This document shows, piece by piece, positions 1-64,000 of a stretch of 64,000 nucleotides of DNA (within the stretch, counting starts at the first letter, position 1; each line of letters begins with the position of its first letter). The notes under the pieces were generated by a model, which worked only from the letters and a program-made list of their open reading frames with translations, did no database searches and was not told the DNA's origin. The stretch spans positions 42 through 64,041 of the forward strand of contig JAEWRE010000043.1 of NCBI GenBank assembly GCA_023460235.1. Reading direction: 5' to 3'. The DNA comes from Bacillota bacterium. Lineage in GTDB: Bacteria > Bacillota > Clostridia > TANB77 > CAG-465. The position numbers and the translations under genes are program-made.

Positions 1-1959
1 AAAATAACAATAGATTATGGTGATAGTGTAACAAAACAATACAAAATTGGTGAGTCAAATACAACATGGACAAATTACACAGGAGAAATAACACTAACAT
101 CAAGTACAGTACTTGCAAACAACTGGAAGAACGTAGACGGAACAGTAACAATATATGCAAAAGGTACTGATAGTGTAGGAAATGTAAAAAATGAAACTAA
201 GAAGATACTAAACTTAGATTTAGATGCACCTAAAGCACCAGTAATAAACTCAAGTGCGGGATATCCAACAATAACTTCATATGGAGTAATATATGACGCT
301 ACAACTACAATAACTTATGATACAAGAAGCGATATAGATAATTACTATAGTATAGATAACGGAAATACTTGGAAAAAATATACAGGAAGCTTTGATTATC
401 CAGCAGGAACAATTATAGCAAAGAGTGTAAAAAAAGATACTCTACTTGAAGTGAGTGTAAGTAAATCTATATCTATGCCTTCTAATGCAATTGGACCTAG
501 TGCTTTTGATAAAGATGATACTACATATTTTACACCTTCAACATCATATTTAAATGTTGATCAATCAATGTGGGGAAAGAAAATGAGAATATATATTGTA
601 GCAAGTTCTGGAAGCTCTGCAACTAATATTCATAATTTTCAATTTTTGGATAGCAATGGAAGTATACTAAGTAAAGTGAGTTGGAGTTCATCAGCAACAA
701 TAAATAGTGTGTATACAGTACCAGAAAATGCAACAAGATTTTGTGTTTCTAAATTTTCAGGATATAATTTATACATTTATGAATTACAAGTGGCAGATGA
801 ACCGACTTTTACAGCATCTAACGGATATATGTTATTACACCTAGATCCAACTAAGTCAATAAAAAATCCATATCAGATGGTTTCTATAAACTATACCTCA
901 ACAAGTGTACAAAGATTATATAAGATAGGATCAACAGGTGTATGGAAAAATTATGAGGATAAAGCAATATGGGTAAATCAAGGTGAAACAATATATGCAA
1001 AGGGAATAGATAAAAATGGAAATCAAACTAGAGTAGCTCCTAGTTATACAGCCAATGTAGCAGATGCAATAGGAAAAAGTGCTTTTGATAAAGATGACAC
1101 AACATATTTTGACCCTTCAATATCATATTTAAATATTGACCCATCTATGTGGGGGAAAAAAGTTAGGATATATATTGTCGCATCTTCTAGGAATTCTGCA
1201 ACTAATATTCATAGTTTCCAATTTTTAGATAGCAATGGAACTGCACTAAGTACAGTAAAAATGAGCTCATCAGCTACAGTAAACACTGTATATACAGTTC
1301 CTGTAAATTCAACTAGACTTTGTGTTTCTAAATTTTCAGGATATAATCTCTATATATATGAAGTTCAAATAGCTGATGAACCAACTTTTACAGCGACTAA
1401 TGGATATATGTTAATACATTCAGATCCAGCTAAAGCAATAAAAAATCCATATCAAAAAATAGTAATAAGTTATACACCAACAAGTGTACAAAGATTATAC
1501 AAAATAGGTACAAATGGAGAATGGCAAGAGTACAAAGATAAGGCTGTAAATGTTAATCAAGATGAAACAATCTATGCTAAAGGTATAGATCAATATGGAA
1601 ATGAGACAAGAATAGTATCTAATTATACAGCTAATGTACCAGATGCTATAGGAAAAAATGCATATGACGGAGATGATAGTACATACTTTGTACCATCTAG
1701 TTCATATTTAGATATAGATCCATCTATGTGGGGGAAAAAATTACGAGTATATATTGCATCAAGTTCAAGTAGTTCTGCAAGTAATATTCATAGTTTTCAA
1801 TTTTTAGATAGTAATGGAACTGCGCTTAGCACAGTAAAATTGGGTTCAAAAACAACAATAAATACAACGTATACAGTGCCAGTAAATACAACAAGATTCT
1901 ATGTTACTAAATTTTCAGGATATAATCTATATCTATATGAACTACAAGTAATTAATTAA
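1..1959 (+). CDS. 3' portion of a large secreted repeat protein. It has three tandem ~190-aa units, each a discoidin/F5-8 type C-like module (xAFDKDDTTYF...MWGKK...NIHxFQFLDSNG) plus a ~50-aa 'YKIGxxGxW...TIYAKGxDxxGN' module. The 5' end lies outside the window.
   Basis: Frame 1 is open from nt 1 with no stop before the track start at 451. The 570-585 bp unit is seen three times (approx. 478-1056, 1057-1632, 1633-1956). The stop at 1957-1959 is followed by a hairpin terminator. Confidence 0.7.
   Translation, partial: KITIDYGDSVTKQYKIGESNTTWTNYTGEITLTSSTVLANNWKNVDGTVTIYAKGTDSVGNVKNETKKILNLDLDAPKAPVINSSAGYPTITSYGVIYDATTTITYDTRSDIDNYYSIDNGNTWKKYTGSFDYPAGTIIAKSVKKDTLLEVSVSKSISMPSNAIGPSAFDKDDTTYFTPSTSYLNVDQSMWGKKMRIYIVASSGSSATNIHNFQFLDSNGSILSKVSWSSSATINSVYTVPENATRFCVSKFSGYNLYIYELQVADEPTFTASNGYMLLHLDPTKSIKNPYQMVSINYTSTSVQRLYKIGSTGVWKNYEDKAIWVNQGETIYAKGIDKNGNQTRVAPSYTANVADAIGKSAFDKDDTTYFDPSISYLNIDPSMWGKKVRIYIVASSRNSATNIHSFQFLDSNGTALSTVKMSSSATVNTVYTVPVNSTRLCVSKFSGYNLYIYEVQIADEPTFTATNGYMLIHSDPAKAIKNPYQKIVISYTPTSVQRLYKIGTNGEWQEYKDKAVNVNQDETIYAKGIDQYGNETRIVSNYTANVPDAIGKNAYDGDDSTYFVPSSSYLDIDPSMWGKKLRVYIASSSSSSASNIHSFQFLDSNGTALSTVKLGSKTTINTTYTVPVNTTRFYVTKFSGYNLYLYELQVIN
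478..1956 (+). repeat. Tandem coding repeat, 3 units of ~570-585 bp with ~80-85% nt identity by eye.
   Basis: The 'gcttttgataaagatga...atgtggggaaagaaaatgagaatatatattgt' block recurs at ~484, ~1069 and ~1636. Confidence 0.7.
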
Positions 1960-1973
1960 TATAAATTTTTTTA

Positions 1974-2011
1974 AAAGTGAATGGTTTAATTTAAACTATT
2001 CACTTTTTGTT
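1974..2011 (+). terminator. Rho-independent terminator (16-bp stem AAAGTGAATGGTTTAA/TAAACTATTCACTTT, then TTTTG).
   Basis: Inverted repeat read directly, followed by a T-run. Confidence 0.6.
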
Positions 2012-2038
2012 GACAAAAGTTTATAGAAAGTATAAAAT
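2010..2038 (+). promoter_or_regulatory. Sigma-A-like promoter: -35 TTGACA (2010-2015), 17-bp spacer, -10 TAAAAT (2033-2038).
   Basis: Consensus hexamers read directly; located 29 bp upstream of the RBS of the first pilin-like gene. Confidence 0.5.
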
Positions 2039-2066
2039 ATACCTATGATATAAATAGGGTGAATAT

Positions 2067-2564
2067 ATGAAAAAAACTAGTAATTTAATAATAAAAAAAG
2101 GTATAACACTTCTTGCACTTACAATTACAATTGCAGTTATCTTGATTCTTGCATCGACAATAGTCTTAAGTTCAAATGATATTATAGCTAAAACTAAAAA
2201 GTCAGAATTTGCAAAAGAAGTATATACAATACAGACTTTAGTTAAACAATATAAATTTAAAAATAATGTTTATCCGATTGATGGAAGCATTGAGATTACA
2301 CTAAGTGAACTTGATCAAAATTCAGTATCACAATTTTCTAATGAGCTGACATATTCTACTGGAAAAATAACGTTAGAATACATAGATTTATACGAAGCTG
2401 ATGTTGAAAATACAGTTAGAGGTAATAAAAAAAGTGGTAATCAAAAAGATGTATACCTGGTATCTAATGATACTGGTAGGGTATATTATTTAAATGGACA
2501 AAAAATATCCGGGACTGTATATTATACTCTTACAGATGAATTAAAAGAATTAATTGGAAAATAA
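2067..2564 (+). CDS. Prepilin-like protein (class III signal peptide MKKTSNLIIKKG|ITLLALTITIAVILILA), 165 aa; short paralog of the next two genes.
   Basis: RBS AGGGTG. N-terminal K-rich leader, Gly, then a ~20-aa hydrophobic helix. Shared motifs YKxKNxxYPI and xDTGRVYY with ORFs 2576 and 3642. Confidence 0.65.
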   Translation: MKKTSNLIIKKGITLLALTITIAVILILASTIVLSSNDIIAKTKKSEFAKEVYTIQTLVKQYKFKNNVYPIDGSIEITLSELDQNSVSQFSNELTYSTGKITLEYIDLYEADVENTVRGNKKSGNQKDVYLVSNDTGRVYYLNGQKISGTVYYTLTDELKELIGK

Positions 2565-2575
2565 ACGGAGGAAAT

Positions 2576-3628
2576 ATGAAAAAAGGAATTTCTTTGATAG
2601 CATTACTTACTACAGTTGCTATAATAATTATTCTTGTTACTGCTGTATCTGTTTCAGGTGCTAAAACATTAAACGACTCAAAGAAAATACAATTTGCTTC
2701 TGAGATTGCATATATTCAAGAATTAGTTAATTCATATAAAGCTAAAAATGGTAACTATCCTATAAGTGACGAATATACATTTTCAACTCTTAATGTTGAA
2801 CCAAGTGCATTAACTGAGCAATTTAAAGATGAAACACTAAATGAAAATAATATTAAACTATATAAGGTTAGTACAGAACTAATTGGTGCAAATGAACTAA
2901 AATATGGAAATTTGAAAATTCCTGAGGATGTATATCTATTATCTAAAGATACAGGAAGAGTGTACTATGCTAATAGCGTTTTAATAGATAAAAAATACTA
3001 TTATACATTAACTGATGATCTCAAGAAAATAATAAACTATACAGCAGTAAATGATGAAGTGAATGCTAATGCTGTGGTTTTTGAATATCCTAATACTGAA
3101 TGGACTAATGTTCCACTTAATTTAAATATAAAGATACCAGCTAGTTATATAAATGTTAATGTAAATATAGCTAAAGAAACCGGAAATGCTAGTGTTTCTA
3201 GTACTAAAACTGAAAACAATTATAATATATATGAGATTAGAAATATGCAGGAAAATTATATAGTTCATGTATCATATAAAGAAAATGATTCAGTACAAAC
3301 TGTTCAAGTAAAGACTTTTAGCGTGTCGAATTTTGATAAAATAGCACCTACATACAAAGTTAGTAATGTGAAAACTGTTATTGACCCATCAACTTCAAAA
3401 CAGTATAGATATATAGATATAAGTGAAATAAATGATAATTTAAGTGGAGTAAAAAGCATAAAGTATGAAAATAATAAAATAGAAGATGGAAATGTACTAG
3501 GCTATTTTACTGATAAAGGTATTGAAGTTAAGAATAATATAATAACAGTAAATGATGGAGTGTCTACAATAACATTTTTTATTGTAGATAAAGCAGGAAA
3601 TTATAAATATCAATATATTGAATTGTAA
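2576..3628 (+). CDS. Large (modular) prepilin-like protein, 350 aa: MKKG|ISLIALLTTVAIIIILV N-terminus, pilin-like core, ~200-aa C-terminal extension.
   Basis: RBS GGAGG. Paralogous to 2067 and 3642. Confidence 0.65.
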   Translation: MKKGISLIALLTTVAIIIILVTAVSVSGAKTLNDSKKIQFASEIAYIQELVNSYKAKNGNYPISDEYTFSTLNVEPSALTEQFKDETLNENNIKLYKVSTELIGANELKYGNLKIPEDVYLLSKDTGRVYYANSVLIDKKYYYTLTDDLKKIINYTAVNDEVNANAVVFEYPNTEWTNVPLNLNIKIPASYINVNVNIAKETGNASVSSTKTENNYNIYEIRNMQENYIVHVSYKENDSVQTVQVKTFSVSNFDKIAPTYKVSNVKTVIDPSTSKQYRYIDISEINDNLSGVKSIKYENNKIEDGNVLGYFTDKGIEVKNNIITVNDGVSTITFFIVDKAGNYKYQYIEL

Positions 3629-3641
3629 AGAGGTGAATTAA

Positions 3642-4697
3642 TTGAAAAAAGGTATAACATTAGTATCAGTATTAATAGCAGTAGCGGTAATTTTTATCCT
3701 TGTTACTTCAATAACAATATCTGGAATTTCAACAGTAAATAACTCAAAAAAAATGTCACTTTCATCTGAAATTGCAATGTTAAAAAATGCTTCCGATTCA
3801 TATAAAATAAAAAATGATGGAGAATATCCTATATCAGATGCTTTACTACTTGATGTGTCAAATGTTAGTAGTAATTCAATTAATCAATTCTCAGATGAAA
3901 CTATTGAAGATAATAAAATACTTCTTTATCAAATTGATTATAACAAAATAAGTGTTGGTGATTTGAAATATGGTAAATTAAAAAATGGTGATAATGATAC
4001 ATATGTGATTTCTAAAAAAACTGGTAAAGTGTATTATGCAAAGGGAATAGAAATTGGCGGTGTTACTTATTTTTATATTCAAAACAATTCTGAAGAATTA
4101 TTAAATAATGATAAGAACATTACCAATCCAGCTATTATATTTGAACAAAGTAATATTAAACCAACAAATGAAGATGTAACTATTAAGATAAAAGTGCCTG
4201 TTAATTATATTGTACAAGATGTAGCAGTAGAGAATAATATTATTACACAAAGCACCACTGAATCAACATATAACATATATGAATATACAGTTTCAGCAAA
4301 TTGTACAATTTCAGTAAAATATAAAATAACTTCAAATGATCAAGTTATTGAAACAAAGTATAATCTAACAAATATTGATAAAGTACCGCCAGTTTTGACG
4401 GTTCAAGATGCTTCACAAACATTAACACAAAATAGTAATGGAGAAAATATTGCATTTTTTACATTTACCCAGAAAATGGATGCTAATAGTGGATTAGAAG
4501 TGGTAAAATTTGTTAATTATAAAGTTGAAAAGGATATAGATAAATTTTTTGAAAACAATGGTACAAAAGTCACTGGTGATAAAATAAGTATAGGTAAGGG
4601 CGTTAGAGTAATAACTGTATATGCTAGAGATAAGGCAGGAAATGGGGCAGTTTTATATGTAAATGTTCTATCTTCAATTTATGATGCATTAATATAA
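3642..4697 (+). CDS. Large (modular) prepilin-like protein, 351 aa: MKKG|ITLVSVLIAVAVIFILV; paralog of 2576.
   Basis: TTG start with RBS AGAGGTG. Same architecture as 2576. Confidence 0.6.
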   Translation: MKKGITLVSVLIAVAVIFILVTSITISGISTVNNSKKMSLSSEIAMLKNASDSYKIKNDGEYPISDALLLDVSNVSSNSINQFSDETIEDNKILLYQIDYNKISVGDLKYGKLKNGDNDTYVISKKTGKVYYAKGIEIGGVTYFYIQNNSEELLNNDKNITNPAIIFEQSNIKPTNEDVTIKIKVPVNYIVQDVAVENNIITQSTTESTYNIYEYTVSANCTISVKYKITSNDQVIETKYNLTNIDKVPPVLTVQDASQTLTQNSNGENIAFFTFTQKMDANSGLEVVKFVNYKVEKDIDKFFENNGTKVTGDKISIGKGVRVITVYARDKAGNGAVLYVNVLSSIYDALI

Positions 4698-4787
4698 AAA
4701 TTTAAAATAAAAGTAATATTTTTTTAGAAATAAAAGTTTATCTTTTATTTCTTTTTTCTTTATATCACTGAAATATATAAGTTATGA

Positions 4788-4816
4788 TTGACATATAATG
4801 CAAATAGTAGTATAAT
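4788..4816 (+). promoter_or_regulatory. Consensus sigma-A promoter: -35 TTGACA (4788-4793), exact 17-bp spacer, -10 TATAAT (4811-4816).
   Basis: Perfect hexamers read directly; 41 bp upstream of the GT2 start. Confidence 0.7.
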
Positions 4817-4857
4817 CATACTTGGAAAAGTTTCTCGAAAAAAGGTGGAAATTGTAA

Positions 4858-6120
4858 ATGGAATTAATTAAAATCATGCTAAAATTGGTTTACTATATAA
4901 TCGAAATATTTATAATTATTTATTCAGTATATTATATATTTACTGGTATTTTCGTATTCTTTAATAGAAAGAAAAGCACTATAAGAAAATATAAAGCAAA
5001 ACATAAACTTGCTGTTATAATTGCTGCTAGAAACGAAGAGAAAGTAATCCCACATTTATTAGATAGTTTAAATAAACAAGATTACCCTAAAGAACTTTAT
5101 GATGTTTTTGTAGTTCCTAATAATTGCAAAGATAATACAATGGAAGTATCACTAAAAAAAGGTGCAAAAATAATAGAATGTTTAGAAAGCGTTTGTTCAA
5201 AAGGAGATGTTTTAAAATATACTTTTGAATATATGGATAAAAAGCATAATGAATATGATGCATATGTAATATTTGATGCAGATAATATAGTACATAAAAA
5301 TTTCTTAGCTAGAATGAATGATGCCCTATGTTCAGGTTTTAGAGTAGCACAGGGATATAGAGACAGTAAAAATCCATCAGATAGTTGGATATCATGTTGC
5401 TATTCACTATTTTATTGGATACAAAATTACTTCTTTAATGAAGCAAGAATGAATATGGGATGGTCTTCTTCTATAAATGGAACTGGATTTATGATTGCAA
5501 GAGAAGTTATAGAAAAAAATAAATTTAACACAGTTACTATGACTGAAGATATTGAGTTTGCTGCTCAATGTGCTATAAATAATGAGAGAATAGCATTTGT
5601 AAAAGATGCAATAACTTATGATGAACAACCGCTTACATTTTCACAATCATGGAAACAACGTAAACGTTGGTCAATGGGGACAATTCAATGTCTTAATACT
5701 TATTTTTATAGATTAGTTACTACTGGATTTAAAAAGAAAATACCTCAATGTATGGATATGGCATTATTTTTCTTGGCACCAATTATGCAACTTCTTGCAA
5801 CAGTTATAATACTTATGCTAATAATGTATAATATGCTAGACATACATGTATCTGATTTTATGAAATATGCTTATGATAATAAAGTTTTTTCATTAGTTTT
5901 TGGATATGTGGCTAGTGTTGTACTTGCTCTATTTGTTGTGATAATGGAAAAGAAAACAATAAGAAGAACAATAAAAGGTATACTTACTCTATCTTTCTTT
6001 ATGATTACATGGATACCAATAAATATAATTTGTCTTGTAAAAAAAGAATATGTATGGGAACCTATTGAACATAATAGAACTGTTGATATAGAAAGTATAA
6101 TAGAATTAAAATGTAAATAA
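4858..6120 (+). CDS. Membrane-embedded processive family-2 glycosyltransferase (DxD 'FDADN', 'QRKRW' = QxxRW motif; N- and C-terminal TM helices). Resembles the PgaC/IcaA/cellulose-synthase class.
   Basis: RBS AAGGTGG. Motifs read in the translation; 420 aa. Confidence 0.7.
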   Translation: MELIKIMLKLVYYIIEIFIIIYSVYYIFTGIFVFFNRKKSTIRKYKAKHKLAVIIAARNEEKVIPHLLDSLNKQDYPKELYDVFVVPNNCKDNTMEVSLKKGAKIIECLESVCSKGDVLKYTFEYMDKKHNEYDAYVIFDADNIVHKNFLARMNDALCSGFRVAQGYRDSKNPSDSWISCCYSLFYWIQNYFFNEARMNMGWSSSINGTGFMIAREVIEKNKFNTVTMTEDIEFAAQCAINNERIAFVKDAITYDEQPLTFSQSWKQRKRWSMGTIQCLNTYFYRLVTTGFKKKIPQCMDMALFFLAPIMQLLATVIILMLIMYNMLDIHVSDFMKYAYDNKVFSLVFGYVASVVLALFVVIMEKKTIRRTIKGILTLSFFMITWIPINIICLVKKEYVWEPIEHNRTVDIESIIELKCK

Positions 6121-6126
6121 TAAAAT

Positions 6127-6169
6127 AAAAGAATTCAAGATCTTTAAAGATTTTGGATTCTTTTATTTT
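6127..6169 (+). terminator. Rho-independent terminator (AAAAGAAT...ATTCTTTT, then ATTTT).
   Basis: Inverted repeat plus T-run immediately after the GT2 stop. Confidence 0.55.
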
Positions 6170-6326
6170 GCCCATTTTAGTTATTAAAATACATGATTAA
6201 CTTTTTTTGCCAAAAGTAGTCAAATTATTTAGGCATGTACACTACTTTTTCTACATATATTTTAGTATACGTATTGTATAACATATGTAAATAAAAAGAA
6301 ATTAAATTGATTTAAAGAGGTGCCAA

Positions 6327-7238
6327 ATGATTAATGAAATTTTAAGAAATCTACCACCTAAAATAGCAAAAGAAATAGAAAATATAGGCTCAAGAGATAG
6401 TATAAATGAAATAAGACTACGTGTTGGTAAAAAAGGTGTTGTAATAACAAGTGGGGTAGAAGTACAAATAGAAAGTTATGTGATGCTACAAGACTTGTTA
6501 GATATATTAATAAAAATATCAAAAAACTCTATTTATGCAATTCAAAATGATATAAATAATGGATTTGTAGTTATTCCAGGAGGACATAGAATAGGAATAT
6601 GTGGAGAAGTTGTAATATGTGATGATAAGATAAAAAATATAAAAAATATCAGCAGTATGAATATAAGAGTGGCAAGGCAACTTATAGGATGTGCAGACAA
6701 AATATTACCATATATAATAGAGGATGGACAGTTTACAAATACTCTAATAGTTTCTCCACCAGGCTGTGGAAAAACAACTATGTTAAGGGATACTATAAGA
6801 CAACTTAGTAATGGAATTCCATATCTACAATTCTCAGGAAAAAATATAGGTCTGGTTGATGAGAGAGGCGAAATAGCTTGTGTTTGCAACGGAATAACAA
6901 ATTTAGATGTTGGAATACGAACAGATATAATTTCAAACTGTTCTAAGTCAATAGGTATGGAAATGTTGGTAAGAAGTATGGGGATATCTATAATAGCAAC
7001 TGATGAAATCGGTAGTTATAATGATATAGATGCTATCAGATATGCATCATGTAGTGGTGTAGGATTAATTTTTACAATGCATGGCAGAAATTATGAAGAT
7101 ATTTCTAAAAAGCAAGGAATAAAAGAATTAATTGATGATAATATTTTTTCAAATATAATATTTTTATCTAATAAGAATGGTCCAGGAACAATAGAAAAGA
7201 TACATAAAATAACAAATAAAAAATTAGAGGTGAGTTGA
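6327..7238 (+). CDS. spoIIIAA: Stage III sporulation protein AA (ATPase; Walker A 'SPPGCGKTT').
   Basis: RBS AGAGGTG; 303 aa. First gene of an 8-gene operon whose sizes match spoIIIAA-AH (303/172/64/127/397/174/187/191 aa). Confidence 0.85.
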   Translation: MINEILRNLPPKIAKEIENIGSRDSINEIRLRVGKKGVVITSGVEVQIESYVMLQDLLDILIKISKNSIYAIQNDINNGFVVIPGGHRIGICGEVVICDDKIKNIKNISSMNIRVARQLIGCADKILPYIIEDGQFTNTLIVSPPGCGKTTMLRDTIRQLSNGIPYLQFSGKNIGLVDERGEIACVCNGITNLDVGIRTDIISNCSKSIGMEMLVRSMGISIIATDEIGSYNDIDAIRYASCSGVGLIFTMHGRNYEDISKKQGIKELIDDNIFSNIIFLSNKNGPGTIEKIHKITNKKLEVS

Positions 7239-7757
7239 TTGATTATTATTAAAATTATATTAAGCTTTGGTATAGTTTTCTTATGCGGATATATAGGTGT
7301 ATTAAAATCAAAGAAATTAAAAGATAGAGAATATATATTAAGAGAGATGATTACATTTTTGAATTTAGTTGAAAATGAAATAAGATATATGATGAGTATA
7401 TTACCTAATGCATATGAATCATCAAGACAAAAATTAACAACTAGTTTAAAAAGTGCAATAGGGCAAATTGTTGTAGATATGCTAAGTTTTGAAAGTTATA
7501 CACTTATTGACCAAAGTATAGTTAAAAATATTTCTTCAATTGAAGAATTGTCTGAATATGATAAAAATGTATTTATATCAACACTTAAAAATCTTGGTAG
7601 GAGTGATGTAGATTCTCAAATTAATATAATTGAAAATGGTGTTAAAATACTTGAAAATCAAGTAAAAGAAGCAAACGAATTTAAACTTGTAAATTCAAAA
7701 TTGTATAGGACTATGGGTGTTATAACTGGTCTTATGGTTGTAATTATATTTATATAA
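7239..7757 (+). CDS. spoIIIAB: Stage III sporulation protein AB.
   Basis: Position and size (172 aa) in the operon; TTG start right after the AA stop, RBS GAGGTG. Confidence 0.7.
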   Translation: MIIIKIILSFGIVFLCGYIGVLKSKKLKDREYILREMITFLNLVENEIRYMMSILPNAYESSRQKLTTSLKSAIGQIVVDMLSFESYTLIDQSIVKNISSIEELSEYDKNVFISTLKNLGRSDVDSQINIIENGVKILENQVKEANEFKLVNSKLYRTMGVITGLMVVIIFI

Positions 7758-7769
7758 TGAGGTGTTAAT

Positions 7770-7964
7770 ATGGATATTGATTTATTATTTAAAATAGCTG
7801 GTATTGGAATATTAGTAGCAGTATTAAACCAAGTACTTACAAAGGCTGGTAGAGAAGATCAAGCAATGATGACAACTCTTACTGGACTTATAATTGTGCT
7901 TATGATTGTAATATCGCAAATAAGCAATTTATTTGAAACAGTAAGGACTGCATTTAATTTATAG
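7770..7964 (+). CDS. spoIIIAC: Stage III sporulation protein AC (64 aa, two TM helices).
   Basis: Size, hydrophobicity and synteny; similar to the B. subtilis SpoIIIAC pattern. Confidence 0.75.
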   Translation: MDIDLLFKIAGIGILVAVLNQVLTKAGREDQAMMTTLTGLIIVLMIVISQISNLFETVRTAFNL

Positions 7965-7972
7965 GTGATTCT

Positions 7973-8356
7973 ATGGAAGTTTTTAAAATAGTTGGTTTTG
8001 CACTTATTGCTGTAATAATGGTAATTATAATAAAAGAACAAAAACCAGAAATGGCACTTTTATTAACTGTAATTGCATGCATAGGTCTTATGATTTATGC
8101 GATATCCAACATATCAGATATAGTAAAGTTAATAGAAGAGTTAGTGTCAAATTCAGGTATGAATACTGAATTTTTTAGCATTATTCTTAAGGTTACGGCA
8201 ATAACTTATATTGTTGAGTTTGGAAAAAACGTCTGCATAGATGCAGGACAAAGTGCAATAGCAAATAAGTTGGAGATGGCAGGAAAAGTATTGATTTTAT
8301 CACTCTCAATTCCACTTATTAGTGCACTTGTTAATATACTAACAGGATTGGTGTAA
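7973..8356 (+). CDS. spoIIIAD: Stage III sporulation protein AD (127 aa membrane protein).
   Basis: Synteny and size. Confidence 0.7.
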   Translation: MEVFKIVGFALIAVIMVIIIKEQKPEMALLLTVIACIGLMIYAISNISDIVKLIEELVSNSGMNTEFFSIILKVTAITYIVEFGKNVCIDAGQSAIANKLEMAGKVLILSLSIPLISALVNILTGLV

Positions 8357-8358
8357 AT

Positions 8359-9552
8359 ATGATAGAAATGTTAAGAACAAAAGAAAACAAATATATAATT
8401 AGAACTCTTATAGTCATATTTTCGATAGTTTTACTTTTTTCTTTAAATATTGTACATGCTGAAGATGATACTGGTACTAATAATGTTACCAATCAAGTAT
8501 CAGAGAGTTATGATTTAACTGGCTATGTAAATACACTTAATACATATTTGGAAAATAGTCAAGTTGATGGAATAGATATAAAAAGTATAACACAAGATTT
8601 GGTAAGCAATAAAGGCTTTGAATACAAGACCCTTATATCTAAATTTTTAGGTATTTTTGCAAATGAAATACTTGTGGCAATAAGAGGAGCTATTGTTATA
8701 TATATTATTATCGTATTAATGGGAATAATAAAAAGTTTCGAACTTGAAAAAGGAAGTGATATAACTAAAATTGCCCATTTAGTATGTTTCTTAACATTAT
8801 CAACCGTTACTATAGGCACATTTGTAGGAGTTATATCAATATTTAAAGATATAACTTCCACTTTAACAACAATAATGCAGGTTATATCACCATTTTTAAT
8901 GGCTATACTAATAGCTACTGGTGCAATAACGAGTACGGGAATTATACAACCTTTACTTTTATTCATATCAAGTGCAATAGGACTACTTGTAAATTATATA
9001 GTTGTTCCGTTTCTATGCATATCAGTGGCCTTTAATGTAATATGTAGTATATCAGAAAATTTGAAGTTAAGTAGAATAGCAAAGTTATTTCCAAGTGTAG
9101 CATTATGGGCAACTGGAATATCTTTAACAGTATTTTTGGGAGTTTTATCACTTGAAACTTCTCTTAGCTCTGGAGTAGATGCTTTAAGTGTAAAAACTAC
9201 CCAAGCGGTTGTATCAAACTTTGTTCCTGTAGTTGGAAAATTTTTCTCTGATAGTTTCGAAACTGTAGTTGGGGCAACAAAAATTGTTGGTAAAGTTGGA
9301 GGAACAATAGGTATAATTGCAATTATTGTAGTATCACTTATACCAATTGTAAAAATAGCAAGTGTTTTTGTTGTATATTCACTTTTACTAGCTCTTTCTG
9401 AACCTGTATGTTCTGATGAAAGCATACATAAATATTTAGTTGGATTTACTAATGTATATAAAACATTGCTTGGAATACTTATAGGTGTAATAATACTATT
9501 TGTAATTTCAACTGGTATTATATTAAATTTAGCAAGCTCTGTAGTTACTTAA
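8359..9552 (+). CDS. spoIIIAE: Stage III sporulation protein AE (397 aa polytopic membrane protein with signal peptide).
   Basis: Synteny, size and many TM helices. Confidence 0.75.
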   Translation: MIEMLRTKENKYIIRTLIVIFSIVLLFSLNIVHAEDDTGTNNVTNQVSESYDLTGYVNTLNTYLENSQVDGIDIKSITQDLVSNKGFEYKTLISKFLGIFANEILVAIRGAIVIYIIIVLMGIIKSFELEKGSDITKIAHLVCFLTLSTVTIGTFVGVISIFKDITSTLTTIMQVISPFLMAILIATGAITSTGIIQPLLLFISSAIGLLVNYIVVPFLCISVAFNVICSISENLKLSRIAKLFPSVALWATGISLTVFLGVLSLETSLSSGVDALSVKTTQAVVSNFVPVVGKFFSDSFETVVGATKIVGKVGGTIGIIAIIVVSLIPIVKIASVFVVYSLLLALSEPVCSDESIHKYLVGFTNVYKTLLGILIGVIILFVISTGIILNLASSVVT

Positions 9553-9579
9553 TTTTACAAAAGAAAAGAGGAATGATCT

Positions 9580-10104
9580 ATGATTGTTGAAATTTTTAAA
9601 GGCTGGATTAGTTCGATGCTTTGCATAGGTATATTTGTAGCATTTATTCAACTAATAATGCCAAAATCAAATTTGAAAAAATATATCTATTCGTTAATAG
9701 GAATTGTTACTATAGTTACAGTAATTTCACCTATAGTTAATGCATTAAATAATGATAGTGTACAAACTAGTGTTGAGCAAGTCTTAAATAATATATCTGG
9801 AGATGGTAATTTAGTTGATGAAGAGGGCACAAAAAAACTTAGCGAAGATAATGTAAAAAAAGAATTTATACAAAGTATAAAAAATGATATAGAACAAAAA
9901 CTTAAAGAAAAAAATATAAGCGTTACTAATGTAAATATAATTATAAATGAGGAAAATTATGATATTGATTTAATAGAAGTAAATATTAAAAAAATTGATG
10001 ATAGTAAATCTAGTTTGGGCTCAGTAAGTAAAGTAGTTGATTATTTAAATGAAGAGTATGATATTGATTATTCCAAAATAACTGTTATAGAGGAGGGAAG
10101 TTAA
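9580..10104 (+). CDS. spoIIIAF: Stage III sporulation protein AF.
   Basis: Synteny; N-terminal TM helices; 174 aa. Confidence 0.65.
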   Translation: MIVEIFKGWISSMLCIGIFVAFIQLIMPKSNLKKYIYSLIGIVTIVTVISPIVNALNNDSVQTSVEQVLNNISGDGNLVDEEGTKKLSEDNVKKEFIQSIKNDIEQKLKEKNISVTNVNIIINEENYDIDLIEVNIKKIDDSKSSLGSVSKVVDYLNEEYDIDYSKITVIEEGS

Positions 10105-10668
10105 ATGAATTATTTAGAAACCTTAAAAAATATAGCAAAGGATAAAAATAAAAGAACTGAGAATTTAATAGTGCTAATAGTGTTACTTGTAATTATATTG
10201 ATATCAATGAAGTATATATTTCCATCAAATAATTCTACTAAAACTAATACACAATCAAATAGTAATAATACAAGTACTAATAGTAATATAAATAGTAGTA
10301 ATACAAGTAATAAAACTGTATCAAGTGATCTTGAAAATAAATTAAGTACTGTATTATCACAAATATCTGGCATAAGTGATGTTTCAGTAGTTGTAACGTA
10401 TTCAAAAGATACAACTACTACACCTGTATACAATACCAAGGAACAAGAAAAATCAGGTGAAAAAACAACTGAAAAAACAGTAGCATATAATCAAGATGGA
10501 AATAACAAAACTGCAATTATCGAAAGCGTAGAGTTGCCAAAAGTTGAAGGCGCAATTGTTGTTGCAAAAGGTGCAGATTCTGTTGATATGAAATCTAAGA
10601 TTGCCAGTGCTATATCTAATTTAACTAATGTACCAGTATATAAAATACAAGTATTTGAAAAGAAATAA
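10105..10668 (+). CDS. spoIIIAG: Stage III sporulation protein AG (N-terminal TM, N/S/T-rich linker, C-terminal YscJ/FliF-like ring-building domain).
   Basis: Synteny; architecture read from the translation; RBS GGAGG. Confidence 0.7.
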   Translation: MNYLETLKNIAKDKNKRTENLIVLIVLLVIILISMKYIFPSNNSTKTNTQSNSNNTSTNSNINSSNTSNKTVSSDLENKLSTVLSQISGISDVSVVVTYSKDTTTTPVYNTKEQEKSGEKTTEKTVAYNQDGNNKTAIIESVELPKVEGAIVVAKGADSVDMKSKIASAISNLTNVPVYKIQVFEKK

Positions 10669-10684
10669 TCAAGGAGGGATATTA

Positions 10685-11257
10685 ATGACTGTTATAAAGA
10701 GGAGTCAAATTGCGGTATTGTCAGTTACTCTTATGATAGCAATTGCAGGATATATTAATTATAAATATAATCCTGAAAGGGAGAAAAATCTTGGTCAGAC
10801 CGTTTATGTAAATGGTAAAGATAGTTACACTTATGATGAAGTTAGTATATATAAAAATAATCAAGATTCATCTCAAGTAAATTCCAATACTGATACTAAA
10901 ACGGATGATTCAATATCTGTCTTTAGATATGATAGGGATAACATGTATTCAGAACTCAGTGAAAATTATACTAAAATCATAAACAATCAAAATACTAGTG
11001 CTGATTCTGTAAATGATTATCAAAAAAAATTAGATAGCTTAATACATGAAAAAAACTTAATAACAATGGTGGAAAATGTTATTAAATCAAAAGGCATAGA
11101 AGATATTGTAATAATACCAACTAGCAATGATAATATAAATGTTGTAATAAAATCAAAAGAAGATTTAAAAACAGAACAAATGGCGCAAATTCAGCAAATA
11201 ATTGTAGATCAATTAGGTGTTAGTGCTAGTAAACTTAGTATAACTGTAAAAAAGTAA
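10685..11257 (+). CDS. spoIIIAH: Stage III sporulation protein AH.
   Basis: ATG at 10685 with RBS AAGGAGGG. The track start at 10628 has no RBS and overlaps spoIIIAG. N-terminal TM; last gene of the operon. Confidence 0.65.
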   Translation: MTVIKRSQIAVLSVTLMIAIAGYINYKYNPEREKNLGQTVYVNGKDSYTYDEVSIYKNNQDSSQVNSNTDTKTDDSISVFRYDRDNMYSELSENYTKIINNQNTSADSVNDYQKKLDSLIHEKNLITMVENVIKSKGIEDIVIIPTSNDNINVVIKSKEDLKTEQMAQIQQIIVDQLGVSASKLSITVKK

Positions 11258-11291
11258 TGGTAAAGAATTAAAAAACAAGAAAATGTCAAAA

Positions 11292-11327
11292 TTTATTCAA
11301 TTAATTTAGTTGAATAAATTTTTTTAT
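11292..11327 (+). terminator. Rho-independent terminator (TTTATTCAA...TTGAATAAA, then TTTTTTT) ending the spoIIIA operon.
   Basis: Inverted repeat plus T7 run. Confidence 0.65.
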
Positions 11328-11628
11328 TTCAATTTATTTAAAGTTTAATCGCCGTAATGTTACAATAATATTACAAAATTGTAAAAAAAAAATTACTACT
11401 ATTAAAAATGTTGAAATTGAAATTAAAATATGATAAAGTATAACTACAATTTGATATATAGATATTATATATCTTAATTTATAGAAATTAATTAAAAATT
11501 AGCGAATATATAGTTAATTATTTGGGAAAAATATTATAGTAAGAAAGTTTAATTTTTTGTGAGAAAAATGTCAAAAAACCAATTATCTCACTCAATTCAA
11601 AATCAATTTTACGAAAGGGAGCAAAAAT

Positions 11629-13299
11629 ATGGCGAGTTGTCTTGGAATATATTCTAATCAAGATTTTGTAAAATATGCAAAAGTTTCAATAGATTCAAAT
11701 AAAGAATTCAAAGTAGAAGCATATGGAACAAGATTTGTTAGTAATAATGACAGAAAAATATTAATAAGCAATATAATTGATGAAACTAACTCAAAAGATT
11801 TGCCAATAATAATAAACCCTGAATTTGATAAATTCATAGATGTACAGGTTTACGAACAAGCAAAAAGTAAAGCATATATAGATGATGTAATTAGAATGGA
11901 ATTTGAAGCTTGGTGTGAAAAAAACAAAACCGAACCTTCAAAATTTTCATATGTTTATGCTTTATCTGACTATAAAACAACTGAAAATAAGTATAGTGGT
12001 ATAATAAATATAACTGAGGATACTGAAATACGTAATTTAAATGATGCTGTTGGACAAAACTTAACTTCAATAGTGCCATCTGAATTAACACTTCATAAAG
12101 TTGTGCCACAAGACTATGAAAATTATGTATTAGTAAATCTTGATGATAAACTTTCAATATCAACAATTATAAATAAAAAATTAGCTGAAATTAAGACTTA
12201 TGATGTGGGTATGGAGCAAATATTTTCTGATCTTAGATTAAGATTAGGTTCTTATCAAAAAGCATATGAGGCTTGTAAACAAGTCAACGTATATACTGAG
12301 GGTAAGTCTCAAAATGATCCAACTATAGAAGTATTAACTGAGCAAACTTTACAAGAAGTATTAAAGTATGTTTTAGTAATGGTAAATAAAAACAGAAAAG
12401 ATATAACTAAAGTACTTATAACTGGTAGTGGTACTGTATTTACAAATATAGATATACTATTTACTGAATTCTTAGACATGAAGAGTGAGATTTTAAAGCC
12501 TGAATTTTTAGTTAATTCTGGTAGTATTAAGAATCTTGCTGAAGTACTTGAAACTATACATGCTATTTCACTTGCTTGTAATTATTTAAAACCAGATCAT
12601 TCTCAAATAGACTATGTTGGTAAAAAAATGGCAAGTAAATTCTCATTAGAAACATTACTTTCAGTATTTAAAAAGAAAGATCCTAGTGAACTTCCACGTA
12701 AAGTTAAATTTGATAAGCCAAAGGCAGATAATAACAAATCAAATGAGGGTGCTCAAAATAAAAATGTTATTTACGCTTTTGATTTTGAAAAGTTTAGCAA
12801 ATATGCTATAAATGGTGTAATAGTTATAGCTGTTATATTAGTAACTTATATTGTATTTAACATATTCTATTCAAATAATATAAACAAGATGCTTACTGCT
12901 ATAGCGGATCAAGATACAAAAGTATCTTCTAAAATATCTGAAGTTAACAATGATATTAGTTATATAAATTCTAATGTATCACAATATAAGACTATAAACA
13001 CTCAAGTATCTGATTTAGTAACTCAGATTGAAACTGGTTCATTAGGTAAAATAACTACATATAATGTTGCTAGTTTTTTACAACAAGTTATAAAAATAAT
13101 ACCAAAGACAATACAACTTAAATCAATAAGTTCAGATGATAATAAAAATGTGAAAATTTCAGCACAATCATCAAGCTATGCAGACCTTGGTTACTTTGTA
13201 GCACAATTAAAGCTAGAAGGAGTATTAAATTCTGTAAAAATAAATAGCATACAAAATGGTGAGACAATTTTAGTAGAGATTGGTGGTGAGTTACCGTAA
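11629..13299 (+). CDS. pilMN: Fused PilM-PilN-like T4P assembly protein: actin-like ATPase domain (~330 aa) plus C-terminal TM and periplasmic coiled-coil PilN-like part.
   Basis: RBS AAGGGAG. N-terminus 'CLGIYSNQDFVKYA' resembles the PilM 'GxDIGSxxIK' motif. TM helix at aa ~395-420. Heads a T4P gene block. Confidence 0.6.
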   Translation: MASCLGIYSNQDFVKYAKVSIDSNKEFKVEAYGTRFVSNNDRKILISNIIDETNSKDLPIIINPEFDKFIDVQVYEQAKSKAYIDDVIRMEFEAWCEKNKTEPSKFSYVYALSDYKTTENKYSGIINITEDTEIRNLNDAVGQNLTSIVPSELTLHKVVPQDYENYVLVNLDDKLSISTIINKKLAEIKTYDVGMEQIFSDLRLRLGSYQKAYEACKQVNVYTEGKSQNDPTIEVLTEQTLQEVLKYVLVMVNKNRKDITKVLITGSGTVFTNIDILFTEFLDMKSEILKPEFLVNSGSIKNLAEVLETIHAISLACNYLKPDHSQIDYVGKKMASKFSLETLLSVFKKKDPSELPRKVKFDKPKADNNKSNEGAQNKNVIYAFDFEKFSKYAINGVIVIAVILVTYIVFNIFYSNNINKMLTAIADQDTKVSSKISEVNNDISYINSNVSQYKTINTQVSDLVTQIETGSLGKITTYNVASFLQQVIKIIPKTIQLKSISSDDNKNVKISAQSSSYADLGYFVAQLKLEGVLNSVKINSIQNGETILVEIGGELP

Positions 13300-14099
13300 T
13301 GCAAAGAGATTTAGTTAAATTTATAGTTAGTACAGTTATATTAGTAGCTTTAATTGCGGTAATAGTATTTTCATTAATAAGTGGTATTGATTTAGGTTTT
13401 GCAAAAATATCATCTTTTAGTGGTTTACAACAACAACATGATAATATTTCTACAAAACAAACATCATTATCTCAAAAGGAAACTTCATATAAAACAACGC
13501 TTCAAAATCTTGAAAATGCAAAAACAGAGTATTCTAAAGAAAAAGCGAAGTATGAAGCAATAAGTAATGAAACTATAAACATGATAAAAGAAGCCACAAC
13601 TGAAGAAAAATATACTTTAGAGTATATGTGGATAAGACTTGGAAATTATGCTAAAATACATAACTTATCTATACTTTTAGTTGAACCAGGTGGAAGTTCT
13701 ACAAGTACGACAACAGGCGGTGCAGGCACACCTACAGGTACAACAGGTACTGGAACAAGCACAGGCACAGGCACTGGAACACCTACTGGAACTAATACTT
13801 CTACAGGAACTGGTACTAATGCTACTACTGGAACAAGCACAGGTACAGGTACACCAACTGGTACTACTGGTACTACTGGTACTAATACAACAGGCACACC
13901 ATCTGGAAACACAACAACTGCTTCTGATGTCTTAAGAATTGAAATTACAGGTAGTTATCTAAATGTTTCTGATTTCATATTTGATGTAGAAAATGATAAA
14001 GAACTTAGATTTAAACTTGACAATATAACAATGGAACTTGTTTCTGGTACAACAATAAAAACAACATTTAATGTAAAAAATATGGTTATTAACAAATAA
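13299..14099 (+). CDS. pilO: PilO-like T4P assembly membrane protein (N-terminal TM, coiled coil) with an internal ~80-aa Thr/Gly-rich low-complexity tract.
   Basis: Position after pilMN; topology; TG-rich tract at 13681-13920. Confidence 0.5.
   Translation: MQRDLVKFIVSTVILVALIAVIVFSLISGIDLGFAKISSFSGLQQQHDNISTKQTSLSQKETSYKTTLQNLENAKTEYSKEKAKYEAISNETINMIKEATTEEKYTLEYMWIRLGNYAKIHNLSILLVEPGGSSTSTTTGGAGTPTGTTGTGTSTGTGTGTPTGTNTSTGTGTNATTGTSTGTGTPTGTTGTTGTNTTGTPSGNTTTASDVLRIEITGSYLNVSDFIFDVENDKELRFKLDNITMELVSGTTIKTTFNVKNMVINK
13681..13920 (+). repeat. Low-complexity coding repeat (GTxGTx encoded by acwggwac-type DNA).
   Basis: Seen directly. It also creates long spurious ORFs on both strands (13646-13912 minus, 13681-13935 plus). 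Confidence 0.8.
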
Positions 14100-14116
14100 T
14101 CAAAGGAGTAAATAAT

Positions 14117-14521
14117 ATGAAAAAATCATATATTATAACCTTTAGTATATCTGTTATAGTAATGTTTTCGGTAGCAATTATATTTCTTATGTTAATGTTA
14201 CCACAAAACGTCAATATAGTAGATTCTGAAGCAACAAAATATCAACAAATAGCAAAGACAGATTATACGTTTAATAAAACTAAAGATGTAAGCCAAGAAA
14301 GTTTACAAAAAGAATATTCAATTACATCTTCACAAATTGAGTCATTTGCTAAGAAAAATCAATATAAAGCAGGAAACTCTGATCCTTTCACAGCAGCTGG
14401 TACTAATACCAATAATGGAAACGCTAACAATGGTAATACTAATAATGGTGGTACTACACCTGATGAGGAAACAACAAATAGTAATGGTGGAACACCAAAC
14501 CCACCATCAGCGAATAAATAA
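14117..14521 (+). CDS. Small membrane-anchored T4P-associated protein (N-terminal TM, N/G/T-rich C-terminus); a PilP-like role is possible.
   Basis: RBS AAAGGAG; context between pilO and the pilins. Confidence 0.4.
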   Translation: MKKSYIITFSISVIVMFSVAIIFLMLMLPQNVNIVDSEATKYQQIAKTDYTFNKTKDVSQESLQKEYSITSSQIESFAKKNQYKAGNSDPFTAAGTNTNNGNANNGNTNNGGTTPDEETTNSNGGTPNPPSANK

Positions 14522-14535
14522 GGAGTGGAACTACT

Positions 14536-15018
14536 TTGAAAATTTCAAAAGATAAATTCGTAATAATCATATTACTTATAATAGTTATAATACTTTCAGT
14601 AATTTTAGTTATAAAATCACGAAATACATTTTCTGGAAGTACTACAAAAACATTTTTAAGTGATATTACAAATATACAAAGTAAATTATCTTATTATATA
14701 GGTTCAACATATTCTGAAACTTTTGGTGTTTATACTAATGTGGAAATCATAACAGGAACTAGTGAAAAAACAAGTTCTAAATCTAATTTAGAAAACATCA
14801 AACCAATTGTAGATACTAGTTCTAAAAAAGAAAAAAATAGTAAAGTATATTATAAATTAAATTCAGATGTTGTTAAACAAATATTAAAGATAAATTTGCC
14901 TACATATGATGGGATTGAATGGTATATTCAAGATGGACAGTATTTAAAAGTAAACTTTGAAAAACAACCATCTTGGTGGAATGACAGCCTAAACACATAT
15001 ATGGTAGGCAACAACTAA
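14536..15018 (+). CDS. Membrane-anchored protein (N-terminal TM MKISKDKFVIIILLIIVIILSVILVI with no Gly cleavage site); a minor pilin-like or assembly protein is possible.
   Basis: TTG start with RBS AAGGAG; 160 aa. Confidence 0.4.
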   Translation: MKISKDKFVIIILLIIVIILSVILVIKSRNTFSGSTTKTFLSDITNIQSKLSYYIGSTYSETFGVYTNVEIITGTSEKTSSKSNLENIKPIVDTSSKKEKNSKVYYKLNSDVVKQILKINLPTYDGIEWYIQDGQYLKVNFEKQPSWWNDSLNTYMVGNN

Positions 15019-15026
15019 ATTTGGTT

Positions 15027-15051
15027 AAAACATTTATTTACCAAATGTTTT
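15027..15051 (+). other. Stem-loop (AAAACATTT/AAATGTTTT) upstream of the major pilin gene; a partial terminator or attenuator is possible.
   Basis: 9-bp inverted repeat followed by an AT-rich (not pure T) tract. Confidence 0.35.
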
Positions 15052-15083
15052 AATATATATATTTTATATAAGGAGGAGCTTTT

Positions 15084-15623
15084 ATGAAAGCAAAAAAAGG
15101 TATTTCTTTAATCGTATTAGTTATAACTATAATTGTTATAATTATCCTTGCTGGTGCAGTTATTTTGAACATGACTAAAAATAATCCAATGGATTCAGCA
15201 AAAGTAGCAAAATTGGTTCAACAAAGGGATTCATTAGAATCAGCTACATTGCTTTATGCTCAACAAATAATGGCAGCAACTCAAGGTGAATATGGTTTAT
15301 CAGACATTTTACAAGGCAATGCAGTAAAATCAGCAGCAGGAGTAACACCAGTAGTTAAATATACTGGTATAACAACTGGAACTGCACTTACAAATGTTAC
15401 TGGTGCATCTACAACAGCTACATTTAAAGTTGCTGATTCTACTGTAACAAAAGACACTATAGATTTTGCTTTACCAGAATCAGGTGTTTCTGGTGCATAT
15501 TGGGCTGTTGATACAGCAAGTGGAAAATTCTATTTAGTAGTTCCAGCAGCTACAACAAATCCAACATGGTTAGATCTTACAAATCAATCATTAGCAGCAT
15601 TTGTTGTTAAATTAGCATCTTAA
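15084..15623 (+). CDS. pilA: Probable major pilin (prepilin MKAKKG|ISLIVLVITIIVIIILAG; 179 aa, Ala/Thr/Gly-rich, no Cys).
   Basis: Strong RBS TAAGGAGG. Higher-expression-like codon usage and locally higher GC than neighbours. Located before the pilD-like and pilB genes. Confidence 0.6.
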   Translation: MKAKKGISLIVLVITIIVIIILAGAVILNMTKNNPMDSAKVAKLVQQRDSLESATLLYAQQIMAATQGEYGLSDILQGNAVKSAAGVTPVVKYTGITTGTALTNVTGASTTATFKVADSTVTKDTIDFALPESGVSGAYWAVDTASGKFYLVVPAATTNPTWLDLTNQSLAAFVVKLAS

Positions 15624-15665
15624 TTAAATACGTAATTTAAAATTTAATACGATTAGAAAAGGTCT

Positions 15666-15694
15666 GGACATATATGCAACATGTGTATATGTCC
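15666..15694 (+). other. Stem-loop GGACATATA-11nt-TATATGTCC just downstream of the major pilin gene; possible partial terminator.
   Basis: Perfect 9-bp inverted repeat; no clean T-run. Confidence 0.4.
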
Positions 15695-15769
15695 TTACCA
15701 ATATATATTTTAGAGTACATATATTGTGTATTGTAAAATGTATATTTAAGCTTTAAGAAGGGGGAGACA

Positions 15770-16588
15770 ATGACACTTTTTCTAAATATATTTGTTATAT
15801 TTTGTATATTTGTAATTGGAAGTTTATTTGGTAGCTTTTATTCGCTTGCTACATATAGGATTCCTCAAAAACAAGATATTGTTGCAACTAGATCATATTG
15901 TCCAAATTGTAAACACAGATTAGAATTCTTTGATTTAATACCTGTACTTAGCTTCATTTTATGTGGTGGTAAGTGCAGATATTGTCATGATAAAATAAGT
16001 CCAAGATATTTTTTACTTGAAGTAGGACATGGATTGTTATTCGTGGCTATCTATTTGATTTTAACTGTATTCTTTGGAATTTCTATTGAAGCTCTTGTAA
16101 TATTTATGTGTATAGCAATTATGTATTCAGTTATATTTGTAATAATTGGATCAAATATAATGGCAAAAAAAATGAATATTTATAAAAAGAGTGAAAAAGC
16201 TAATTCTAAAAAGGGTGTATTTATATCTGAGTTAGTTATTGCATCAATATTATTTACAATACTTCTTACAACTTCTTTTATTGTGGCAAGAAATTATACA
16301 AATAAAGCAAATAACAGCATAATAAGAGCTAATGCAGTATCTGTTGGAATTAAAAATGCAGAAATTGCACTTAGTACTAAATATGATAGTCTTACTACAT
16401 TTACAAATGTTGAAACTGTGGAAAACATACAGTATACAACGACTGTATCTGTGAATAAATATTCTGATGAAAATTCTTTAAAAGAAGATTTTGTAAAGAA
16501 AATAACTGTTAGCGTAAAATATAATATATCTGGCGAAGAATATGAATTTAAATTTGATACTTTGAAAGGTAGGTCTGCTGTAACATGA
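15770..16588 (+). CDS. PilD N-terminal (Zn-ribbon/TM 'DiS_P_DiS'-like) domain fused in-frame to a pilin-like module (KKG|VFISELVIASILF, which does have Glu+5). No peptidase A24 catalytic domain is present.
   Basis: RBS GGGGGAG. 'GSLFGSFYSLATYRIP' and 'CPNCKH...CGGKCRYC' align to the PilD N-terminus. There are no membrane Asp residues and no GGGD-type motif afterwards. The junction lies across an A8 tract (16165-16172), with an in-frame ATG at 16172. Confidence 0.55.
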   Translation: MTLFLNIFVIFCIFVIGSLFGSFYSLATYRIPQKQDIVATRSYCPNCKHRLEFFDLIPVLSFILCGGKCRYCHDKISPRYFLLEVGHGLLFVAIYLILTVFFGISIEALVIFMCIAIMYSVIFVIIGSNIMAKKMNIYKKSEKANSKKGVFISELVIASILFTILLTTSFIVARNYTNKANNSIIRANAVSVGIKNAEIALSTKYDSLTTFTNVETVENIQYTTTVSVNKYSDENSLKEDFVKKITVSVKYNISGEEYEFKFDTLKGRSAVT

Positions 16589-17064
16589 AAAAAAATAAAT
16601 CTGGTATGACTATGATTTCAATAGTTTTATATGTAACATTATTTTTTACACTTTCTGTTTTTGTTATTGCAATGAGTACAAATATGAATACAAATGCCTT
16701 ATCTGAAAAAGGTGATATAATAATTAATGAAGATTTACAAAAAATTCAGTATAATTTAGTGAAAAGTTGTAAAGAAAGTGATAAAATAGATATAATAGAA
16801 AATAAGATAGTATTTTCGAATAATGATGAATACTACTTTAATACTGAAAAAAAGATATTGTATAAAAATGATACAGTTATCTCAAAGAATGTACAAGAAT
16901 TTTCTATTGTGAATTTAACAGATTTATCTGGAATATCATCTACTCAAATAACAAATATTGATACTAAAATTCAAAATTTAACTGTTAAATTTGATATAAA
17001 AAAATATAACAAGGAAAAAAGTTCAACAATATTTTTATCATTAGGAGCTGGTTTATATGAATAA
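16585..17064 (+). CDS. Prepilin-like (pseudopilin) protein, 159 aa (MKKNKSG|MTMISIVLYVTLFFTLSVFVIA).
   Basis: Class III-like N-terminus; ATG overlaps the upstream stop. Confidence 0.5.
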   Translation: MKKNKSGMTMISIVLYVTLFFTLSVFVIAMSTNMNTNALSEKGDIIINEDLQKIQYNLVKSCKESDKIDIIENKIVFSNNDEYYFNTEKKILYKNDTVISKNVQEFSIVNLTDLSGISSTQITNIDTKIQNLTVKFDIKKYNKEKSSTIFLSLGAGLYE

Positions 17065-17272
17065 GAAAAAACTAAGAGGTTCTGGAATATTAGTTGTTAT
17101 ACTATCTTCAGTAGCATTTTATATTTATGCAATGTCAACATTTAGTGAACAAGAATATTTTGGAATATTACAAGATAGATATGAAAAAGATATAGTTAGA
17201 GAATATGAAAAAAACGTAAACAATATAGATGATTTCTATGATAATGTCGTAAATATATATAACAATATGTAA
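17057..17272 (+). CDS. Small prepilin-like protein, 71 aa (MNKKKLRGSG|ILVVILSSVAFYIYA).
   Basis: Class III-like N-terminus; overlaps the upstream gene by 8 nt. Confidence 0.4.
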   Translation: MNKKKLRGSGILVVILSSVAFYIYAMSTFSEQEYFGILQDRYEKDIVREYEKNVNNIDDFYDNVVNIYNNM

Positions 17273-17289
17273 TGTGAGGAGGTAAGAAC

Positions 17290-18927
17290 ATGTTTGAAAA
17301 TATTAAATCGAAAAAAAATCCAATAGGTGTTGAGTTTATAAAAAGGGGACTACTTACAGATAGTCAAGTAGACAGAGTACTACAATATCAAAAAGAGCAT
17401 AAGGAATTAAAGTTTGCTGAAATAGTTGATATACTAGATATGTGTGATAAATCACAATTGCTTGAGACTTTAGCTGATAAAGTTGGTATAACTCCTGTAA
17501 CACTAGATGGAGATATAACTGTAAATCCAGTAAAATACATCCCAAGAGATATGATTATAAATTATAAGGTTATGCCTTTTGATATTGATGGAAATACTTT
17601 AAAAGTAGCGTTTTCTGATCCACAAGATGTTGATAAAGTAAAAGAAATAGAGCTTTTACTTATGAATGCCGGATACAATATGGAAGTATATATAACTTTA
17701 TATACAGCTATTATGAAGCAAATAGAGCAAATAAGAACAGTTGATAGTAAGTTTGTTGATAAAGAAGAAAAAGATGTTACAAAACTAATAGATAATATAA
17801 TTATGACTGCTATACAAAAAAGAGCCAGTGATATTCATATTGAACCTATGGAAGATAAAGTAAGAATCAGATTTAGAATTGATGGTGAATTAATTACTAT
17901 AACTGAGCTTCCAAAAAATAGACAAGATATCGTAACAGGAAGACTTAAATCGATTTCAAATATGTATCAAGAAATTACTTATGATCAAGATGGAAGTATA
18001 AACACTTACGAAAATTTCAGTATCCGTGTATCAAGTCAAAAAAATGTTAACGGAGAAAAATTTGTACTTAGATTATTAAGAAAAAATACTGAAGCAAAAA
18101 ATTTATTTGAACTTGGATTTGAAAATGATGATGAACTAGTTGCAAAAGCTTTTGATAAAAGAAATAGTATAGTTCTTGTATGTGCACCAACTGGAGAAGG
18201 TAAAACTACAACTTTATATAGTGTAATTGAATATCTTGATAAGCCTCAAATTAATATAATATCAATTGAAAACCCAGTTGAAAGAAGATTAAAAGGTGTA
18301 AATCAGGTAGAAATAGGACCAAATATTAGTTTTGACTCTGCACTTAGAACAGTTCTAAGACAAGATCCAGATATTGTTCTTGTTGGAGAAATAAGAGATG
18401 TTGAGACTGCTAAAATTGCTATAGAAGCAGGACAAACAGGACATTTAGTTTTAAGTACAATACATACAATTGATTCAATTGAGGCTATTACAAGAATAAG
18501 AAAAATGGGTATATCAGATTACGATGTATCAGCTACACTTGTAACATCAATATCACAAAGACTTGTTAGAAAGCTATGTAATAAGTGTAAAAAACCACAT
18601 GAAATTACAGAAGATGAAAAAAGGTATATTGAAAGAGTTACAAAAATAACTGGACAAGAATTTGATTTAGAAAGTGCACAAATGTATGAACCTGTTGGTT
18701 GTAAATACTGCAATGATATCGGGTATTATGAAAGAATTGCATTATTTGAAGTGTTATGCGTAGATGATTACTTAAAAGATATGATTTCAGACGGAAAATC
18801 TACAATTGATATTCGTAAATATGCAATTGAAAATACAGGATATAGACCACTAATTGCAGATGGTGTAAAAAAAGTATTAGAAGGCATTACAACAATTGAT
18901 GAGCTAAAGAGAAAAATAACATTATAA
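17290..18927 (+). CDS. pilB: T4P/T2SS assembly ATPase of the PilB/GspE family (N-terminal GSPII_E_N-like domain, Walker A 'APTGEGKTTTLY', tetracysteine CxxC...CxxC).
   Basis: RBS GAGGAGG; motifs read directly; 545 aa. Confidence 0.85.
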   Translation: MFENIKSKKNPIGVEFIKRGLLTDSQVDRVLQYQKEHKELKFAEIVDILDMCDKSQLLETLADKVGITPVTLDGDITVNPVKYIPRDMIINYKVMPFDIDGNTLKVAFSDPQDVDKVKEIELLLMNAGYNMEVYITLYTAIMKQIEQIRTVDSKFVDKEEKDVTKLIDNIIMTAIQKRASDIHIEPMEDKVRIRFRIDGELITITELPKNRQDIVTGRLKSISNMYQEITYDQDGSINTYENFSIRVSSQKNVNGEKFVLRLLRKNTEAKNLFELGFENDDELVAKAFDKRNSIVLVCAPTGEGKTTTLYSVIEYLDKPQINIISIENPVERRLKGVNQVEIGPNISFDSALRTVLRQDPDIVLVGEIRDVETAKIAIEAGQTGHLVLSTIHTIDSIEAITRIRKMGISDYDVSATLVTSISQRLVRKLCNKCKKPHEITEDEKRYIERVTKITGQEFDLESAQMYEPVGCKYCNDIGYYERIALFEVLCVDDYLKDMISDGKSTIDIRKYAIENTGYRPLIADGVKKVLEGITTIDELKRKITL

Positions 18928-18943
18928 GGGAGTAGATTAAGAT

Positions 18944-20041
18944 ATGGATTTAATATATTTAATAATAGATAAGGCAATTAGTTTAGATGCAACAGATATT
19001 CACTTAGCACCAGGCCTTGTTCCAGTTTATAGAATAAGTAGAAAATTATTTTTTGATGAAACTAAACTTCCACTTGATGAAGTTATATTAAATCAATTTT
19101 TAGACTATTTTTATGAAAAGAATAAAGGGTTAAAAGAAAAATTTGAATTAAAGAAGCAAGCTGACTTTTCTTATTCATATAAAGAAACAAGATTTAGAAT
19201 AAATGTATCAATAACAAAAGGAATACCAACATTTTCTATTAGAATAATACCAAATGGAGAGATAAAAGCTGATTCTCTAGGACTAAAAGATATTATTAGA
19301 AAAGTTCAAAGAGTTCATTCTGGGCTTGTATTAATTACAGGTAAGGTAAACTCAGGTAAATCAACTACAATGAATGCATTTTTACAAGAAGTAAATAGAA
19401 CAGAAAATAAAAAAATAGTAACTTTAGAAGATCCAATTGAGTATGAACATACTTCTCAAAAATCTATTGTAATTCAAAAAGAAATTGGAGAACAATCAGA
19501 TGTTATAAATTTTAATGCAGGACTTGTAAACTTATTAAGAGAAGATGCTGATATTACAGTTCTTGGAGAAATAAGAGACAGAAAAACAATGGATGTTGCA
19601 ATAGATCTTGCTGAATCTGGCGGACTTGTTATTGGAACATTACATACACGTTCTTGTGGTGAAACAATAGAAAGAATAATAAATATGTATGATCCAGGTG
19701 AACAAATGGCAATAAAAAATTCAATATCTTCAGTGCTTAAAATAGTTGTATCTCAAAAACTACTTGTTAGTACTAAAAATACACTAATACTTGTTCCTGA
19801 AATAATGGTTGTAAATAATACAATTGAAGCTCAAATAAGACAAGAAAAGTTTAGTGTATCTGATATAGAAGATTCAATTCATACACAAAAGGAAAATGGA
19901 TGTGTAAGTTATGAAAGCTCATTTGCTGATATGTATGCAAAAGGTCTACTTGATATGGCAACAGTTGTGGAAAATGTTGATCCTAACAGACTTAGTATAA
20001 TAAAAAATCTAATTGTAAGTTACGGTGGAGAAGTAACTTAA
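18944..20041 (+). CDS. pilT: Twitching/retraction ATPase of the PilT family (Walker A 'GKVNSGKSTT'; 365 aa).
   Basis: RBS AAGGGAG; size and motifs. Confidence 0.75.
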   Translation: MDLIYLIIDKAISLDATDIHLAPGLVPVYRISRKLFFDETKLPLDEVILNQFLDYFYEKNKGLKEKFELKKQADFSYSYKETRFRINVSITKGIPTFSIRIIPNGEIKADSLGLKDIIRKVQRVHSGLVLITGKVNSGKSTTMNAFLQEVNRTENKKIVTLEDPIEYEHTSQKSIVIQKEIGEQSDVINFNAGLVNLLREDADITVLGEIRDRKTMDVAIDLAESGGLVIGTLHTRSCGETIERIINMYDPGEQMAIKNSISSVLKIVVSQKLLVSTKNTLILVPEIMVVNNTIEAQIRQEKFSVSDIEDSIHTQKENGCVSYESSFADMYAKGLLDMATVVENVDPNRLSIIKNLIVSYGGEVT

Positions 20042-20073
20042 ACTAAATATTTTTACTTTTTAGGAGGTGTACA

Positions 20074-21411
20074 ATGCCAAATTACAAATATAGGGTCATT
20101 TTTGAAGACGGAAGAATTGGAAGAGGAAAAATAATTGCATCAAGTAGAATAAGTGCTATAGAAAAACTGAAAATGGAAAAAAATCAGCCTATTATGATAA
20201 AGAGAATGGGCGGAGAAAAGACTAAATATAATACAAGAGTTGACTATAGTAAATTAAAGAAACCTACCGTTGAAAGAAGAAAAAAGAAGAATAGACCAAA
20301 AATCAATATAATGAAATTAACTCTTGATGACCTAAAAAAATTGGACTTGCACCCTTTCGCAAGAGTAAAAACAAAAGATATTGTAACATTTGTAAACAAT
20401 ATATATATATTAAAAAAAGCAAAATTTAATAACGTTCAAGCATTAGAAGCTGTTTATCAAGGAACTGAAAATCCTGCATTTAAAGATATAGTTGAAGATT
20501 TATTAATTGGAGTTCAATCTGGTGAAAAATTAAACACTATAATGGAAGGCTATCCAAAAGTTTTTCCACCGATGTTTGTAAACTTTGTTAGGGTTGGAGA
20601 AGAGTCTGGTAATTTAGATACTGCTTTACTATATGCAAGAGATTATGTTGAATCATCTCAAAAATTAAATAAAAGAATAAAAGCAGCAATAATTCCTAGG
20701 GTATTACAATTTGTTGGTATAATGATTGCAATGTTTGTTGCGCTTATAATAGGTGTACCAATACTAAAAGATGTATATACGATGTTTGGTTCTGAGCAAG
20801 AAATTCCAAAAGCGACTATGATTGGATTTTCTATTGCAGAATGGTTAATAGCAAATTGGTATGTACCAACCATTATAATTGCATTGCTTGTTGGAGCATT
20901 TATATTTTATATTCGTACTCCAAGAGGCAGATATAATTGGGACAAATTCTTAGTCACAGGACCTGTAGTTGGTAAATTAATAGACAATATAATAGTTAGT
21001 AACTTCTTTCAAGCGATGTTACTAAACTTAAAAAATGGTATGAGAATTCAAGAAAGTCTTGAAGTATCTAAAAATGTAACTAACAATTATTATTTTCTAT
21101 CTGCAGTAGAAGCAGGTAAGGTAAACATACAATCAGGTGAATCGTGGATAGAACCATTTGATGAAAAGAATCTTTTTAAACCTATGGTATCAGAAATGTT
21201 AAACATAGGTATGAAAACTGAACTTTCTGAAATGATGGATAAAGTAAATGAATATATTAAGACAGAAATTGATGAGTCTCTTGCAAAATTTGTAAAAGTA
21301 CTACCAGATATTACTTATTTATTTGTTGGTATTGCAATGATAGCATTAGTTATTACAGTTGTAGTTCCACTTACAAATGTATATATGGGAGGATTTATTT
21401 CACTACAATAA
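20074..21411 (+). CDS. pilC: T4P platform protein of the PilC/GspF family (cytoplasmic N-terminal domains plus 3 TM segments).
   Basis: RBS AGGAGGTG; 445 aa; GspF-like topology. Confidence 0.75.
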   Translation: MPNYKYRVIFEDGRIGRGKIIASSRISAIEKLKMEKNQPIMIKRMGGEKTKYNTRVDYSKLKKPTVERRKKKNRPKINIMKLTLDDLKKLDLHPFARVKTKDIVTFVNNIYILKKAKFNNVQALEAVYQGTENPAFKDIVEDLLIGVQSGEKLNTIMEGYPKVFPPMFVNFVRVGEESGNLDTALLYARDYVESSQKLNKRIKAAIIPRVLQFVGIMIAMFVALIIGVPILKDVYTMFGSEQEIPKATMIGFSIAEWLIANWYVPTIIIALLVGAFIFYIRTPRGRYNWDKFLVTGPVVGKLIDNIIVSNFFQAMLLNLKNGMRIQESLEVSKNVTNNYYFLSAVEAGKVNIQSGESWIEPFDEKNLFKPMVSEMLNIGMKTELSEMMDKVNEYIKTEIDESLAKFVKVLPDITYLFVGIAMIALVITVVVPLTNVYMGGFISLQ

Positions 21412-21446
21412 TATAAAAAAATAAATAATCAAAGCAATAAATCAAA

Positions 21447-21480
21447 GTATCGTTAAAATACTTTGATTTATTTATATATA
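21447..21480. terminator. Bidirectional rho-independent terminator (AAATCAAAGTAT...ATACTTTGATTT) between convergent genes.
   Basis: 12-bp inverted repeat flanked by A/T runs. Confidence 0.6.
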
Positions 21481-21490
21481 TTTTATATTA

Positions 21491-21991
21491 TTATTGAGCT
21501 GCCGTTTTATTTTCTACAAATGTATTTGCAGGAGCCGTTATTTTTTGAATAGTACCTACTTGCAATACTGGCATAGTCCCGTTATAATCACCTTTTGTAA
21601 TTACACCTGTAATCTCTACCCATTCGTTATCTTTGAATTTTGCTGCATCCTTGTAAGAGCATAAAAATCCAGCAACAGTATCTTCACTATTTACAATTAC
21701 ATTTCTTCCACAAACAAAGTAAGTGTCTTTAAAATCAGGCATTCTAAAAACAAACCCACTTAGCTTTACTGTTTTACCAAGATTTGCATCTATATTATCG
21801 TGTACAGTCTTTAGAGTAGCAACAAAGTTATCTTCAGTTATAACATAATCATAATTTGTATTTGTTTTTGCATTTACACTGCTAACTCTGGTACTAGTAC
21901 CAAATTCTATTATTGTTACAACAATTAATGCTATTATTAAGCAAGTAATTAGTATTTTCTTAATATCAAGTTTAAAGTTTACAACAAACAT
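21491..21991 (-). CDS. Hypothetical membrane-anchored protein (N-terminal TM, 166 aa).
   Basis: RBS AAAGGTAAAGGA...GGTGAA upstream of the ATG; no recognisable family. Confidence 0.45.
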   Translation of the reverse strand: MFVVNFKLDIKKILITCLIIALIVVTIIEFGTSTRVSSVNAKTNTNYDYVITEDNFVATLKTVHDNIDANLGKTVKLSGFVFRMPDFKDTYFVCGRNVIVNSEDTVAGFLCSYKDAAKFKDNEWVEITGVITKGDYNGTMPVLQVGTIQKITAPANTFVENKTAAQ

Positions 21992-22199
21992 ATATTCACC
22001 AGTCCTTTACCTTTTAATACATGTATATTCAAAATAGATATTTATATGAAAAATAATATAAACAATTAAAATATAAAATACATATATTTTGTGTTAAATA
22101 GAATATAAAAATATTGCTATAACTCTAAATATATATAAATTTATTTGATTTTATGTATTTTTGTGATATAATATCTCTTGTAAAACTTTGGAGGTAAAC

Positions 22200-24968
22200 A
22201 TGAAATTAATTGAAAAAATATTTGGTTCATATAGTAAAAGAGAACTTTCAAAAATTGAGCCTATAGTAAATAAAATTTTAGCATTAGATGAAGATATGCA
22301 AAAATTAACAGATGATGAATTAAAAAATAAAACTAATGAATTCAAAGGAAGACTTTCAAAAGGCGAAACATTAGATGATATATTAGTAGAAGCATATGCA
22401 GTTGTTAGAGAAGCTAGTAATAGAGTATTTGAGAAAAAACCATTTAAGACTCAAGTTATAGGTGGAATAGTTCTTCATCAAGGAAGAATATCTGAAATGA
22501 AAACTGGTGAAGGTAAAACATTATGTGCTGCGTTTCCGTTATATTTAAATGCTCTTTTATCTAAAGGTTCACATTTAGTAACTGTAAATGATTATCTTGC
22601 AAAAAGCCAAGGAATTTTAATGGGTAAACTATATAAATTTTTAGGGTTATCAACAGGAATAGTTCTTTCTGGAATGACTCCAGATCAAAAAAAAGTTGCT
22701 TATGCATGTGATATTACTTATGGTACTAATAACGAATTCGGATTTGATTACCTAAGAGATAATATGGCAATGAGAAAAGAAGAAATGGTTCAAAGAGAAT
22801 TAAATTATGCTATTGTCGATGAAATAGATAGTATATTAATTGATGAAGCAAGAACACCTTTAATAATATCTGGTATGGTAAACAAAAAAAGCGATCTTTA
22901 TGAAAGAGCAGATAAGTTTGCAAAAGGACTTAGTGTAAGAACAATTGTTGAAAATGATGATAAAGTATATGATGCTAAAGATGAAGAATATGATTATATA
23001 GTTGATCTTAAGGCTCATACAGTAGCACTTACAGAAACAGGTACAAAAAAGGCTGAAAAATATTTTAGTATTACTTCATTAAGTGATTTTGATAATTTAG
23101 CTATATCTCATCACATTAATCAAGCAATTAGAGCTTATGGATTAATGAAAAAAGAAAAAGACTATATAGTTAAAGATGGAGAAGTTATAATTGTTGATGA
23201 ATTCACAGGAAGACTTATGAGTGGTAGAAGATATAGTGATGGACTACATCAAGCTATTGAAGCTAAAGAAGGTGTAAAAATTGCATCTGAGAGTCAAACA
23301 CTTGCTACTATTACTTTCCAAAACTACTTTAGATTATATTCTAAACTAGCAGGTATGACTGGTACTGCTAAAACTGAAGAAGATGAATTTAAAGGTATAT
23401 ACAAACTAGATGTAGTAGAAATACCTACAAATAAAGAAGTTATAAGACAAGATTTAAATGATGTAATATATAAGACTCAAAAAGCTAAATATAATGCAAT
23501 TGTTGAAGATGTAAAAGAAAGTTATGAAAAAGGACAACCAGTTCTTGTTGGTACAGTTTCAATTGATAAATCTGAAATAATTAGTAGTTTACTTTCAAAA
23601 GCAAAAGTTCCTCATCAAGTTTTAAATGCTAAATATCATGAAAAAGAAGCAGAAATTATTGCCCAAGCTGGTAAATACAAAACTGTAACAATTGCAACAA
23701 ATATGGCTGGACGTGGAACAGATATATTACTTGGAGGAAATGCTGAATTCTTAGTAAAAAAAGAACTTGAAAAATTAGGATATTCAAATGAAGTAATTGA
23801 GATGGCTGTGACTCCTATACATTATGAAAATGAAGAAGTTATAAAAGCAAAATCAGATATTGAAATTATTGAAAAAAAATTAAAACCAGAACTTGAAGAA
23901 GATCGTAAGAAAGTTATAGAAGCAGGCGGTTTAAAGATTATAGGTAGTGAAAGACATGAATCTAGAAGAATAGACAATCAGTTAAGAGGACGTGCTGGTC
24001 GTCAAGGTGATATAGGTCAAAGTAAGTTCTATATATCATTAGAAGATGACTTGATGAAACTATTTGGATCTGAAAGAATGATTTCAATGATTGAGATGCT
24101 AGGTCTTCCAGAAGATACACCTATTGAACAAAAAATGTTAAATGGTGCTATTGAGACAGCTCAAAAGAAAGTAGAAGGAAGAAACTACTCAATAAGAAAG
24201 AATGTACTTGAATATGACGATGTAATGAACAAACAAAGAGAAATTATATATTCTCAAAGAAGAGATGTTCTTAACGCGGAACATATAGATAATATCGTTA
24301 TTAATCTTGCTAAAGCAAAAACTAATAAAATAGTAAAAACATATTTTGATGATGCAGTTTCAATTGATGCAGTTGATTTTAGTTCACTAAACTCAGTTTT
24401 ATTAAATTTATTTGGTGAAGATAATATTTTGACTAAATCAGATATTGATATTATGGAAGTTGAAGATATTCAAAATATACTTATTGAAAAAATAAAAGCT
24501 ATATATGAATCTAAACATGAAGAAGCTAAGAAATTAAATTCAGAAGATGTTTTAAATGGCATAGAAAGATACTTAATTCTTAATACAGTAAATGAAAGAT
24601 GGATGGATCATATTGATAATATAACTGGTCTAAAAGAAGGAATTGGACTTAGAGCATATGCTCAAACAAATCCTATTGAAGCTTATAAGATTGAATGTTT
24701 CAATATGTTTGAAGAACTTATTGATACTATTCAAGAAGAATCTACAAAAGCAGTATTTTCTGTTAGACCAAATGTAAATAACAATCTACAAAAAGTTGTA
24801 CAACTTGAAAATGAGAGTTCTATTACAAATATTACAACTAATGAAAATGGAAGTAATGGAAAAGTAAAAAGAGAACCTATAAAAGTTGACAAAAAGATTG
24901 GTAGAAATGATCCATGTCCTTGTGGAAGTGGAAAGAAATACAAACAGTGTTGTGGAAAAGATGAATAA
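22200..24968 (+). CDS. secA: Preprotein translocase ATPase SecA (C-terminal Zn finger CPCGSGKKYKQCCG).
   Basis: ATG at 22200 with RBS GGAGG 5 nt upstream (the track TTG at 22188 is less likely). SecA motifs throughout; 922 aa. Confidence 0.95.
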   Translation: MKLIEKIFGSYSKRELSKIEPIVNKILALDEDMQKLTDDELKNKTNEFKGRLSKGETLDDILVEAYAVVREASNRVFEKKPFKTQVIGGIVLHQGRISEMKTGEGKTLCAAFPLYLNALLSKGSHLVTVNDYLAKSQGILMGKLYKFLGLSTGIVLSGMTPDQKKVAYACDITYGTNNEFGFDYLRDNMAMRKEEMVQRELNYAIVDEIDSILIDEARTPLIISGMVNKKSDLYERADKFAKGLSVRTIVENDDKVYDAKDEEYDYIVDLKAHTVALTETGTKKAEKYFSITSLSDFDNLAISHHINQAIRAYGLMKKEKDYIVKDGEVIIVDEFTGRLMSGRRYSDGLHQAIEAKEGVKIASESQTLATITFQNYFRLYSKLAGMTGTAKTEEDEFKGIYKLDVVEIPTNKEVIRQDLNDVIYKTQKAKYNAIVEDVKESYEKGQPVLVGTVSIDKSEIISSLLSKAKVPHQVLNAKYHEKEAEIIAQAGKYKTVTIATNMAGRGTDILLGGNAEFLVKKELEKLGYSNEVIEMAVTPIHYENEEVIKAKSDIEIIEKKLKPELEEDRKKVIEAGGLKIIGSERHESRRIDNQLRGRAGRQGDIGQSKFYISLEDDLMKLFGSERMISMIEMLGLPEDTPIEQKMLNGAIETAQKKVEGRNYSIRKNVLEYDDVMNKQREIIYSQRRDVLNAEHIDNIVINLAKAKTNKIVKTYFDDAVSIDAVDFSSLNSVLLNLFGEDNILTKSDIDIMEVEDIQNILIEKIKAIYESKHEEAKKLNSEDVLNGIERYLILNTVNERWMDHIDNITGLKEGIGLRAYAQTNPIEAYKIECFNMFEELIDTIQEESTKAVFSVRPNVNNNLQKVVQLENESSITNITTNENGSNGKVKREPIKVDKKIGRNDPCPCGSGKKYKQCCGKDE

Positions 24969-24973
24969 TGGGA

Positions 24974-25006
24974 AAGCCCTAGAATGTGTGAATTCTAGGG
25001 CTTTTT
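24974..25006 (+). terminator. Rho-independent terminator (AAGCCCTAGAAT...ATTCTAGGGCTT, then TTT).
   Basis: 12-bp GC-containing stem plus T-run just after the secA stop. Confidence 0.75.
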
Positions 25007-25183
25007 CAGACCGCAATACAAAAAAATAGTTTGTTAATATGAAGAAATTATTACACTTAATAACAAATATTTATATATTTTAACAAAATAATATATAAAG
25101 TATCAAAAATGTATAAAAAAGTATTGAAAAATGTTTTTGTTGATGTTAATCTATAATTATATAACTATGAGGTGTTTTTTTGT

Positions 25184-27916
25184 ATGAACAATATTAATAA
25201 AAAGATTGTGGCTCAACATAATATTACTTTAAAAAGTGGAATTTCACTTATAACATTGATAATCACTATAATTGTGATTATTATTCTTACATCTGTTATC
25301 TTAATATCCTTAAATCAAAGTAGCATCATGGCAAATGCAAAAGATGCCGTAATAGAAAATAATTTTTCGACAATACAGGAAGAGATAGAATATTATAAGT
25401 TAAATAAATATTATTCTGATCATACTACACTTGATCTATATCCACTGGAAAAAGATGAGGATGGAAATTATATCACTATGGATAATTTACCAGAAGAAAC
25501 TAAAAATAATTTACCAATGGAATTAAAGATGAATTTATATGATACTGAAAAGCATGAATTAGAGACATATAATAATCTTCCAGATATTAGTTATTTAGAC
25601 TACAAGAAATTTTATAAAATAGATACAAGTCTTTTAACTACAGCAGGAGCTTATGGTCAAGATTTATACATATATATATATGATTTAAAATATGTAGTAT
25701 TTAATATAAGCGGTATAAAATACAAAGGTAATACTGAATACAGTATTATACCTCTTGGAGGAGGAGGTAGTCCAGAATATATAGCACTTACAAATAATAC
25801 ATTTAGACTTGATACTGATGGTAATTTAAAAGTTCTTGGACAAATAAATTCAATAACTGGTGAAACCTCAGATGAATACAAAAAGTATAGTGGAATTAGA
25901 GAGTTTACTATACCTTCAGTGATTGAGAATCCTAGTGAAGTAAAAAAAGTATATTTTTCTTTAGGTACAGCATATGTAATCGATAAAGATGATAATTTAT
26001 GGGCATGGGGAAATAATCCATATAATAAGCTTGGGCTTGGAAACTCATTTACAATAACTGTCCCAAATAAGATAAATGAAAATATAAAAGTGAACAATGA
26101 AAGTATAAAAGTAAAAAATGTTTGGGCTGGTGTATCAAACACATGGATAGTGGATACAGAAAATAGGGTATGGGCTTGTGGAAGTAATACGAGCGGATCA
26201 TTTGGAATAGGAAATACTAATTACTATTCTGGATATATAAGAGTGGACAACTTAGATGGATCTAAAGTAAAAGAAATTATGCCTAATTTAAGTGATTCAA
26301 GGTATACTTTTGTGTTATATGATGATGGACGAGTTTTTGCATCTGGTTCTAATACATATGGAATTTTTGGTAAAAATAATACTACAAGTATTAAAACTTT
26401 TGAAGAATTAACAAGCTTCTATGGTGCAAAGAAAATTTTAGCAGGAGGAAATAGGACTACATTTATACTTAAAGATAATGGAGAACTTTATGGAGTTGGA
26501 AGTAATGTATTTGGAGGTCTAGGACTGCCAATAAGTGATAATACACTATATACAATTCCAGTAAAAATTGCATATAATGTTTCAGATATAAGCTATGTTG
26601 AATACTGGAGAGGAAGTGTGCGATATAAAACTGTAGATGGTGATATATATCAATCAGGTGTATTAAAATATGATAATTTAGGAGCACCACTATATGATCA
26701 ATACTTTAGAATGATAAATAATATTAATGATGTAGATTTATCTTTTGATTCAAATGAACTACTAATATCTAAAGGAAAGTTATATACAGTATTATATAAT
26801 TCTCAAGATGATCAATTGACAGCTACGGAGTATTCTACTTCATATTCAAATGTATCAAGTACGGAATCCTTTTATGGGATGAAGATTTTTAAGGCATCTG
26901 GAAAGCTGTATTTGGATTCATATCCAGATATAACTGCTGCAGGAAGTAGAGTAAGATTAACTCTAAAGAATGTATTTACAGGAGCTAAATTTGTACAAGG
27001 CGCAACAAATAATATAAGTATTGTAGATAAAAATTCTAATATATGGGAGAGTTTAACAAATAAAAATACTCAACTTTCGAATGTTAAGAAAATAATTTCT
27101 TCTAATACAGCCAAGTTTGCTCTTTTAAAAAATGGTGAACTCTATGCAAAAGGCGCTTCAACTACAGGTGGATGGGGAGATGCACTCGTAAAAACTAGTT
27201 ATACATTAATTACTAAAGATGGAACAACTCCTTTTAGTGTAAAAGATGTATATACATCAGTATATGGTAACAGTGCTATTTTCCTTACAAATGATAATGA
27301 ATTATATTGGTTTGGACATGATGCACATATATATCTACCTAATAAAGAAAATGGAGATATATTATATAATGACGGAAATTATGTTACAAAATATCCACAT
27401 AAAATAAATACTTTAGGATTAGATACTAATGTATTAACTAATATTGCTGATATAGTATATGATGTTAACTGGTCAGATTTTTATTCAAGAATTACATATG
27501 TATTAACAAATAGTGGAGAATTATATGTAACTGGAGATAGTTCCAAAACTACAGGACTTGGTAGTACTAGTACTAAATTTACCAAGATAACAGCATTTGG
27601 AAATGCAAAAGTAAAATCAATAAAATCATATCAAGGATGTACAATCGCATTGCTAGAAGATGGTAAAGTGTATGCCTGGGGATACAATACATATGGACAA
27701 TTTGGAGGTGGATATGTAATAGGAAATACCTATACAACACCACAAAGATTAAATATAAGCACTAACATAATAAAAATAACTTTAGGTGATGGATTTGCAC
27801 TTTTCTTAGCAAATGATGGAACTGTATATGGCAGTGGAAGAAATGAATATGGGCAACTTGGAAATGGTACTAATGTATCTATTGAAGGTTTTACGGAATG
27901 TAAGGAACTTGAATAA
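25184..27916 (+). CDS. Giant modular prepilin-like protein: class III-like signal (…NITLKSG|ISLITLIITIIVIIILTS) followed by a ~880-aa domain with at least 6 RCC1-like repeats (WGxNxxGQLGxG).
   Basis: ATG at 25184 with RBS GAGGTG 9 nt upstream. RCC1 signature repeated (AWGNNPYNKLGLGN, WACGSNTSGSFGIGN, YAWGYNTYGQFGGG, YGSGRNEYGQLGNG and others). Confidence 0.65.
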   Translation: MNNINKKIVAQHNITLKSGISLITLIITIIVIIILTSVILISLNQSSIMANAKDAVIENNFSTIQEEIEYYKLNKYYSDHTTLDLYPLEKDEDGNYITMDNLPEETKNNLPMELKMNLYDTEKHELETYNNLPDISYLDYKKFYKIDTSLLTTAGAYGQDLYIYIYDLKYVVFNISGIKYKGNTEYSIIPLGGGGSPEYIALTNNTFRLDTDGNLKVLGQINSITGETSDEYKKYSGIREFTIPSVIENPSEVKKVYFSLGTAYVIDKDDNLWAWGNNPYNKLGLGNSFTITVPNKINENIKVNNESIKVKNVWAGVSNTWIVDTENRVWACGSNTSGSFGIGNTNYYSGYIRVDNLDGSKVKEIMPNLSDSRYTFVLYDDGRVFASGSNTYGIFGKNNTTSIKTFEELTSFYGAKKILAGGNRTTFILKDNGELYGVGSNVFGGLGLPISDNTLYTIPVKIAYNVSDISYVEYWRGSVRYKTVDGDIYQSGVLKYDNLGAPLYDQYFRMINNINDVDLSFDSNELLISKGKLYTVLYNSQDDQLTATEYSTSYSNVSSTESFYGMKIFKASGKLYLDSYPDITAAGSRVRLTLKNVFTGAKFVQGATNNISIVDKNSNIWESLTNKNTQLSNVKKIISSNTAKFALLKNGELYAKGASTTGGWGDALVKTSYTLITKDGTTPFSVKDVYTSVYGNSAIFLTNDNELYWFGHDAHIYLPNKENGDILYNDGNYVTKYPHKINTLGLDTNVLTNIADIVYDVNWSDFYSRITYVLTNSGELYVTGDSSKTTGLGSTSTKFTKITAFGNAKVKSIKSYQGCTIALLEDGKVYAWGYNTYGQFGGGYVIGNTYTTPQRLNISTNIIKITLGDGFALFLANDGTVYGSGRNEYGQLGNGTNVSIEGFTECKELE

Positions 27917-27956
27917 TAAAGCATAGAGTAATATATATTAAAATTTAAACATAATA

Positions 27957-27996
27957 AAAACCAATTAAAATTAATAATAATTTTAATTGGTTTTTA
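27957..27996. terminator. Bidirectional terminator (AAAACCAATTAAAA...TTTTAATTGGTTTT).
   Basis: 14-bp inverted repeat between convergent genes. Confidence 0.6.
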
Positions 27997-28005
27997 TTTA
28001 ATTAT

Positions 28006-30516
28006 TTAATCATTTTTCTTTATTGAAGGTGTTTCATAACTCTCTGTTATAGCTCCACCGGTTACAGCCGCATCATCTAAAGTAATATCATCATCAATTA
28101 CTATTTCAAAATCATCAAGATTTCCATTTGTTCCAACAATATCTCTATTTGCAAATACTTCTGACTCTTCTACTTCTGAGCCTTTTATTGGAGAAGTTCC
28201 AGGAAAATTACTTAAATTTTCTGATAATTTTGAAGATGTATTCACACCAAATAAAAAGTCATCTTTTTTGCTATCATCATCATTTATAGCTATTGTAGGT
28301 GTATCAGGTTTTGACATCATATACTTTTCAAAGTTGTACATTAAAGTATCAGCTTTTTCTTTATATTTTGAATCTAGGAATGTAACTTTTCCTTTTCCGT
28401 AAACTGTTTTACCTTTTGCATTCTTTGTTTTGTAGAAAATATCACCAAAACCTTGATCAGCAAGTTTGAACCATTCCATTCGAAATTTCTTTTCTTTTGT
28501 AAGAGTAGGGGTTGCAACTACATCTTTTGTTATATCAAATTTATAAGAAAAGTCTGGTATTTTTTCTTTACCAAAGGCTTTCTCCCAATATTCACTATCA
28601 TCTGGAACAGTATCACCAAAAACAATTTGAGTCTTTGTGTTTGCAAGAACAGTCTGTCTATAGTATGAAGTACCACTTTTCTCTAATTGTGATAAGTTTT
28701 GTAAAGCTATTGTAACGCCACATCTATACTTTCTAAATAGTGTAAACATTACTTCCATATCTTTTGTTATATATTCTGGGAACTCATCAATATATAAGAA
28801 ATGAGGAGTTCTTGAATCTTCATTACCTTTTCTTCTTAGTACTGCATCTTGGAATTGAAGTATAAAGAACATACCAAAAGCTTTTGCTTGAAGTATACCT
28901 AAATCACCTTTTCTAGAACATGCAGTAATTACTTGACCTGTTTCTAAAGCTTTATCAAAATCTATTATATTTTTCTTTCCACAAAGTGCTGCTTTTAAAC
29001 CAGGGTGTCTTATAAGGTTATTTAACTGAGTAATAGCTCCATATAGGAATTTCTCAGTATCTTTTCTACCACTTCCACGAGTACCTGGTATTTCATAACC
29101 ATTGATATTTAATGAAGGCTTGTAGAAATTCTTTTCAAAATATCTAATTAATAATTTATATTTTTGTTCAAGTTCTGGTACTTTCTTCATTTCTTCTGTC
29201 ATTTCTTCAACTGCATCAAAATTATATAATAGTTCTAGCATATCTTCTAAACTTGCAAGTTCACCATTATTAAGTAGAGGATACATTTCTTTTAATAATA
29301 TTGAAAGGTTTTGGAAAGCATCAATTGTAACTTGTGTAAAGAATGGATCTCCAGCTTTTCCACCACCAGTACTTTCATACATGGCATTTAAAACGTCTGA
29401 TACAATTGAAGCAACTTTAGCAGGATCCGGTATTGCAAATGGATTCATACTAAGTGTTGTTTCAGGAGCTGCTGGATCTATAGATAATACATCTAAATCA
29501 AAGTTTTTTGCCACTCCTACAAATTGAGAAATAAAGTTCCCATCATTTTCTATTACTGTTATACCTAAGTTCCTATAAACGACTTTTCCTGTTGAATTGT
29601 CAATATATTGAACTAAAGGTTTTATATTTTTCATGAATTCTTCTTCCATGCCACGTCTAGGCTTCAAATAGTTTAAAGAAAAATTCCTGTTTACAAATTC
29701 ATTTGTAAAAGGTCCACTCATATAAGCAATATCTTTTTTTAGCATTGAGTATGCCATTCTTTTTGAATATTCTCTAAAGAAGAATTTCTTCTCTAGGTCA
29801 AAAGCACTCATCGGTAATAATACAGTTGCAGTTTTACCAGTACCAGTAGCACCTTGTACTAATGTTGCTTCATAACGTTTCTTTTCAGGAACTATAACGG
29901 GTAATGATGAACCTTTTACTTTACAAATTACAGCTTCACAAGTAAATGCGCCATTTTCTTTTACGCCTGTAGATGAAGTCATACCAGAAAATGCTGCTAT
30001 AGATTTTACATCATCATCATCTCTCATTAAAGAAAGTACATATTCAATAACTCTAAATATTCCAATAAATGGAACTACGAAGCAAAGCGATCTAACAGCA
30101 GGAGCAAATAGTTCAGGATATAGTCTTAATACATCTTTATAGTTTGGAAGTTGTTCAAGTATCCACCAAATTCCATTATTTACCCACGTACATACCATTC
30201 CACCAAGTATTGTAGTAAATAATCCAAATGTTACAAAGTATACATTTACTTTTGTAGAATCGTCCTTTGGAATTCCAGAATTAACGTAAAAAGAAAATGC
30301 AAGAACTGGAAAGAACATAAATATAGCATATAAATATGGAGGAATATTATTTATAACTCTTAAATTTCCAACCATCAGACCAAGTATTTTTGATATCGAA
30401 ATAAGCATAACAAATGCTGTTAAAGCATAAAAGATATATGTTAATATTCTATCTGGTTTAGTCTTTATATGTAGTTTTTTAAATAAACTATCGATCAAAT
30501 ATATCACCACTTTCAA
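28006..30516 (-). CDS. Type IV coupling protein of the VirD4/TraG/TraD family (N-terminal TM helices, Walker A 'GATGTGKT', Walker B 'LYIDEF', TraG-D_C-like 'TIALQNLSQL').
   Basis: Motifs read directly; 836 aa. The start is uncertain (TTG without an obvious RBS). Confidence 0.6.
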   Translation of the reverse strand: MKVVIYLIDSLFKKLHIKTKPDRILTYIFYALTAFVMLISISKILGLMVGNLRVINNIPPYLYAIFMFFPVLAFSFYVNSGIPKDDSTKVNVYFVTFGLFTTILGGMVCTWVNNGIWWILEQLPNYKDVLRLYPELFAPAVRSLCFVVPFIGIFRVIEYVLSLMRDDDDVKSIAAFSGMTSSTGVKENGAFTCEAVICKVKGSSLPVIVPEKKRYEATLVQGATGTGKTATVLLPMSAFDLEKKFFFREYSKRMAYSMLKKDIAYMSGPFTNEFVNRNFSLNYLKPRRGMEEEFMKNIKPLVQYIDNSTGKVVYRNLGITVIENDGNFISQFVGVAKNFDLDVLSIDPAAPETTLSMNPFAIPDPAKVASIVSDVLNAMYESTGGGKAGDPFFTQVTIDAFQNLSILLKEMYPLLNNGELASLEDMLELLYNFDAVEEMTEEMKKVPELEQKYKLLIRYFEKNFYKPSLNINGYEIPGTRGSGRKDTEKFLYGAITQLNNLIRHPGLKAALCGKKNIIDFDKALETGQVITACSRKGDLGILQAKAFGMFFILQFQDAVLRRKGNEDSRTPHFLYIDEFPEYITKDMEVMFTLFRKYRCGVTIALQNLSQLEKSGTSYYRQTVLANTKTQIVFGDTVPDDSEYWEKAFGKEKIPDFSYKFDITKDVVATPTLTKEKKFRMEWFKLADQGFGDIFYKTKNAKGKTVYGKGKVTFLDSKYKEKADTLMYNFEKYMMSKPDTPTIAINDDDSKKDDFLFGVNTSSKLSENLSNFPGTSPIKGSEVEESEVFANRDIVGTNGNLDDFEIVIDDDITLDDAAVTGGAITESYETPSIKKND

Positions 30517-30673
30517 AGTTTAATTAATATATAAATGTTAAATTGACATATTTACATATTTCATATATAATAATATAATACTATAAAAATGTAAAAAATT
30601 CAAGCTATTTTGAAAAACTAGCGGCTAAAATAGTTAAAAAATAACCGTTATTTATAGAAAGGAAAAATAAATT

Positions 30674-31213
30674 ATGAAAATAATTGTTGGACTTGGAAAT
30701 CCAGGTAAAGAATATGAAACTACTAGACATAATGTTGGGTTCATGTTTTTAGATTATTTAGAAGAAAAATATAATTTTAAAATACAAAAGAATACTCTTG
30801 ATAGTAAAATTGAAGAAACTGTTATAAATGGTGAAAAAGTTGTATTTGCAAAACCACAAACCTTTATGAATTTAAGTGGTAATGCTGTAGTTAAGTTAAA
30901 AAATTGGTATAAAGTAGATGAAAAGGATATTTTAATAATATTTGATGATATAGATATACCATTTGGAGAGACAAAATGTAAATTAAATGGCAGTGGTGGC
31001 ACTCATAATGGAATGAAAAATATAGTTCAGATGATGAGCACAACAAATATTGCTAGAATAAAAATTGGAATTGGTGGAATAAAAAATGATAAACAAGATT
31101 TAGCAAATTTTGTTCTTAGTAAATTCTCAAATGAACAAATTGAAGAGCTAAATGACGTTTTCGATGTTGCAGATAAAAAAATGCAAGTTTTCCTTGACAA
31201 AAACCAATTTTAA
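30674..31213 (+). CDS. pth: Peptidyl-tRNA hydrolase.
   Basis: N-terminal 'MKIIVGLGNPGKEYETTRHNVGF' is the Pth signature; 179 aa. Confidence 0.9.
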   Translation: MKIIVGLGNPGKEYETTRHNVGFMFLDYLEEKYNFKIQKNTLDSKIEETVINGEKVVFAKPQTFMNLSGNAVVKLKNWYKVDEKDILIIFDDIDIPFGETKCKLNGSGGTHNGMKNIVQMMSTTNIARIKIGIGGIKNDKQDLANFVLSKFSNEQIEELNDVFDVADKKMQVFLDKNQF

Positions 31214-31309
31214 TGTTAAAATAATTGTTGTATTCCGCACAGAACAGGTTTAAATGTTTTATACTACCTTAATTGGCGAGAGCAAGTTAGAATATAAGGA
31301 GGAAAAAGA
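31214..31309 (+). promoter_or_regulatory. Possible rplU (L21) leader RNA / promoter region.
   Basis: 96-nt structured-looking leader ahead of rplU, read by position only; no covariance model was run. Confidence 0.25.
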
Positions 31310-31663
31310 ATGTACGCTATAGTTGAAATTAGTGGAAAACAGTACAAAGTACAAGAAGGAGATATCGTTTTTGTAGAAAGACTTGAAGCAGAAGAAGGAA
31401 ATGAATTAACTTTTGATAAAGTATTATTTGTTTCTGATGATAGCAAAATTTCCATTGGAGAAGATGTTGTTAAAGGAGCTAAAGTAAAAGCTACTGTTAT
31501 TGGACATGGTAAAGCTAAAAAGATGATTGTATACAAATACAAAGCTAAGAAAAATGAAAGAAAAACAAGAGGACATAGACAACCATTTACAAAAATACAA
31601 ATTGAAAAAATATCAGTTACTTCTAGAGCTAAAAAAGCAGAAGAAACAACTGAAGAAGCTTAG
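31310..31663 (+). CDS. rplU: 50S ribosomal protein L21.
   Basis: RBS AAGGAGG; '[14 protein letters not shown]' signature. Confidence 0.9.
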
Positions 31664-31702
31664 TTTTAAGCTGTTAAATTGAATATAAAGGAGTGAATTT
31701 AA

Positions 31703-31963
31703 GTGGCACATAAAAAAGGTATGGGTTCTACTAGAAATGGTAGAGATAGTGAATCAAAAAGACTTGGCGCAAAAAGAGCTGACGGTCAATTTGTACTTGC
31801 AGGAAACATATTATATAGACAAAGAGGAACAAAAATACATCCAGGAACTAATGTTGGTATAGGTAAAGATGATACTTTATTTGCTAAAGCTGATGGTGTA
31901 GTTAAATTTGAAAGAAAAGGTAGAGACGACAAAAAAGTTAGTGTTTACCCAGTAGAAGAATAA
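31703..31963 (+). CDS. rpmA: 50S ribosomal protein L27, with no N-terminal propeptide.
   Basis: GTG start with RBS AAGGAG; TAA immediately upstream in frame. Begins '[16 protein letters not shown]' (E. coli-like mature N-terminus). Confidence 0.85.
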
Positions 31964-31974
31964 TTATATAAATA

Positions 31975-32008
31975 AAAATGCTTATGATATTTTCATAAGT
32001 ATTTTTTT
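31975..32008 (+). terminator. Rho-independent terminator after rpmA.
   Basis: ATGCTTATGA...TCATAAGTAT stem plus T7. Confidence 0.55.
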
Positions 32009-32069
32009 ATTCATAATTATAATAATAAAATATAAATTTGTTAATAATATTATAATAAAAGGAGTAATT

Positions 32070-32213
32070 ATGAAATTATTTAAAATTAACAAATTTATAG
32101 CAATTGCAACTATTTCTTTTATTATAGTTTTTTCAATATTTTTAAATAAGCTACCATATATTTTTTGTAATTTCATATCTTGGCTTGGATATTGTGAAGA
32201 ATGTAATATATAA
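32070..32213 (+). CDS. Unannotated small ORF, 47 aa hydrophobic peptide (MKLFKINKFIAIATISFIIVFSIFLNKLPYIFCNFISWLGYCEECNI).
   Basis: RBS AAAGGAG 5 nt before the ATG. Perfect terminator hairpin (AGCTGCCA-7nt-TGGCAGCT-TTTT) at 32216-32241. Below the 60-aa track cutoff. Confidence 0.45.
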   Translation: MKLFKINKFIAIATISFIIVFSIFLNKLPYIFCNFISWLGYCEECNI

Positions 32214-32215
32214 AA

Positions 32216-32241
32216 AGCTGCCATAATTGTGGCAGCTTTTT
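32216..32241. terminator. Bidirectional terminator (AGCTGCCA...TGGCAGCT plus T-run).
   Basis: Inverted repeat between the small ORF and the convergent 32248-32775 gene. Confidence 0.7.
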
Positions 32242-32247
32242 GGAAGA

Positions 32248-32775
32248 TTAGAACCCTACGCATAAGGTAGAGCATTTTATATTTGGCAAAAAAACTCTTA
32301 GTTTTTCACTCAAATCTCGTGTAATGATAGATTCAATTTTTGAATCCTTAATGAATTTATTTCGGAAAGCAAATAAAGAGAATGAAACTTCATAAGGAAA
32401 TAATAGATCAGTTTGTTGATCATTAACTGAAATTCCCTTAAGGAAAAATTCAACTTTCAACTTAGCCGGTAAGATTTGGTTAGTAAAGTCTTTAGCTTTG
32501 AATGAACTATCGTAATTTACTAGATATTCTTGAATTACCTTATTCTCATTTAAAATTAGTTTTTGTGAGCAAAAGGTAATACCAGACTCTTTTAATTCAT
32601 CACAAAAACTTAAATCATAAATTAGAAGAGTCGGTATATGAGTAAATGGAACAGTAATATTTTTCCCTAAATACATTAATTCTAGTATACAATGTGCTAA
32701 TGAATCTGAAGAAGCACAATCCTTCCAGTAAGTTTCTAGAAACTCTTTTAAATCAAGTTTCTTTGCATCATCCAT
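32248..32775 (-). CDS. Hypothetical protein, 175 aa.
   Basis: RBS GGGAGGA upstream of the ATG. Confidence 0.5.
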   Translation of the reverse strand: MDDAKKLDLKEFLETYWKDCASSDSLAHCILELMYLGKNITVPFTHIPTLLIYDLSFCDELKESGITFCSQKLILNENKVIQEYLVNYDSSFKAKDFTNQILPAKLKVEFFLKGISVNDQQTDLLFPYEVSFSLFAFRNKFIKDSKIESIITRDLSEKLRVFLPNIKCSTLCVGF

Positions 32776-33058
32776 TTTTAATTATCCTCCCTAAAATAAA
32801 TAAATTTTATAAGTATCTCTAAAACATAAGAATAAGTATAGCACTTCTTATGTTTTATGTCAAGTATAAAGCGCATATAATTTTAAAATATATTATCAAA
32901 TAATAGAATATAAAGTATACCTTAATTAATTTAGTATTAAAATATATAGTATAAAATATTCATTGTTTACAGATATTTTGATATAACTATTTACAATTTT
33001 TTTATTTTATTATATTATATTAATATCATTATAATTTACAAATGATAGGGGAAGAGTT

Positions 33059-34630
33059 ATGAATATAAAATTGATATTTCAAAAAGACGGAAATAATACT
33101 TTAAATGAAAGCATTACTAGTTCATTTGAAAGGAACCCAAAAAAAGTTTACTTTTTTTGTAGCACTTTAAAAGAGAATGGATTTAGAATGATTGAAGAAA
33201 ATTTTATTGATAGCAAGGCAAAATTATATTTTGCTATTGGTATCGATAAGAAGAACACAACAAGAAATATGTTAGAAAATCTTTTAACATATACAAAAGA
33301 TATACATTATTATTCAAATAATCAGTTAGTTGAATTTGATAGTAATATTATTATCTTTGAATATGATAAAGAAGTCGTAATATATGTTTCAAATTCTGAT
33401 TTATCAGAAAGTGGTCTAAATGAAAATATTGCAATATACTCTGAATATATATATAGCTTAGAAAATAAAGAAGAAAAAGCACAATATAAAGAGCTTATAA
33501 AGAAATTATTAGGGGATATTGAAATAAGTGAATTCAAAAAAATAGATAAGGCAGAAATAGAAAAATTAGTTGATGAAAAAGAAATATTTACTACTAGACA
33601 ATATAATCATAATGTAAAAAGTATTGCTGAGTTACTTGGAAAAACTAATGAAAATAAAGAAGAAAAAGTTGAAGTAGAAAAAGAAACTGATGACTCATAC
33701 ATAGGGGATGCAGTTATTCCAAAGATTGATTTATCAAATGATAATATAGATATAGAATTTGATGATATTGATTTATCTGGTTTTAATGAAGAAGTTGAGA
33801 TTAAGCCTGAAAGCACAGGAATTAATATAGATGTAGAAGAAAAGAAAAATGAAGAGAAAAAACAAGCAAAAAAAATAAAAAAAGATGATAGCTATGAAAA
33901 AGAAGAAAATTTTTCAAATGAAGTTGATACAAATAATGATATGTACGATGAAGATTTAGCTAACGTTGAATTTGATGAAAATGATACACTTGATATAGAT
34001 AATATGCTTTTTTCGAAAGCTGATATAAAACTAAATGTTGGTGGAAGAAAGACAAAGAAAAAAGAAGCAGATAAAAAATCTGATAAATCTGATAAAGTTA
34101 TTTTAGAAGAAAATGATACTAAAGAAGATGAAGTAAATGAATTTGCTGAAGAAGAATTAGTTCAAGCTAAAAAAATAAATTTAAATAATGTTTCTAATTT
34201 TATATTTGAGTCACCTGCTAAGGCTTTAAAAGGGCAGGATATAAACAATATAAAGATACCAAATTATATTAAAAATATGATACCAGAATTTTTTGAAATT
34301 AATGATAATGGTAAAAATGTTGAAATAAATGGTGTATCATATAGAAAAAGAGATATAAAAATTGAAATAGTTGATGTAAAAAATGGTACAAAATATACAG
34401 ATAGAGAAGCAAAAATGTTACTTAAGAATGGTCAAACGTATATTACAATATCATCTGATACATTAAAAAATATAGATTATAACGAGGATGATATAGTTAG
34501 AATAATAAAACTTTCAAGTGATATATATCATATTGAGTTTGTATCTAAGGAGTTACAAGAGTATAAGTTATGGAATAAACTATGTACACAAAAATTTAAA
34601 GCTAGTGATAGAAAATACGGAATGATGTAA
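33059..34630 (+). CDS. Hypothetical protein, 523 aa, with N- and C-terminal globular parts joined by a highly charged K/E/D-rich region.
   Basis: RBS; terminator AGGAATGGC...GCCATTCCT-TTTT at 34639-34664. Confidence 0.5.
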   Translation: MNIKLIFQKDGNNTLNESITSSFERNPKKVYFFCSTLKENGFRMIEENFIDSKAKLYFAIGIDKKNTTRNMLENLLTYTKDIHYYSNNQLVEFDSNIIIFEYDKEVVIYVSNSDLSESGLNENIAIYSEYIYSLENKEEKAQYKELIKKLLGDIEISEFKKIDKAEIEKLVDEKEIFTTRQYNHNVKSIAELLGKTNENKEEKVEVEKETDDSYIGDAVIPKIDLSNDNIDIEFDDIDLSGFNEEVEIKPESTGINIDVEEKKNEEKKQAKKIKKDDSYEKEENFSNEVDTNNDMYDEDLANVEFDENDTLDIDNMLFSKADIKLNVGGRKTKKKEADKKSDKSDKVILEENDTKEDEVNEFAEEELVQAKKINLNNVSNFIFESPAKALKGQDINNIKIPNYIKNMIPEFFEINDNGKNVEINGVSYRKRDIKIEIVDVKNGTKYTDREAKMLLKNGQTYITISSDTLKNIDYNEDDIVRIIKLSSDIYHIEFVSKELQEYKLWNKLCTQKFKASDRKYGMM

Positions 34631-34699
34631 AAAAAATAAGGAATGGCAGTAGCCATTCCTTTTATCTATGTTGTATTCCATTATATTCTAAATTAAGTT

Positions 34700-35056
34700 T
34701 TAAAAATATATACTTACAGCATTCTTAAGTTCTCTATATTTCTTCATTATATCTTTAAACTTTTCTTCATTTGTATCTTCATTATCAGTACCGATTAGGT
34801 ATAAAATATCAGAATCTTTTAATGTAATAATATCATATAATTGTACATTATTTATATAAAGCTCAGCCATTAGTACAAAAACATCTCTTCTTGGTATTTT
34901 TTTGCTAACGTATAAATATATAAATACAGCAATATCTTTTGCATCCTGTTCCTCATAATGAGGGCTTATAGATATAATATCTTTGAAAGGTTGATAAATG
35001 GTTTTATTAACTCTTACTTTCTCTTCATCAGAATTGATAATATTAATATATTTCAT
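34700..35056 (-). CDS. Hypothetical protein, 118 aa.
   Basis: Strong RBS GAAGGAGAA upstream. Confidence 0.5.
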   Translation of the reverse strand: MKYINIINSDEEKVRVNKTIYQPFKDIISISPHYEEQDAKDIAVFIYLYVSKKIPRRDVFVLMAELYINNVQLYDIITLKDSDILYLIGTDNEDTNEEKFKDIMKKYRELKNAVSIYF

Positions 35057-35266
35057 TTTATTCTCCTTCTGAAGCGGATATTAATTGCTTCAATCTATTT
35101 TATTACAAAACAATTATACCACTTTAATTTACATAAATCAATAGATTAATAGAATAAAATGGAAAATATTACCTTATGTATTCTTAAGTTGTAGCATTTT
35201 GTCATAAAATGCTTGAAATATCTTCTTGTATATAATATAATAAAGCACATATAATGGGGGCAAAAT

Positions 35267-38200
35267 ATGCAATTAAAGAAGATTGAGATACAAGGATTTA
35301 AATCATTTGCTGATAAGACAGAAGTAGTTTTTTTGGAAGGTATTACAACAATTGTTGGTCCAAATGGAAGTGGTAAAAGTAATATATCTGATGCGGTAAG
35401 ATGGGTACTTGGTGAACAAAGTGTTAAAACACTTCGTGGCGCTAAAATGGAAGATGTTATATTTGCAGGTACTGAAGCTAGAAAAAAAGTTGGTTTTGCT
35501 GAAGTTTCAATGTACTTAGATAATAGTGATATGAGTCTTCCAGTAGAATATAAAGAGGTAGTTGTAACAAGACGTGTATATAGATCTGGTGAAAGTAATT
35601 ATTTACTTAATGGTAGTGAATGCAGATTAAAAGATATACAAGAATTATTTATGGATACTGGTGTAGGAAGAGACGGATATAGTATAATTTCTCAAGGTAA
35701 AATAGATGAAATATTATCTACTAAATCTGATGAAAGAAGACATATATTTGAAGAAGCTTCTGGTATTGTTAAATATAGAACAAGAAAAGACGAAGCAACT
35801 AAAAAGCTAGATAATACTGATATAAGTTTAAATAGGGTAAATGATATATTAAATGAAATTACTAATGTAATTGGACCATTAGAGAAAAAAGCTGAAATCG
35901 CAAAGAAATATTTGAGCCTTAAAGAAGAATTAAAACTAGTTGATGTAAAATTATTTATAGATTCAATAGGTAAAAATGATGAAGAATTAGCCAAGTTAGA
36001 TGAGATAATCAATACATTTGAAAATGATATATTAGTTGAAGAAAAAAAGAACCAAGAAGCTGAAAACAATAAAGCTGAGTTTAAAGAAAAGGTTCAAGAT
36101 ATTACATTAAAAATAGAAGAAACTCAAACTAAGTATTTTGATCTTACTAACGAAATTGAAAAACTTAATTCTAAAATTAAACTATATGAAGCTAGTACAG
36201 AAAACTCAAATATAAATATTGAAAGACTTGATAATGAAATAAAAGAAGATGGCGAAAAGGTTGAATTACTTAAAGAAGATATTCAAAAACGTGATGATAA
36301 AAGAAAATCAATGGCAGAAAATAAGGTTAAGTTTGAAAATGAACTTAATCTAAAACAAGATGAATTAGAAGAAATAATGAAAACTCTTGATAAAAGAGGA
36401 GTTGAAGTAGAAGAAATTAAGAAAAAAGTTGATGAAATAAATGAAGAAAAGTATCAACTTAAAATGGAAATTAGTAGTATTCTTGCAACTGTTGAATCAA
36501 ATGAGAAACAAATAGTTGAAAAAGAAAAAAATGCGGATAGAAATATACAACACAAAGATAGTTTGAGTTCACAAAAAACTGATTTTTCAATCTTAATAGA
36601 AAATAAAAATAAAGAATTAAATAAAGTTAATGAAAGATTAAATGAAATAATAACTATAAAGAATGAGAATGATAATAAAATATCTTTGAAAAAAGAAGAA
36701 GAAAATAAATTAAAACAACATTTAATGACTATGAAATCTAAATATAATTATCTTCAAAATCTTGAAAAAGAAAATGAAGGCTATTATAAAAGTGTAAAAT
36801 CTGTTCTTGATTTTGCAAATGAAAGTAAGATTAATAGTGTTTATGGTACAGTTGCAAGTTTAATATCTACTGATGAAAAATATGAATATGCAATTGAAAT
36901 ATCTCTTGGAGGCTACCTTCAAAATATCATAGTTGAAGATGAAGATGTAGCTAAGAAAATGATAGAATACCTAAAAGAAAATAAATCAGGTAGAGCAACA
37001 TTTCTTCCACTTTCAAGTATAAAGAAAATACAAAATAATTCAAGGGATGATTTTAAAAAGTATGATGGCTTTATAGGGTATGCTATAGATTTAGTTAAAT
37101 ACGATAAAAAGTATTATGACGCTGTTAATTTAAGTTTAGCAAATACAATAATTGTTGATAATGTGGAAAACGCACTTTCAATTTCTAGAAAAACTAAAGG
37201 AGCTGTTAAGATAGTAACACTTTCTGGTGAATTAATAGCTACAACAGGAAGTATAACAGGTGGACAAACTGGTCAAAGAAATACTGGCTTAATTGGTAGA
37301 AGTGAAAAGATAAAAGAACTTTCTATTGATATTGCAAAAAGTGAAACTGAATGTTCAAAAATACAAGAAGAGATTTTACTTATGGTTAAATCATTTGATG
37401 ATTTAAATAATGAGTTAGATAATTTAACAAAACAACAAAATGAGTTAAAAGTAGAGCTTGCAACTAAAAACTTCGAATATGAAAATTTAAATAATGAACT
37501 AGAAAAACTAGAAAATTTAAAATTACAAAATAAAGAGTTTATTGAAAATCTAAAGCTTGAAACAGCTAATCTGAATGAAAAATTAGAATTAAATCAATCA
37601 AAAATTGATGATATTGATAAACAAATTGATGATAATCAATTAATAATCGATGAATATGCAAGATTTAATAAAGAAAAAGAAAAAACAATTGATTTCTTAA
37701 ATGAAGATATAGTAAATTTAAAAATATCATTATCATCATTTGATGAAAGTGTGCTTTCAATAAATGAAATGACTGAGAAAATATCAAGTGATATAGCAAA
37801 TTTTGAAGAAGGAATATTAAAAAAACAAAACCAGATTTTAATTTTAAGAGATAGTATAAAAGAAAATATGGTTCAAATTGATAGTATAAAAGATAAAATA
37901 AACTCACAAGATACTTTTAAATCTGATTATTCTAATATAATTGAACAATATAAATCTAGTAAAGAAAACTACTTAAAAGAACAAGATAATATTGATAAAT
38001 TACTTGTTGAAGCAATTAAAAAAATAGAAAAACTTAAAGAAGAAAAATCAAAAATAGAAAATAAAAAAGTAAAATATGAACTAGAAATAGAAAATCAAAA
38101 AAATAAGATGTGGGATGAATATGAACTTACTATATCAAGTAGTAAGAAATTACTTGAAAATATTCCTAATGAAGAAAATGATATTTCAATGCTAAGAGTT

Positions 38201-38827
38201 AATGCAGATAAAATAAGAAAACAAATAAAAGACTTAGGAGAAGTTAATGTTAGCTCAATAGAAGAATATAGAGAAACAAAAGAGAGATTTGACTTTATAA
38301 ATACTCAAAAACTTGATCTTGAAGAAACTAAATCAAAACTTCAAAACTTAATAAACAATATGACTTTGATTATGAAGCAACAATTTAGTAAGCAGTTTAA
38401 AATAATAACAGAAAACTTTAATGAAACTTTCAAAGAATTATTTGGAGGTGGAAAAGCTGATCTTAGATTATCTGATGAAAATGATGTTTTAAATAGCGGA
38501 ATTGAAATAGAAGTTCAACCGCCAGGTAAAAAATTGCAAAGTATGATGTTACTTTCTGGTGGAGAAAGAGCACTTACTGCTACTGCATTACTATTTGCAA
38601 TACTTAAAATAAAAACACCACCATTTTGTATACTTGATGAAATTGAAGCAGCACTTGATGATGTTAATGTACATAGATTTGCTGAATATATTAAAAAGTA
38701 TTCAAATGCTACACAATTTATTGTTATAACACATAGAAAAGGTACAATGGAAGTTGCATCTTCTGTATATGGTGTTACAATGCAAGAATACGGAATTTCA
38801 AAGGTTGTATCAATGAAATTAAAATAA
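35267..38827 (+). CDS. smc: Chromosome partition protein SMC.
   Basis: Walker A 'GPNGSGKSN', long coiled coils, hinge, C-terminal 'LSGGE' signature and Walker B 'ILDE'. Confidence 0.95.
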   Translation: MQLKKIEIQGFKSFADKTEVVFLEGITTIVGPNGSGKSNISDAVRWVLGEQSVKTLRGAKMEDVIFAGTEARKKVGFAEVSMYLDNSDMSLPVEYKEVVVTRRVYRSGESNYLLNGSECRLKDIQELFMDTGVGRDGYSIISQGKIDEILSTKSDERRHIFEEASGIVKYRTRKDEATKKLDNTDISLNRVNDILNEITNVIGPLEKKAEIAKKYLSLKEELKLVDVKLFIDSIGKNDEELAKLDEIINTFENDILVEEKKNQEAENNKAEFKEKVQDITLKIEETQTKYFDLTNEIEKLNSKIKLYEASTENSNINIERLDNEIKEDGEKVELLKEDIQKRDDKRKSMAENKVKFENELNLKQDELEEIMKTLDKRGVEVEEIKKKVDEINEEKYQLKMEISSILATVESNEKQIVEKEKNADRNIQHKDSLSSQKTDFSILIENKNKELNKVNERLNEIITIKNENDNKISLKKEEENKLKQHLMTMKSKYNYLQNLEKENEGYYKSVKSVLDFANESKINSVYGTVASLISTDEKYEYAIEISLGGYLQNIIVEDEDVAKKMIEYLKENKSGRATFLPLSSIKKIQNNSRDDFKKYDGFIGYAIDLVKYDKKYYDAVNLSLANTIIVDNVENALSISRKTKGAVKIVTLSGELIATTGSITGGQTGQRNTGLIGRSEKIKELSIDIAKSETECSKIQEEILLMVKSFDDLNNELDNLTKQQNELKVELATKNFEYENLNNELEKLENLKLQNKEFIENLKLETANLNEKLELNQSKIDDIDKQIDDNQLIIDEYARFNKEKEKTIDFLNEDIVNLKISLSSFDESVLSINEMTEKISSDIANFEEGILKKQNQILILRDSIKENMVQIDSIKDKINSQDTFKSDYSNIIEQYKSSKENYLKEQDNIDKLLVEAIKKIEKLKEEKSKIENKKVKYELEIENQKNKMWDEYELTISSSKKLLENIPNEENDISMLRVNADKIRKQIKDLGEVNVSSIEEYRETKERFDFINTQKLDLEETKSKLQNLINNMTLIMKQQFSKQFKIITENFNETFKELFGGGKADLRLSDENDVLNSGIEIEVQPPGKKLQSMMLLSGGERALTATALLFAILKIKTPPFCILDEIEAALDDVNVHRFAEYIKKYSNATQFIVITHRKGTMEVASSVYGVTMQEYGISKVVSMKLK

Positions 38828-38847
38828 ATAATTATATGGAGGTATAT

Positions 38848-39312
38848 ATGCTTAGTCAAAATCCAGATGAAATCTTAAAGAGAATAATAAATGTAAAACA
38901 AGTTCTAAAAGATAAATTAGCTATTGAGACTGATAAAGATGAAAGAGAATTTATTGAGATGGATATTAAATCTATTAACAAATTGTTTGATAGCTTAGCT
39001 GATTATACAAAAGCAGCTTTTGTAGATGAAGAAAAAAATGCAAATCTGAAAGGACTAATGGAAAGATGTAAGGATATAGAAGAATATCATTATAAATTTG
39101 AAGAAATAGAAAAAAGTAGGAAAATGAAGCATGATAAGTTAATAATTTCTTTAAAAATGGCAGATCAAATTTGTGAATTAAATGGAGTGGAACCCATATA
39201 TGGTGAGCTTGGAAAATATAAAAATGATACATCTGAGTTATTAGATATGAAAAACTATTCTAAGCCACGGTATTATAGAAACAAGGAAAAAAATAGGGAA
39301 TTGGGGTTTTAA
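38848..39312 (+). CDS. Hypothetical protein (~154 aa).
   Basis: ATG at 38848 preceded by GGAGG; the track start at 38836 is itself within the RBS. Confidence 0.4.
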   Translation: MLSQNPDEILKRIINVKQVLKDKLAIETDKDEREFIEMDIKSINKLFDSLADYTKAAFVDEEKNANLKGLMERCKDIEEYHYKFEEIEKSRKMKHDKLIISLKMADQICELNGVEPIYGELGKYKNDTSELLDMKNYSKPRYYRNKEKNRELGF

Positions 39313-39550
39313 TTTTGTTATTGCTTCAACTGCTAGCCTTGTTGTTGAAAAAGATGTTCTAAAAAAATTTAATAAAGATTATGATAATTTTTTTATTATG
39401 GCAAATACAATGAAAAATATGGATATTACAAAAAAATTAAGTGATATGACTGATAAAACGAATATTTCAAGATAGGATATTTTAAAGTTTAGTTGACATA
39501 AATTAAAAAATGTGTTATAATTAATATGATTAAAATTTGGAGGAAATTCT

Positions 39551-39868
39551 ATGAATAAAGAATATCAAAAACTCTTAGAAATAAGTGAAAAGTTAAACAG
39601 TGATGAATTAATAATATTTAATGATTCATGTAATAGAATAAAGGAAATATTTAGTTTATTAATTGATAACTCAATGTTAAAAATAACTGAACAAGCTCAG
39701 AAAAATATTGATATGAGTATCTATTATGATGCAGCAAAAAATATAAATTCTTTAGGGAAAAAAGTCGGTGTGAATATTTGCGTTCCTGAAGAGGATGAAT
39801 ATTTGTTTTGCATGTATGCAATCAAATACGGTAGTGAAGTATTATTTTTAAATCAGAGTAAGCAATAA
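39551..39868 (+). CDS. Hypothetical protein, 105 aa.
   Basis: RBS GGAGG. Confidence 0.4.
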   Translation: MNKEYQKLLEISEKLNSDELIIFNDSCNRIKEIFSLLIDNSMLKITEQAQKNIDMSIYYDAAKNINSLGKKVGVNICVPEEDEYLFCMYAIKYGSEVLFLNQSKQ

Positions 39869-39886
39869 TAATGCTTTATTACATAA

Positions 39887-39930
39887 AAAAAACAAGTCTT
39901 AGTAGTATAAGACTTGTTATTTTTTTATTC
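39887..39930. terminator. Bidirectional terminator (AACAAGTCTTA...TAAGACTTGTT, with A-run upstream and T-run downstream).
   Basis: 11-bp inverted repeat between convergent genes. Confidence 0.6.
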
Positions 39931-42300
39931 TAATACAATAACATTATTTTTTACTTCAATATTAAATTTTATATTTTCTTTTACATTGCCTTTCAAGAAT
40001 TCAATTGCAATTAAATCTTCAATATGTCTTTGAATAATACGTCTAAGTGGTCTAGCACCAAACTTATCATTATATCCTGTTTTTACAATGAATTCTACAA
40101 CTTCTGGAGAATATTCAAATATAATATGTTTTTCTTCAGTTTCTTTTTGAAGTTCTTTTAACATTAAATCAGCAATTTTTAACATATCATCATGATCTAA
40201 TTTATTAAATGAAATAATATCATCAATTCTATTTAAAAACTCAGGTGTGAAGAATTCCTTTAGAGCTTCACTTGCTTTCATTTCAAGTTTATCTTGTTCT
40301 ATTTGATTATTTGCAAATCCATAACCATCACTTTTAAAGTTTGTTCCAAGATTTGAAGTAAGAACTATTACTGTGTGTTTAAATGAAACTGTTTTTCCAT
40401 GTGAATCTGTAAGTCGTCCTTCATCTAATATTTGAAGAAGCATGTTATATATGCTTTGATGAGCTTTTTCAATTTCATCAAAAAGTATAATACTATATGG
40501 ATTTCTTCTTATTTTTTCAGTTAACTGTCCAGCATCATCATATCCAACATATCCTGGAGGAGAACCAATTAATTTTGAAGTTGAATGAGCTTCTGTATAC
40601 TCAGACATATCTAGTTTTATAACTGCGTTTTCATTATCAAATAATTCATATGCTAAGGCTTTAACTAAAGCGGTTTTACCAACACCAGTAGGACCTACAA
40701 ATATAAATGAAGGTGGCCTTTCAATATTTCTAATATTAGCTCTTTTTCTAAGTATTGCATTAGAAATAGCTTCAATAGCTTTATTTTGACCTATAATTTT
40801 CTTTTCTAGATTACCTTTTAAACTAAGTAATTTTGTAGTTTCAGCAGTCTTAATTCTCATAACCGGTATTTTAGTCCATAATTCAATTACTTGAGCTAAA
40901 TCATCAAATTCAACATTTTTAGGTTTACTTGTCTTCTTTAAATTTTCAAGTTCAGTTTCAATTTTGCATATTTCAACTTTTAATTTAGCTACAATTTCAA
41001 AGGTAGGAACTTCTGATACATTAGTTTCAGTTGATTTTTTTGTATCATCAAGTTGTATATCGTTTTCAAGTTTTTCTTGTTTTTCTTTTAACTCAACTAA
41101 TTTTTTTTCAGATTTTTCAATCTTTGATAAATTAATATCATCAAGATTTACTCTTGCACAAGCTTCGTCAAGTAAATCAATTGCTTTATCTGGTAGAAAT
41201 CTATCATGAATATACTTATCAGAAAGACTTACAGCATCTTTTAATATTTCATCACTTAGCACTACTTTATGATAATCTTCATAGTAAGATTTAACACCTT
41301 TTAATATTTCAAAACAGTCTTTTGCATTTGGTTCATCAACAATTACTGGTTGAAACCTTCTTTCAAGCGCACTGTCTTTTTCAATATATTGTCTATATTC
41401 TTTTAAAGTAGTTGCTCCAATAAGTTGAACAGTACCATTTGCAAGAGCAGGTTTTAACATATTAGCTGCATTCATAGAATTATCATGTTCTAATCCACCA
41501 ACTATATTATGAACTTCATCAATAGCAAGAATTATATTACCAAAAGATTTACTTTCATCAATTAAACCTTTTATTCTTGATTCAAATTGTCCCCTAAATT
41601 GTGTTCCTGCTACAAGTGAAGTCATATCGATAAGATAAACTTCTTTATCAATTAATTTTGCAGGTACATTTCCAGAAGCGATTTCTATTGCAAGAGCATT
41701 TACAATTGCAGTTTTACCAACACCGGGTTCTCCAATTAAAGCAGGATTGTTTTTACTTCTTCTGTTTAATATCTGGATTACTCTTTGCAATTCAGTGTGT
41801 CTACCTATAACTTTATCAAGCTTTCCTTCTCTTGCTTTTCTAGTTAAATTTTCTCCGAAAGTGTCTAAATATTTTGTTTTTCTATTTTTCTTACCTTTAG
41901 AAGATTTTGCTCCTCTTGTTTTTTCTTCATCGTCATCATTTTCGGAATTATTTTCTTCTACATCATCATTGCTTTTTTCATTTTTAAACGGAAATATTCC
42001 ACCAAGTCCTGCTGGAAAAGAAAAACCTTTTTTTGAATTATTTTCGCCATTTTCTTCATTTCCATCAATGAAACCATTTAACATATCTTCAAATTGAGTA
42101 GACATATTTTCCATATCTTCATCGGACATATTAGTCATTTCTTTCATTATATTTGAAAGAGGATCAATTCCTTGCTTTTTTGCACAATCTATACACAGTC
42201 CAGTAGTTTCATTTGTGGATTTACCATCTTTATCTAATTTATTTATGAATACTACTGCCATGTTTTTTTTACATACAGAACATAGCATAATTTTTATCAC
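39925..42300 (-). CDS. clpE: Clp ATPase of the ClpE type: N-terminal CxxC...CxxC zinc finger, two AAA+ modules ('GEPGVGKTA', 'GPTGVGKTA').
   Basis: RBS AGGAGTG; domain order read directly; 791 aa. Confidence 0.8.
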
Positions 42301-42492
42301 TCCTATAAAAACTAATATATATTATATTTCCTTATAATATATATCATACTTAATAGTATACCATAGATTAAATATTTTTACAATAATATAAATTATGCTA
42401 ATGATTATAAAAAATATTGACAATACTATGAAATGTGATATACTAACAGAAAATAATTTCTAAAGACTTTTTAATTATGAAAGGAGAAAAAT

Positions 42493-42753
42493 ATGATACA
42501 ATATATTAAAAATTGGTTTTACAATGTGGTTTTAGAACAAAAACGGTATTATACATTTCTTTTAATTAGTTTTGTATTATCATTATTTTTTGCGCCATAT
42601 TTATTCAGTAGTGCAGATATACAAAATGTAATATTTAAGCTATTTGGTACTTTAATAATTTGCATTTATTTAGCAATTATATGTATATTACCAATATTAT
42701 ATATCTGTTACTTTTCTCTTATAGCATTGTATAAGTACATACTTAAATTATAA
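42493..42753 (+). CDS. Small membrane protein, 86 aa.
   Basis: RBS AAAGGAG; terminator CCTGAT...ATCAGG-T7 at 42808-42836. Confidence 0.4.
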   Translation: MIQYIKNWFYNVVLEQKRYYTFLLISFVLSLFFAPYLFSSADIQNVIFKLFGTLIICIYLAIICILPILYICYFSLIALYKYILKL

Positions 42754-42952
42754 GTAAAATCTAAGTATAAATAACTTTGTTAATTTAACTTCCTAATTAA
42801 TAATAAAAAGCCTGATAAATAATCAGGTTTTTTTATATAATATAATAATTATATAAATTTATTAAGTATTGATAATTATAATTTATTGACTTTTACTAAA
42901 ATATAATATATATTCTATGTATATTTAAATTGTTATATTGAAAGGAAATATT

Positions 42953-43519
42953 ATGATATATATAGCTTTATTAAGAGGGGTAAATGTTGGAGGAAATAAT
43001 AAAATTCAAATGCCTAAATTGAAAAAGTGCTTTGAAAATATCGGATTTAAAAATGTTACCACATATATTAATAGTGGAAATGTTATTTTTGAAAGTGAAG
43101 AATTAAATAAAATGGGCATTATAGCTAAGTGCATTGATGTTATTGAAGCTGAATTTTGTGTCGCTGTAGATTTAGAAATTATAGGACTTAGTGAATTAGA
43201 ATATGCTTTGAAAAATGCACCTGATTGGTGGGGTAGTGATGAGGACTCAAAACATAATGCTATATTTGTAATTGAACCTACCAAGCCAGAACAAATTATT
43301 AATGATATAGGAGAGATAAATCCAGAATATGAAAAGATATATGTTTGTGGCAGAGTTATATTTTGGAGTGCTAATATAAAAACATATTCACGAACAAGGT
43401 TATCTAAAATTGTTGGAAAAAGTTTATACAGAAGTATTACAATACGTAATTACAACACGACAAAAAAATTACTAGAAATAGCGTTAAGTAAAGAGAATAG
43501 AGAAGGAGAAATATTATGA
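42953..43519 (+). CDS. DUF1697-family protein ('LLRGVNVGGNNKIQM' signature).
   Basis: ATG at 42953; signature motif read. Confidence 0.55.
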   Translation: MIYIALLRGVNVGGNNKIQMPKLKKCFENIGFKNVTTYINSGNVIFESEELNKMGIIAKCIDVIEAEFCVAVDLEIIGLSELEYALKNAPDWWGSDEDSKHNAIFVIEPTKPEQIINDIGEINPEYEKIYVCGRVIFWSANIKTYSRTRLSKIVGKSLYRSITIRNYNTTKKLLEIALSKENREGEIL

Positions 43520-43998
43520 GTTTTTCAGTTTTTGGTCTTATATTAGTAATTTTAATACTAATACCAAGTATAATATTTGGAGTGAAATATAGCCCTATAG
43601 ATACACCTGCAAATATTGATAAAACATCTAATGTTTTTAAAATTATGGAGAAAATAGGGCAGATCGGATGTATAATTGTTTTACTATTTTTGGATGTAAA
43701 AGTTGAAGCAAGTATAAAATATTATTCTTTTTTAGTTATAATAATATTATTATATGTACTATATTATTATTGTTGGATAAGATATGTACTTAATGGAAGA
43801 CAGTATGTATTTCTTGGCAGTAAATTGTTATTTATTCCAATACCACTTGCAACAATACCATCTTTAATATTTTTTATAACAGGCATATTTAATAATTCAA
43901 TAATATTGGTTTTGCTAAGCATTATTTTTGCAATTTCACATATAAAAATTAGTTATGATAATTACTTAGAAGCAAAAAAGGAAAAAAGCTTGAATTAG
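43516..43998 (+). CDS. Integral membrane protein, 160 aa.
   Basis: RBS GAAGGAG; 4-5 TM helices. A bidirectional terminator (AAAGCTTGAA/TTCAAGCTTT) overlaps the stop. Confidence 0.45.
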   Translation: MSFSVFGLILVILILIPSIIFGVKYSPIDTPANIDKTSNVFKIMEKIGQIGCIIVLLFLDVKVEASIKYYSFLVIIILLYVLYYYCWIRYVLNGRQYVFLGSKLLFIPIPLATIPSLIFFITGIFNNSIILVLLSIIFAISHIKISYDNYLEAKKEKSLN

Positions 43999-44993
43999 AT
44001 TTCAAGCTTTTTGTTGACTAATATTTCAAGTATTTGTACTGCATTTGTAGCAGCACCTTTTCTTAAATTATCTCCAACTACCCACATATTTATTCCATTT
44101 TTAACACTAAAGTCCCTTCTTATTCTTCCAACAAAAATTTCATCTTTACCATCAACAAATGTGTTTAAAGGATATATATTTCTAGTTATATCATCAAGCA
44201 CAACTAAACCGTCTACTTTATTTAAATCTTGCTTTAATTCTTCAATATCAAATTCATTTTCCAACTCAACATTTATACTTTCTGCATGACAGTTAATAAT
44301 TGGTACTCTTACTGCAGTTGCGGTTATAGGCAAGTCTGACAAATCTAGTATTTTTCTTGTTTCTTCAATCAGTTTCATTTCTTCTTTTGTATAACTATTT
44401 TCAAGAAATACATCAATTTGAGGAATACAATTATTATATATTTTATGTGGTAGTTTAGTTGGTTCTATACCACTTTCACTATTTCTTAAATCATTTATTC
44501 CTGTCATACCAGCACCAGATACAGCCTGATATGTAGAATATATAACTCTTTTTAATGTATATTTATCTTGTAGTTTTTTTAGCGCAACAACAGCTTGTAT
44601 AGTTGAGCAGTTTGGATTTGCTATTATTCCTTTATTCTCAAATATTTTATCAGCATTAACTTCTGGAACTACAAGTGGTACATCTTCTTTCATCCTAAAT
44701 GTACTACTGTTATCTATTACAATGCATCCATTATTTGCAGCTATTGGTGCAAATTTATTACTTACACTTCCACCAGCAGAAAAAAGTGCATAATTAAATC
44801 TGTTATTATCAAAAGAATTCTCAGTTAATTCTTCAACTATATATTCCTTTCCTAAAAAACTAATTTTTTTGCCTTTTGATTTACTAGATGCAAGAAGAAC
44901 ATAATTATCTATTGGTAAATTCTTCTCTTCTAGAATTTTTAAAAAAGTTGATCCAACAAGGCCTGTTGCACCAACAATTGCACAATTTATCAT
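43995..44993 (-). CDS. asd: Aspartate-semialdehyde dehydrogenase.
   Basis: 'VGATGLVG' NAD motif and catalytic 'NPNCSTI'; RBS GAGGTG. Confidence 0.9.
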   Translation of the reverse strand: MINCAIVGATGLVGSTFLKILEEKNLPIDNYVLLASSKSKGKKISFLGKEYIVEELTENSFDNNRFNYALFSAGGSVSNKFAPIAANNGCIVIDNSSTFRMKEDVPLVVPEVNADKIFENKGIIANPNCSTIQAVVALKKLQDKYTLKRVIYSTYQAVSGAGMTGINDLRNSESGIEPTKLPHKIYNNCIPQIDVFLENSYTKEEMKLIEETRKILDLSDLPITATAVRVPIINCHAESINVELENEFDIEELKQDLNKVDGLVVLDDITRNIYPLNTFVDGKDEIFVGRIRRDFSVKNGINMWVVGDNLRKGAATNAVQILEILVNKKLEI

Positions 44994-45076
44994 TAAATGT
45001 CACCTCAGTAAAATATATGGCGATAAATTTAATTTTATGATATTTATTAACATTTACAAAAAAATGATGCGTTATC

Positions 45077-45817
45077 CTAAGATAACACATCACACAAATA
45101 AATAGATTTGGGTTTAAGATATAATTTTTCTGTATTGTGACCATATGTACAGTTATAACACAGATTTTGAGATTTTTCCATAATTTCCATTAGATTGACA
45201 CGCTTAGATTCTTGATTTAAAAAGGTAACATTAACCATTCTTTTTCTGGCATCTTCAAAACTTATAATTTCTTCTTTTGCATCGGTAATTATAAACTTTA
45301 AACCATCAGTTGGAGCTTGTGTTGTTAAAACTTTTGACAGTTCTGTTACAAGCTGTTCTGAATTTTCTTCTGAAAGAAGTCCTATTTTTATTGCTTTAAA
45401 TACAAAATTCAATATAGTAGTATCTTCATTTGATAAATACATTGATGGTTCCAGAATCTTTGAGGATAATTTTTTTAATATATCAAGAACCTTAAATCCA
45501 AAATCTAGATTTATAGAACCATTTAAAATGCCATTAATAAGGCGCAAGGTACATAAATCGCAGTCGTACACATTTGAATCAAAGTAGATTCTTTCAATTA
45601 ATGGAATAATATTTCTCACATGCTGTTCAGATTTAGACCTACATACTTTATTAAGTGGCTCAATTATAGGAATTTTTTTTTCAAAAGAATACCTTACAAT
45701 TTTTCCCGTATATACGCCATCGTAGTTTGGATCTAAAGTTTTATCTATTAATGTAAACTTCCGATCATTTAAAGAGATTACTTTATAAGTACCACCACTA
45801 CAAATAAATAATAGCAT
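45077..45817 (-). CDS. Hypothetical protein, 246 aa (Cys cluster near the C-terminus).
   Basis: RBS GGGAGGA. Confidence 0.5.
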   Translation of the reverse strand: MLLFICSGGTYKVISLNDRKFTLIDKTLDPNYDGVYTGKIVRYSFEKKIPIIEPLNKVCRSKSEQHVRNIIPLIERIYFDSNVYDCDLCTLRLINGILNGSINLDFGFKVLDILKKLSSKILEPSMYLSNEDTTILNFVFKAIKIGLLSEENSEQLVTELSKVLTTQAPTDGLKFIITDAKEEIISFEDARKRMVNVTFLNQESKRVNLMEIMEKSQNLCYNCTYGHNTEKLYLKPKSIYLCDVLS

Positions 45818-45905
45818 AATTTTCCTCCCTTATTAAAAAAGATTTTATAATATAATAACTAAATTACTAGAATTATATCATAAAATCTTTTTTATGTCAA
45901 TTATC

Positions 45906-46505
45906 CTATGGATGTACTAAATTATATAGTACTTCTGGATTAATATATATATTAAATGATGAAAATGCAAAATTTATAAAATATCCGACAACTATAAAAA
46001 GTGCAAGCCTTTTTGTTATATTTTGTGGTACAAAAGATATAATCTTTAATATGAATGGTTGCATGAAGAATATATAACAAGTTCCAAGAATTCCCCAACC
46101 AATTAATATTGGTACTGTTGTATAATCAAGTATTACAAGAAAACTTCCTCTATAATTCCACATTTCTATGTTAAATACATACTTCAATAATAAACCACTT
46201 ATTAATTCAAAAGCTCCCATAAATACTGCAGATGTAAAAAATGCATATGGAATATTTACTTTACTTGGTTTTAAATTATAAAACAATAAGTAAAGTATTA
46301 TAGCACCGAACCCATAGATTGAACAAAATGGGCCAAACAACATTCCACGATCTGAAAATCTTCCAAATGTTGCATAAACGAAACAAACTTCAACTACCCA
46401 TCCAATCATGGCACATATTAAAAAAATATACACCATCTCTACAAGTGATCTTTTTTTATCTTCAACTTTTGCGAGTCTAGTCGTGTAAGTTGTAATTCTG
46501 TTCAT
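45906..46505 (-). CDS. Integral membrane protein (~199 aa, 5-6 TM helices).
   Basis: ATG at 46505 with AGGAAGTGG upstream. Confidence 0.5.
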   Translation of the reverse strand: MNRITTYTTRLAKVEDKKRSLVEMVYIFLICAMIGWVVEVCFVYATFGRFSDRGMLFGPFCSIYGFGAIILYLLFYNLKPSKVNIPYAFFTSAVFMGAFELISGLLLKYVFNIEMWNYRGSFLVILDYTTVPILIGWGILGTCYIFFMQPFILKIISFVPQNITKRLALFIVVGYFINFAFSSFNIYINPEVLYNLVHP

Positions 46506-47433
46506 TAAAACCACTTCCTAACTTATTTAAATAATACGATTTTTCTAATTCAATAACTATTTTATTCATATAATATAATTTCATATCCTCTTTGAAACTA
46601 AATTTATATTTATATGCAAATAATAATTGTTTAAATATTTTAAATTTCCTATTAATTTCATTTTTTCCATACATTTGATCACCAATTATAGGGTGAGATA
46701 TACTGGACATCTGAGCTCTAATTTGATGAGTTTTACCAGTATGAATTAAAACATTCAATACTGCATAATCATTTTTTAAATTACAATCTATTACTGAATA
46801 CTCTGTAACTATCTTTTTACTATTTTTTACTTCATTATCATATATTTTAGAATATCCTGTTTTTGTGTCTTTTAAAATATATTTTTGAAGAATATCATTT
46901 TTCTTTTCAAAATTAGCACCAGATACATATGCAATATAATTTTTTTCAATGTATCCATTTTTAAAAGCCATATTTAATTCATTAAAAGATTCATCATTTA
47001 ATGCAAATATAACAATTCCTGCAGTGTTTCTATCAAGTCTGTGACAAATTTTTGCATTCTGATATTTTTCTATAACAATATCATCTAATGTAGGTTCTAA
47101 AAATCCAGTTTTTTGGAAAAACTCATCTTCAGAAACATATTCATTATTTGAAAGAATACCTTGCTTTTTAAATACTGCAAGTACATTATCATCTTTATAG
47201 ATTACTTCTAAATTGTTATCAAGATTAAAAAGTATCTTGTCATCAATATATATAGTAAGTTTATCATGGTCATTTAAAAGTAAGTCTTTATTCGTTCTAA
47301 TATTATTAATTTTTATATCTTTATTTCTTAATGCTTTATATAAATAATTTACTGACATATTTGGAAATAAATCAGTTAAATATTTAGTTAATTTCATCTG
47401 CTTTTTACAATTTTCTACAAAAATTTCTCTCAT
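46477..47433 (-). CDS. RluA-family pseudouridine synthase ('HRLDRNTAG' catalytic motif).
   Basis: Motif read directly; 318 aa. Confidence 0.8.
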   Translation of the reverse strand: MREIFVENCKKQMKLTKYLTDLFPNMSVNYLYKALRNKDIKINNIRTNKDLLLNDHDKLTIYIDDKILFNLDNNLEVIYKDDNVLAVFKKQGILSNNEYVSEDEFFQKTGFLEPTLDDIVIEKYQNAKICHRLDRNTAGIVIFALNDESFNELNMAFKNGYIEKNYIAYVSGANFEKKNDILQKYILKDTKTGYSKIYDNEVKNSKKIVTEYSVIDCNLKNDYAVLNVLIHTGKTHQIRAQMSSISHPIIGDQMYGKNEINRKFKIFKQLLFAYKYKFSFKEDMKLYYMNKIVIELEKSYYLNKLGSGFNEQNYNLHD

Positions 47434-47541
47434 AAAATTATTATAACCGTAATTTATGTAAAATGCAATGTTTTTATTGATTTTTCAAAAATTTTGTTAT
47501 ATAATTAGCCATAAAATGACTTAAATTAAGGAGTGTTCATT

Positions 47542-48561
47542 GTGAAAGAAGAATTGGAAAAAATTAGGCTTGAATCTATAAAAGAATTAGATGAAATTAA
47601 AGATAAACAAGGACTAGATGAAGTAAGAGTGAAATATTTGGGTAAAAAAGGTTCACTTACTTCTGTTCTTAAGACTTTAGGATCTTTAGAAGAAAGCGAG
47701 AGAAAAGAAATTGGAAAACTTGCAAATGAGATTAGAAGTGATATTGAAGAATATATTCAAAACAAACAAGAAAAATTAGAAAACTTAGAAATAGAAAATA
47801 AGATTAAAAACGAAAAAATCGATATATCAATATCAAAAGATGAAAAAAAATATGGACATAAACATCCACTTACAATAGTTTTTGATGATATAAAAGAGAT
47901 ATTCCTTGGTATGGGATATTCAGTTGCAGAAGGACCAGAAATTGAAACTACTTTCTTTAATTTTGATGCTCTAAATGCACCAGCTGATCATCCATCTCGT
48001 GATTTACAAGACACTATGTATATAACAGATAATATAATACTTAGAACACAGACTTCTCCAGTACAAGCAAGAACTATGCTAAAGGAAAAACCACCAATTA
48101 AAATAATTGCACCAGGTAGAGTATATAGATCTGATAGCGTGGATGCGACACATTCACCAATGTTTCATCAAGTTGAAGGTTTAGTTGTAGATAAAAATAT
48201 ATCTATGTCTGATTTAAAGGGAACTTTAGAATTATTTTCAAAGAAGATGTTTGGCGAAGATACTAAAATTAGACTTAGACCACATCATTTCCCATTTACT
48301 GAACCTAGCTGTGAAGTTGATGTTTCATGCTTTGTTTGCGGTGGAAAAGGTTGTAGAGTTTGTAAAGGTGAAGGTTGGATTGAGATACTTGGAGCAGGTC
48401 AAGTTCATCCAAATGTTTTAAAAGCGTGTAATATTGATCCAAATGAATATCAAGGTTTTGCATTTGGTGTTGGCGTTGAAAGAATAGCAATGATAAAATT
48501 TGGTATTAATGATATGAGATACATTTATGAAAATGATACTAGATTTTTAAATCAGTTTTAG
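47542..48561 (+). CDS. pheS: Phenylalanine--tRNA ligase alpha subunit.
   Basis: GTG at 47542 with RBS AAGGAG 8 nt upstream (track start 47533 overlaps the RBS); class II aaRS motifs. Confidence 0.9.
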   Translation: MKEELEKIRLESIKELDEIKDKQGLDEVRVKYLGKKGSLTSVLKTLGSLEESERKEIGKLANEIRSDIEEYIQNKQEKLENLEIENKIKNEKIDISISKDEKKYGHKHPLTIVFDDIKEIFLGMGYSVAEGPEIETTFFNFDALNAPADHPSRDLQDTMYITDNIILRTQTSPVQARTMLKEKPPIKIIAPGRVYRSDSVDATHSPMFHQVEGLVVDKNISMSDLKGTLELFSKKMFGEDTKIRLRPHHFPFTEPSCEVDVSCFVCGGKGCRVCKGEGWIEILGAGQVHPNVLKACNIDPNEYQGFAFGVGVERIAMIKFGINDMRYIYENDTRFLNQF

Positions 48562-48575
48562 GAGAGTGGTAAATA

Positions 48576-50969
48576 ATGGTTGTATCATTAAATTGGCTTA
48601 AGGAATATGTTGATTTAGAAGATAATATAGATATTCAAGAAATAGTAGATAAACTTACAATGACTGGAAGCAAAGTTGAAACTTTTGAAACTTTTGGAGT
48701 TCCAACAAAAGAGGTTTATACAGGACTTGTAGAAAAAATAGAACCTCACGCAAGCAATGATAAACTTAATATTTTGACTATAGATATTAGGTTTAGAAAA
48801 GTTATAGCTGTAGCAAAAATACCAGATATTGAAGTAGGGGATATAGTTCCTGTTGCACTTCCTGGTGCTAGAGTTATTGGAAAAGAGGTTAAAATATCAG
48901 ATGTTGAAGGTATGAAATCTGAGTGTATGGTTTGTCATATTCTTGATTTAGGACTTGATGGCAAAAGTATGCCATGGGTAAAACCATCTGGACTTATGGT
49001 ATTTCCTAAAGATGTTGAAATAGGTATAGATATAAATAAAGTTCTTGGCCTTGGAGATTATTTGATTGATTTTGAAATAACTCCAAATAGACCTGATTGT
49101 CTTTCAATTGAAGGTATAGCAAAAGAGCTTGCGGTTACATTTGGCAAAGAATGCAAAGAATTATGGCAATATAAAGAGCATGATTTTATGCTTTCAGATA
49201 GTCTTAATGGTGTATCAGTTTCTATTGAAAGTGATAATTGTAAGAGATATACAATGAATGTAGCAGAAAATATAAAAGTTAAGAGTTCACCATGTGATAT
49301 GCAAGTTAAACTTATCAAATGTGGAATAAGACCAATAAATAATATAGTTGATGTTACAAACTATGTTATGTTAGAAATAGGTCAACCTTTGCATGCATTT
49401 GATAAAAATAAAGTTAATAGTGATAAAATTGTAATAAGACAGTCAAAAGAGGATGAAGAAATTAAAACTTTAGATGGTACTCAAAGAGTTTTAGCTAAAA
49501 ATGATTTAGTTATAACTGATGGAAAAATTCCTATTGCTATTGCAGGTGTTATGGGTGGAGAATTATCAAGTGTTGATGATAGTACAACAAGTGTAATATT
49601 TGAATCTGCTAGTTTTGTCAGAGGCAGTATACGTAATACATCAAAAAAACAAGTACTTAGAACAGATGCATCATCTCGTTATGAAAAAGGTTTACCATCA
49701 GAACTTACAATTCATGCAATGAATAGACTTGTAGAATTAATGAACACATTAAATTATGGAATAATTGTAAATAATATAATTGATGTCTATCCTAAATTAC
49801 AAGAAAGTATTACTATAAATCTTAATTATGAAAAAATAAATAGAGTAATTGGAATAAAAATATCAGAAAATGAAATTAATAAAATACTTGAAGATTTAGG
49901 CATAGAAGTAAAAGATAATGTTGCATATATACCATATTTTAGACAAGATCTAGAATTGCTTGAAGATCTAGCAGAAGAAGTTGCAAGAATATATGGATTT
50001 GAAAAGATACCTTCAACTCTACCTGATACTTCACTTACTATTGGTACTATGACATATGAACAAAAAATAGAATCAAAGGTAAAAGAATTAGCGATTGCAA
50101 GCGGATTTGATGAGATTTATACTTATACATTTTTTAGTACAGATACATTAGAAAGAATGCGTAGTAATAGAAAAAATGATGCATTTAATCTTGTAAAAGT
50201 AAAAAATCCTTTAAGTAAAGATTTTGAATATATGAGAACAACAACTATGCCCCTTATGCTTGAAGCATTAGAGAGAAACTATACAAGAAAAAATGAAGAT
50301 GTAAAATTATTTGAACTTGGAAAAGTATTTGTTGATGCAGATAATATATTAAAAGATGAATTAGTTACAGAAAAATATGTACTTACATTTGGTATGTATG
50401 ATGCTAAATCAAGTTTTTATTATATAAAAGCAGTTATGGAAAATGTATTAAATCACTTTAATATATTATCAGATAATTATGATATATCAAGAATTGATGA
50501 TATGGAAGAATATCATCCAGGAATTAGTGCAAAGTTTTCTAAAGATGGTGAAGTTATAGCTGAATTTGGAAAGTTATCACCGATTGTTCAAAAAAGATAT
50601 ATATTACCTGAAAATACATATATTGCTAGTATATATTTTGATAAGATTATAAAATATGCAAATAAAGAATTAAAATTTGTTGAACTTCCAAAATATCCTG
50701 CAGTTGAAAGAGATTTAGCTTTTGTCGTATCAAAAGATATTCTTTCATTTGATATTATAAAAGAAATAAAGAGTGTGGAAAATGTGGAAAAAGTTACACT
50801 TTTTGATGTATATGAAGGAAAACAAATAGACGAAAATAAAAAGAGTATGGCATATAGAATACTACTTAGATCAAATGAAAAAACACTTGGCGAAGAGGAA
50901 ATATCAATTGCAATGGAAAAGATAATGGAAAGATTAAAATACGCTTTCTCTATAGAACTAAGAATCTAA
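48576..50969 (+). CDS. pheT: Phenylalanine--tRNA ligase beta subunit.
   Basis: 797 aa; follows pheS with a 14-nt gap; B3/4 and B5 domain order. Confidence 0.9.
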   Translation: MVVSLNWLKEYVDLEDNIDIQEIVDKLTMTGSKVETFETFGVPTKEVYTGLVEKIEPHASNDKLNILTIDIRFRKVIAVAKIPDIEVGDIVPVALPGARVIGKEVKISDVEGMKSECMVCHILDLGLDGKSMPWVKPSGLMVFPKDVEIGIDINKVLGLGDYLIDFEITPNRPDCLSIEGIAKELAVTFGKECKELWQYKEHDFMLSDSLNGVSVSIESDNCKRYTMNVAENIKVKSSPCDMQVKLIKCGIRPINNIVDVTNYVMLEIGQPLHAFDKNKVNSDKIVIRQSKEDEEIKTLDGTQRVLAKNDLVITDGKIPIAIAGVMGGELSSVDDSTTSVIFESASFVRGSIRNTSKKQVLRTDASSRYEKGLPSELTIHAMNRLVELMNTLNYGIIVNNIIDVYPKLQESITINLNYEKINRVIGIKISENEINKILEDLGIEVKDNVAYIPYFRQDLELLEDLAEEVARIYGFEKIPSTLPDTSLTIGTMTYEQKIESKVKELAIASGFDEIYTYTFFSTDTLERMRSNRKNDAFNLVKVKNPLSKDFEYMRTTTMPLMLEALERNYTRKNEDVKLFELGKVFVDADNILKDELVTEKYVLTFGMYDAKSSFYYIKAVMENVLNHFNILSDNYDISRIDDMEEYHPGISAKFSKDGEVIAEFGKLSPIVQKRYILPENTYIASIYFDKIIKYANKELKFVELPKYPAVERDLAFVVSKDILSFDIIKEIKSVENVEKVTLFDVYEGKQIDENKKSMAYRILLRSNEKTLGEEEISIAMEKIMERLKYAFSIELRI

Positions 50970-51011
50970 AACATTGATTTTAAAGATAAATATAGATGAA
51001 ACTATTAAAAT

Positions 51012-51058
51012 AAAAGAAATGAGAATAATTTTAAAATTATTTTTATTTCTTTTTTATA
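51012..51058 (+). terminator. Rho-independent terminator after pheT.
   Basis: AAAAGAAAT...ATTTCTTTT with inner AATAATTTT/AAAATTATT pairing, then a T-run. Confidence 0.55.
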
Positions 51059-51166
51059 TTTTAAAATGATAGCAAAGAAAATGTTGAAAATATGGATTTA
51101 TTGTAAAAAATATGATATAGTGATATTAATTTATCATGAAAGTATTAGTAGAGGAGATGAAGATAA

Positions 51167-52345
51167 TTGATATTTAAAAAAGATAAACTTTATATAGTTT
51201 TAATTTTAATAGTGGCTATATTAATCAGGATAATTGTAATTCCTATAAAAGGTCCAGACTATAATTTATTTTTAAGTAATTGGTATAATGAAATTATTCA
51301 AAATGGTAAATTGAATTCACTTGGATTGCAAATAGGTAATTATACTCCACCATACATATTATTTTTAACATTTGGGACATATTTAATTAGTAATTCACTA
51401 TTATATATAAAAGTATTATCAGTTATCTTCGATATAATTTGTTCTATTTATGTTGCATTAATCGTATATCATTTTTGTAATAATAAATACAAAGCGTGTT
51501 TGGGATTTGCAATATCTTTTATAATTCCTGGAATAATTATAAATTCATCTGTATTAGGACAATGTGATTCTATATATACAAGTTTTGTACTAATGTTTAT
51601 ATATTATATTTTAAAAGGAAAGATTAAGTTAGCCTGTTTCTTTTTTGGTATCGCTTTATCATTTAAACTGCAAGCAATATTCGTGGCACCGGTATTGTTA
51701 TATCTTATATTTGTTAAAAAAATGAAGATAGTAAATTTTTTATATGTTATAGTTGGTGTATTTTTCTTTATGATACCATCTATGATATATGGTAAGAACA
51801 TAATTGATATTATTAATATTTATACACAGCAAACAAAAGAATATGGCATGATAGTAAAATCAGCCCCGAATATATATTCTTTAGTTTCATTAAATTATGT
51901 TAAAGTAAATCTAATAATAAAATATTTTTTAAGTTTGACTACAGTAATATTTTCAATCTTTATTGTGTTATATCCTACAAAGAAAAACAATAATTATAGC
52001 GATAAAATATTTTTTATTAATATCTTAATATTATCTTTAATAGTTCCATATTTACTTCCAGGTATGATGGATAGATATTTTTATATGGCAAATATATTCT
52101 TACTTATTAATATTTTCATAATGGATAAGAAAAATAAACTAATAATTATCTTTATGCTTGCAAACATTGCATATTTTGTACCTGTGCTAACAATAAATTT
52201 TTTAAGTGATGAAAGAACATTTTATTATTGTGAAAAAATAGGTGTGACAACTATATCCTCTGTGATAAATACTTATATAATTATTTATATGTGTTACTTA
52301 TATAAAAATATAAATAACACATATAAAATGTTTGGCAATGAATAA
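51167..52345 (+). CDS. Polytopic membrane protein; GT-C-fold glycosyltransferase-like (PMT/ArnT/DUF2029-like, ~11 TM).
   Basis: TTG start with RBS GAGGAG; topology only. Confidence 0.4.
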   Translation: MIFKKDKLYIVLILIVAILIRIIVIPIKGPDYNLFLSNWYNEIIQNGKLNSLGLQIGNYTPPYILFLTFGTYLISNSLLYIKVLSVIFDIICSIYVALIVYHFCNNKYKACLGFAISFIIPGIIINSSVLGQCDSIYTSFVLMFIYYILKGKIKLACFFFGIALSFKLQAIFVAPVLLYLIFVKKMKIVNFLYVIVGVFFFMIPSMIYGKNIIDIINIYTQQTKEYGMIVKSAPNIYSLVSLNYVKVNLIIKYFLSLTTVIFSIFIVLYPTKKNNNYSDKIFFINILILSLIVPYLLPGMMDRYFYMANIFLLINIFIMDKKNKLIIIFMLANIAYFVPVLTINFLSDERTFYYCEKIGVTTISSVINTYIIIYMCYLYKNINNTYKMFGNE

Positions 52346-52422
52346 TATAACGTTATACATACTGTATAACGTTATATTATTGAAGTAATTACTTAAAAAG
52401 TGAGGATAGTTCACATAAACTA

Positions 52423-52451
52423 TTTACAAAAAAAGTTCATTGTGATATAAT
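52423..52451 (+). promoter_or_regulatory. Sigma-A promoter: -35 TTTACA, 17 bp, extended -10 TGATATAAT.
   Basis: Read directly upstream of the ssb-like gene. Confidence 0.55.
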
Positions 52452-52526
52452 GCTTACAAATTAGTAATTTTTTATGAAGTTAAACATAAGATTGTATTAG
52501 AAATATCCAAAGGAGGAAAAATTTTA

Positions 52527-53180
52527 ATGGAAACTTTTAATGAAAATAATATAATAAATTTAAGAGGAGTTGTTTCATCTGAAGTAGAGTATAGTCATGA
52601 GGCTTTTGACGAAAAATATTACAGATTTTTTGTTGATACGAAAAGACTTAGTGATTCAAACGATACTTTACCTGTTATTGTATCTGAAAAACTTATAAAT
52701 ATAAATGATATAAAAATTGGTGATGTTGTTTATATAAATGGACAGGTGAGATCTCATAATCAACCAGTTGAAGATAGAAAAAGTAAATTAATACTATCTA
52801 TCTTTACTAAGGAAATTAGAAAAGAAAGTCAAGAAGAAGATACATCATTAAATGAAGTTGTTTTTCAAGGATTTATATGTAAAGATCCTATATATAGAAA
52901 AACACCACTTGGAAGAGAAATTGCAGATGTACTTATTGCAGTAAACAGAGCATACAAAAAATCTGACTATATACCTTGTATATTGTGGGGAAGAAATGCT
53001 AAATTTTGTGAAACTTTACCAGTTGGAAGCAAAGTTAGTATAACAGGAAGAATGCAATCAAGAAAGTACAATAAAAAGAATAATGATGAGAGTTTAGTTG
53101 AATTAACGGCTTATGAAATATCTGCAAGTATGTTTACACTTATAAGAGATGAAGATAAAGAGGAATACGTTCAGGCTTAG
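52527..53180 (+). CDS. SSB-family protein with two tandem OB folds and no acidic DIPF tail.
   Basis: The second half aligns by eye to Bacillus SSB (…LAVNR…CxxWGRNA…GSxVxIxGRMQSRKY…). The first half is OB-like. Confidence 0.6.
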   Translation: METFNENNIINLRGVVSSEVEYSHEAFDEKYYRFFVDTKRLSDSNDTLPVIVSEKLININDIKIGDVVYINGQVRSHNQPVEDRKSKLILSIFTKEIRKESQEEDTSLNEVVFQGFICKDPIYRKTPLGREIADVLIAVNRAYKKSDYIPCILWGRNAKFCETLPVGSKVSITGRMQSRKYNKKNNDESLVELTAYEISASMFTLIRDEDKEEYVQA

Positions 53181-53217
53181 GCTATTAAAATATATATTTT
53201 GAAGTAGATAACTTTTG

Positions 53218-53727
53218 TTATTTACTTTTTTTATATTCAAATTGATATGGATCTAAAGTGTTGCCGCTTCTATCATATATTGAAAAGTGTAAATGAGGAC
53301 CAGTTGTCCAACCATTTTGTCTACCGTCTGATAAAGTAACTGGACCAACATAACCAATAATTTCTCCTTGATTTACCTTTTGACCAACTTTTATTATGAC
53401 ATTTTCTGATAGATGTCCATACATAGACTTTGTACCATCCGAATGTAATATTGTTATACATATCCCGTAACCATTTGTATATCCTGAAAATGTGATTAAT
53501 CCTGATTTACTTGCATATACTTTTGAATTTCGAATGGCTGGAAAATCTATACCATTATGAAAATTTTGTTTACCAAATAAAAGCCTATTACCGTAGTATG
53601 ATGATATGTATGTTGTGTCTGTCGGATATACATACGAATTGTCTTGTTTTGAATTATTTGAATTTGAAAATACAATTGAAATAAAAATTGAGGAAAAAAC
53701 TAAAATAGAATAAAATTTTTTGAACAT
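53218..53727 (-). CDS. Secreted M23-family metallopeptidase ('HNGIDF', 'GHLS', 'HLHF' motifs).
   Basis: ATG at 53727 gives a signal peptide MFKKFYSILVFSSIFISIVFS; M23 motifs read. Confidence 0.7.
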   Translation of the reverse strand: MFKKFYSILVFSSIFISIVFSNSNNSKQDNSYVYPTDTTYISSYYGNRLLFGKQNFHNGIDFPAIRNSKVYASKSGLITFSGYTNGYGICITILHSDGTKSMYGHLSENVIIKVGQKVNQGEIIGYVGPVTLSDGRQNGWTTGPHLHFSIYDRSGNTLDPYQFEYKKSK

Positions 53728-53861
53728 TGAATCACCAGTATTGTTATAACATTGTTTTACAGTAAAGTAAACATTAGGAAGCAAAAATATAATTTTTTTA
53801 TAAAATTTACATAATTATATGAAAAAAAGTAATAATTTTATAACAAAATATTAAAAAACTA

Positions 53862-53889
53862 TTGATTTTTTTATATTTATTGGTATAAT
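53862..53889 (+). promoter_or_regulatory. Promoter: -35 TTGATT, 16 bp, extended -10 TGGTATAAT.
   Basis: Read directly. Confidence 0.45.
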
Positions 53890-53923
53890 AAAAGTATAAG
53901 GTTAAACATTAAGGAGGAAAATT

Positions 53924-54292
53924 ATGAAAAAATCGAAAAAAATTATGTTAAGAATATTACCAGTTATGCTTTTATTAGTTATGGTTGTCGCTGGCAATGT
54001 ATTTGCTGCAAGTAGCCCTATAAATACAAATTTGGTTACTGGAACAAATAATGTTGGTACTCTTGATACTACAGTAAAAAAAGTTTGGAACTCAATTGCT
54101 TTAATTCTTCAAATACTTGCAATAGCTGCTGTTGTATTTGCTGGTGTTAGATATATGTTCTCATCTGCAGATGCTAAAGCTGATATAAAGAAAAGTATGG
54201 GAATATTAGCTGTTGGCGCTATACTTGTATTTGGTGCTACAACTATAATTAACTTCATAGTTACTTTAACAGAGGATGTAGTTAATAAGTAA
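53924..54292 (+). CDS. VirB2/TrbC-like conjugative pilin candidate: signal peptide plus two hydrophobic helices joined by 'RYMFSSADAKADIKKS'.
   Basis: RBS AAGGAGG; architecture and size (122 aa). Confidence 0.5.
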   Translation: MKKSKKIMLRILPVMLLLVMVVAGNVFAASSPINTNLVTGTNNVGTLDTTVKKVWNSIALILQILAIAAVVFAGVRYMFSSADAKADIKKSMGILAVGAILVFGATTIINFIVTLTEDVVNK

Positions 54293-54320
54293 TAGTATAT
54301 ATTTTAAGTTATAAGAAATG

Positions 54321-54345
54321 TCAGGTGTTACAACCTGATTTTTTT
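54321..54345 (+). terminator. Terminator (TCAGGT-6nt-ACCTGA-T7).
   Basis: Seen directly. Confidence 0.5.
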
Positions 54346-54410
54346 AAAAGTAAAGATTATACTAATAGAGTAACAAATAGTAAAAGGGTATAAATTAATA
54401 ATTATTTAAA

Positions 54411-54464
54411 AAGTCTATATTTTTAAGAAATAATATAGACTTTTTTTTTTATTATTGATATAAT
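54411..54464 (+). promoter_or_regulatory. Cassette of terminator hairpin (AAGTCTATAT...ATATAGACTT-T10) followed by extended -10 TGATATAAT.
   Basis: A near-identical cassette recurs at 55315-55369. Confidence 0.5.
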
Positions 54465-54493
54465 TTAAATAAGACAGAATAAGGAGATAAATT

Positions 54494-55225
54494 ATGACAG
54501 AGATTAAGAAAAAAAATATATTTATATGTATATTTACAGTATTATTTTTTATTAGTAATATTTGTTTGGCAAGTTCTGCTAGGGTAGTAGCACCAAATGA
54601 TTTAGAATATGCAGCCACTGTTGGTGGAGGAAATGCATCAACTAAAGATGCAGCCTACTATAAAAATCAATTTGAGAATGAATTTAGAGCAGCATATTAT
54701 TCATCTAATGCTGAAACTCAAAAGAATTTTGACAATGTAGTAAATGATATACGAGACGCTATTAGTAGTAATAAATTAGAGAGTGATATGGAAAATATTA
54801 TTTTAACGACTACACAAAAAAATGTATCAGATGGAAATCTCAGAGTGGGTGTTTCTACAAAAATAAAAAATATACTCACTAATATAGGTTATTATGATTA
54901 TGCAAAACAGATTAAAGCAAAAATGGATGGCAGTAATACAAGCATAGGAAATGGGTTTGATTATAATAATGTACCTAGCAATGGAAATACACCAACAAAT
55001 TTTAAAACAGTGATTGATAGAGTGTGGGGAACGGCTTCACTGATATTAAAAATTGCTGCGATTGGTGGAGTTATATTTGCTGGAATTAGATATATGTATT
55101 CTTCTGCGGATGCAAAAGCTGATTTGAAAAAGAGTTTAGTTCCATTAATTATAGGAATAGTAATAGTTTTTGCTGCATCAACTTTAGTTGATTTTATAGT
55201 AAGCATATTTAATAGTGCTGTTTAG
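54494..55225 (+). CDS. VirB2/TrbC-like pilin paralog with a ~150-aa N-terminal extension; C-terminal core 'AGIRYMYSSADAKADLKKS'.
   Basis: RBS AAGGAG; C-terminal 90 aa paralogous to 53924. Confidence 0.5.
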   Translation: MTEIKKKNIFICIFTVLFFISNICLASSARVVAPNDLEYAATVGGGNASTKDAAYYKNQFENEFRAAYYSSNAETQKNFDNVVNDIRDAISSNKLESDMENIILTTTQKNVSDGNLRVGVSTKIKNILTNIGYYDYAKQIKAKMDGSNTSIGNGFDYNNVPSNGNTPTNFKTVIDRVWGTASLILKIAAIGGVIFAGIRYMYSSADAKADLKKSLVPLIIGIVIVFAASTLVDFIVSIFNSAV

Positions 55226-55314
55226 TAAAAGATTTTTGAATACTTAATATGAAAAAAGAATAATAATGATACTAAATTATATTTTAGTAAAAAATAAGTA
55301 CAATAATTATGTAG

Positions 55315-55369
55315 AAAGTCCATATTTTTTCAAAAAAATATGGACTTTTATTTACTTAATTGATATAAT
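55315..55369 (+). promoter_or_regulatory. Second copy of the terminator (AAAGTCCATATTTTTT/AAAAAATATGGACTTT) plus extended -10 TGATATAAT cassette.
   Basis: Seen directly. Confidence 0.5.
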
Positions 55370-55400
55370 TATATAAATATTAGTAAGGGAGTTTTTATTT

Positions 55401-56042
55401 ATGAAAAAAAGCAGAATTGGAATAGTATTTTTATTTATTACAATATTATTAACAGCAGTAAATATTTGTTATGGTGCTGTTCCGCAAGATGGGAATGGAT
55501 CAATTGCTGATTTTTGGGGACAGGCTACAAGTTGGTTTAATAAAGGTACTATTTCTAATGATAACGGGAGTGCCAGTGAAGTGATTGGTAAATTAGCTGA
55601 TATGCTTAATGTGGCTGGAACCTCGGTAATAGTTCTTGTAACAATATTTTTAGGAATAAAATACATGTATGGAAGTATTGAATCAAAATCTAGTGTAAAA
55701 GAGAGTTTGATAAACTTATTAGTTGCTTGTATATTCTTTTTTGGTTGGCAATCTATATATAACATATTATTTCCTAGTAATTCTTTTATATTTGTTTCAT
55801 CAACTGATTCAACTTATAAAGATATTATTGCAAGATTATTTTCAACTGCTGTTTATTTAGCTCAAATATTAGTATTTGTTGTACTAATATATGTTGGCGT
55901 TAAATATATTTTTTCTGGAGCATCTGGAAAAGCAGATTTAAAAGGAAAATCAGGACAATTTATAATAGGTATTATATTAGCTTTTGCTTCTACTAGTTTT
56001 CTAACATATATTTCAAAGATAATTAATGAACTATTAAGTTAA
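55401..56042 (+). CDS. VirB2/TrbC-like pilin paralog containing two tandem pilin-core repeats.
   Basis: RBS AAGGGAG; internal duplication read in the translation (LGIKYMYGSIESKSSVKES and VGVKYIFSGASGKADLKGKS). Confidence 0.5.
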   Translation: MKKSRIGIVFLFITILLTAVNICYGAVPQDGNGSIADFWGQATSWFNKGTISNDNGSASEVIGKLADMLNVAGTSVIVLVTIFLGIKYMYGSIESKSSVKESLINLLVACIFFFGWQSIYNILFPSNSFIFVSSTDSTYKDIIARLFSTAVYLAQILVFVVLIYVGVKYIFSGASGKADLKGKSGQFIIGIILAFASTSFLTYISKIINELLS

Positions 56043-56066
56043 AAAAGAAAGAGGTTGATTAGTGTT

Positions 56067-56411
56067 ATGGGAAGATCTTATTTTGTACCAAGAAGTGTTA
56101 AAGGAGAATCTAGAATATTATATATATTTAGTATAAAGTCCTTTGCATTTACTTTGGTTTTTGGATTGATAGGTGCAGGAATTTGGTATTTTTTATCTAG
56201 TTTTATTACTTTAGTACCAGGTCTTATACTTACAGGCGTATTTGGAACTATAGGTTATGTAATTGGAGCTGCTAAAATTCCAGATGTTCCATTTATGGGA
56301 CCATTTAGAAAAGCTGGCGGAGAAAATGTAAGTGATATAATCTTTAGATTTATAACTTTTAAAAGTAAAAAGAAAATCTATATTTATAATTTGAACAGAG
56401 GAGGAAAATAA
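56067..56411 (+). CDS. PrgI/VirB3-like small membrane protein (two TM helices) immediately upstream of the VirB4-like ATPase.
   Basis: Size, topology and position; start uncertain. Confidence 0.45.
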   Translation: MGRSYFVPRSVKGESRILYIFSIKSFAFTLVFGLIGAGIWYFLSSFITLVPGLILTGVFGTIGYVIGAAKIPDVPFMGPFRKAGGENVSDIIFRFITFKSKKKIYIYNLNRGGK

Positions 56412-56412
56412 A

Positions 56413-57729
56413 ATGGAGTCTTTAATATTTCCATTAATTTTATTAGTAATTTTAGCTATATTTGCAATTGTATTTTTTGTTGTAACAAAAAAACAAGAAA
56501 AAGGTGCTTTAGCTAATGCAAATAAAAACAATAATAAAAAAAATACAACCAATACAAAATCAAATTCTGATGGTGTTAAAAAAGAAGATGTCTTCAAATT
56601 CTTAGAATTTGATAGAATTTTAGATGATATGATTGTTCAAAATAATGGTACAAAGTTTACAATGGCAATAAAATGTAAAGGGATAAATTATGATTTGATG
56701 TCAGATGTTGAACAAATATCAGTAGAAGAAGGATTCATAACTTTTCTAAATACATTAAGATATCCTATTCAATTATATGTTCAAGCTCAAAATGTTGATT
56801 TAAAGGGAGCCATTAATAAATATAAACAAAATATAGGTGGCATAGTTTCTGAATTTCAAAGAGTTGATGAAGAATATAATAAAATAGTTGATTCTTTTGA
56901 TTCATCTGAAGATGAGATAAACAAAGTTGAAAGTGAAAGAAATAAAGTATTAAATGTTTATGAATATGCGGCTGATATAATTAATTATGTTGAGAGACTT
57001 AGTTTAAATAAAAGTTTACTACAAAGAAACTTTTATGTACTTGTTTCTTACCATACTTCAGAAATTGCGTCAATGGACAAATTTAATAAAGATGAAATTA
57101 TAAACATTTGCTATAATGAATTGCTTACAAGAGCACAATCAATAATCAGCGCTCTTGGAGCTTGTTCAGTATCTGGTGAGGTTCTTGATTCAAATGAAGT
57201 AGCTGATTTATTATATAATGCATATAACAGAGACGATAAAGGTTTATTAAGTGTAAAGGAAGCTTTAGATTCAGGATTTTATAGATTATATTCTACTTCA
57301 AAAGATGCATTTGATAAAAAAACAGAAATGCTTCAAGAAGAGATTAGAAACGAAGCTAGAATTAAAGCTTTGACGGCTATGAAGAAAACTATAGAAGATG
57401 GTACTTATGTATCACCAAAACTAGACGAATTAGATTTTGAAGAACAAAGTAGTAAAATAGCAAGTGAAATGGTGAGATTAGAAGATGCACCAAGAGAAGT
57501 TAAAGAAGCTGCTCAAAAAGTTATATTAGATGATTTTAAAAAGAAAAAGAGTGAAATTTTAAATGATATAAGGGAAGAAAAATTAAATATTTTAGCAATT
57601 GATGTTCCAGAACAAAAAGAAGCAGAAAGTACTAATTCAAATAATAATAATTTAAAAACAAATGTTGAAAATGTTCAAAAAGAAGAAAATATAAATAATA
57701 CATCTTCAGATGATGATATTATTAGATAA
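56413..57729 (+). CDS. T4SS-cluster protein, 438 aa (N-terminal TM anchor plus soluble domain; a VirB8/TcpC-like role is possible).
   Basis: RBS GAGGAGG; context only. Confidence 0.4.
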   Translation: MESLIFPLILLVILAIFAIVFFVVTKKQEKGALANANKNNNKKNTTNTKSNSDGVKKEDVFKFLEFDRILDDMIVQNNGTKFTMAIKCKGINYDLMSDVEQISVEEGFITFLNTLRYPIQLYVQAQNVDLKGAINKYKQNIGGIVSEFQRVDEEYNKIVDSFDSSEDEINKVESERNKVLNVYEYAADIINYVERLSLNKSLLQRNFYVLVSYHTSEIASMDKFNKDEIINICYNELLTRAQSIISALGACSVSGEVLDSNEVADLLYNAYNRDDKGLLSVKEALDSGFYRLYSTSKDAFDKKTEMLQEEIRNEARIKALTAMKKTIEDGTYVSPKLDELDFEEQSSKIASEMVRLEDAPREVKEAAQKVILDDFKKKKSEILNDIREEKLNILAIDVPEQKEAESTNSNNNNLKTNVENVQKEENINNTSSDDDIIR

Positions 57730-57744
57730 GTAGGAGGAGATTAT

Positions 57745-64000: not shown

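Follow-up and report, generated by a model that had tools for sequence, protein, structure and literature searches.

The window, a stretch of 64,000 nucleotides from a Bacillota bacterium of the order TANB77 (contig JAEWRE010000043.1), contains a locus that, as known from its genes, is a bacterial T4aP-type pilus machine. All features described here lie on the forward strand. The extension ATPase PilB (17290..18927; PF00437 at 9e-97, plus MshEN), a 365-aa PilT-type retraction ATPase (18944..20041; PF00437 at 2.5e-34) and the platform protein PilC (20074..21411; two PF00482 matches) are recognised by Pfam, as is the PilN region (PF05137) at the C terminus of a 556-aa PilM-PilN fusion protein (11629..13299), which is present in 75 of 80 related loci. 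A PilO-like protein (13299..14099), which contains a low-complexity insert rich in Thr and Gly, has no Pfam match and is assigned by its position and by synteny (59 loci). It is followed within the operon by a conserved bitopic protein (14117..14521) present in 46 related loci. Extension ATPase, platform, PilM/N/O and PilT thus lie within one locus, and the synteny of this machinery is kept in 75 to 80 of the 80 related loci, which were drawn from 80 GTDB species-representative genomes. These loci apparently belong to the TANB77 order, and the T4aP-type locus appears typical of this order of uncultured gut Clostridia.

In a class III signal peptide, a short hydrophilic leader has Gly as its last residue, and a stretch of about 21 hydrophobic residues comes next. 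Seven free-standing ORFs of the locus carry such a signal, as does a module fused within ORF 15770-16588, and the signals are conserved in orthologues. For six of the seven, the cleavage motifs are as first read, with neither Phe at +1 nor Glu at +5 (the bar marks the cleavage site). These are an accessory prepilin of 165 aa (2067..2564; MKKTSNLIIKKG|ITLLA), which has a weak N-terminal match to GspG (TIGR01710) and a PF07963 score under threshold; an accessory modular prepilin of 350 aa with an additional C-terminal module (2576..3628; MKKG|ISLIA); an accessory modular prepilin of 351 aa with a TTG start (3642..4697; (M)KKG|ITLVS; TIGR01710 N-terminal match, 1.4e-5); the 179-aa product of 15084..15623 (MKAKKG|ISLIV), with Val at +5; a 159-aa minor prepilin present in 50 loci (16585..17064; MKKNKSG|MTMIS); and a large modular prepilin (25184..27916; KSG|ISLIT) that continues into an RCC1-like beta-propeller (PF25390, PF13540 and PF00415 matches). 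In all six, a short basic leader ending in Gly is followed by I/M-[ST]-[LM], a +5 position that can be summarised as hydrophobic and, after the cleavage motif, about 21 uncharged, mostly hydrophobic residues. The 15084 product is the candidate major pilin by its position, ribosome-binding site and family size. Past its gene lies a stable 13-bp hairpin (15666..15694; fold z = -3.7, with none of 200 shuffles folding equally well), a possible attenuator or terminator.

The seventh ORF encodes a small pilin-like protein of 71 aa (17057..17272), present in 46 loci. The site SG|ILVVI, proposed in the initial annotation, is rejected here since the orthologues point to RG|SGILV; the seven that were read share [KR]G|S[GA]xLxV. 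Ser then occupies +1, and the corrected protein still lacks Phe1 and Glu5. An eighth class III signal peptide had been ascribed to the bitopic pilin-like protein at 14536..15018. This assignment did not hold, as the Gly before the hydrophobic, transmembrane stretch is absent in 30 of 30 orthologues. The seven free-standing prepilins have A, A, S, V, S, V or T at +5, never an acidic residue; among six orthologues read of the 16585 minor prepilin, five have Ser there and one has Thr. The proposal that the whole pilin set lacks Glu+5 is therefore correct for the free-standing prepilins and fails for a ninth pilin module, the one in ORF 15770-16588, described below.

The Glu5-less pattern does not arise by chance, because the 15084 motif is G|ISLIV or G|ISLFV in all 120 homologues among the matches listed and the prepilin motifs reappear at orthologous positions of related loci. 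No locus pilin passes the PF07963 (N_methyl) cutoff (best score 12.9 bits against 21.2), and none of the 120 listed 15084 homologues has a precomputed PF07963 match. Profile comparison of the 15084 family gave marginal matches in the correct register to S. sanguinis PilE1 (8pfb; E = 6e-4 over 116 residues) and to Geobacter PilA-N (0.018), in the latter of which Gly-1, Ile1 and Val5 fall on Gly-1, Phe1 and Glu5. At the level of sequence, the homology between the locus pilins and type IV pilins is genuine. A fair reading of the motifs is that the major pilin would have no salt bridge from Glu5 to the N terminus, that is, a divergent assembly chemistry. Such assembly would need compensating changes, because engineered Glu5 mutants of classical pilins are unable to homopolymerise (PMC4471445).

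Divergent processing machinery, suggested initially from the motifs, is borne out more strongly by the PilD homologue of the locus, which lacks the aspartyl-protease domain. PilD (MEROPS A24A) comprises an A24_N domain with a CxxC...CxxC zinc site and a Peptidase_A24 domain in which two Asp residues are catalytic (...D... and GxGDxK). ORF 15770-16588 begins with a PilD-derived part (residues 1-149; 15770..16216) that matches PF06750 at 1.8e-29, whereas PF01478/IPR000045 gives no match in the ORF at E <= 1. Its AF2 topology consists of TM1, a four-Cys zinc ribbon, TM2, TM3 and a 15-residue basic linker ending in K-K-G149, after which the pilin starts. The ribbon corresponds to A24_N/IPR010627, the N-terminal methylase/zinc-ribbon domain (residues 15-96). 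All of 98 relatives, canonical enzymes included, keep the zinc-site residues C44, C47, C69 and C72, and D55, E84 and a GGK motif ahead of the third Cys are invariant or nearly so. No catalytic Asp motif occurs in the fusion ORF, and residues 97-149 contain no Asp at all.

The fused pilin module (residues 150-272; 16217..16588) starts V-F-I-S-E and is the only locus pilin with Glu at +5 (E154). The junction reads SKKG|VFISELV, and K147, G149, V150 and E154 within it do not vary among the 26 family members aligned. In sequence, the module matches neither solved pilins nor PF07963. Its AF2 model, however, contains a 53-residue alpha1 helix and a four-strand sheet, and the best Foldseek matches of this predicted fold are the GspI proteins XcpV and EpsI (probability 1.0; target TM-score 0.63-0.70). 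In locus L047 the two parts are naturally split, with the stop codon of the first overlapping the start of MNNNKKLSKNSG|VFISE, and the linker is therefore equivalent to a leader. Fusion of a PilD remnant to the sole pilin of its locus that has Glu5 is apparently an arrangement undescribed so far.

The fusion is kept in 49 of the 80 related loci, so that, with the window included, 50 loci are fused, 27 carry a dead domain, 4 are short and none has the catalytic motif. In the 27 loci of the second class (group 2), a homologous A24 domain that is catalytically dead is followed by a separate pilin gene. The group-2 proteins align with canonical PilD over their full length (hhalign probability 100, 250 columns) and yet give no PF01478 match even at E <= 1; in the sequences inspected the second catalytic Asp is replaced and the first column holds D, E, F or C. 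The separate pilin carries Asp5 (read in 5 loci) behind a leader of 13-14 residues. As the fused-module profile matches the ORF directly downstream of the group-2 PilD-like gene (E 1e-15 to 2e-3), the fused module is homologous to this separate pilin.

Loss of the PilD catalytic domain could mean that the locus is in decay and has ceased to make a filament, its odd motifs reflecting relaxed selection. This would also fit L084, a syntenic locus of a sister lineage in which PilD is frameshifted near its C terminus in the assembly, after the second catalytic motif, and PilB is split into three ORFs. We regard decay as very improbable, however, given that the machinery ORFs of the window are all intact with strong Pfam scores, that related loci from 80 species share their gene order and pilin motifs, that the two PilD-like families are large (854 and 3161 database matches) and that the pilin N termini are invariant rather than drifting.

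The same remnant might instead persist as a pure pseudoenzyme, a non-methylating scaffold or leader that places the Glu5 minor pilin at PilC/PilMN while the peptidase is encoded elsewhere. Glu5 is reported to matter for T4P methylation (PMC4471445) and most substrates here lack it, and the domain persists not only in the fusion but also next to a dead protease domain, as dead pseudoenzymes often do. Yet the conservation of the zinc Cys residues, D55, E84 and the GGK motif exceeds what a leader would need, and we consider this reading unlikely, if worth keeping in mind. We favor the view that the A24_N domain may still methylate, or otherwise handle, pilin N termini.

Searches for an intact enzyme extended beyond the locus. 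A GxGDxK-type motif was absent from six frames of the window, from 10 kb past it and from 1.45 Mb of related loci; neither about 74 kb of the contig nor about 20 kb surrounding each of the 80 loci yielded an A24 peptidase, and the catalytic motif is missing from all 81 PilD-like ORFs, counting the window together with the 80 loci. In a positive control made up of the 98 nearest full-length A24_N representatives, 40 match PF01478 and 27 carry the motif. Nor does the window contain a FlaK/PibD-type enzyme or archaeal ATPase or platform genes.

These results raise the prospect that a whole order of gut Clostridia has retractile T4P but no A24 prepilin peptidase in its genomes. The pilins would then be uncleaved or cut by a non-A24 enzyme, the intact fusion of remnant and Glu5 pilin would stay tethered in the membrane and prime or anchor the pilus from its base, and Glu5 loss would follow because no free N-terminal amine arises in the membrane. 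Leaders of merely 4-7 residues in several pilins, the coincidence of Glu5 loss and protease loss in one lineage, the presence in the operon of an uncleavable pilin-like anchor already (ORF 14536) and the TANB77 Tad-like cluster, which as published also has no listed peptidase, would all suit such a scheme. On the other hand, the invariant Gly-1 and basic -2/-3 residues of the pilins and the fusion are hard to explain without cleavage. Some leaders are long (19 residues in the RCC1 pilin, 13-14 in the group-2 Asp5 pilins), and Lys-rich leaders would have to cross the membrane and end up inside the filament core. Moreover, the DNA searched is a small part of each genome, and L084, with Glu5-less pilins (G|VSLITLVITIV) beside a PilD that keeps GID and GYGDIK, indicates that Glu5-less pilins are older than protease loss. 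Its frameshifted PilD and split PilB make L084 an imperfect sole example of this pairing. Overall, we judge it distinctly unlikely that the pilins escape A24 cleavage.

The initial annotation had also raised a different peptidase specificity, which is neither required nor supported. Gly-1, the residue critical for prepilin processing, is invariant in the locus pilins, Glu5 is dispensable for processing (PMC4471445), and the L084 PilD has both catalytic motifs; a new cleavage specificity is thus not needed. The most likely model, which we would give about an even chance, combines a T4aP-type motor of the ordinary kind with pilins that lack Glu5 and are cleaved by a peptidase encoded elsewhere. 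The canonical G|F-T-L-I-E would have drifted to [KR]-G|[IVLM]-[ST]-[LM]-[IV]-[VAST] and, because of this drift away from Glu5, the filament core would be held by hydrophobic alpha1 packing alone, with no Glu5 salt bridge, as in many archaeal pilins. An acidic +5 has been retained by one pilin only, a small minor pilin resembling GspI whose usual place is after pilD. In PilD itself, the aspartyl-protease half may first have lost its catalytic residues, the state of the group-2 relatives, and may then have been deleted, the methylase/zinc-ribbon half being fused in frame to the GspI-like pilin such that the entire PilD remnant now occupies the place of a pilin leader peptide. Cleavage would persist after the invariant Gly, at G149|V150 included, through an A24 peptidase elsewhere in the genome, for which a TadV/ComC-type enzyme or a second PilD is a candidate, and the released Glu5 pilin may help to prime assembly.

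The locus resembles the T4aP loci of C. difficile, C. perfringens and S. sanguinis in having PilB, PilT, PilC and PilM/N/O and, as in clostridial and streptococcal T4aP, places the major pilin beside pilD and minor pilins after it and includes modular pilins with an extra domain. In ordinary T4aP loci (here L089 and L091/L092) the F/E5 pilins are PF07963-positive, and PilD combines PF06750 with PF01478. In contrast, the pilins of this locus fall below the PF07963 threshold, with I, M or S at +1 and V, A, S or T at +5, and its PilD homologue lacks the protease domain. The fused module is like GspI/XcpV/EpsI (PilV class) in its small alpha1 plus four-strand predicted fold, its Glu5 and its place in the first minor-pilin slot after pilD, but differs in that its "leader" is a 149-residue three-TM domain and in having no sequence match to solved pilins. 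Tad/Flp systems (T4cP) use a CpaF/TadA ATPase, a TadB/TadC platform and Flp-type pilins with Glu5-Tyr6. A Tad/Flp identity, the published TANB77 pilus included, is rejected for this locus, which has a PilB-type ATPase with MshEN, a single two-domain PilC and PilT. A cluster for a Tad-like pilus does occur in TANB77 genomes (Kim et al. 2024, PMC11680825), comprising CpaB, TadZ, CpaE, CpaF, a TadB/C fusion and proteins 932-938, with no peptidase listed. It apparently comes from the same order and also has unannotated pilin-like proteins, but is a different gene cluster; a PilB/PilT/PilC locus, a Glu5-less motif and a PilD remnant are not described for TANB77 in that study. The class III signal peptides recall archaeal pilins and archaellins, and the hydrophobic stretch of archaeal type IV pilins often lacks Glu5 (PMC4471445). 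Here, though, Gly-1 is strict, and the motor (PilB with MshEN, PilT, PilC, PilMN) and A24_N are bacterial; an archaeal-type T4P is therefore also rejected. Finally, in TadV/FppA of T4cP systems, as in this locus, the two domains of PilD have become uncoupled naturally. TadV keeps the protease without the methylase domain (PMC10191384), whereas here the opposite half is retained, the methylase domain persisting with the protease dead or deleted.

The motor of the window locus is T4aP-type. A co-directional pilus operon (11629-21411) encodes a PilM-PilN fusion with PF05137 at its C terminus, a PilO-like protein, two small bitopic proteins, a 179-aa pilin, a "PilD" ORF, two small pilins, PilB (PF00437 at 9e-97, plus MshEN), a PilT-type ATPase and PilC, which has two T2SSF domains. 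Three further pilin genes lie at 2067-4697, and a 911-aa pilin with an RCC1-like propeller is encoded at 25184-27916. The window is low-GC DNA (G+C 23-31%), and secA and the spoIIIA operon are interleaved with its pilus genes. The accessory pilins are separated from the pilus operon by a family-2 glycosyltransferase gene and the complete spoIIIAA-AH sporulation operon (4858-6120 and 6327-11257), and spoIIIA is kept immediately 5' of pilMN in 13-19 related loci. As an adhesin-type module of a modular pilin, the β-propeller, ~800 residues joined to a class III leader pilin, is unusual; a similar gene occurs within 10 kb in only 3 of the 80 related loci. Directly upstream of the accessory pilin genes, a 502-aa ORF (451-1959) consists of three tandem repeats of ~165 aa each; it gave no significant Pfam match and, because it lies near the contig end, could represent the C-terminal portion of a longer surface protein. 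A low-complexity insert of ~75 residues, rich in Thr/Gly/Ser/Pro (GTGTSTGTGTGTPTG..., window 13700-13930), is present in the PilO-like protein, and the C-terminal tail of ORF 14117 is Asn/Gly/Thr-rich; either could serve for glycosylation or as a spacer. At 53924-63806 lies a cluster for conjugative type IV secretion, which contains TrbC/VirB2-like pilin genes at 53924, 54494 and 55401, the last with only a faint match to TrbC, a VirB4-like ATPase at 57745-59736 (DUF87 and TraG P-loop) and a number of membrane proteins that carry no annotation. Just past the window end is a gene for a 1034-aa NlpC/P60 protein, and 25 kb from the cluster the opposite strand encodes a TraG/VirD4-type coupling protein (28006-30516, minus). 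A promoter scan of the window found 47 sites against 47.1 expected and is uninformative in AT-rich DNA.

The initial annotation had described eight prepilins here, all lacking Phe+1 and Glu+5. Six of the eight N termini (ORFs 2067, 2576, 3642, 15084, 16585 and 25184) are exactly as it read them, and a scanner requiring a leader with Lys or Arg, then Gly, then 21 uncharged residues with at least 12 strongly hydrophobic finds these six, with few off-target matches elsewhere in the 64 kb. Among the matches listed for ORF 15084, 120 of 120 homologues start G|ISLIV or G|ISLFV (the bar marking predicted cleavage after Gly-1), and the same motifs occur at orthologous positions in the related loci. 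The 15084-family profile matches the solved S. sanguinis pilin PilE1 (E = 6e-4) and, set against Geobacter PilA-N, places Gly-1, Ile1 and Val5 opposite Gly-1, Phe1 and Glu5. Based on this conservation and these alignments, the sites are real; other starts or registers exposing Phe1 or Glu5 are ruled out, the sites by orthologue conservation and the register by the Geobacter alignment. The remaining two entries changed. ORF 17057 is indeed prepilin-like, but the site shared by the seven orthologues read is [KR]G|S[GA]xLxV, while ORF 14536 lacks the Gly in 30 of 30 orthologues and is thus an uncleavable bitopic pilin-like protein rather than a prepilin. The absence of Glu+5 likewise stands for the free-standing pilins but not for a pilin that had been missed, fused behind a peptidase remnant. 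No window pilin reaches the PF07963 threshold, GspG N-terminal matches to these pilins are weak, and Foldseek of the ORF 15084 pilin against the PDB returned nothing significant; source names for these pilins are nonfunctional, with NCBI giving "hypothetical proteins" where they are named. We take ORF 15084 as the major pilin because of its AGGAGG site, its family size and the stable hairpin after the gene (z = -3.7). The semi-tryptic peptide for its predicted mature N terminus is ISLIVLVITIIVIIILAGAVILNMTK, and the leader-containing form has MKAKKG.

The missed pilin lies in ORF 15770-16588, at the usual place of PilD. This ORF matches only A24_N (PF06750, residues 15-96, 1.8e-29), with no match to Peptidase_A24, and proceeds from A24_N through two more transmembrane helices and a short Lys-rich linker to ...SKKG|VFISELVIASILF.... 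In the AF2 model (mean pLDDT 79.7) the predicted order is TM1, a zinc-ribbon region, TM2, TM3, the linker and a 53-residue helix on a four-stranded sheet. Among PDB structures, Foldseek matches the pilin module best to XcpV and EpsI, minor pseudopilins of the GspI class (probability 1.0, target-normalised TM-score 0.63-0.70), with modest E-values of 0.03-0.5; sequence-level searches of the PDB and Pfam gave no match to the module. Thus, the locus does hold one Glu5 pilin, behind the remnant of the peptidase gene. Foldseek of the fusion model (ma5bc5f6e8722) also gave SAM-dependent methyltransferases (1y8c, 5bsz and 6uk5, probability 0.95-0.97), matched over only ~62 columns and at very low TM-scores. 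The ORF is not a normal PilD turned pseudogene by a frameshift, as there is no room for an A24 domain and no remnant of one in any frame, and as the full-length fusion is kept in 49 other loci and, in an exhaustive HMMER search, in ~17 clusters at 50% identity. A separate internal start for the pilin module was also rejected, there being no ribosome-binding site upstream of M130 or M134. In one fusion-group locus, L047, the PilD-like part and the pilin are overlapping separate genes, the pilin beginning MNNNKKLSKNSG|VFISE, and the stop/start overlap that splits them falls in the same linker region. In the window this linker holds an eight-A run (GCAAAAAAAATG, 16152-16170), at which slippage could switch between fused and split forms.

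Judged from sequence, the fusion architecture is a conserved family, apparently order-wide, rather than a chance event. Database searches with the 272-aa protein gave 854 matches, of which the best 120 are 255-294 aa long, span 93-100% of the query and have PF06750 alone, and K147, G149, V150, E154 and four Cys are invariant in 26 aligned members. A scan of GTDB species representatives gave 246 relatives, and 80 of their loci were fetched; these come from MAGs labelled Clostridia, including Clostridium sp. CAG:465, CAG:921, CAG:508, CAG:452 and CAG:567. CAG-508 is a major family within the order TANB77 (PMC11680825), and we infer the TANB77 placement of the window from such neighbours (CAG-508 and similar). 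Among the 81 PilD-like ORFs of these loci and the window, 50 are fusions, 27 continue from A24_N into a long polytopic C terminus (group-2) and 4 are short; GxGDxK occurs in none of the 81. We regard a locus in decay as highly improbable. The group-2 C terminus, which hhalign pairs with canonical PilD across 250 columns (probability 100), is a genuine A24 domain that is predicted to be dead: the first catalytic Asp column holds D, E, F or C, the second holds other residues in the sequences inspected, and GxGDxK is replaced by K[ND]SYxxx. Group-2 proteins give no PF01478 match even at E <= 1, and the closest 120 of their 3161 database matches are annotated PF06750 only. In five group-2 loci, for which prepilin N termini were read, the gene directly downstream encodes a separate Asp+5 pilin (G|FTMQD, G|FTGID or G|ITGAD), and the fused-module profile matches the downstream ORF across group-2 loci (E from 1e-15 to 2e-3). 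In the simplest history, the catalytic residues of PilD would have been lost, the dead protease domain would then have been deleted, and this deletion would have brought the methylase half into one gene with the GspI-like pilin that lay downstream.

Although named "prepilin peptidase" in annotation, the PilD remnant cannot be one. The A24 catalytic motif is absent from all frames of the window and from 1.45 Mb around the 80 related loci, and no A24 peptidase is present in the 10 kb past the window end (the other end is ~160 bp from the contig end). These tests are able to detect real peptidases, since, among the 98 nearest A24_N representatives of full length, 40 match PF01478 and 27 have GxGDxK. 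The polytopic ORFs 43516, 45906, 51167 and 4858 were rejected as hidden peptidases, Pfam giving other families or none and never Peptidase_A24. Two low-GC-like canonical PilDs, P0467 and P0507, were rejected as TANB77 peptidases, as they belong to ordinary T4P loci of other Firmicutes.

PilD combines a methylase domain (IPR010627) with a protease domain (IPR000045) and has two universally conserved Asp; Gly-1 is absolutely critical for prepilin processing, while Glu5 is always dispensable for it (PMC4471445, PMC10191384). Because Gly-1 is invariant, the different peptidase specificity suggested by the initial annotation is not needed. The nearest PilDs with catalytic motifs (P0390, P0419 and P0424) have in common a lineage-specific GSFF[TS]LAxxRIP and are each followed by a G|YSLIE pilin. 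Locus L084 (GCA_002308995.1, DBWQ01000023.1, 6001-9700), among the closest relatives still with PilD catalytic motifs, has in addition a minor pilin reading G|VTLTT and two pilins reading G|VSLITLVITIV, and therefore the Glu5-less motif appears older than the protease loss, with the caveat that the L084 PilD has a +1/-1 frameshift after the second motif, GYGDIK, and that PilB there is broken into three ORFs, either by assembly error or by independent decay of that locus.

We give an even chance to a joint mechanism in which a peptidase encoded elsewhere would cut after Gly, G149|V150 of the fusion included, A24_N would still act on pilin N termini, and the filament core would pack without the Glu5 salt bridge. 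Continued action of A24_N is suggested by its zinc site, invariant in canonical and noncanonical members, and by the GGK motif, D55 and E84, which are invariant or nearly so. Alongside these residues, a remnant that is purely a scaffolding pseudoenzyme and no more seems unlikely. A system that truly has no peptidase and uses a tethered primer would suit the empty searches; set against the invariant G149, it seems quite unlikely. The locus bears on two questions. Bacterial type IV pilins are described as nearly always having Glu5, and mutants engineered to lose it are unable to homopolymerise (PMC4471445); a large natural bacterial major-pilin family with Val/Ala+5 and a standard PilB/PilT/PilC motor provides a ready test of the role of Glu5. 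What pilin N-methylation and the N-terminal domain of PilD do is still called "a mystery" (PMC10191384), and A24_N parted from its protease by nature, whether attached to a dead one or fused to a pilin, offers a clean separation-of-function system. In addition, T4P surveys counting by PF07963 or "prepilin peptidase" signatures mis-score an abundant gut clade. If the clade is truly TANB77, it is clinically interesting, and another pilus of these bacteria has been associated with the response to immunotherapy (PMC11680825).

In the literature searched on PF06750/IPR010627, no methylase-only PilD or PilD-pilin fusion is described, and among the papers listed by full-text searches there is no description of Clostridia pilins without Glu5 or of monoderm prepilin peptidases without catalytic aspartates. 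Searches on TANB77 pili and CAG-508 type IV pili gave only one relevant paper, besides unrelated work; its "TANB77 pilin" was rejected as the same system because it belongs to a Tad-like cluster, for which no peptidase is listed either (PMC11680825). Ordinary clostridial loci (L089 and L091/L092) differ in having PF07963-positive pilins beside a PilD with both PF06750 and PF01478. TadV, which according to reviews lacks the methylase domain, is the opposite case, as here the methylase half is kept and the protease is dead or absent. Many archaeal pilins likewise pack their core without a Glu5 salt bridge, as is proposed for the filament here.

Follow-up and report, generated by a model that had tools for sequence, protein, structure and literature searches.

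The locus described here raises the question of why a type IV pilus (T4P) operon should carry a single ORF that begins as the prepilin peptidase PilD and ends as a pilin, and of what such a protein could do. The ORF lies at 15770..16588 of the window, that is, of the whole 64 kb stretch of DNA that we analysed (this and all other features given here are on the forward strand), and encodes 272 aa, comprising a predicted PilD methylase module, a linker and a GspI-like pilin. A GGGGGAG Shine-Dalgarno sequence precedes it at 15760-15766. The original prediction held that PilD had been cut down to its N-terminal domain and joined in frame to a genuine pilin module, and the Pfam scan that it proposed bore this out: the sole match in the ORF was PF06750 (A24_N_bact, IPR010627; residues 15-96, E 1.8e-29), PF01478 (Peptidase_A24, IPR000045) was absent even at E≤10, and a KKG/VFISE site (the slash marks the cleavage point here and below) stands at the start of the pilin module. 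An NCBIfam scan of the ORF gave no relevant match.

The A24_N_bact domain (15812..16057) takes in part of the first transmembrane helix (TM1), a C4 zinc-finger loop on the cytoplasmic side and the beginning of TM2. The loop contains a CxxC-X21-CxxC zinc site formed by C44, C47, C69 and C72 (15899..15985), with Gly67-Lys68 adjoining the third Cys, and all six of these residues show little or no variation in the two family alignments (A1 and A2). The same CxxC-X21-CxxC spacing and a Gly/basic residue are needed for N-methylation by PilD (PMC3584216). At the level of sequence the methylation determinants of PilD are retained in the fusion, and the zinc- and SAM-dependent methylase activity itself is predicted. 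TM2 (residues 78-102) and TM3 (106-134), both defined as AlphaFold helices, follow at 16001..16171 and lead into a Lys-rich cytoplasmic linker (residues 132-149; 16163..16216; seven Lys versus one Glu; pLDDT 59-73), the length of which ranges from approximately 14 to 50 aa across the fusion family (alignment A1).

From M135 onward the protein reads MNIYKKSEKANSKKG/VFISELVIASILF. The class III signal-peptide core, K147-K-G149/V150-F-I-S-E154 (16208..16231), is conserved in the family, and the cleavage region as a whole, KKG149/VFISE154LVIASILFTILLTTSFIV, has Gly at −1 and then the stretch of approximately 21 hydrophobic residues, broken by Glu5, that marks type IV pilins. Among 50 family members, G149 is present in all, K147 in 49 and an acidic +5 residue in all (E45, D5); the core is also invariant across 110 protein clusters, and the linker just upstream of the invariant G149 varies freely. 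Mutagenesis has shown that Gly-1 is critical for cleavage, and that Glu5 matters for methylation and not for cleavage (PMC4471445). The pilin module itself (residues 150-272; 16217..16585) adopts a GspI/EpsI/XcpV-type fold, with a 53-residue α1 helix (150-202) packed, as in type IV pilins, on a four-stranded antiparallel sheet (pLDDT 83-96 over residues 161-270 and 78 over 151-160). Although neither the fusion ORF nor the pilin module alone matched Pfam T2SSI or N_methyl, the fold is that of GspI and a GspJ-type partner gene adjoins the fusion, as it does for pilins of the GspI/PilV type, and it is very probable that the module is the GspI equivalent of this system. The topology predicted from the model fits a prepilin exactly, as the linker and KKG/VF would be cytoplasmic, the helix would cross the membrane outwards and the pilin head would face the exterior. 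Site conservation, together with the existence of standalone orthologues, suggests that the pilin is processed and incorporated into a filament. The departure from a typical prepilin lies in the leader: in place of a short hydrophilic stretch of 6-26 aa, 149 residues with three TM helices precede the cleavage point, and only the last ~15 residues before G149 are leader-like. We know of no precedent for a 149-residue, three-helix ‘leader’ among PilD substrates.

The AlphaFold model of the complete fusion (pLDDT 85) unites these elements as three TM helices, the zinc loop, a low-confidence linker, the 53-residue helix and the four-stranded sheet, which gives three TM helices plus the pilin helix versus the approximately eight expected of an A24A PilD/GspO. 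In sequence searches of the PDB, neither the protein itself nor the profile of the family matched a bacterial PilD/A24_N structure; only chance zinc-finger matches and weak geopilin matches came up. Foldseek matches to SAM-dependent sugar N-methyltransferases (~60-68 columns, TM ~0.2) were set aside, as the aligned part of the model was not discernible.

The fusion is widely conserved within a group of uncultured gut Clostridia. Its intact form occurs in 49 genomes at the species level and recurs in 110 aligned protein clusters (90% identity); a database search with the fusion protein gave 854 matches, the best 120 of which all cover 93-100% of the query. Of 16,201 matches at E≤0.001, approximately 17 clusters at 50% identity matched both halves, and nearly all others matched via the A24_N half. 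The proposed comparison with related loci showed that the fusion is conserved along with its surroundings, gene order being identical in every related locus examined. Because synonymous sites are saturated in distant AT-rich pairs, dN/dS was restricted to four unsaturated close pairs, in which it was 0.04-0.21 for each half; both halves of the fusion are under purifying selection. The identical fusion protein is on record in four contigs (sources NCBI, ENA and Logan), which excludes an assembly error. The best NJ tree shows the fusion clade as monophyletic, a grouping recovered in 56 of 200 bootstraps only, such that a single origin is weakly resolved. In the literature, we found no described PilD-pilin fusion or methylase-only PilD.

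The origin of the fusion can be approached through a sister clade, which has two genes at this place in the operon, a pilD-like gene and, directly behind it, a separate minor prepilin gene. This clade, which includes Clostridium sp. CAG:508, CAG:452 and CAG:567, belongs to the order TANB77 (PMC11680825). Homology between its prepilin and the fused module extends from end to end (hhalign probability 99%, E 5.6e-18), and its prepilin leaders resemble the fusion linker. The pilD-like protein aligns with canonical PilD through the first-Asp motif and, though GxGD is missing, matches the A24 domain weakly along its entire length (E 9e-8 to 1e-3); this domain escapes Pfam but is picked up, weakly, by a clade-near HMM. 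The first-Asp position of the pilD-like protein is D22/E6/V1, and the second is Asp in 10 of 29 only. In the fusion, what remains of the A24 domain is its first helix, TM3, and N129 occupies the place of the first catalytic Asp (by hhalign/hmmalign of the sister-clade protein to canonical PilD, with ‘GID’ placed by motif comparison). Position 129 varies across the family (Y16, D7, N5 and others; n=50), with Asp persisting in deep-branching fusions (7/50). The second catalytic Asp/GxGD region is missing, and residues 150-272 are pilin instead. In the origin that we infer, the ancestral operon PilD first lost its protease active site, an intermediate that survives in the sister clade, and the decayed A24 domain was then deleted from just behind its first helix. 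This deletion put the N-terminal zinc-finger ‘methylase’ module (TM1, zinc loop, TM2 and TM3), which was still under constraint, in frame with the next gene, a GspI/PilV-type minor prepilin that is the sole pilin of the system to keep an acidic +5 residue. We are highly confident that the fusion is real and conserved and that it arose in this way.

The surrounding operon is that of a T4P system. Upstream lie a PilM-N fusion (11629-13299), identified by a faint PilN Pfam match and conserved gene order, and, by conserved gene order, a PilO-like protein (13299-14099) and two small single-TM proteins (14117-14521 and 14536-15018). The major pilin gene (15084..15623; 179 aa) encodes the N-terminus MKAKKG/ISLIVLVITIIVIII, which recurs in related loci with a +5 residue that is never acidic and always V or S. 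The intergenic region that follows (15624..15769) contains two strong RNA hairpins (MFE −39.7 kcal/mol, z −5.2) ahead of the Shine-Dalgarno sequence of the fusion gene, and a consensus terminator scan found no T-run terminator between the two genes. The fusion stop codon overlaps (ATGA) the start of a GspJ/XcpW-like minor pilin without an acidic +5 residue (16585..17064; 159 aa), and a 71 aa pilin-like protein with the N-terminus RGSG/ILVVIL comes next (17057..17272), its position conserved in related loci. PilB (17290-18927; Pfam MshEN/T2SSE), PilT (18944-20041; T2SSE) and PilC (20074-21411; T2SSF) complete the series.

Within this series the fused pilin is set apart by its +5 residue. The claim that it alone has Glu+5 was upheld in the window, where the other pilin-like ORFs (at 2067, 2576, 3642, 15084, 16585, 17057 and 25172) have A, S, V, I or T at this position, and D or E occurs at +5 in 0 of 174 other pilin-like N-termini of fusion-clade loci. 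In the sister clade, all 24 acidic-+5 pilin N-termini belong to the gene directly downstream of the pilD-like gene. KKG ahead of the hydrophobic stretch is kept by all the other pilins.

If the fusion has no protease domain, which enzyme could cut it? No A24 domain was found anywhere in the window, either in Pfam records for ~4858-27900, in Pfam scans of the other multi-pass membrane ORFs or in six-frame searches with two custom HMMs, in agreement with the expectation that neither the ORF nor the window would contain one. The first of these HMMs, from six proteobacterial plasmid PilDs, was too shallow and missed even the sister-clade domain; its replacement was built from 23 nearer canonical relatives. 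The fusion ORF of the window was unmatched by the custom HMMs at E≤1, and family members were matched in TM2-TM3 only. An A24 domain was likewise not found in 1.64 Mb made up of the window and ~87 related loci, each extending at most 10 kb either side of the gene. As a positive control, PF01478 matched 38 of the 81 nearest relatives. That an otherwise complete T4P locus lacks a complete prepilin peptidase, as originally stated, is therefore true of the locus; because prepilin peptidases are often encoded away from the system that they serve (PMC6668835), this absence says nothing about the genome.

The mechanism that we regard as most likely, at a little short of an even chance, is a cut made in trans, after which the tethered methylase module acts on the pilin. 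The fusion would enter the membrane in the manner of a prepilin, with the 149-residue methylase module as its ‘leader’; a prepilin peptidase from another locus would cut after G149, and the adjacent zinc-finger module would then methylate or otherwise handle the new N-terminus, Val150, of the Glu5 pilin. The freed GspI-like pilin would pair with the GspJ-like product of the next gene and so prime pilus assembly. A TadV/CpaA- or FlaK/PibD-type enzyme is a plausible candidate for the trans-acting peptidase. To our knowledge, there is no experimental precedent for an A24_N domain that works as a methylase without a peptidase domain. Taken as a whole, the explanation that combines a maintained fusion, an origin by PilD decay, and trans cleavage with methylase action seems to us to be evenly poised between right and wrong.

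Several other readings of the locus have to be weighed. Its unusual architecture is the only reason to suspect that the ORF results from faulty assembly or annotation or is a pseudogene in decay. Four contigs with the identical protein, a frame intact in 49 species, low dN/dS in both halves and a strong Shine-Dalgarno sequence all stand against this reading, which has a negligible probability and is refuted by the comparative data. The A8 homopolymer at the junction was correctly placed at 16165-16172, with its last A starting the in-frame ATG of M135, and was put forward as a candidate slipped-strand switch between the fusion and a split state with a truncated pilD' and a pilin gene of its own. 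The position of the tract directly before TG fits such a switch, and a separation by a ±1 change does occur: in one lineage (L054) the halves are two overlapping ATGA genes, a single A in an A6 run away from an in-frame fusion, and in another (L094) a 1-nt deletion in the linker A-run causes a frameshift. The pilin ATG of L054 is preceded by an AGAGG Shine-Dalgarno sequence, which implies that the pilin half is able to function as a prepilin of the usual kind, although a 1-nt error in the assembly could have produced an apparent split. In L094 the pilin is left without a start codon in a highly fragmented MAG, and error or decay is therefore likely; P0134, considered as a second clean split form, was rejected as being this same case. 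Only these two of ~52 lineages are out of frame. Furthermore, the length and position of the A-run are not conserved among homologues (AAAAAGATG, AATAAGAAAATG, A7), and 16 runs of A≥8 occur on the same strand of the window (26.9% GC), purely as Lys codons, such runs being expected automatically from AAA codons in a 27% GC genome. With the in-frame fusion conserved across genomes and protein clusters, and the identical intact protein recovered from three sources, a switch at the A8 is highly improbable; the split form is a rare lineage state or a sequencing error, and there is no conserved switch. Scarcely more probable is the production of two proteins from one ORF, the full-length protein and a prepilin started at the internal Met135. 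Met is found at this position in 43 of 50 members, and the likeness of sister-clade leaders to the linker makes it plausible that it goes back to the initiation codon of a pilin gene that once stood alone; the L054 pilin also begins at an internal ATG, though at a different position. However, a Shine-Dalgarno sequence precedes M135 in 3 of 50 members only (it is lacking in 47), versus 34 of 50 called gene starts, a figure that is itself too low, as the call placed some of these starts upstream of their true position. In six species V, I, L or N replaces Met at position 135, and in a seventh an alignment gap falls there. The conservation of M131 is just as high, which speaks more for a structural motif (IMxxKM) than for translation initiation.

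The more serious alternative to trans cleavage, unlikely as it appears to us, is that the fusion is never cleaved. The GspI-like module would then remain attached to the three helices left of PilD and would serve pilus initiation from within the membrane, as a fixed primer, a docking site or a pseudo-substrate scaffold that might, for instance, keep its GspJ-like partner at the platform. The failure to find an A24 peptidase in the window or the related loci speaks for this, as do the loss of GxGD from the sister-clade operon copy too, such that the whole clade may have reorganised pilin maturation, and the dropping of Glu5 by all other pilins. In the model (pTM 0.71) the two halves may pack together, and Gly at −1 could be kept as a helix breaker between linker and membrane helix instead of for cleavage. 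Yet an invariant Gly-1 and a near-invariant Lys-3 beside a freely varying linker are what a cleavage site would lead one to expect, and the sister clade and L054 have the same pilin as a standalone protein with a normal short leader. The retention of KKG in all the other pilins speaks for continued peptidase activity in these cells, and GspI-type subunits of T2SS and T4P normally leave the membrane at the filament tip. A related and improbable reading is that in these reduced-genome gut Clostridia no conventional A24 prepilin peptidase serves this pilus, and that the methylase remnant and the GspI-type subunit form a new membrane-anchored initiation module, A24_N having a function independent of proteolysis. 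The pointers to this reading are the loss of the operon copy's active site before the fusion and the loss of Glu5 from every major pilin.

Whichever of trans cleavage or permanent attachment applies, the fusion would be the first ‘methylase-only’ PilD known from nature, with one Glu5 pilin as its sole client, and would offer a direct handle on the purpose of pilin N-methylation by PilD, which has remained unknown for more than 40 years (PMC10191384). Evolution has dissected PilD, the protease half having decayed and been deleted, and this makes the purpose of N-methylation testable. In the ~80 species-level genomes examined, the zinc-finger half is under purifying selection and always adjoins or is fused to the acidic-+5 pilin. 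The loss of the protease half, with the zinc-finger half kept beside that pilin, argues that A24_N is an autonomous functional module and that the GspI-type initiator pilin is its critical client. Family members are labelled ‘prepilin peptidase’ or ‘PppA’ in databases, although they are incapable of peptidase activity, and they will be miscounted wherever a PilD match is used to score T4P systems. TANB77, to which the sister clade belongs, is an order of the human gut without cultured members, and its pilins have been linked to the response to immunotherapy (PMC11680825), which lends pilus building in these bacteria some applied interest.

Among known systems, the closest relative of the N-terminal half is PilD itself (GspO, XcpA, ComC; MEROPS A24A), with which the fusion shares a homologous N-terminal module, including the zinc site and the Gly/basic residues before the third Cys; within a syntenic T4P operon, the fusion gene takes the position of the sister clade's pilD-like gene. 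Unlike PilD, the fusion has no aspartic-protease domain, no PF01478 match and no GxGD, has three TM helices versus approximately eight, and carries a covalently attached pilin. TadV/CpaA and the archaeal FlaK/PibD likewise show that the two activities of PilD are separable in nature, but as a mirror image, being proteases without the methylase domain, whereas here the methylase domain stands without the protease. The pilin half differs from GspI/EpsI/XcpV, the equivalent of PilV and the nucleator of the GspI-J-K tip complex, in matching no family, in having Val at +1 and in its membrane-domain ‘leader’. The sister-clade pair of a pilD-like protein and a standalone Asp5 prepilin occupies the same slot with homologous halves, and in both arrangements A24_N is paired exclusively with the only acidic-+5 pilin; in the sister clade, however, there are two genes, and the pilD-like protein has a full-length, diverged A24 domain without GxGD. 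Lastly, modular type IV pilins such as PilB and PilC of Streptococcus sanguinis also combine a pilin module and an extra functional domain in one polypeptide. Their extra domains are C-terminal and displayed on the pilus, whereas that of the fusion is membrane-embedded, faces the cytoplasm and lies N-terminal to the cleavage site, and would therefore be removed from the mature pilin.

The T4P operon lies immediately 3′ of spoIIIA in a window of 26.9% GC, and runs in the order pilMN (11629-13299), a pilO-like gene (13299-14099), two small single-TM genes, the major pilin gene (15084-15623), the fusion ORF (15770-16588), two small pilin-like genes (16585-17272), then pilB, pilT, pilC and finally secA. 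The sole Pfam match in the 272 aa fusion protein was A24_N_bact (PF06750; residues 15-96, E 1.8e-29); Peptidase_A24 gave no match in the Pfam scan of this ORF even at E≤10, and an NCBIfam scan added nothing. The final base of an A8 run at 16165-16172 is the first base of the M135 ATG, downstream of which the sequence reads MNIYKKSEKANSKKG|VFISELV. Pfam and the sequence itself thus bear out the original prediction of a PilD N-terminal module joined in frame, across this tract, to a pilin. Because the identical protein is recorded in four contigs (sources NCBI, ENA and Logan), an assembly artefact is ruled out. Elsewhere in the operon, some 80 residues inserted in the PilO-like protein (13299-14099) are nearly all Thr, Gly, Ser, Pro or Asn (TGTGTSTGTGT...). 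The 146 nt spacer 3′ of the major pilin gene (15624-15769) folds, at an MFE of -39.7 kcal/mol (z -5.2), into two strong hairpins with no T-run; it may act as a 3′ stabiliser or as an attenuator setting the major : minor pilin ratio.

The fusion is conserved as a unit. Among 5.8 billion proteins searched, 854 matched, and the best 120 were 255-294 aa long with 93-100% query coverage, 45-100% identity and PF06750 as their only domain. When one genome per GTDB species was scanned, 49 species-level MAGs had the intact fusion; they come from the guts of humans, rabbits, chickens and ruminants, and Clostridium sp. CAG:465 and CAG:921 are among them. The flanking gene order was identical across all loci examined. 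Family alignments of 31 and 110 members both showed invariance or near-invariance of four Cys, G67-K68 before the third Cys, G127, K147, G149 and E154, with free variation in length and sequence from TM3 to K147. Four pairs were close enough for unsaturated synonymous sites; in these, the N-terminal half had a dN/dS of 0.04-0.15 and the pilin half one of 0.04-0.21. When 1.84 billion representatives were searched exhaustively with HMMER, 16,201 matches passed E≤0.001, of which only about 17 clusters at 50% identity matched both halves; the architecture is therefore rare and confined to one clade.

The origin of the fusion can be read from a sister group of 29 further loci (including Clostridium sp. 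CAG:508, CAG:452, CAG:567 and a closed 1.57 Mb MAG chromosome), in which the same slot holds two genes. The first is a pilD-like gene of 252-284 aa; the second, immediately 3′ and often overlapping, encodes a standalone minor prepilin of 131-160 aa (~300 aa at a few loci), whose leader is normal and whose +5 residue is Asp or Glu, as in LKSNKG|FTMQD. The fused pilin module matched these standalone pilins in a profile-profile comparison (probability 99%, E 5.6e-18, 128 columns). In the sister pilD-like protein Pfam detects PF06750 and does not detect PF01478, which it also fails to detect in 43 of the 81 nearest relatives that are 240 aa or longer. The protein aligns with canonical PilD across the first catalytic-Asp motif (‘aGIDKe’), and a nearer A24 HMM, built from 23 canonical PilDs, matched it weakly across the entire A24 domain (E 9e-8 to 1e-3), the C-terminal IPxG motif included. 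GxGD is lost, the first Asp column is D22/E6/V1 and the second is Asp in 10/29. The A24 domain of sister-clade loci L057 and L059-L087 (for example, CAG:508 and closed MAG OZ007016.1) is full-length and strongly diverged. The sister protein is probably a pseudo-peptidase that databases would still name PilD. The helix and Gly of ‘GID’ have their counterparts in TM3 and G127 of the fusion family, in which the Asp-equivalent position 129 is Y, D, N or another residue (Asp in 7/50, mostly deep-branching). The simplest history would be decay of the protease site, deletion of the decayed domain, and joining, by that deletion, of the N-terminal module to the next gene. A neighbour-joining tree of the N-terminal domain recovered both groups, and 192 of 200 bootstraps set the two together apart from canonical PilD; support was 183/200 for the sister group and 56/200 for the fusion group, so that a single origin of the fusion is only likely.

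The A8 tract had also been proposed as a phase-variable or slippage switch, a suggestion that our comparison does not sustain: homologues carry AAAAAGATG, AATAAGAAAATG or A7-TG at the KKM position, and the + strand of the window has 16 runs of A≥8. Position 135 is Met in 43/50 members, with a Shine-Dalgarno motif 5′ of it in 3/50, compared with at least 34/50 for called gene starts. In two lineages, the related loci L054 and L094, a single-base frameshift breaks the reading frame within the A-rich linker; therefore the predicted split into pilD′ and a separate pilin gene does occur, as a rare state. L054 (10290-10460) lacks one A from an A-run, and its pilD′ TGA overlaps the ATG (ATGA) of a standalone prepilin, MNNNKKLSKNSG|VFISELVV, preceded by AGAGG. 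A 1 nt deletion in L094 (1530-1720), from a very fragmented MAG, truncates the A24_N protein and deprives the pilin part of a start codon.

In an AlphaFold2 model from a 110-sequence input (pLDDT 85.3, pTM 0.71), a low-confidence linker separates helices 2-30, 78-102 and 106-134 from a 53-residue helix (150-202) and four strands. From its fold, the pilin half is very probably the GspI/PilV equivalent in a GspI-GspJ priming pair; the next gene (16585-17064) encodes a partner with a GspJ-like fold. The PilD methyltransferase depends on CxxC-X21-CxxC zinc binding and on a Gly and a basic residue beside the third Cys (PMC3584216; PMC10191384). The N-terminal half retains these residues and so keeps all known sequence determinants of the activity. 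The Zn loop has nine Lys/Arg, the linker seven Lys and the TM2-TM3 turn is acidic; this distribution fits a predicted topology as in PilD and prepilins, in which the KKG|VF site faces the cytoplasm and the pilin head lies on the outer side.

Asp or Glu at +5 was found in none of 174 other pilin-like N-termini from ~50 fusion-clade loci, most of which read KKG|ISLIV.... In the window (2067-4697, 15084-15623, 16585-17272 and 25172-27916) and in related loci L008-L056, +5 is V or S, the fused pilin being the sole exception. The major-pilin N-terminus, KKG|ISLIVLVITIIVIII, is near-identical across species otherwise ~50% diverged, and a class III signal of this kind, which lacks Glu5 and looks archaeal, is unusual in bacterial pili of the PilB/PilT/PilC type. 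In the sister clade, all 24 pilin-like N-termini with an acidic +5 belong to the gene immediately 3′ of the pilD-like gene. Mutagenesis has shown that cleavage requires Gly-1 but not Glu5, which is important for methylation and for assembly (PMC4471445). The methylase-type domain therefore always lies beside, or is fused to, the sole pilin retaining the methylation-linked residue, a pairing that points to function.

The window encodes other pilin-related proteins. A second cluster (2067-4697) has three Glu5-less pilin genes, two of whose products (350 and 351 aa) bear long C-terminal extensions, and 5′ of it a 502 aa protein (451-1959) consists of three near-identical repeats of ~165 aa. A 914 aa protein (25172-27916) joins a pilin-like N-terminus, KSG|ISLITLIITIIVIIIL, to RCC1/WD40_RLD beta-propeller repeats, and would by sequence be a large modular pilin or adhesin. 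Three TrbC/VirB2-type pilin genes (at 53924, 54494 and 55401) belong to a conjugation or T4SS-like cluster (53924-63806), and there is a separate VirD4/TraG-type coupling protein at 28006-30516 (-).

Our tentative model, to which we give slightly less than an even chance, is that the fusion enters the membrane as a prepilin whose giant leader is membrane-bound; a peptidase encoded elsewhere would cut after G149, the tethered Zn module would work on the new N-terminus, Val150, and the pilin would prime assembly with its GspJ-like partner. No A24 domain was found in the window, nor in the 1.64 Mb comprising it and ~87 related loci; peptidases are often encoded apart from their pilus loci (PMC6668835). 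TANB77, the order of the CAG-508 sister clade, is reported to have a separate Tad-like pilus cluster (CpaB, TadZ, CpaE, TadA, TadBC and seven pilin-like genes), in the description of which a prepilin peptidase is likewise unlisted; one of its pilins is a TLR4 activator and enhances the anti-PD-1 response of mice (PMC11680825). The main rival, that the fusion is never cut and serves as a membrane-anchored initiation module, we consider unlikely. Under the preferred scheme of cleavage in trans, the Zn module would act on the pilin to which it had been tethered.

Compared with prepilin peptidases, the fusion protein lacks an A24 domain and the catalytic Asp pair, has three TM helices rather than eight, and does not belong among them, despite the name that databases give it. 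Its C-terminal half has the structure and motifs of a GspI-type type IV pilin; however, the leader is not short and no sequence family was matched. Peptidase-only enzymes such as TadV and FlaK are well known. The literature searched described no methylase-only PilD fused to its presumptive substrate.

Follow-up and report, generated by a model that had tools for sequence, protein, structure and literature searches.

Modular pilins explain how many binding specificities can be carried on one simple filament. The T4aP of S. sanguinis include two of them, PilB with a vWA module and PilC with a lectin module, and PilB is known to be processed by PilD (PMC8179133; PMC9934059). In Nanosynbacter lyticus TM7x (Saccharibacteria), the T4P-2 protein PilX2 has been proposed as a filament adhesin, and its deletion halves host binding (PMC11623550). 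Raynaud et al. 2021 (PMC8179133) defined modular pilins operationally by IPR012902, and their Dataset S1 holds four singleton architectures that combine a pilin with RCC1 repeats (IPR012902 with IPR000408/PF13540). Here we describe a 910-aa protein that joins a pilin-like N-terminus to RCC1 repeats. An earlier note on this DNA had called such a fusion unusual, which overstates the case, as the Dataset S1 proteins and TM7x PilX2 precede it. The fusion design is already known; what this locus adds is a Glu5-less family that escapes the standard pilin signatures.

The gene and its surroundings

The window, the whole stretch of DNA analysed (64,000 nucleotides), belongs to an uncultured gut Clostridia bacterium. 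The ORF listing, together with a likely ATG preceded by AGGTG, confirmed the 910-aa reading frame that the earlier note had placed at 25184-27916. The longest form of this frame, 25172..27916 on the plus strand, opens with GTG; the ATG at 25184, 9 nt past AGGTG, is the likely true start. Public assemblies contain an identical protein (P0001), encoded on a metagenome contig of 133.7 kb, and about 45 full-length relatives share 33-69% identity with it. The gene and its immediate surroundings are arranged as follows.

22188-24968: secA, the 5' neighbour of the RCC1 gene
24973-25006, plus strand: hairpin of 13 bp with a T-run, 3' of secA, found by eye
25170..25174, plus strand: ribosome-binding site AGGTG, found by eye, 9 nt 5' of the ATG
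25184..27916, plus strand: coding sequence of the pilin-like RCC1 protein, 910 aa, stop included (ORF list and translation)
27956-27995, no strand assigned: AT-rich hairpin, stem of 17 bp, in the gap between the convergent stops, found by eye
28006-30516: VirD4/TraG-like gene, convergent with the RCC1 gene

The neighbourhood is the one first reported, with secA on one side, the convergent VirD4-like gene on the other and pilC about 4 kb off; pilC lies upstream, and its end (21411) is 3.8 kb from the RCC1 gene. Judged from the sequence, the hairpin 3' of secA is a likely terminator separating the two genes, the hairpin between the convergent stops is possibly a bidirectional terminator, and the RCC1 gene looks monocistronic. 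The automatic terminator scan found no terminator and called neither hairpin. A consensus scan returned 38 promoter-like sites against 27.6 expected, which is uninformative in DNA of 27% G+C.

Relatives of the gene have other surroundings. The 69%-identical ortholog and other relatives are located among housekeeping genes, none of VirD4, secA and the pil genes is near the ortholog, and the proximity to pilC is not conserved in relatives. We rejected a functional tie to the adjoining VirD4-like gene, which is missing beside this ortholog. We also rejected a phage or plasmid origin. Most tblastn matches are C. difficile jumbo phages and plasmids, but the matches (23-29% identity) begin at query residue 140 or later, and at 198 or later in most; they reach the RCC1 region only and none covers the pilin module.

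RCC1 repeats and the pilin-like module

The 910-aa protein divides into five parts.

25184..25240, plus strand: leader peptide, aa 1-19 (MNNINKKIVAQHNITLKSG), basic, with Gly at -1; putative prepilin-peptidase site
25241..25408, plus strand: alpha1 helix, aa 20-75, with alpha1N at aa 20-43 (ISLITLIITIIVIIILTSVILISL) and alpha1C at aa 47-75 (model and profile)
25409..25774, plus strand: small alpha/beta head, aa 76-197, with conserved YP[IL] and DYxKFYK[LI]D motifs
25775..26863, plus strand: first RCC1-like repeat region, aa 198-560, about seven blades (Pfam and model)
26864..27913, plus strand: second RCC1-like repeat region, aa 561-910, about seven blades (Pfam and self-alignment)

The RCC1 identity of the C-terminal part is certain. 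As the earlier note had claimed, the protein matches RCC1 profiles, all above their curated Pfam cut-offs: PF25390 WD40_RLD (1.2e-64, 219 bits, cut-off 150), PF13540 (3.5e-39, 132 bits, cut-off 22) and PF00415 (8.9e-30, 103 bits, cut-off 21.7). Scanned alone, aa 198-560 gave PF25390 at 1.9e-42, PF13540 at 1.1e-17 and PF00415 at 4.8e-17, and aa 561-910 gave PF25390 at 3e-28 and PF13540 at 3.8e-25. The two halves align to each other with an E-value of 8e-9, and the most canonical blades are the final three of the second half (WGYNTYGQFG, GRNEYGQLG). The AlphaFold2 model (pLDDT 86, pTM 0.78) contains about 14 four-stranded blades in residues 198-905, so the count of at least six proposed from the sequence was an underestimate. 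The model suggests, most simply, two seven-bladed propellers. Foldseek matched it to UVR8, HERC2-RLD, RPGR and RCC1, with the lowest E-value (7e-23) for UVR8; HERC2 RLD1 superimposed over 327-331 columns at 3.9-4.5 Å, with a target-normalised TM score of 0.66-0.69.

The protein starts with MNNINKKIVAQHNITLKSG/ISLITLIITIIVIIILTSVILISL, where the slash marks the putative cleavage point. The leader of 19 aa contains three Lys and no acidic residue, ends in Gly19 and is disordered in both AlphaFold2 models. The next 24 residues form an apolar run, none of them charged or strongly polar. The models show helices at residues 22-45 and 47-75 (a 54-residue helix) and then a beta-sheet head, for which Foldseek returned no pilin match. 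The C-terminus of the protein carries no other anchoring motif.

Glu5 is a hallmark of bacterial type IV pilins. Mature position 5 is Thr here, not Glu, and PF07963, TIGR02532 and other curated pilin profiles all failed to reach threshold on the 910-aa protein; NCBIfam returned only sub-threshold matches to GspG (17.6 bits, cut-off 88.85) and ComGC. A profile of the module searched against PDB sequences placed pilins on top, namely geopilin (6.3e-5), PulG (1.2e-3), S. sanguinis PilE1 (3.3e-3) and T. thermophilus PilA (0.01), with Gly-1 aligned on Gly-1 and position +5 on Glu5. These alignments, which keep the right register, support homology of the N-terminal module to the alpha1 of type IV pilins. 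The prepilin N-terminus that the earlier note had read here therefore stands in part: the basic leader, Gly-1, the hydrophobic helix and the homology to pilins hold, whereas Glu5 is missing and the profiles stay below threshold. The N-terminus is pilin-like, yet it is no canonical class III signal, and standard predictors would label it a signal anchor. The earlier note would have taken such a prediction as grounds to drop the pilin reading; because Glu5 is missing and the profiles are silent, that test would give a misleading "refuted". The modular pilin architecture itself gains computational support from the RCC1 profiles and from the homology of the module to pilin-like proteins: aa 1-197 are homologous to a stand-alone pilin-like protein of 165 aa, and the RCC1 repeats come after.

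Glu5-less pilin-like proteins in the operon and across genomes

The genes for PilB, PilT, PilC and PilMNO lie 4-13 kb upstream of the RCC1 gene, and the window contains further pilin-like genes.

2067..4697, plus strand: three consecutive Glu5-less pilin-like genes, 165, 350 and 351 aa (hhalign, weak profiles)
11629..14099, plus strand: pilM/N-like (556 aa) and pilO-like (266 aa) genes; PF05137 PilN 7.3e-6
15084..15623, plus strand: Glu5-less pilin-like gene, 179 aa, MKAKKG/ISLIVLVITIIVIIILAGAV, inside the T4aP operon
15770..16588, plus strand: "PilD-like" A24_N gene with a pilin-like C-terminus; PF06750 1.8e-29, no PF01478
17290-18927, plus strand: pilB, extension ATPase; T2SSE 9.3e-97, MshEN
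18944-20041, plus strand: pilT, retraction ATPase; T2SSE 2.5e-34
20074-21411, plus strand: pilC, platform protein; T2SSF 1.7e-30

The gene order around pilM/N-pilO is conserved in two other loci (L028 and L029). The pilin encoded at 15084 is identical to the RCC1 protein at 20 of 39 positions across the cleavage site and alpha1N (BLASTP). In two other genomes its equivalents, as one or two tandem copies, are found at the same place in the operon, and the short Glu5-less pilins at this major-pilin position have 120-280 aa. By its sequence, the 15084 product is a candidate major pilin and a likely polymerisation partner of the RCC1 protein. The three genes at 2067..4697 match GspG, T2SSG and N_methyl weakly but in the correct register, and hhalign aligned the pilin-like module of the RCC1 protein to them with 97% probability (E 6e-11) over 136 columns, head included.

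The product of the gene at 15770 combines an A24_N (methylase-type) domain, without the peptidase domain, with an internal class III motif, KKG/VFISE. The full-length A24_N::pilin architecture is kept in the 120 best of 854 matches, whose alignment retains the internal G, V and E and shows no conserved Asp pair. The pilin part of this fusion is the only Glu5-bearing pilin of the system. Since the other pilin-like genes also lack Glu5, its absence cannot be taken here as a mark of a tip subunit. The Peptidase_A24 catalytic domain was absent from the window ORFs scanned, and no catalytic prepilin peptidase was found among the genes called at two orthologous operon loci of 20 kb.

The N-terminus of the RCC1 protein is of a widespread type. 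A word-indexed search with residues 1-245 gave three weak matches and missed the protein itself, and was replaced by an exhaustive profile search. At E<=1e-10, this type of N-terminus heads at least 7,872 clusters (50% identity). Gly-1 is kept in 99% of 134 family representatives (50%-identity clusters), followed by I1, T2, L3, I4, A5 and L6, each 90-100% conserved; the consensus reads leader-G/ITLIALVITIIVLLILAGV. In the family, position 5 is Ala in 122, Val in 8, Thr in 2, Ser in 2, Gly in 1 and Glu in none. An alignment of 36 relatives has Gly at -1 in nearly every member (two have Ala), leaders that run from 4 to about 30 residues before it, and conservation that begins at mature residue +1. 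Leaders of relatives span 4-39 aa, vary in sequence and have a median net charge of +3. The modules that follow related N-termini include LRR_5, LRR_8, RCC1, GLUG, Big_2 (Ig-like), DUF285 and DUF4434. LRR_5, LRR_8, GLUG, Big_2 and DUF285 are typical of adhesins. Large proteins with this N-terminus occur several per genome. Literature searches for the conserved N-terminal peptide string and for pilin-like plus BspA gave no match. We rejected a paper on a TANB77 "conserved pilin" (PMC11680825) as a prior description, its subject being a Tad-type cluster (TadZ, CpaE, CpaF, TadB/C).

Readings of the locus and known systems

On balance we favour, with modest confidence, the reading that the 910-aa product is a modular type IV pilin-like protein, assembled by the T4aP machine and located at the tip, with its propellers serving as an adhesin. 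Its cleavage, polymerisation, tip position, adhesion and ligand are what we infer, along the following lines. The protein would be inserted in the membrane with its leader on the cytoplasmic side, and a prepilin peptidase encoded outside the window would cut the leader off after Gly19. The PilB/PilT/PilC/PilMNO machine would then pull the protein out of the membrane, and its alpha1N, near-identical to that of the operon pilin, would pack in the filament core. It would enter the filament first and so come to lie at the distal tip, a placement we propose because the 700-residue propeller module appears too bulky for the shaft. There, the RCC1 propellers may act as the ligand-binding module. Against this reading stand the missing Glu5, the curated pilin profiles below threshold, the failure to find a catalytic prepilin peptidase in the window ORFs scanned and in the two orthologous operon loci, and the position of the gene outside the pil operon, in a context that is not conserved. 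An N-terminus of this type on thousands of clusters could equally be a general export or anchoring signal.

A related alternative, which we consider unlikely, keeps the class III-type signal and its cleavage by the peptidase and dispenses with long pili, so that the protein would be displayed by its alpha1N anchor or on a short pseudopilus-like stalk with other Glu5-less proteins, in a display system similar to that of archaeal proteins with class III signals. The size of the family suits this explanation, since at least 7,872 clusters with many large modules, several per genome, exceed any obvious need for tips. So do the scattering of the genes outside pil operons and the absence of Glu5 throughout the family, as in archaeal pilins. 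However, short Glu5-less pilins hold the major-pilin slot in a T4aP operon that is complete, PilB, PilT and PilMNO included, which implies a dynamic filament of such subunits, and alpha1N is conserved far more tightly than a bare anchor requires. The same conservation weighs on the idea that the N-terminus is an uncleaved signal anchor, which would make the product a type II membrane protein, its pilin likeness ancestral or convergent, with no involvement of T4P. That idea would account for the sub-threshold pilin profiles and the missing Glu5, the lack of a peptidase catalytic domain among the window ORFs scanned, the head without a Foldseek pilin match and the gene context of relatives, unlinked to pil genes. 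It leaves unexplained why proteins less than 50% identical share Gly at the leader/helix junction in 99% of cases and keep the six residues after it at 90-100%. Homology also continues past the helix into pilin-sized proteins of 165 aa, the N-terminus matches that of the operon pilin, and a membrane-tethered propeller would probably be buried below the thick monoderm wall. We regard a mere anchor as quite improbable; were it so, this would be an ordinary RCC1 surface protein.

Sec signals have an h-region of some 7-15 residues (in Gram-positives, as many as about 20) and, after it, a conserved AxA. A Sec-secreted soluble RCC1 protein, with signal peptidase I cutting after Ala50-Asn51-Ala52, say, is therefore hard to reconcile with 24 apolar residues in a row (the family median is 26), too long a run for an h-region, even though this ANA motif does lie nine residues beyond the hydrophobic stretch. 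AxA occurs in only 14 of the 134 family representatives, which argues against signal peptidase I, and both models continue the hydrophobic stretch as unbroken helix that appears to lie against the head. We give this explanation hardly any weight.

For the family as a whole we offer, more tentatively and as something short of probable, the reading that the RCC1 protein is one of a very large and so far unannotated class of Glu5-less bacterial type IV pilins, present in uncultured Clostridia that come for the most part from the gut and assembled by a conserved T4aP operon. These bacteria would build T4aP without the Glu5 salt bridge and equip them with dozens of interchangeable modular adhesive tips. 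As part of the same tentative reading, the operon "PilD" would have lost its peptidase domain and been fused to the only Glu5 pilin of the system. The salt bridge between Glu5 and the N-terminus is thought to drive docking of bacterial T4P subunits, and its role has long been debated. If the reading is true, bacterial T4aP subunits would polymerise without Glu5, which bears on the role of the salt bridge in docking. If the family members are true pilus subunits, uncultured and often gut-dwelling Clostridia would hold a large hidden repertoire of adhesion modules displayed on pili, including RCC1 propellers, BspA-type LRRs and Ig-like domains, to which current pilin signatures are blind.

The protein resembles S. 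sanguinis PilB and PilC in that a bulky generic binding domain is grafted behind an N-terminal pilin module, in a monoderm host with a T4aP machine that includes PilT, and in that the tip site is proposed from bulk. It differs in its module, some 700 residues of RCC1 repeats instead of vWA or lectin, and in having Thr5 and lying outside the operon, whereas the class III signals of PilB and PilC are canonical, with Glu5, and their genes belong to the pil locus. By its described architecture, the "lollipop" of a pilin-like N-terminus and a C-terminal RCC1-repeat beta-propeller, TM7x PilX2 is also alike (PMC11623550). The non-canonical signal is a further likeness, as PilX2 is not predicted to be a PilD substrate. 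PilX2, however, has a single propeller of seven blades, and its gene lies in the pilin locus of a Patescibacterium; here there are about 14 blades, and the gene is an orphan in the MAG of a spore-forming member of the Clostridia. The proteins of Raynaud Dataset S1 match IPR012902 (the canonical motif), which neither our protein nor its family does, so a census based on IPR012902 would overlook the family.

Loss of Glu5 in GspK/PilK and S. sanguinis PilA is confined to the capping subunit, whereas here the candidate major pilin lacks it also. In archaeal class III-type signals, position -1 is Gly or Ala and Glu5 is not conserved; such signals are also found on large functional proteins. Gly at -1, the missing Glu5 and the large modules are thus shared with them; no archaeal-type profile match was obtained, and the machinery here is, unlike that of archaea, of the bacterial T4aP type (PilMNO, PilT, PilB with MshEN). 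The tip adhesin of diderm T4aP, PilY1/PilC, likewise displays a large beta-propeller. PilY1 does not itself belong to the pilins; it sits on the complex of the minor pilins PilHIJK, and its propeller is of family IPR008707, not RCC1. A review gives PilY1 as absent from monoderms; the pilin-fused propeller could therefore take the same role and, if our reading is true, would be its functional counterpart there.

Genomic setting of the target and the T4aP operon

G+C in the window is 23-31%. The presence of the spoIIIA operon, secA, pth, smc and pheST identifies it as part of the chromosome of a spore-forming, Clostridia-like bacterium. The 910-aa pilin-like RCC1 protein (the target) likely starts at the ATG at 25184, nine bases 3' of AGGTG, the start that gives 910 aa, and an identical protein is recorded on a 133.7-kb metagenome contig (ENA ERZ27268983). 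The surroundings described in the earlier note were borne out: secA lies upstream and pilC ends 3.8 kb upstream of the target, with a convergent VirD4/TraG-like gene on its downstream side. Two flanking hairpins read from the sequence suggest that the gene is a monocistronic unit; an automatic terminator scan called neither of them.

Features of the window around the target
11629, pilM/N-like gene of the T4aP operon upstream of the target
13299, pilO-like gene, T4aP operon
15084-15623, pilin-like gene of the operon, 179 aa, candidate major pilin, start MKAKKG/ISLIVLVITIIVIIILAGAV
17290, pilB, T4aP operon
18944, pilT, T4aP operon
20074, pilC, T4aP operon
24973-25006, hairpin with T-run, 3' of secA
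25172..27916 (+), open reading frame containing the target
27956-27995, AT-rich 17-bp hairpin between the convergent stops of the target and the VirD4/TraG-like gene

The adjoining VirD4/TraG-like gene, 28006-30516 (-), encodes an orphan coupling protein whose N-terminal part is a membrane domain. About 23 kb beyond it, a type IV secretion-like cluster sits among housekeeping genes (53924-63806, +), with two genes for clear TrbC/VirB2-type pilin domains, a third that is weak, a TraG/VirB4-like P-loop ATPase (57745-59736) and a TrbL-like protein.

The candidate major pilins of the operon lack Glu5 and read KKG/ISLIVLVITIIVIIILAGAVI, with Val at +5 (window 15084-15623; L028 7989-9860; L029 9117-9875). 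L028 and L029, the orthologous loci of two other genomes, carry one or two such tandem pilins at the equivalent position. A Glu5-less major pilin would be unusual in a bacterial T4aP.

The operon gene at 15770-16588 (+), called "prepilin peptidase" by NCBI in relatives, contains A24_N only (PF06750, 1.8e-29) and no Peptidase_A24 domain. Past A24_N it encodes two more membrane helices, an internal class III motif with Glu5 present (KKG/VFISE) and a pilin-like C-terminus of ~118 aa; its counterparts lie at L028 10001-10807 and L029 10001-10834. A search with its product gave 854 Clostridia matches at E<=1e-5, and the best 120 of these (45-69% identity, nearly all over >=93% of the length) all have PF06750 without Peptidase_A24. 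Conservation is 90-100% at the internal Gly, Val and Glu, and the membrane part has no conserved Asp pair. We found no description of an A24_N::pilin fusion in the literature. Two Asp residues of the peptidase domain are universally required for cleavage, and the Cys-rich domain is the methylase (T4F review). As no A24 catalytic domain was found in the scanned window ORFs or in the called genes of the two orthologous 20-kb loci, cleavage of the target leader can only be deduced, mainly from the invariance of Gly-1. A prepilin peptidase may be encoded elsewhere in the genome.

The N-terminus and the wider Glu5-less family

The N-terminus of the target, MNNINKKIVAQHNITLKSG/ISLITLIITIIVIIILTSVILISL, had been described as class III-like. 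By the standard definition this failed: mature position +5 is Thr, not Glu, and PF07963 is unmatched in the target, with NCBIfam giving only sub-threshold GspG and ComGC. Pilin ancestry, on the other hand, was supported by conservation, profile and homology. In ~45 full-length relatives (33-69% identity; where a genome record was traced, it is an uncultured Clostridia or Bacillota MAG), the leader is unconserved, 4 to ~30 residues long and almost invariantly Gly-ended (Ala in a few), and conservation begins exactly one residue after Gly-1. The best PDB matches of a family profile of the module (residues 1-205) were type IV pilins in the correct register (geopilin 6.3e-5, PulG 1.2e-3, S. sanguinis PilE1 3.3e-3, T. 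thermophilus PilA 0.01), with Gly-1 on Gly-1 and the family +5 (consensus Ala) on Glu5 of the solved pilins. In addition, homology links the module to a run of three pilin-like genes at 2067-4697, one of them pilin-sized at 165 aa, and extends well past the hydrophobic helix (hhalign, 97% probability, E 6e-11, 136 columns). The target and the operon pilin at 15084 have 20/39 residues in common across the cleavage site and alpha1N. Taken together, the sequence evidence points to pilin ancestry and function for this N-terminus.

The three pilin-like genes (2067, 2576 and 3642) follow a large repeat protein, truncated by the left window end, with three ~150-aa repeats and its stop at 1959. Those at 2576 and 3642 encode 350-aa proteins with C-terminal beta-rich extensions, the former with a weak OmpL47-type barrel match. 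The region 1-4697 (+) is a possible locus for minor pilins or an adhesin.

An exhaustive profile search with the module against 1.84 billion cluster representatives yielded 31,426 matches at E<=1e-3, of which 7,872 reached E<=1e-10 and only 22 covered the whole module (E<=1e-30). Among the matches listed, the motif occurs in 135/147 further proteins, with Gly at -1 in 134/135 and with Ala (122), Val (8), Thr (2), Ser (2) or Gly (1), never Glu, at +5. Across the 134 motif-bearing proteins of sufficient length for tabulation, conservation over mature residues 1-19 (ITLIALVITIIVLLILAGV) is 76-100%, even though the clusters differ by >50% overall. The 57 long members carry LRR_5 (BspA-type, 14), LRR_8 (7), RCC1 (4), GLUG (4), DUF285 (3) and Big_2 (3) modules, and an N_methyl match, even a weak one, occurs in only 4. 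RCC1-subfamily relatives have housekeeping genes rather than pil genes as neighbours, and some form tandem triplets. In the sources, no names for wider-family proteins go past the JGI "RCC1 family protein/ComGC". We consider this family, exposed by the target, more interesting than the RCC1 pilin as first framed.

Three tandem paralogs of a distant pilin-RCC1 branch (955-964 aa) occupy 3948-12868 of one JGI metagenome contig (L027). On the target's own contig, ~70 kb away, lies a paralog with 51% identity (P0003, L003 9796-12514), in which the pilin helix (GGISLIVLLITIIVIIIL...) and the RCC1 body share one reading frame, whereas the leader ATG (MKMKKISKLNG) is shifted from it by one nucleotide, near AACGGGCGG. 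A second assembly covering this region (L004) shows the same frameshift, which could reflect a pseudogene, phase switching or an assembly error. Convergent with this paralog is a 907-aa DUF4434 protein (L003 12593-15316, -) with a target-like N-terminus, KKG/ISLITLIITIIIVVILAG; thus, this genome also has the pilin-like module attached to another kind of large domain.

RCC1 propellers of the target

The RCC1 assignment was confirmed by Pfam matches that all exceed curated cut-offs (PF25390 RCC1-like domain 1.2e-64, PF13540 3.5e-39, PF00415 8.9e-30). An AlphaFold2 model was calculated from an alignment of 36 relatives (pLDDT 86, pTM 0.78).

Parts of the AlphaFold2 model
Residues 1-20, leader, disordered
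Residues 22-45 and 47-75, long helix with a kink at 46
Residues 76-197, small alpha/beta head (strands 161-166, 169-180, 183-189)
Residues 198-905, ~14 four-stranded blades

Thus, the RCC1 repeats of the earlier note are present, and its count of at least 6 blades rises to ~14 in the model. RCC1 families match residues 198-560 and 561-910 when each half is scanned alone, and the two halves can be aligned to each other. Two seven-bladed propellers are the simplest reading, with the split between them inferred. Among RCC1-like propellers in the PDB, Foldseek matched the model to UVR8 (7e-23) and to HERC2 RLD1 (~330 columns at ~4 A, target-normalised TM 0.66-0.69). The head has no Pfam match and resembles pilins weakly in structure, and no motif for cell-wall anchoring is present at the C-terminus.

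C. difficile jumbo phages and phage-plasmids (phiCD211 group; phage records H1-H8, plasmid records H11-H16) match residues 198-905 at 24-29% identity, and some records annotate RCC1 proteins. These might be receptor-binding proteins, a role that would be a hint that clostridial RCC1 propellers bind surface glycans.

Proposed mechanism and relation to known systems

The mechanism we consider most likely, at somewhat better than even chances, is that of a modular pilin with ligand-binding propellers. The target would be inserted in the membrane with its leader on the inside, the leader would be removed after Gly19, and the T4aP machine would take up the protein via an alpha1N matching the operon pilin. 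It would be placed at the filament tip, because the shaft has no room for a 700-residue propeller module, and there the propellers would bind ligand. In other systems Glu5 is absent from the capping subunit only; since nearly all pilin-like genes here lack Glu5, its absence alone does not put the target at the tip. Use of the class III signal for surface display without long filaments is a rather doubtful alternative to the tip-placed pilin, and we regard a plain signal anchor as unlikely. A Sec-cleaved secreted protein is very improbable: an apolar run 24 residues long (median in the family, 26) and the rarity of AxA sites, present in just 14/134 relatives, make a Sec signal unlikely.

The modular pilin concept was established with S. 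sanguinis PilB (vWA) and PilC (lectin) (PMC8179133; PMC9934059). The earlier note had called RCC1 on a pilus-type N-terminus unusual, a view overtaken by precedent. Four IPR012902-RCC1 architectures are already in the InterPro census of Raynaud et al. 2021 (PMC8179133), and PilX2 of the Saccharibacteria TM7x joins a pilin-like part to a seven-bladed RCC1 propeller and has a non-canonical signal; its deletion halved host binding (PMC11623550). The same study put PilX2 forward as the adhesin of T4P-2 and PilY1 as its analogue (PMC11623550). The target resembles PilX2 in overall design, a pilin-like part plus RCC1. It differs in a Glu5-less signal common to the pilins of its system, in ~14 rather than seven blades, in its orphan location and in belonging to a huge family missed by standard signatures. 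With the design already known and these four differences, the target is a distinct variant but not a new kind of protein.
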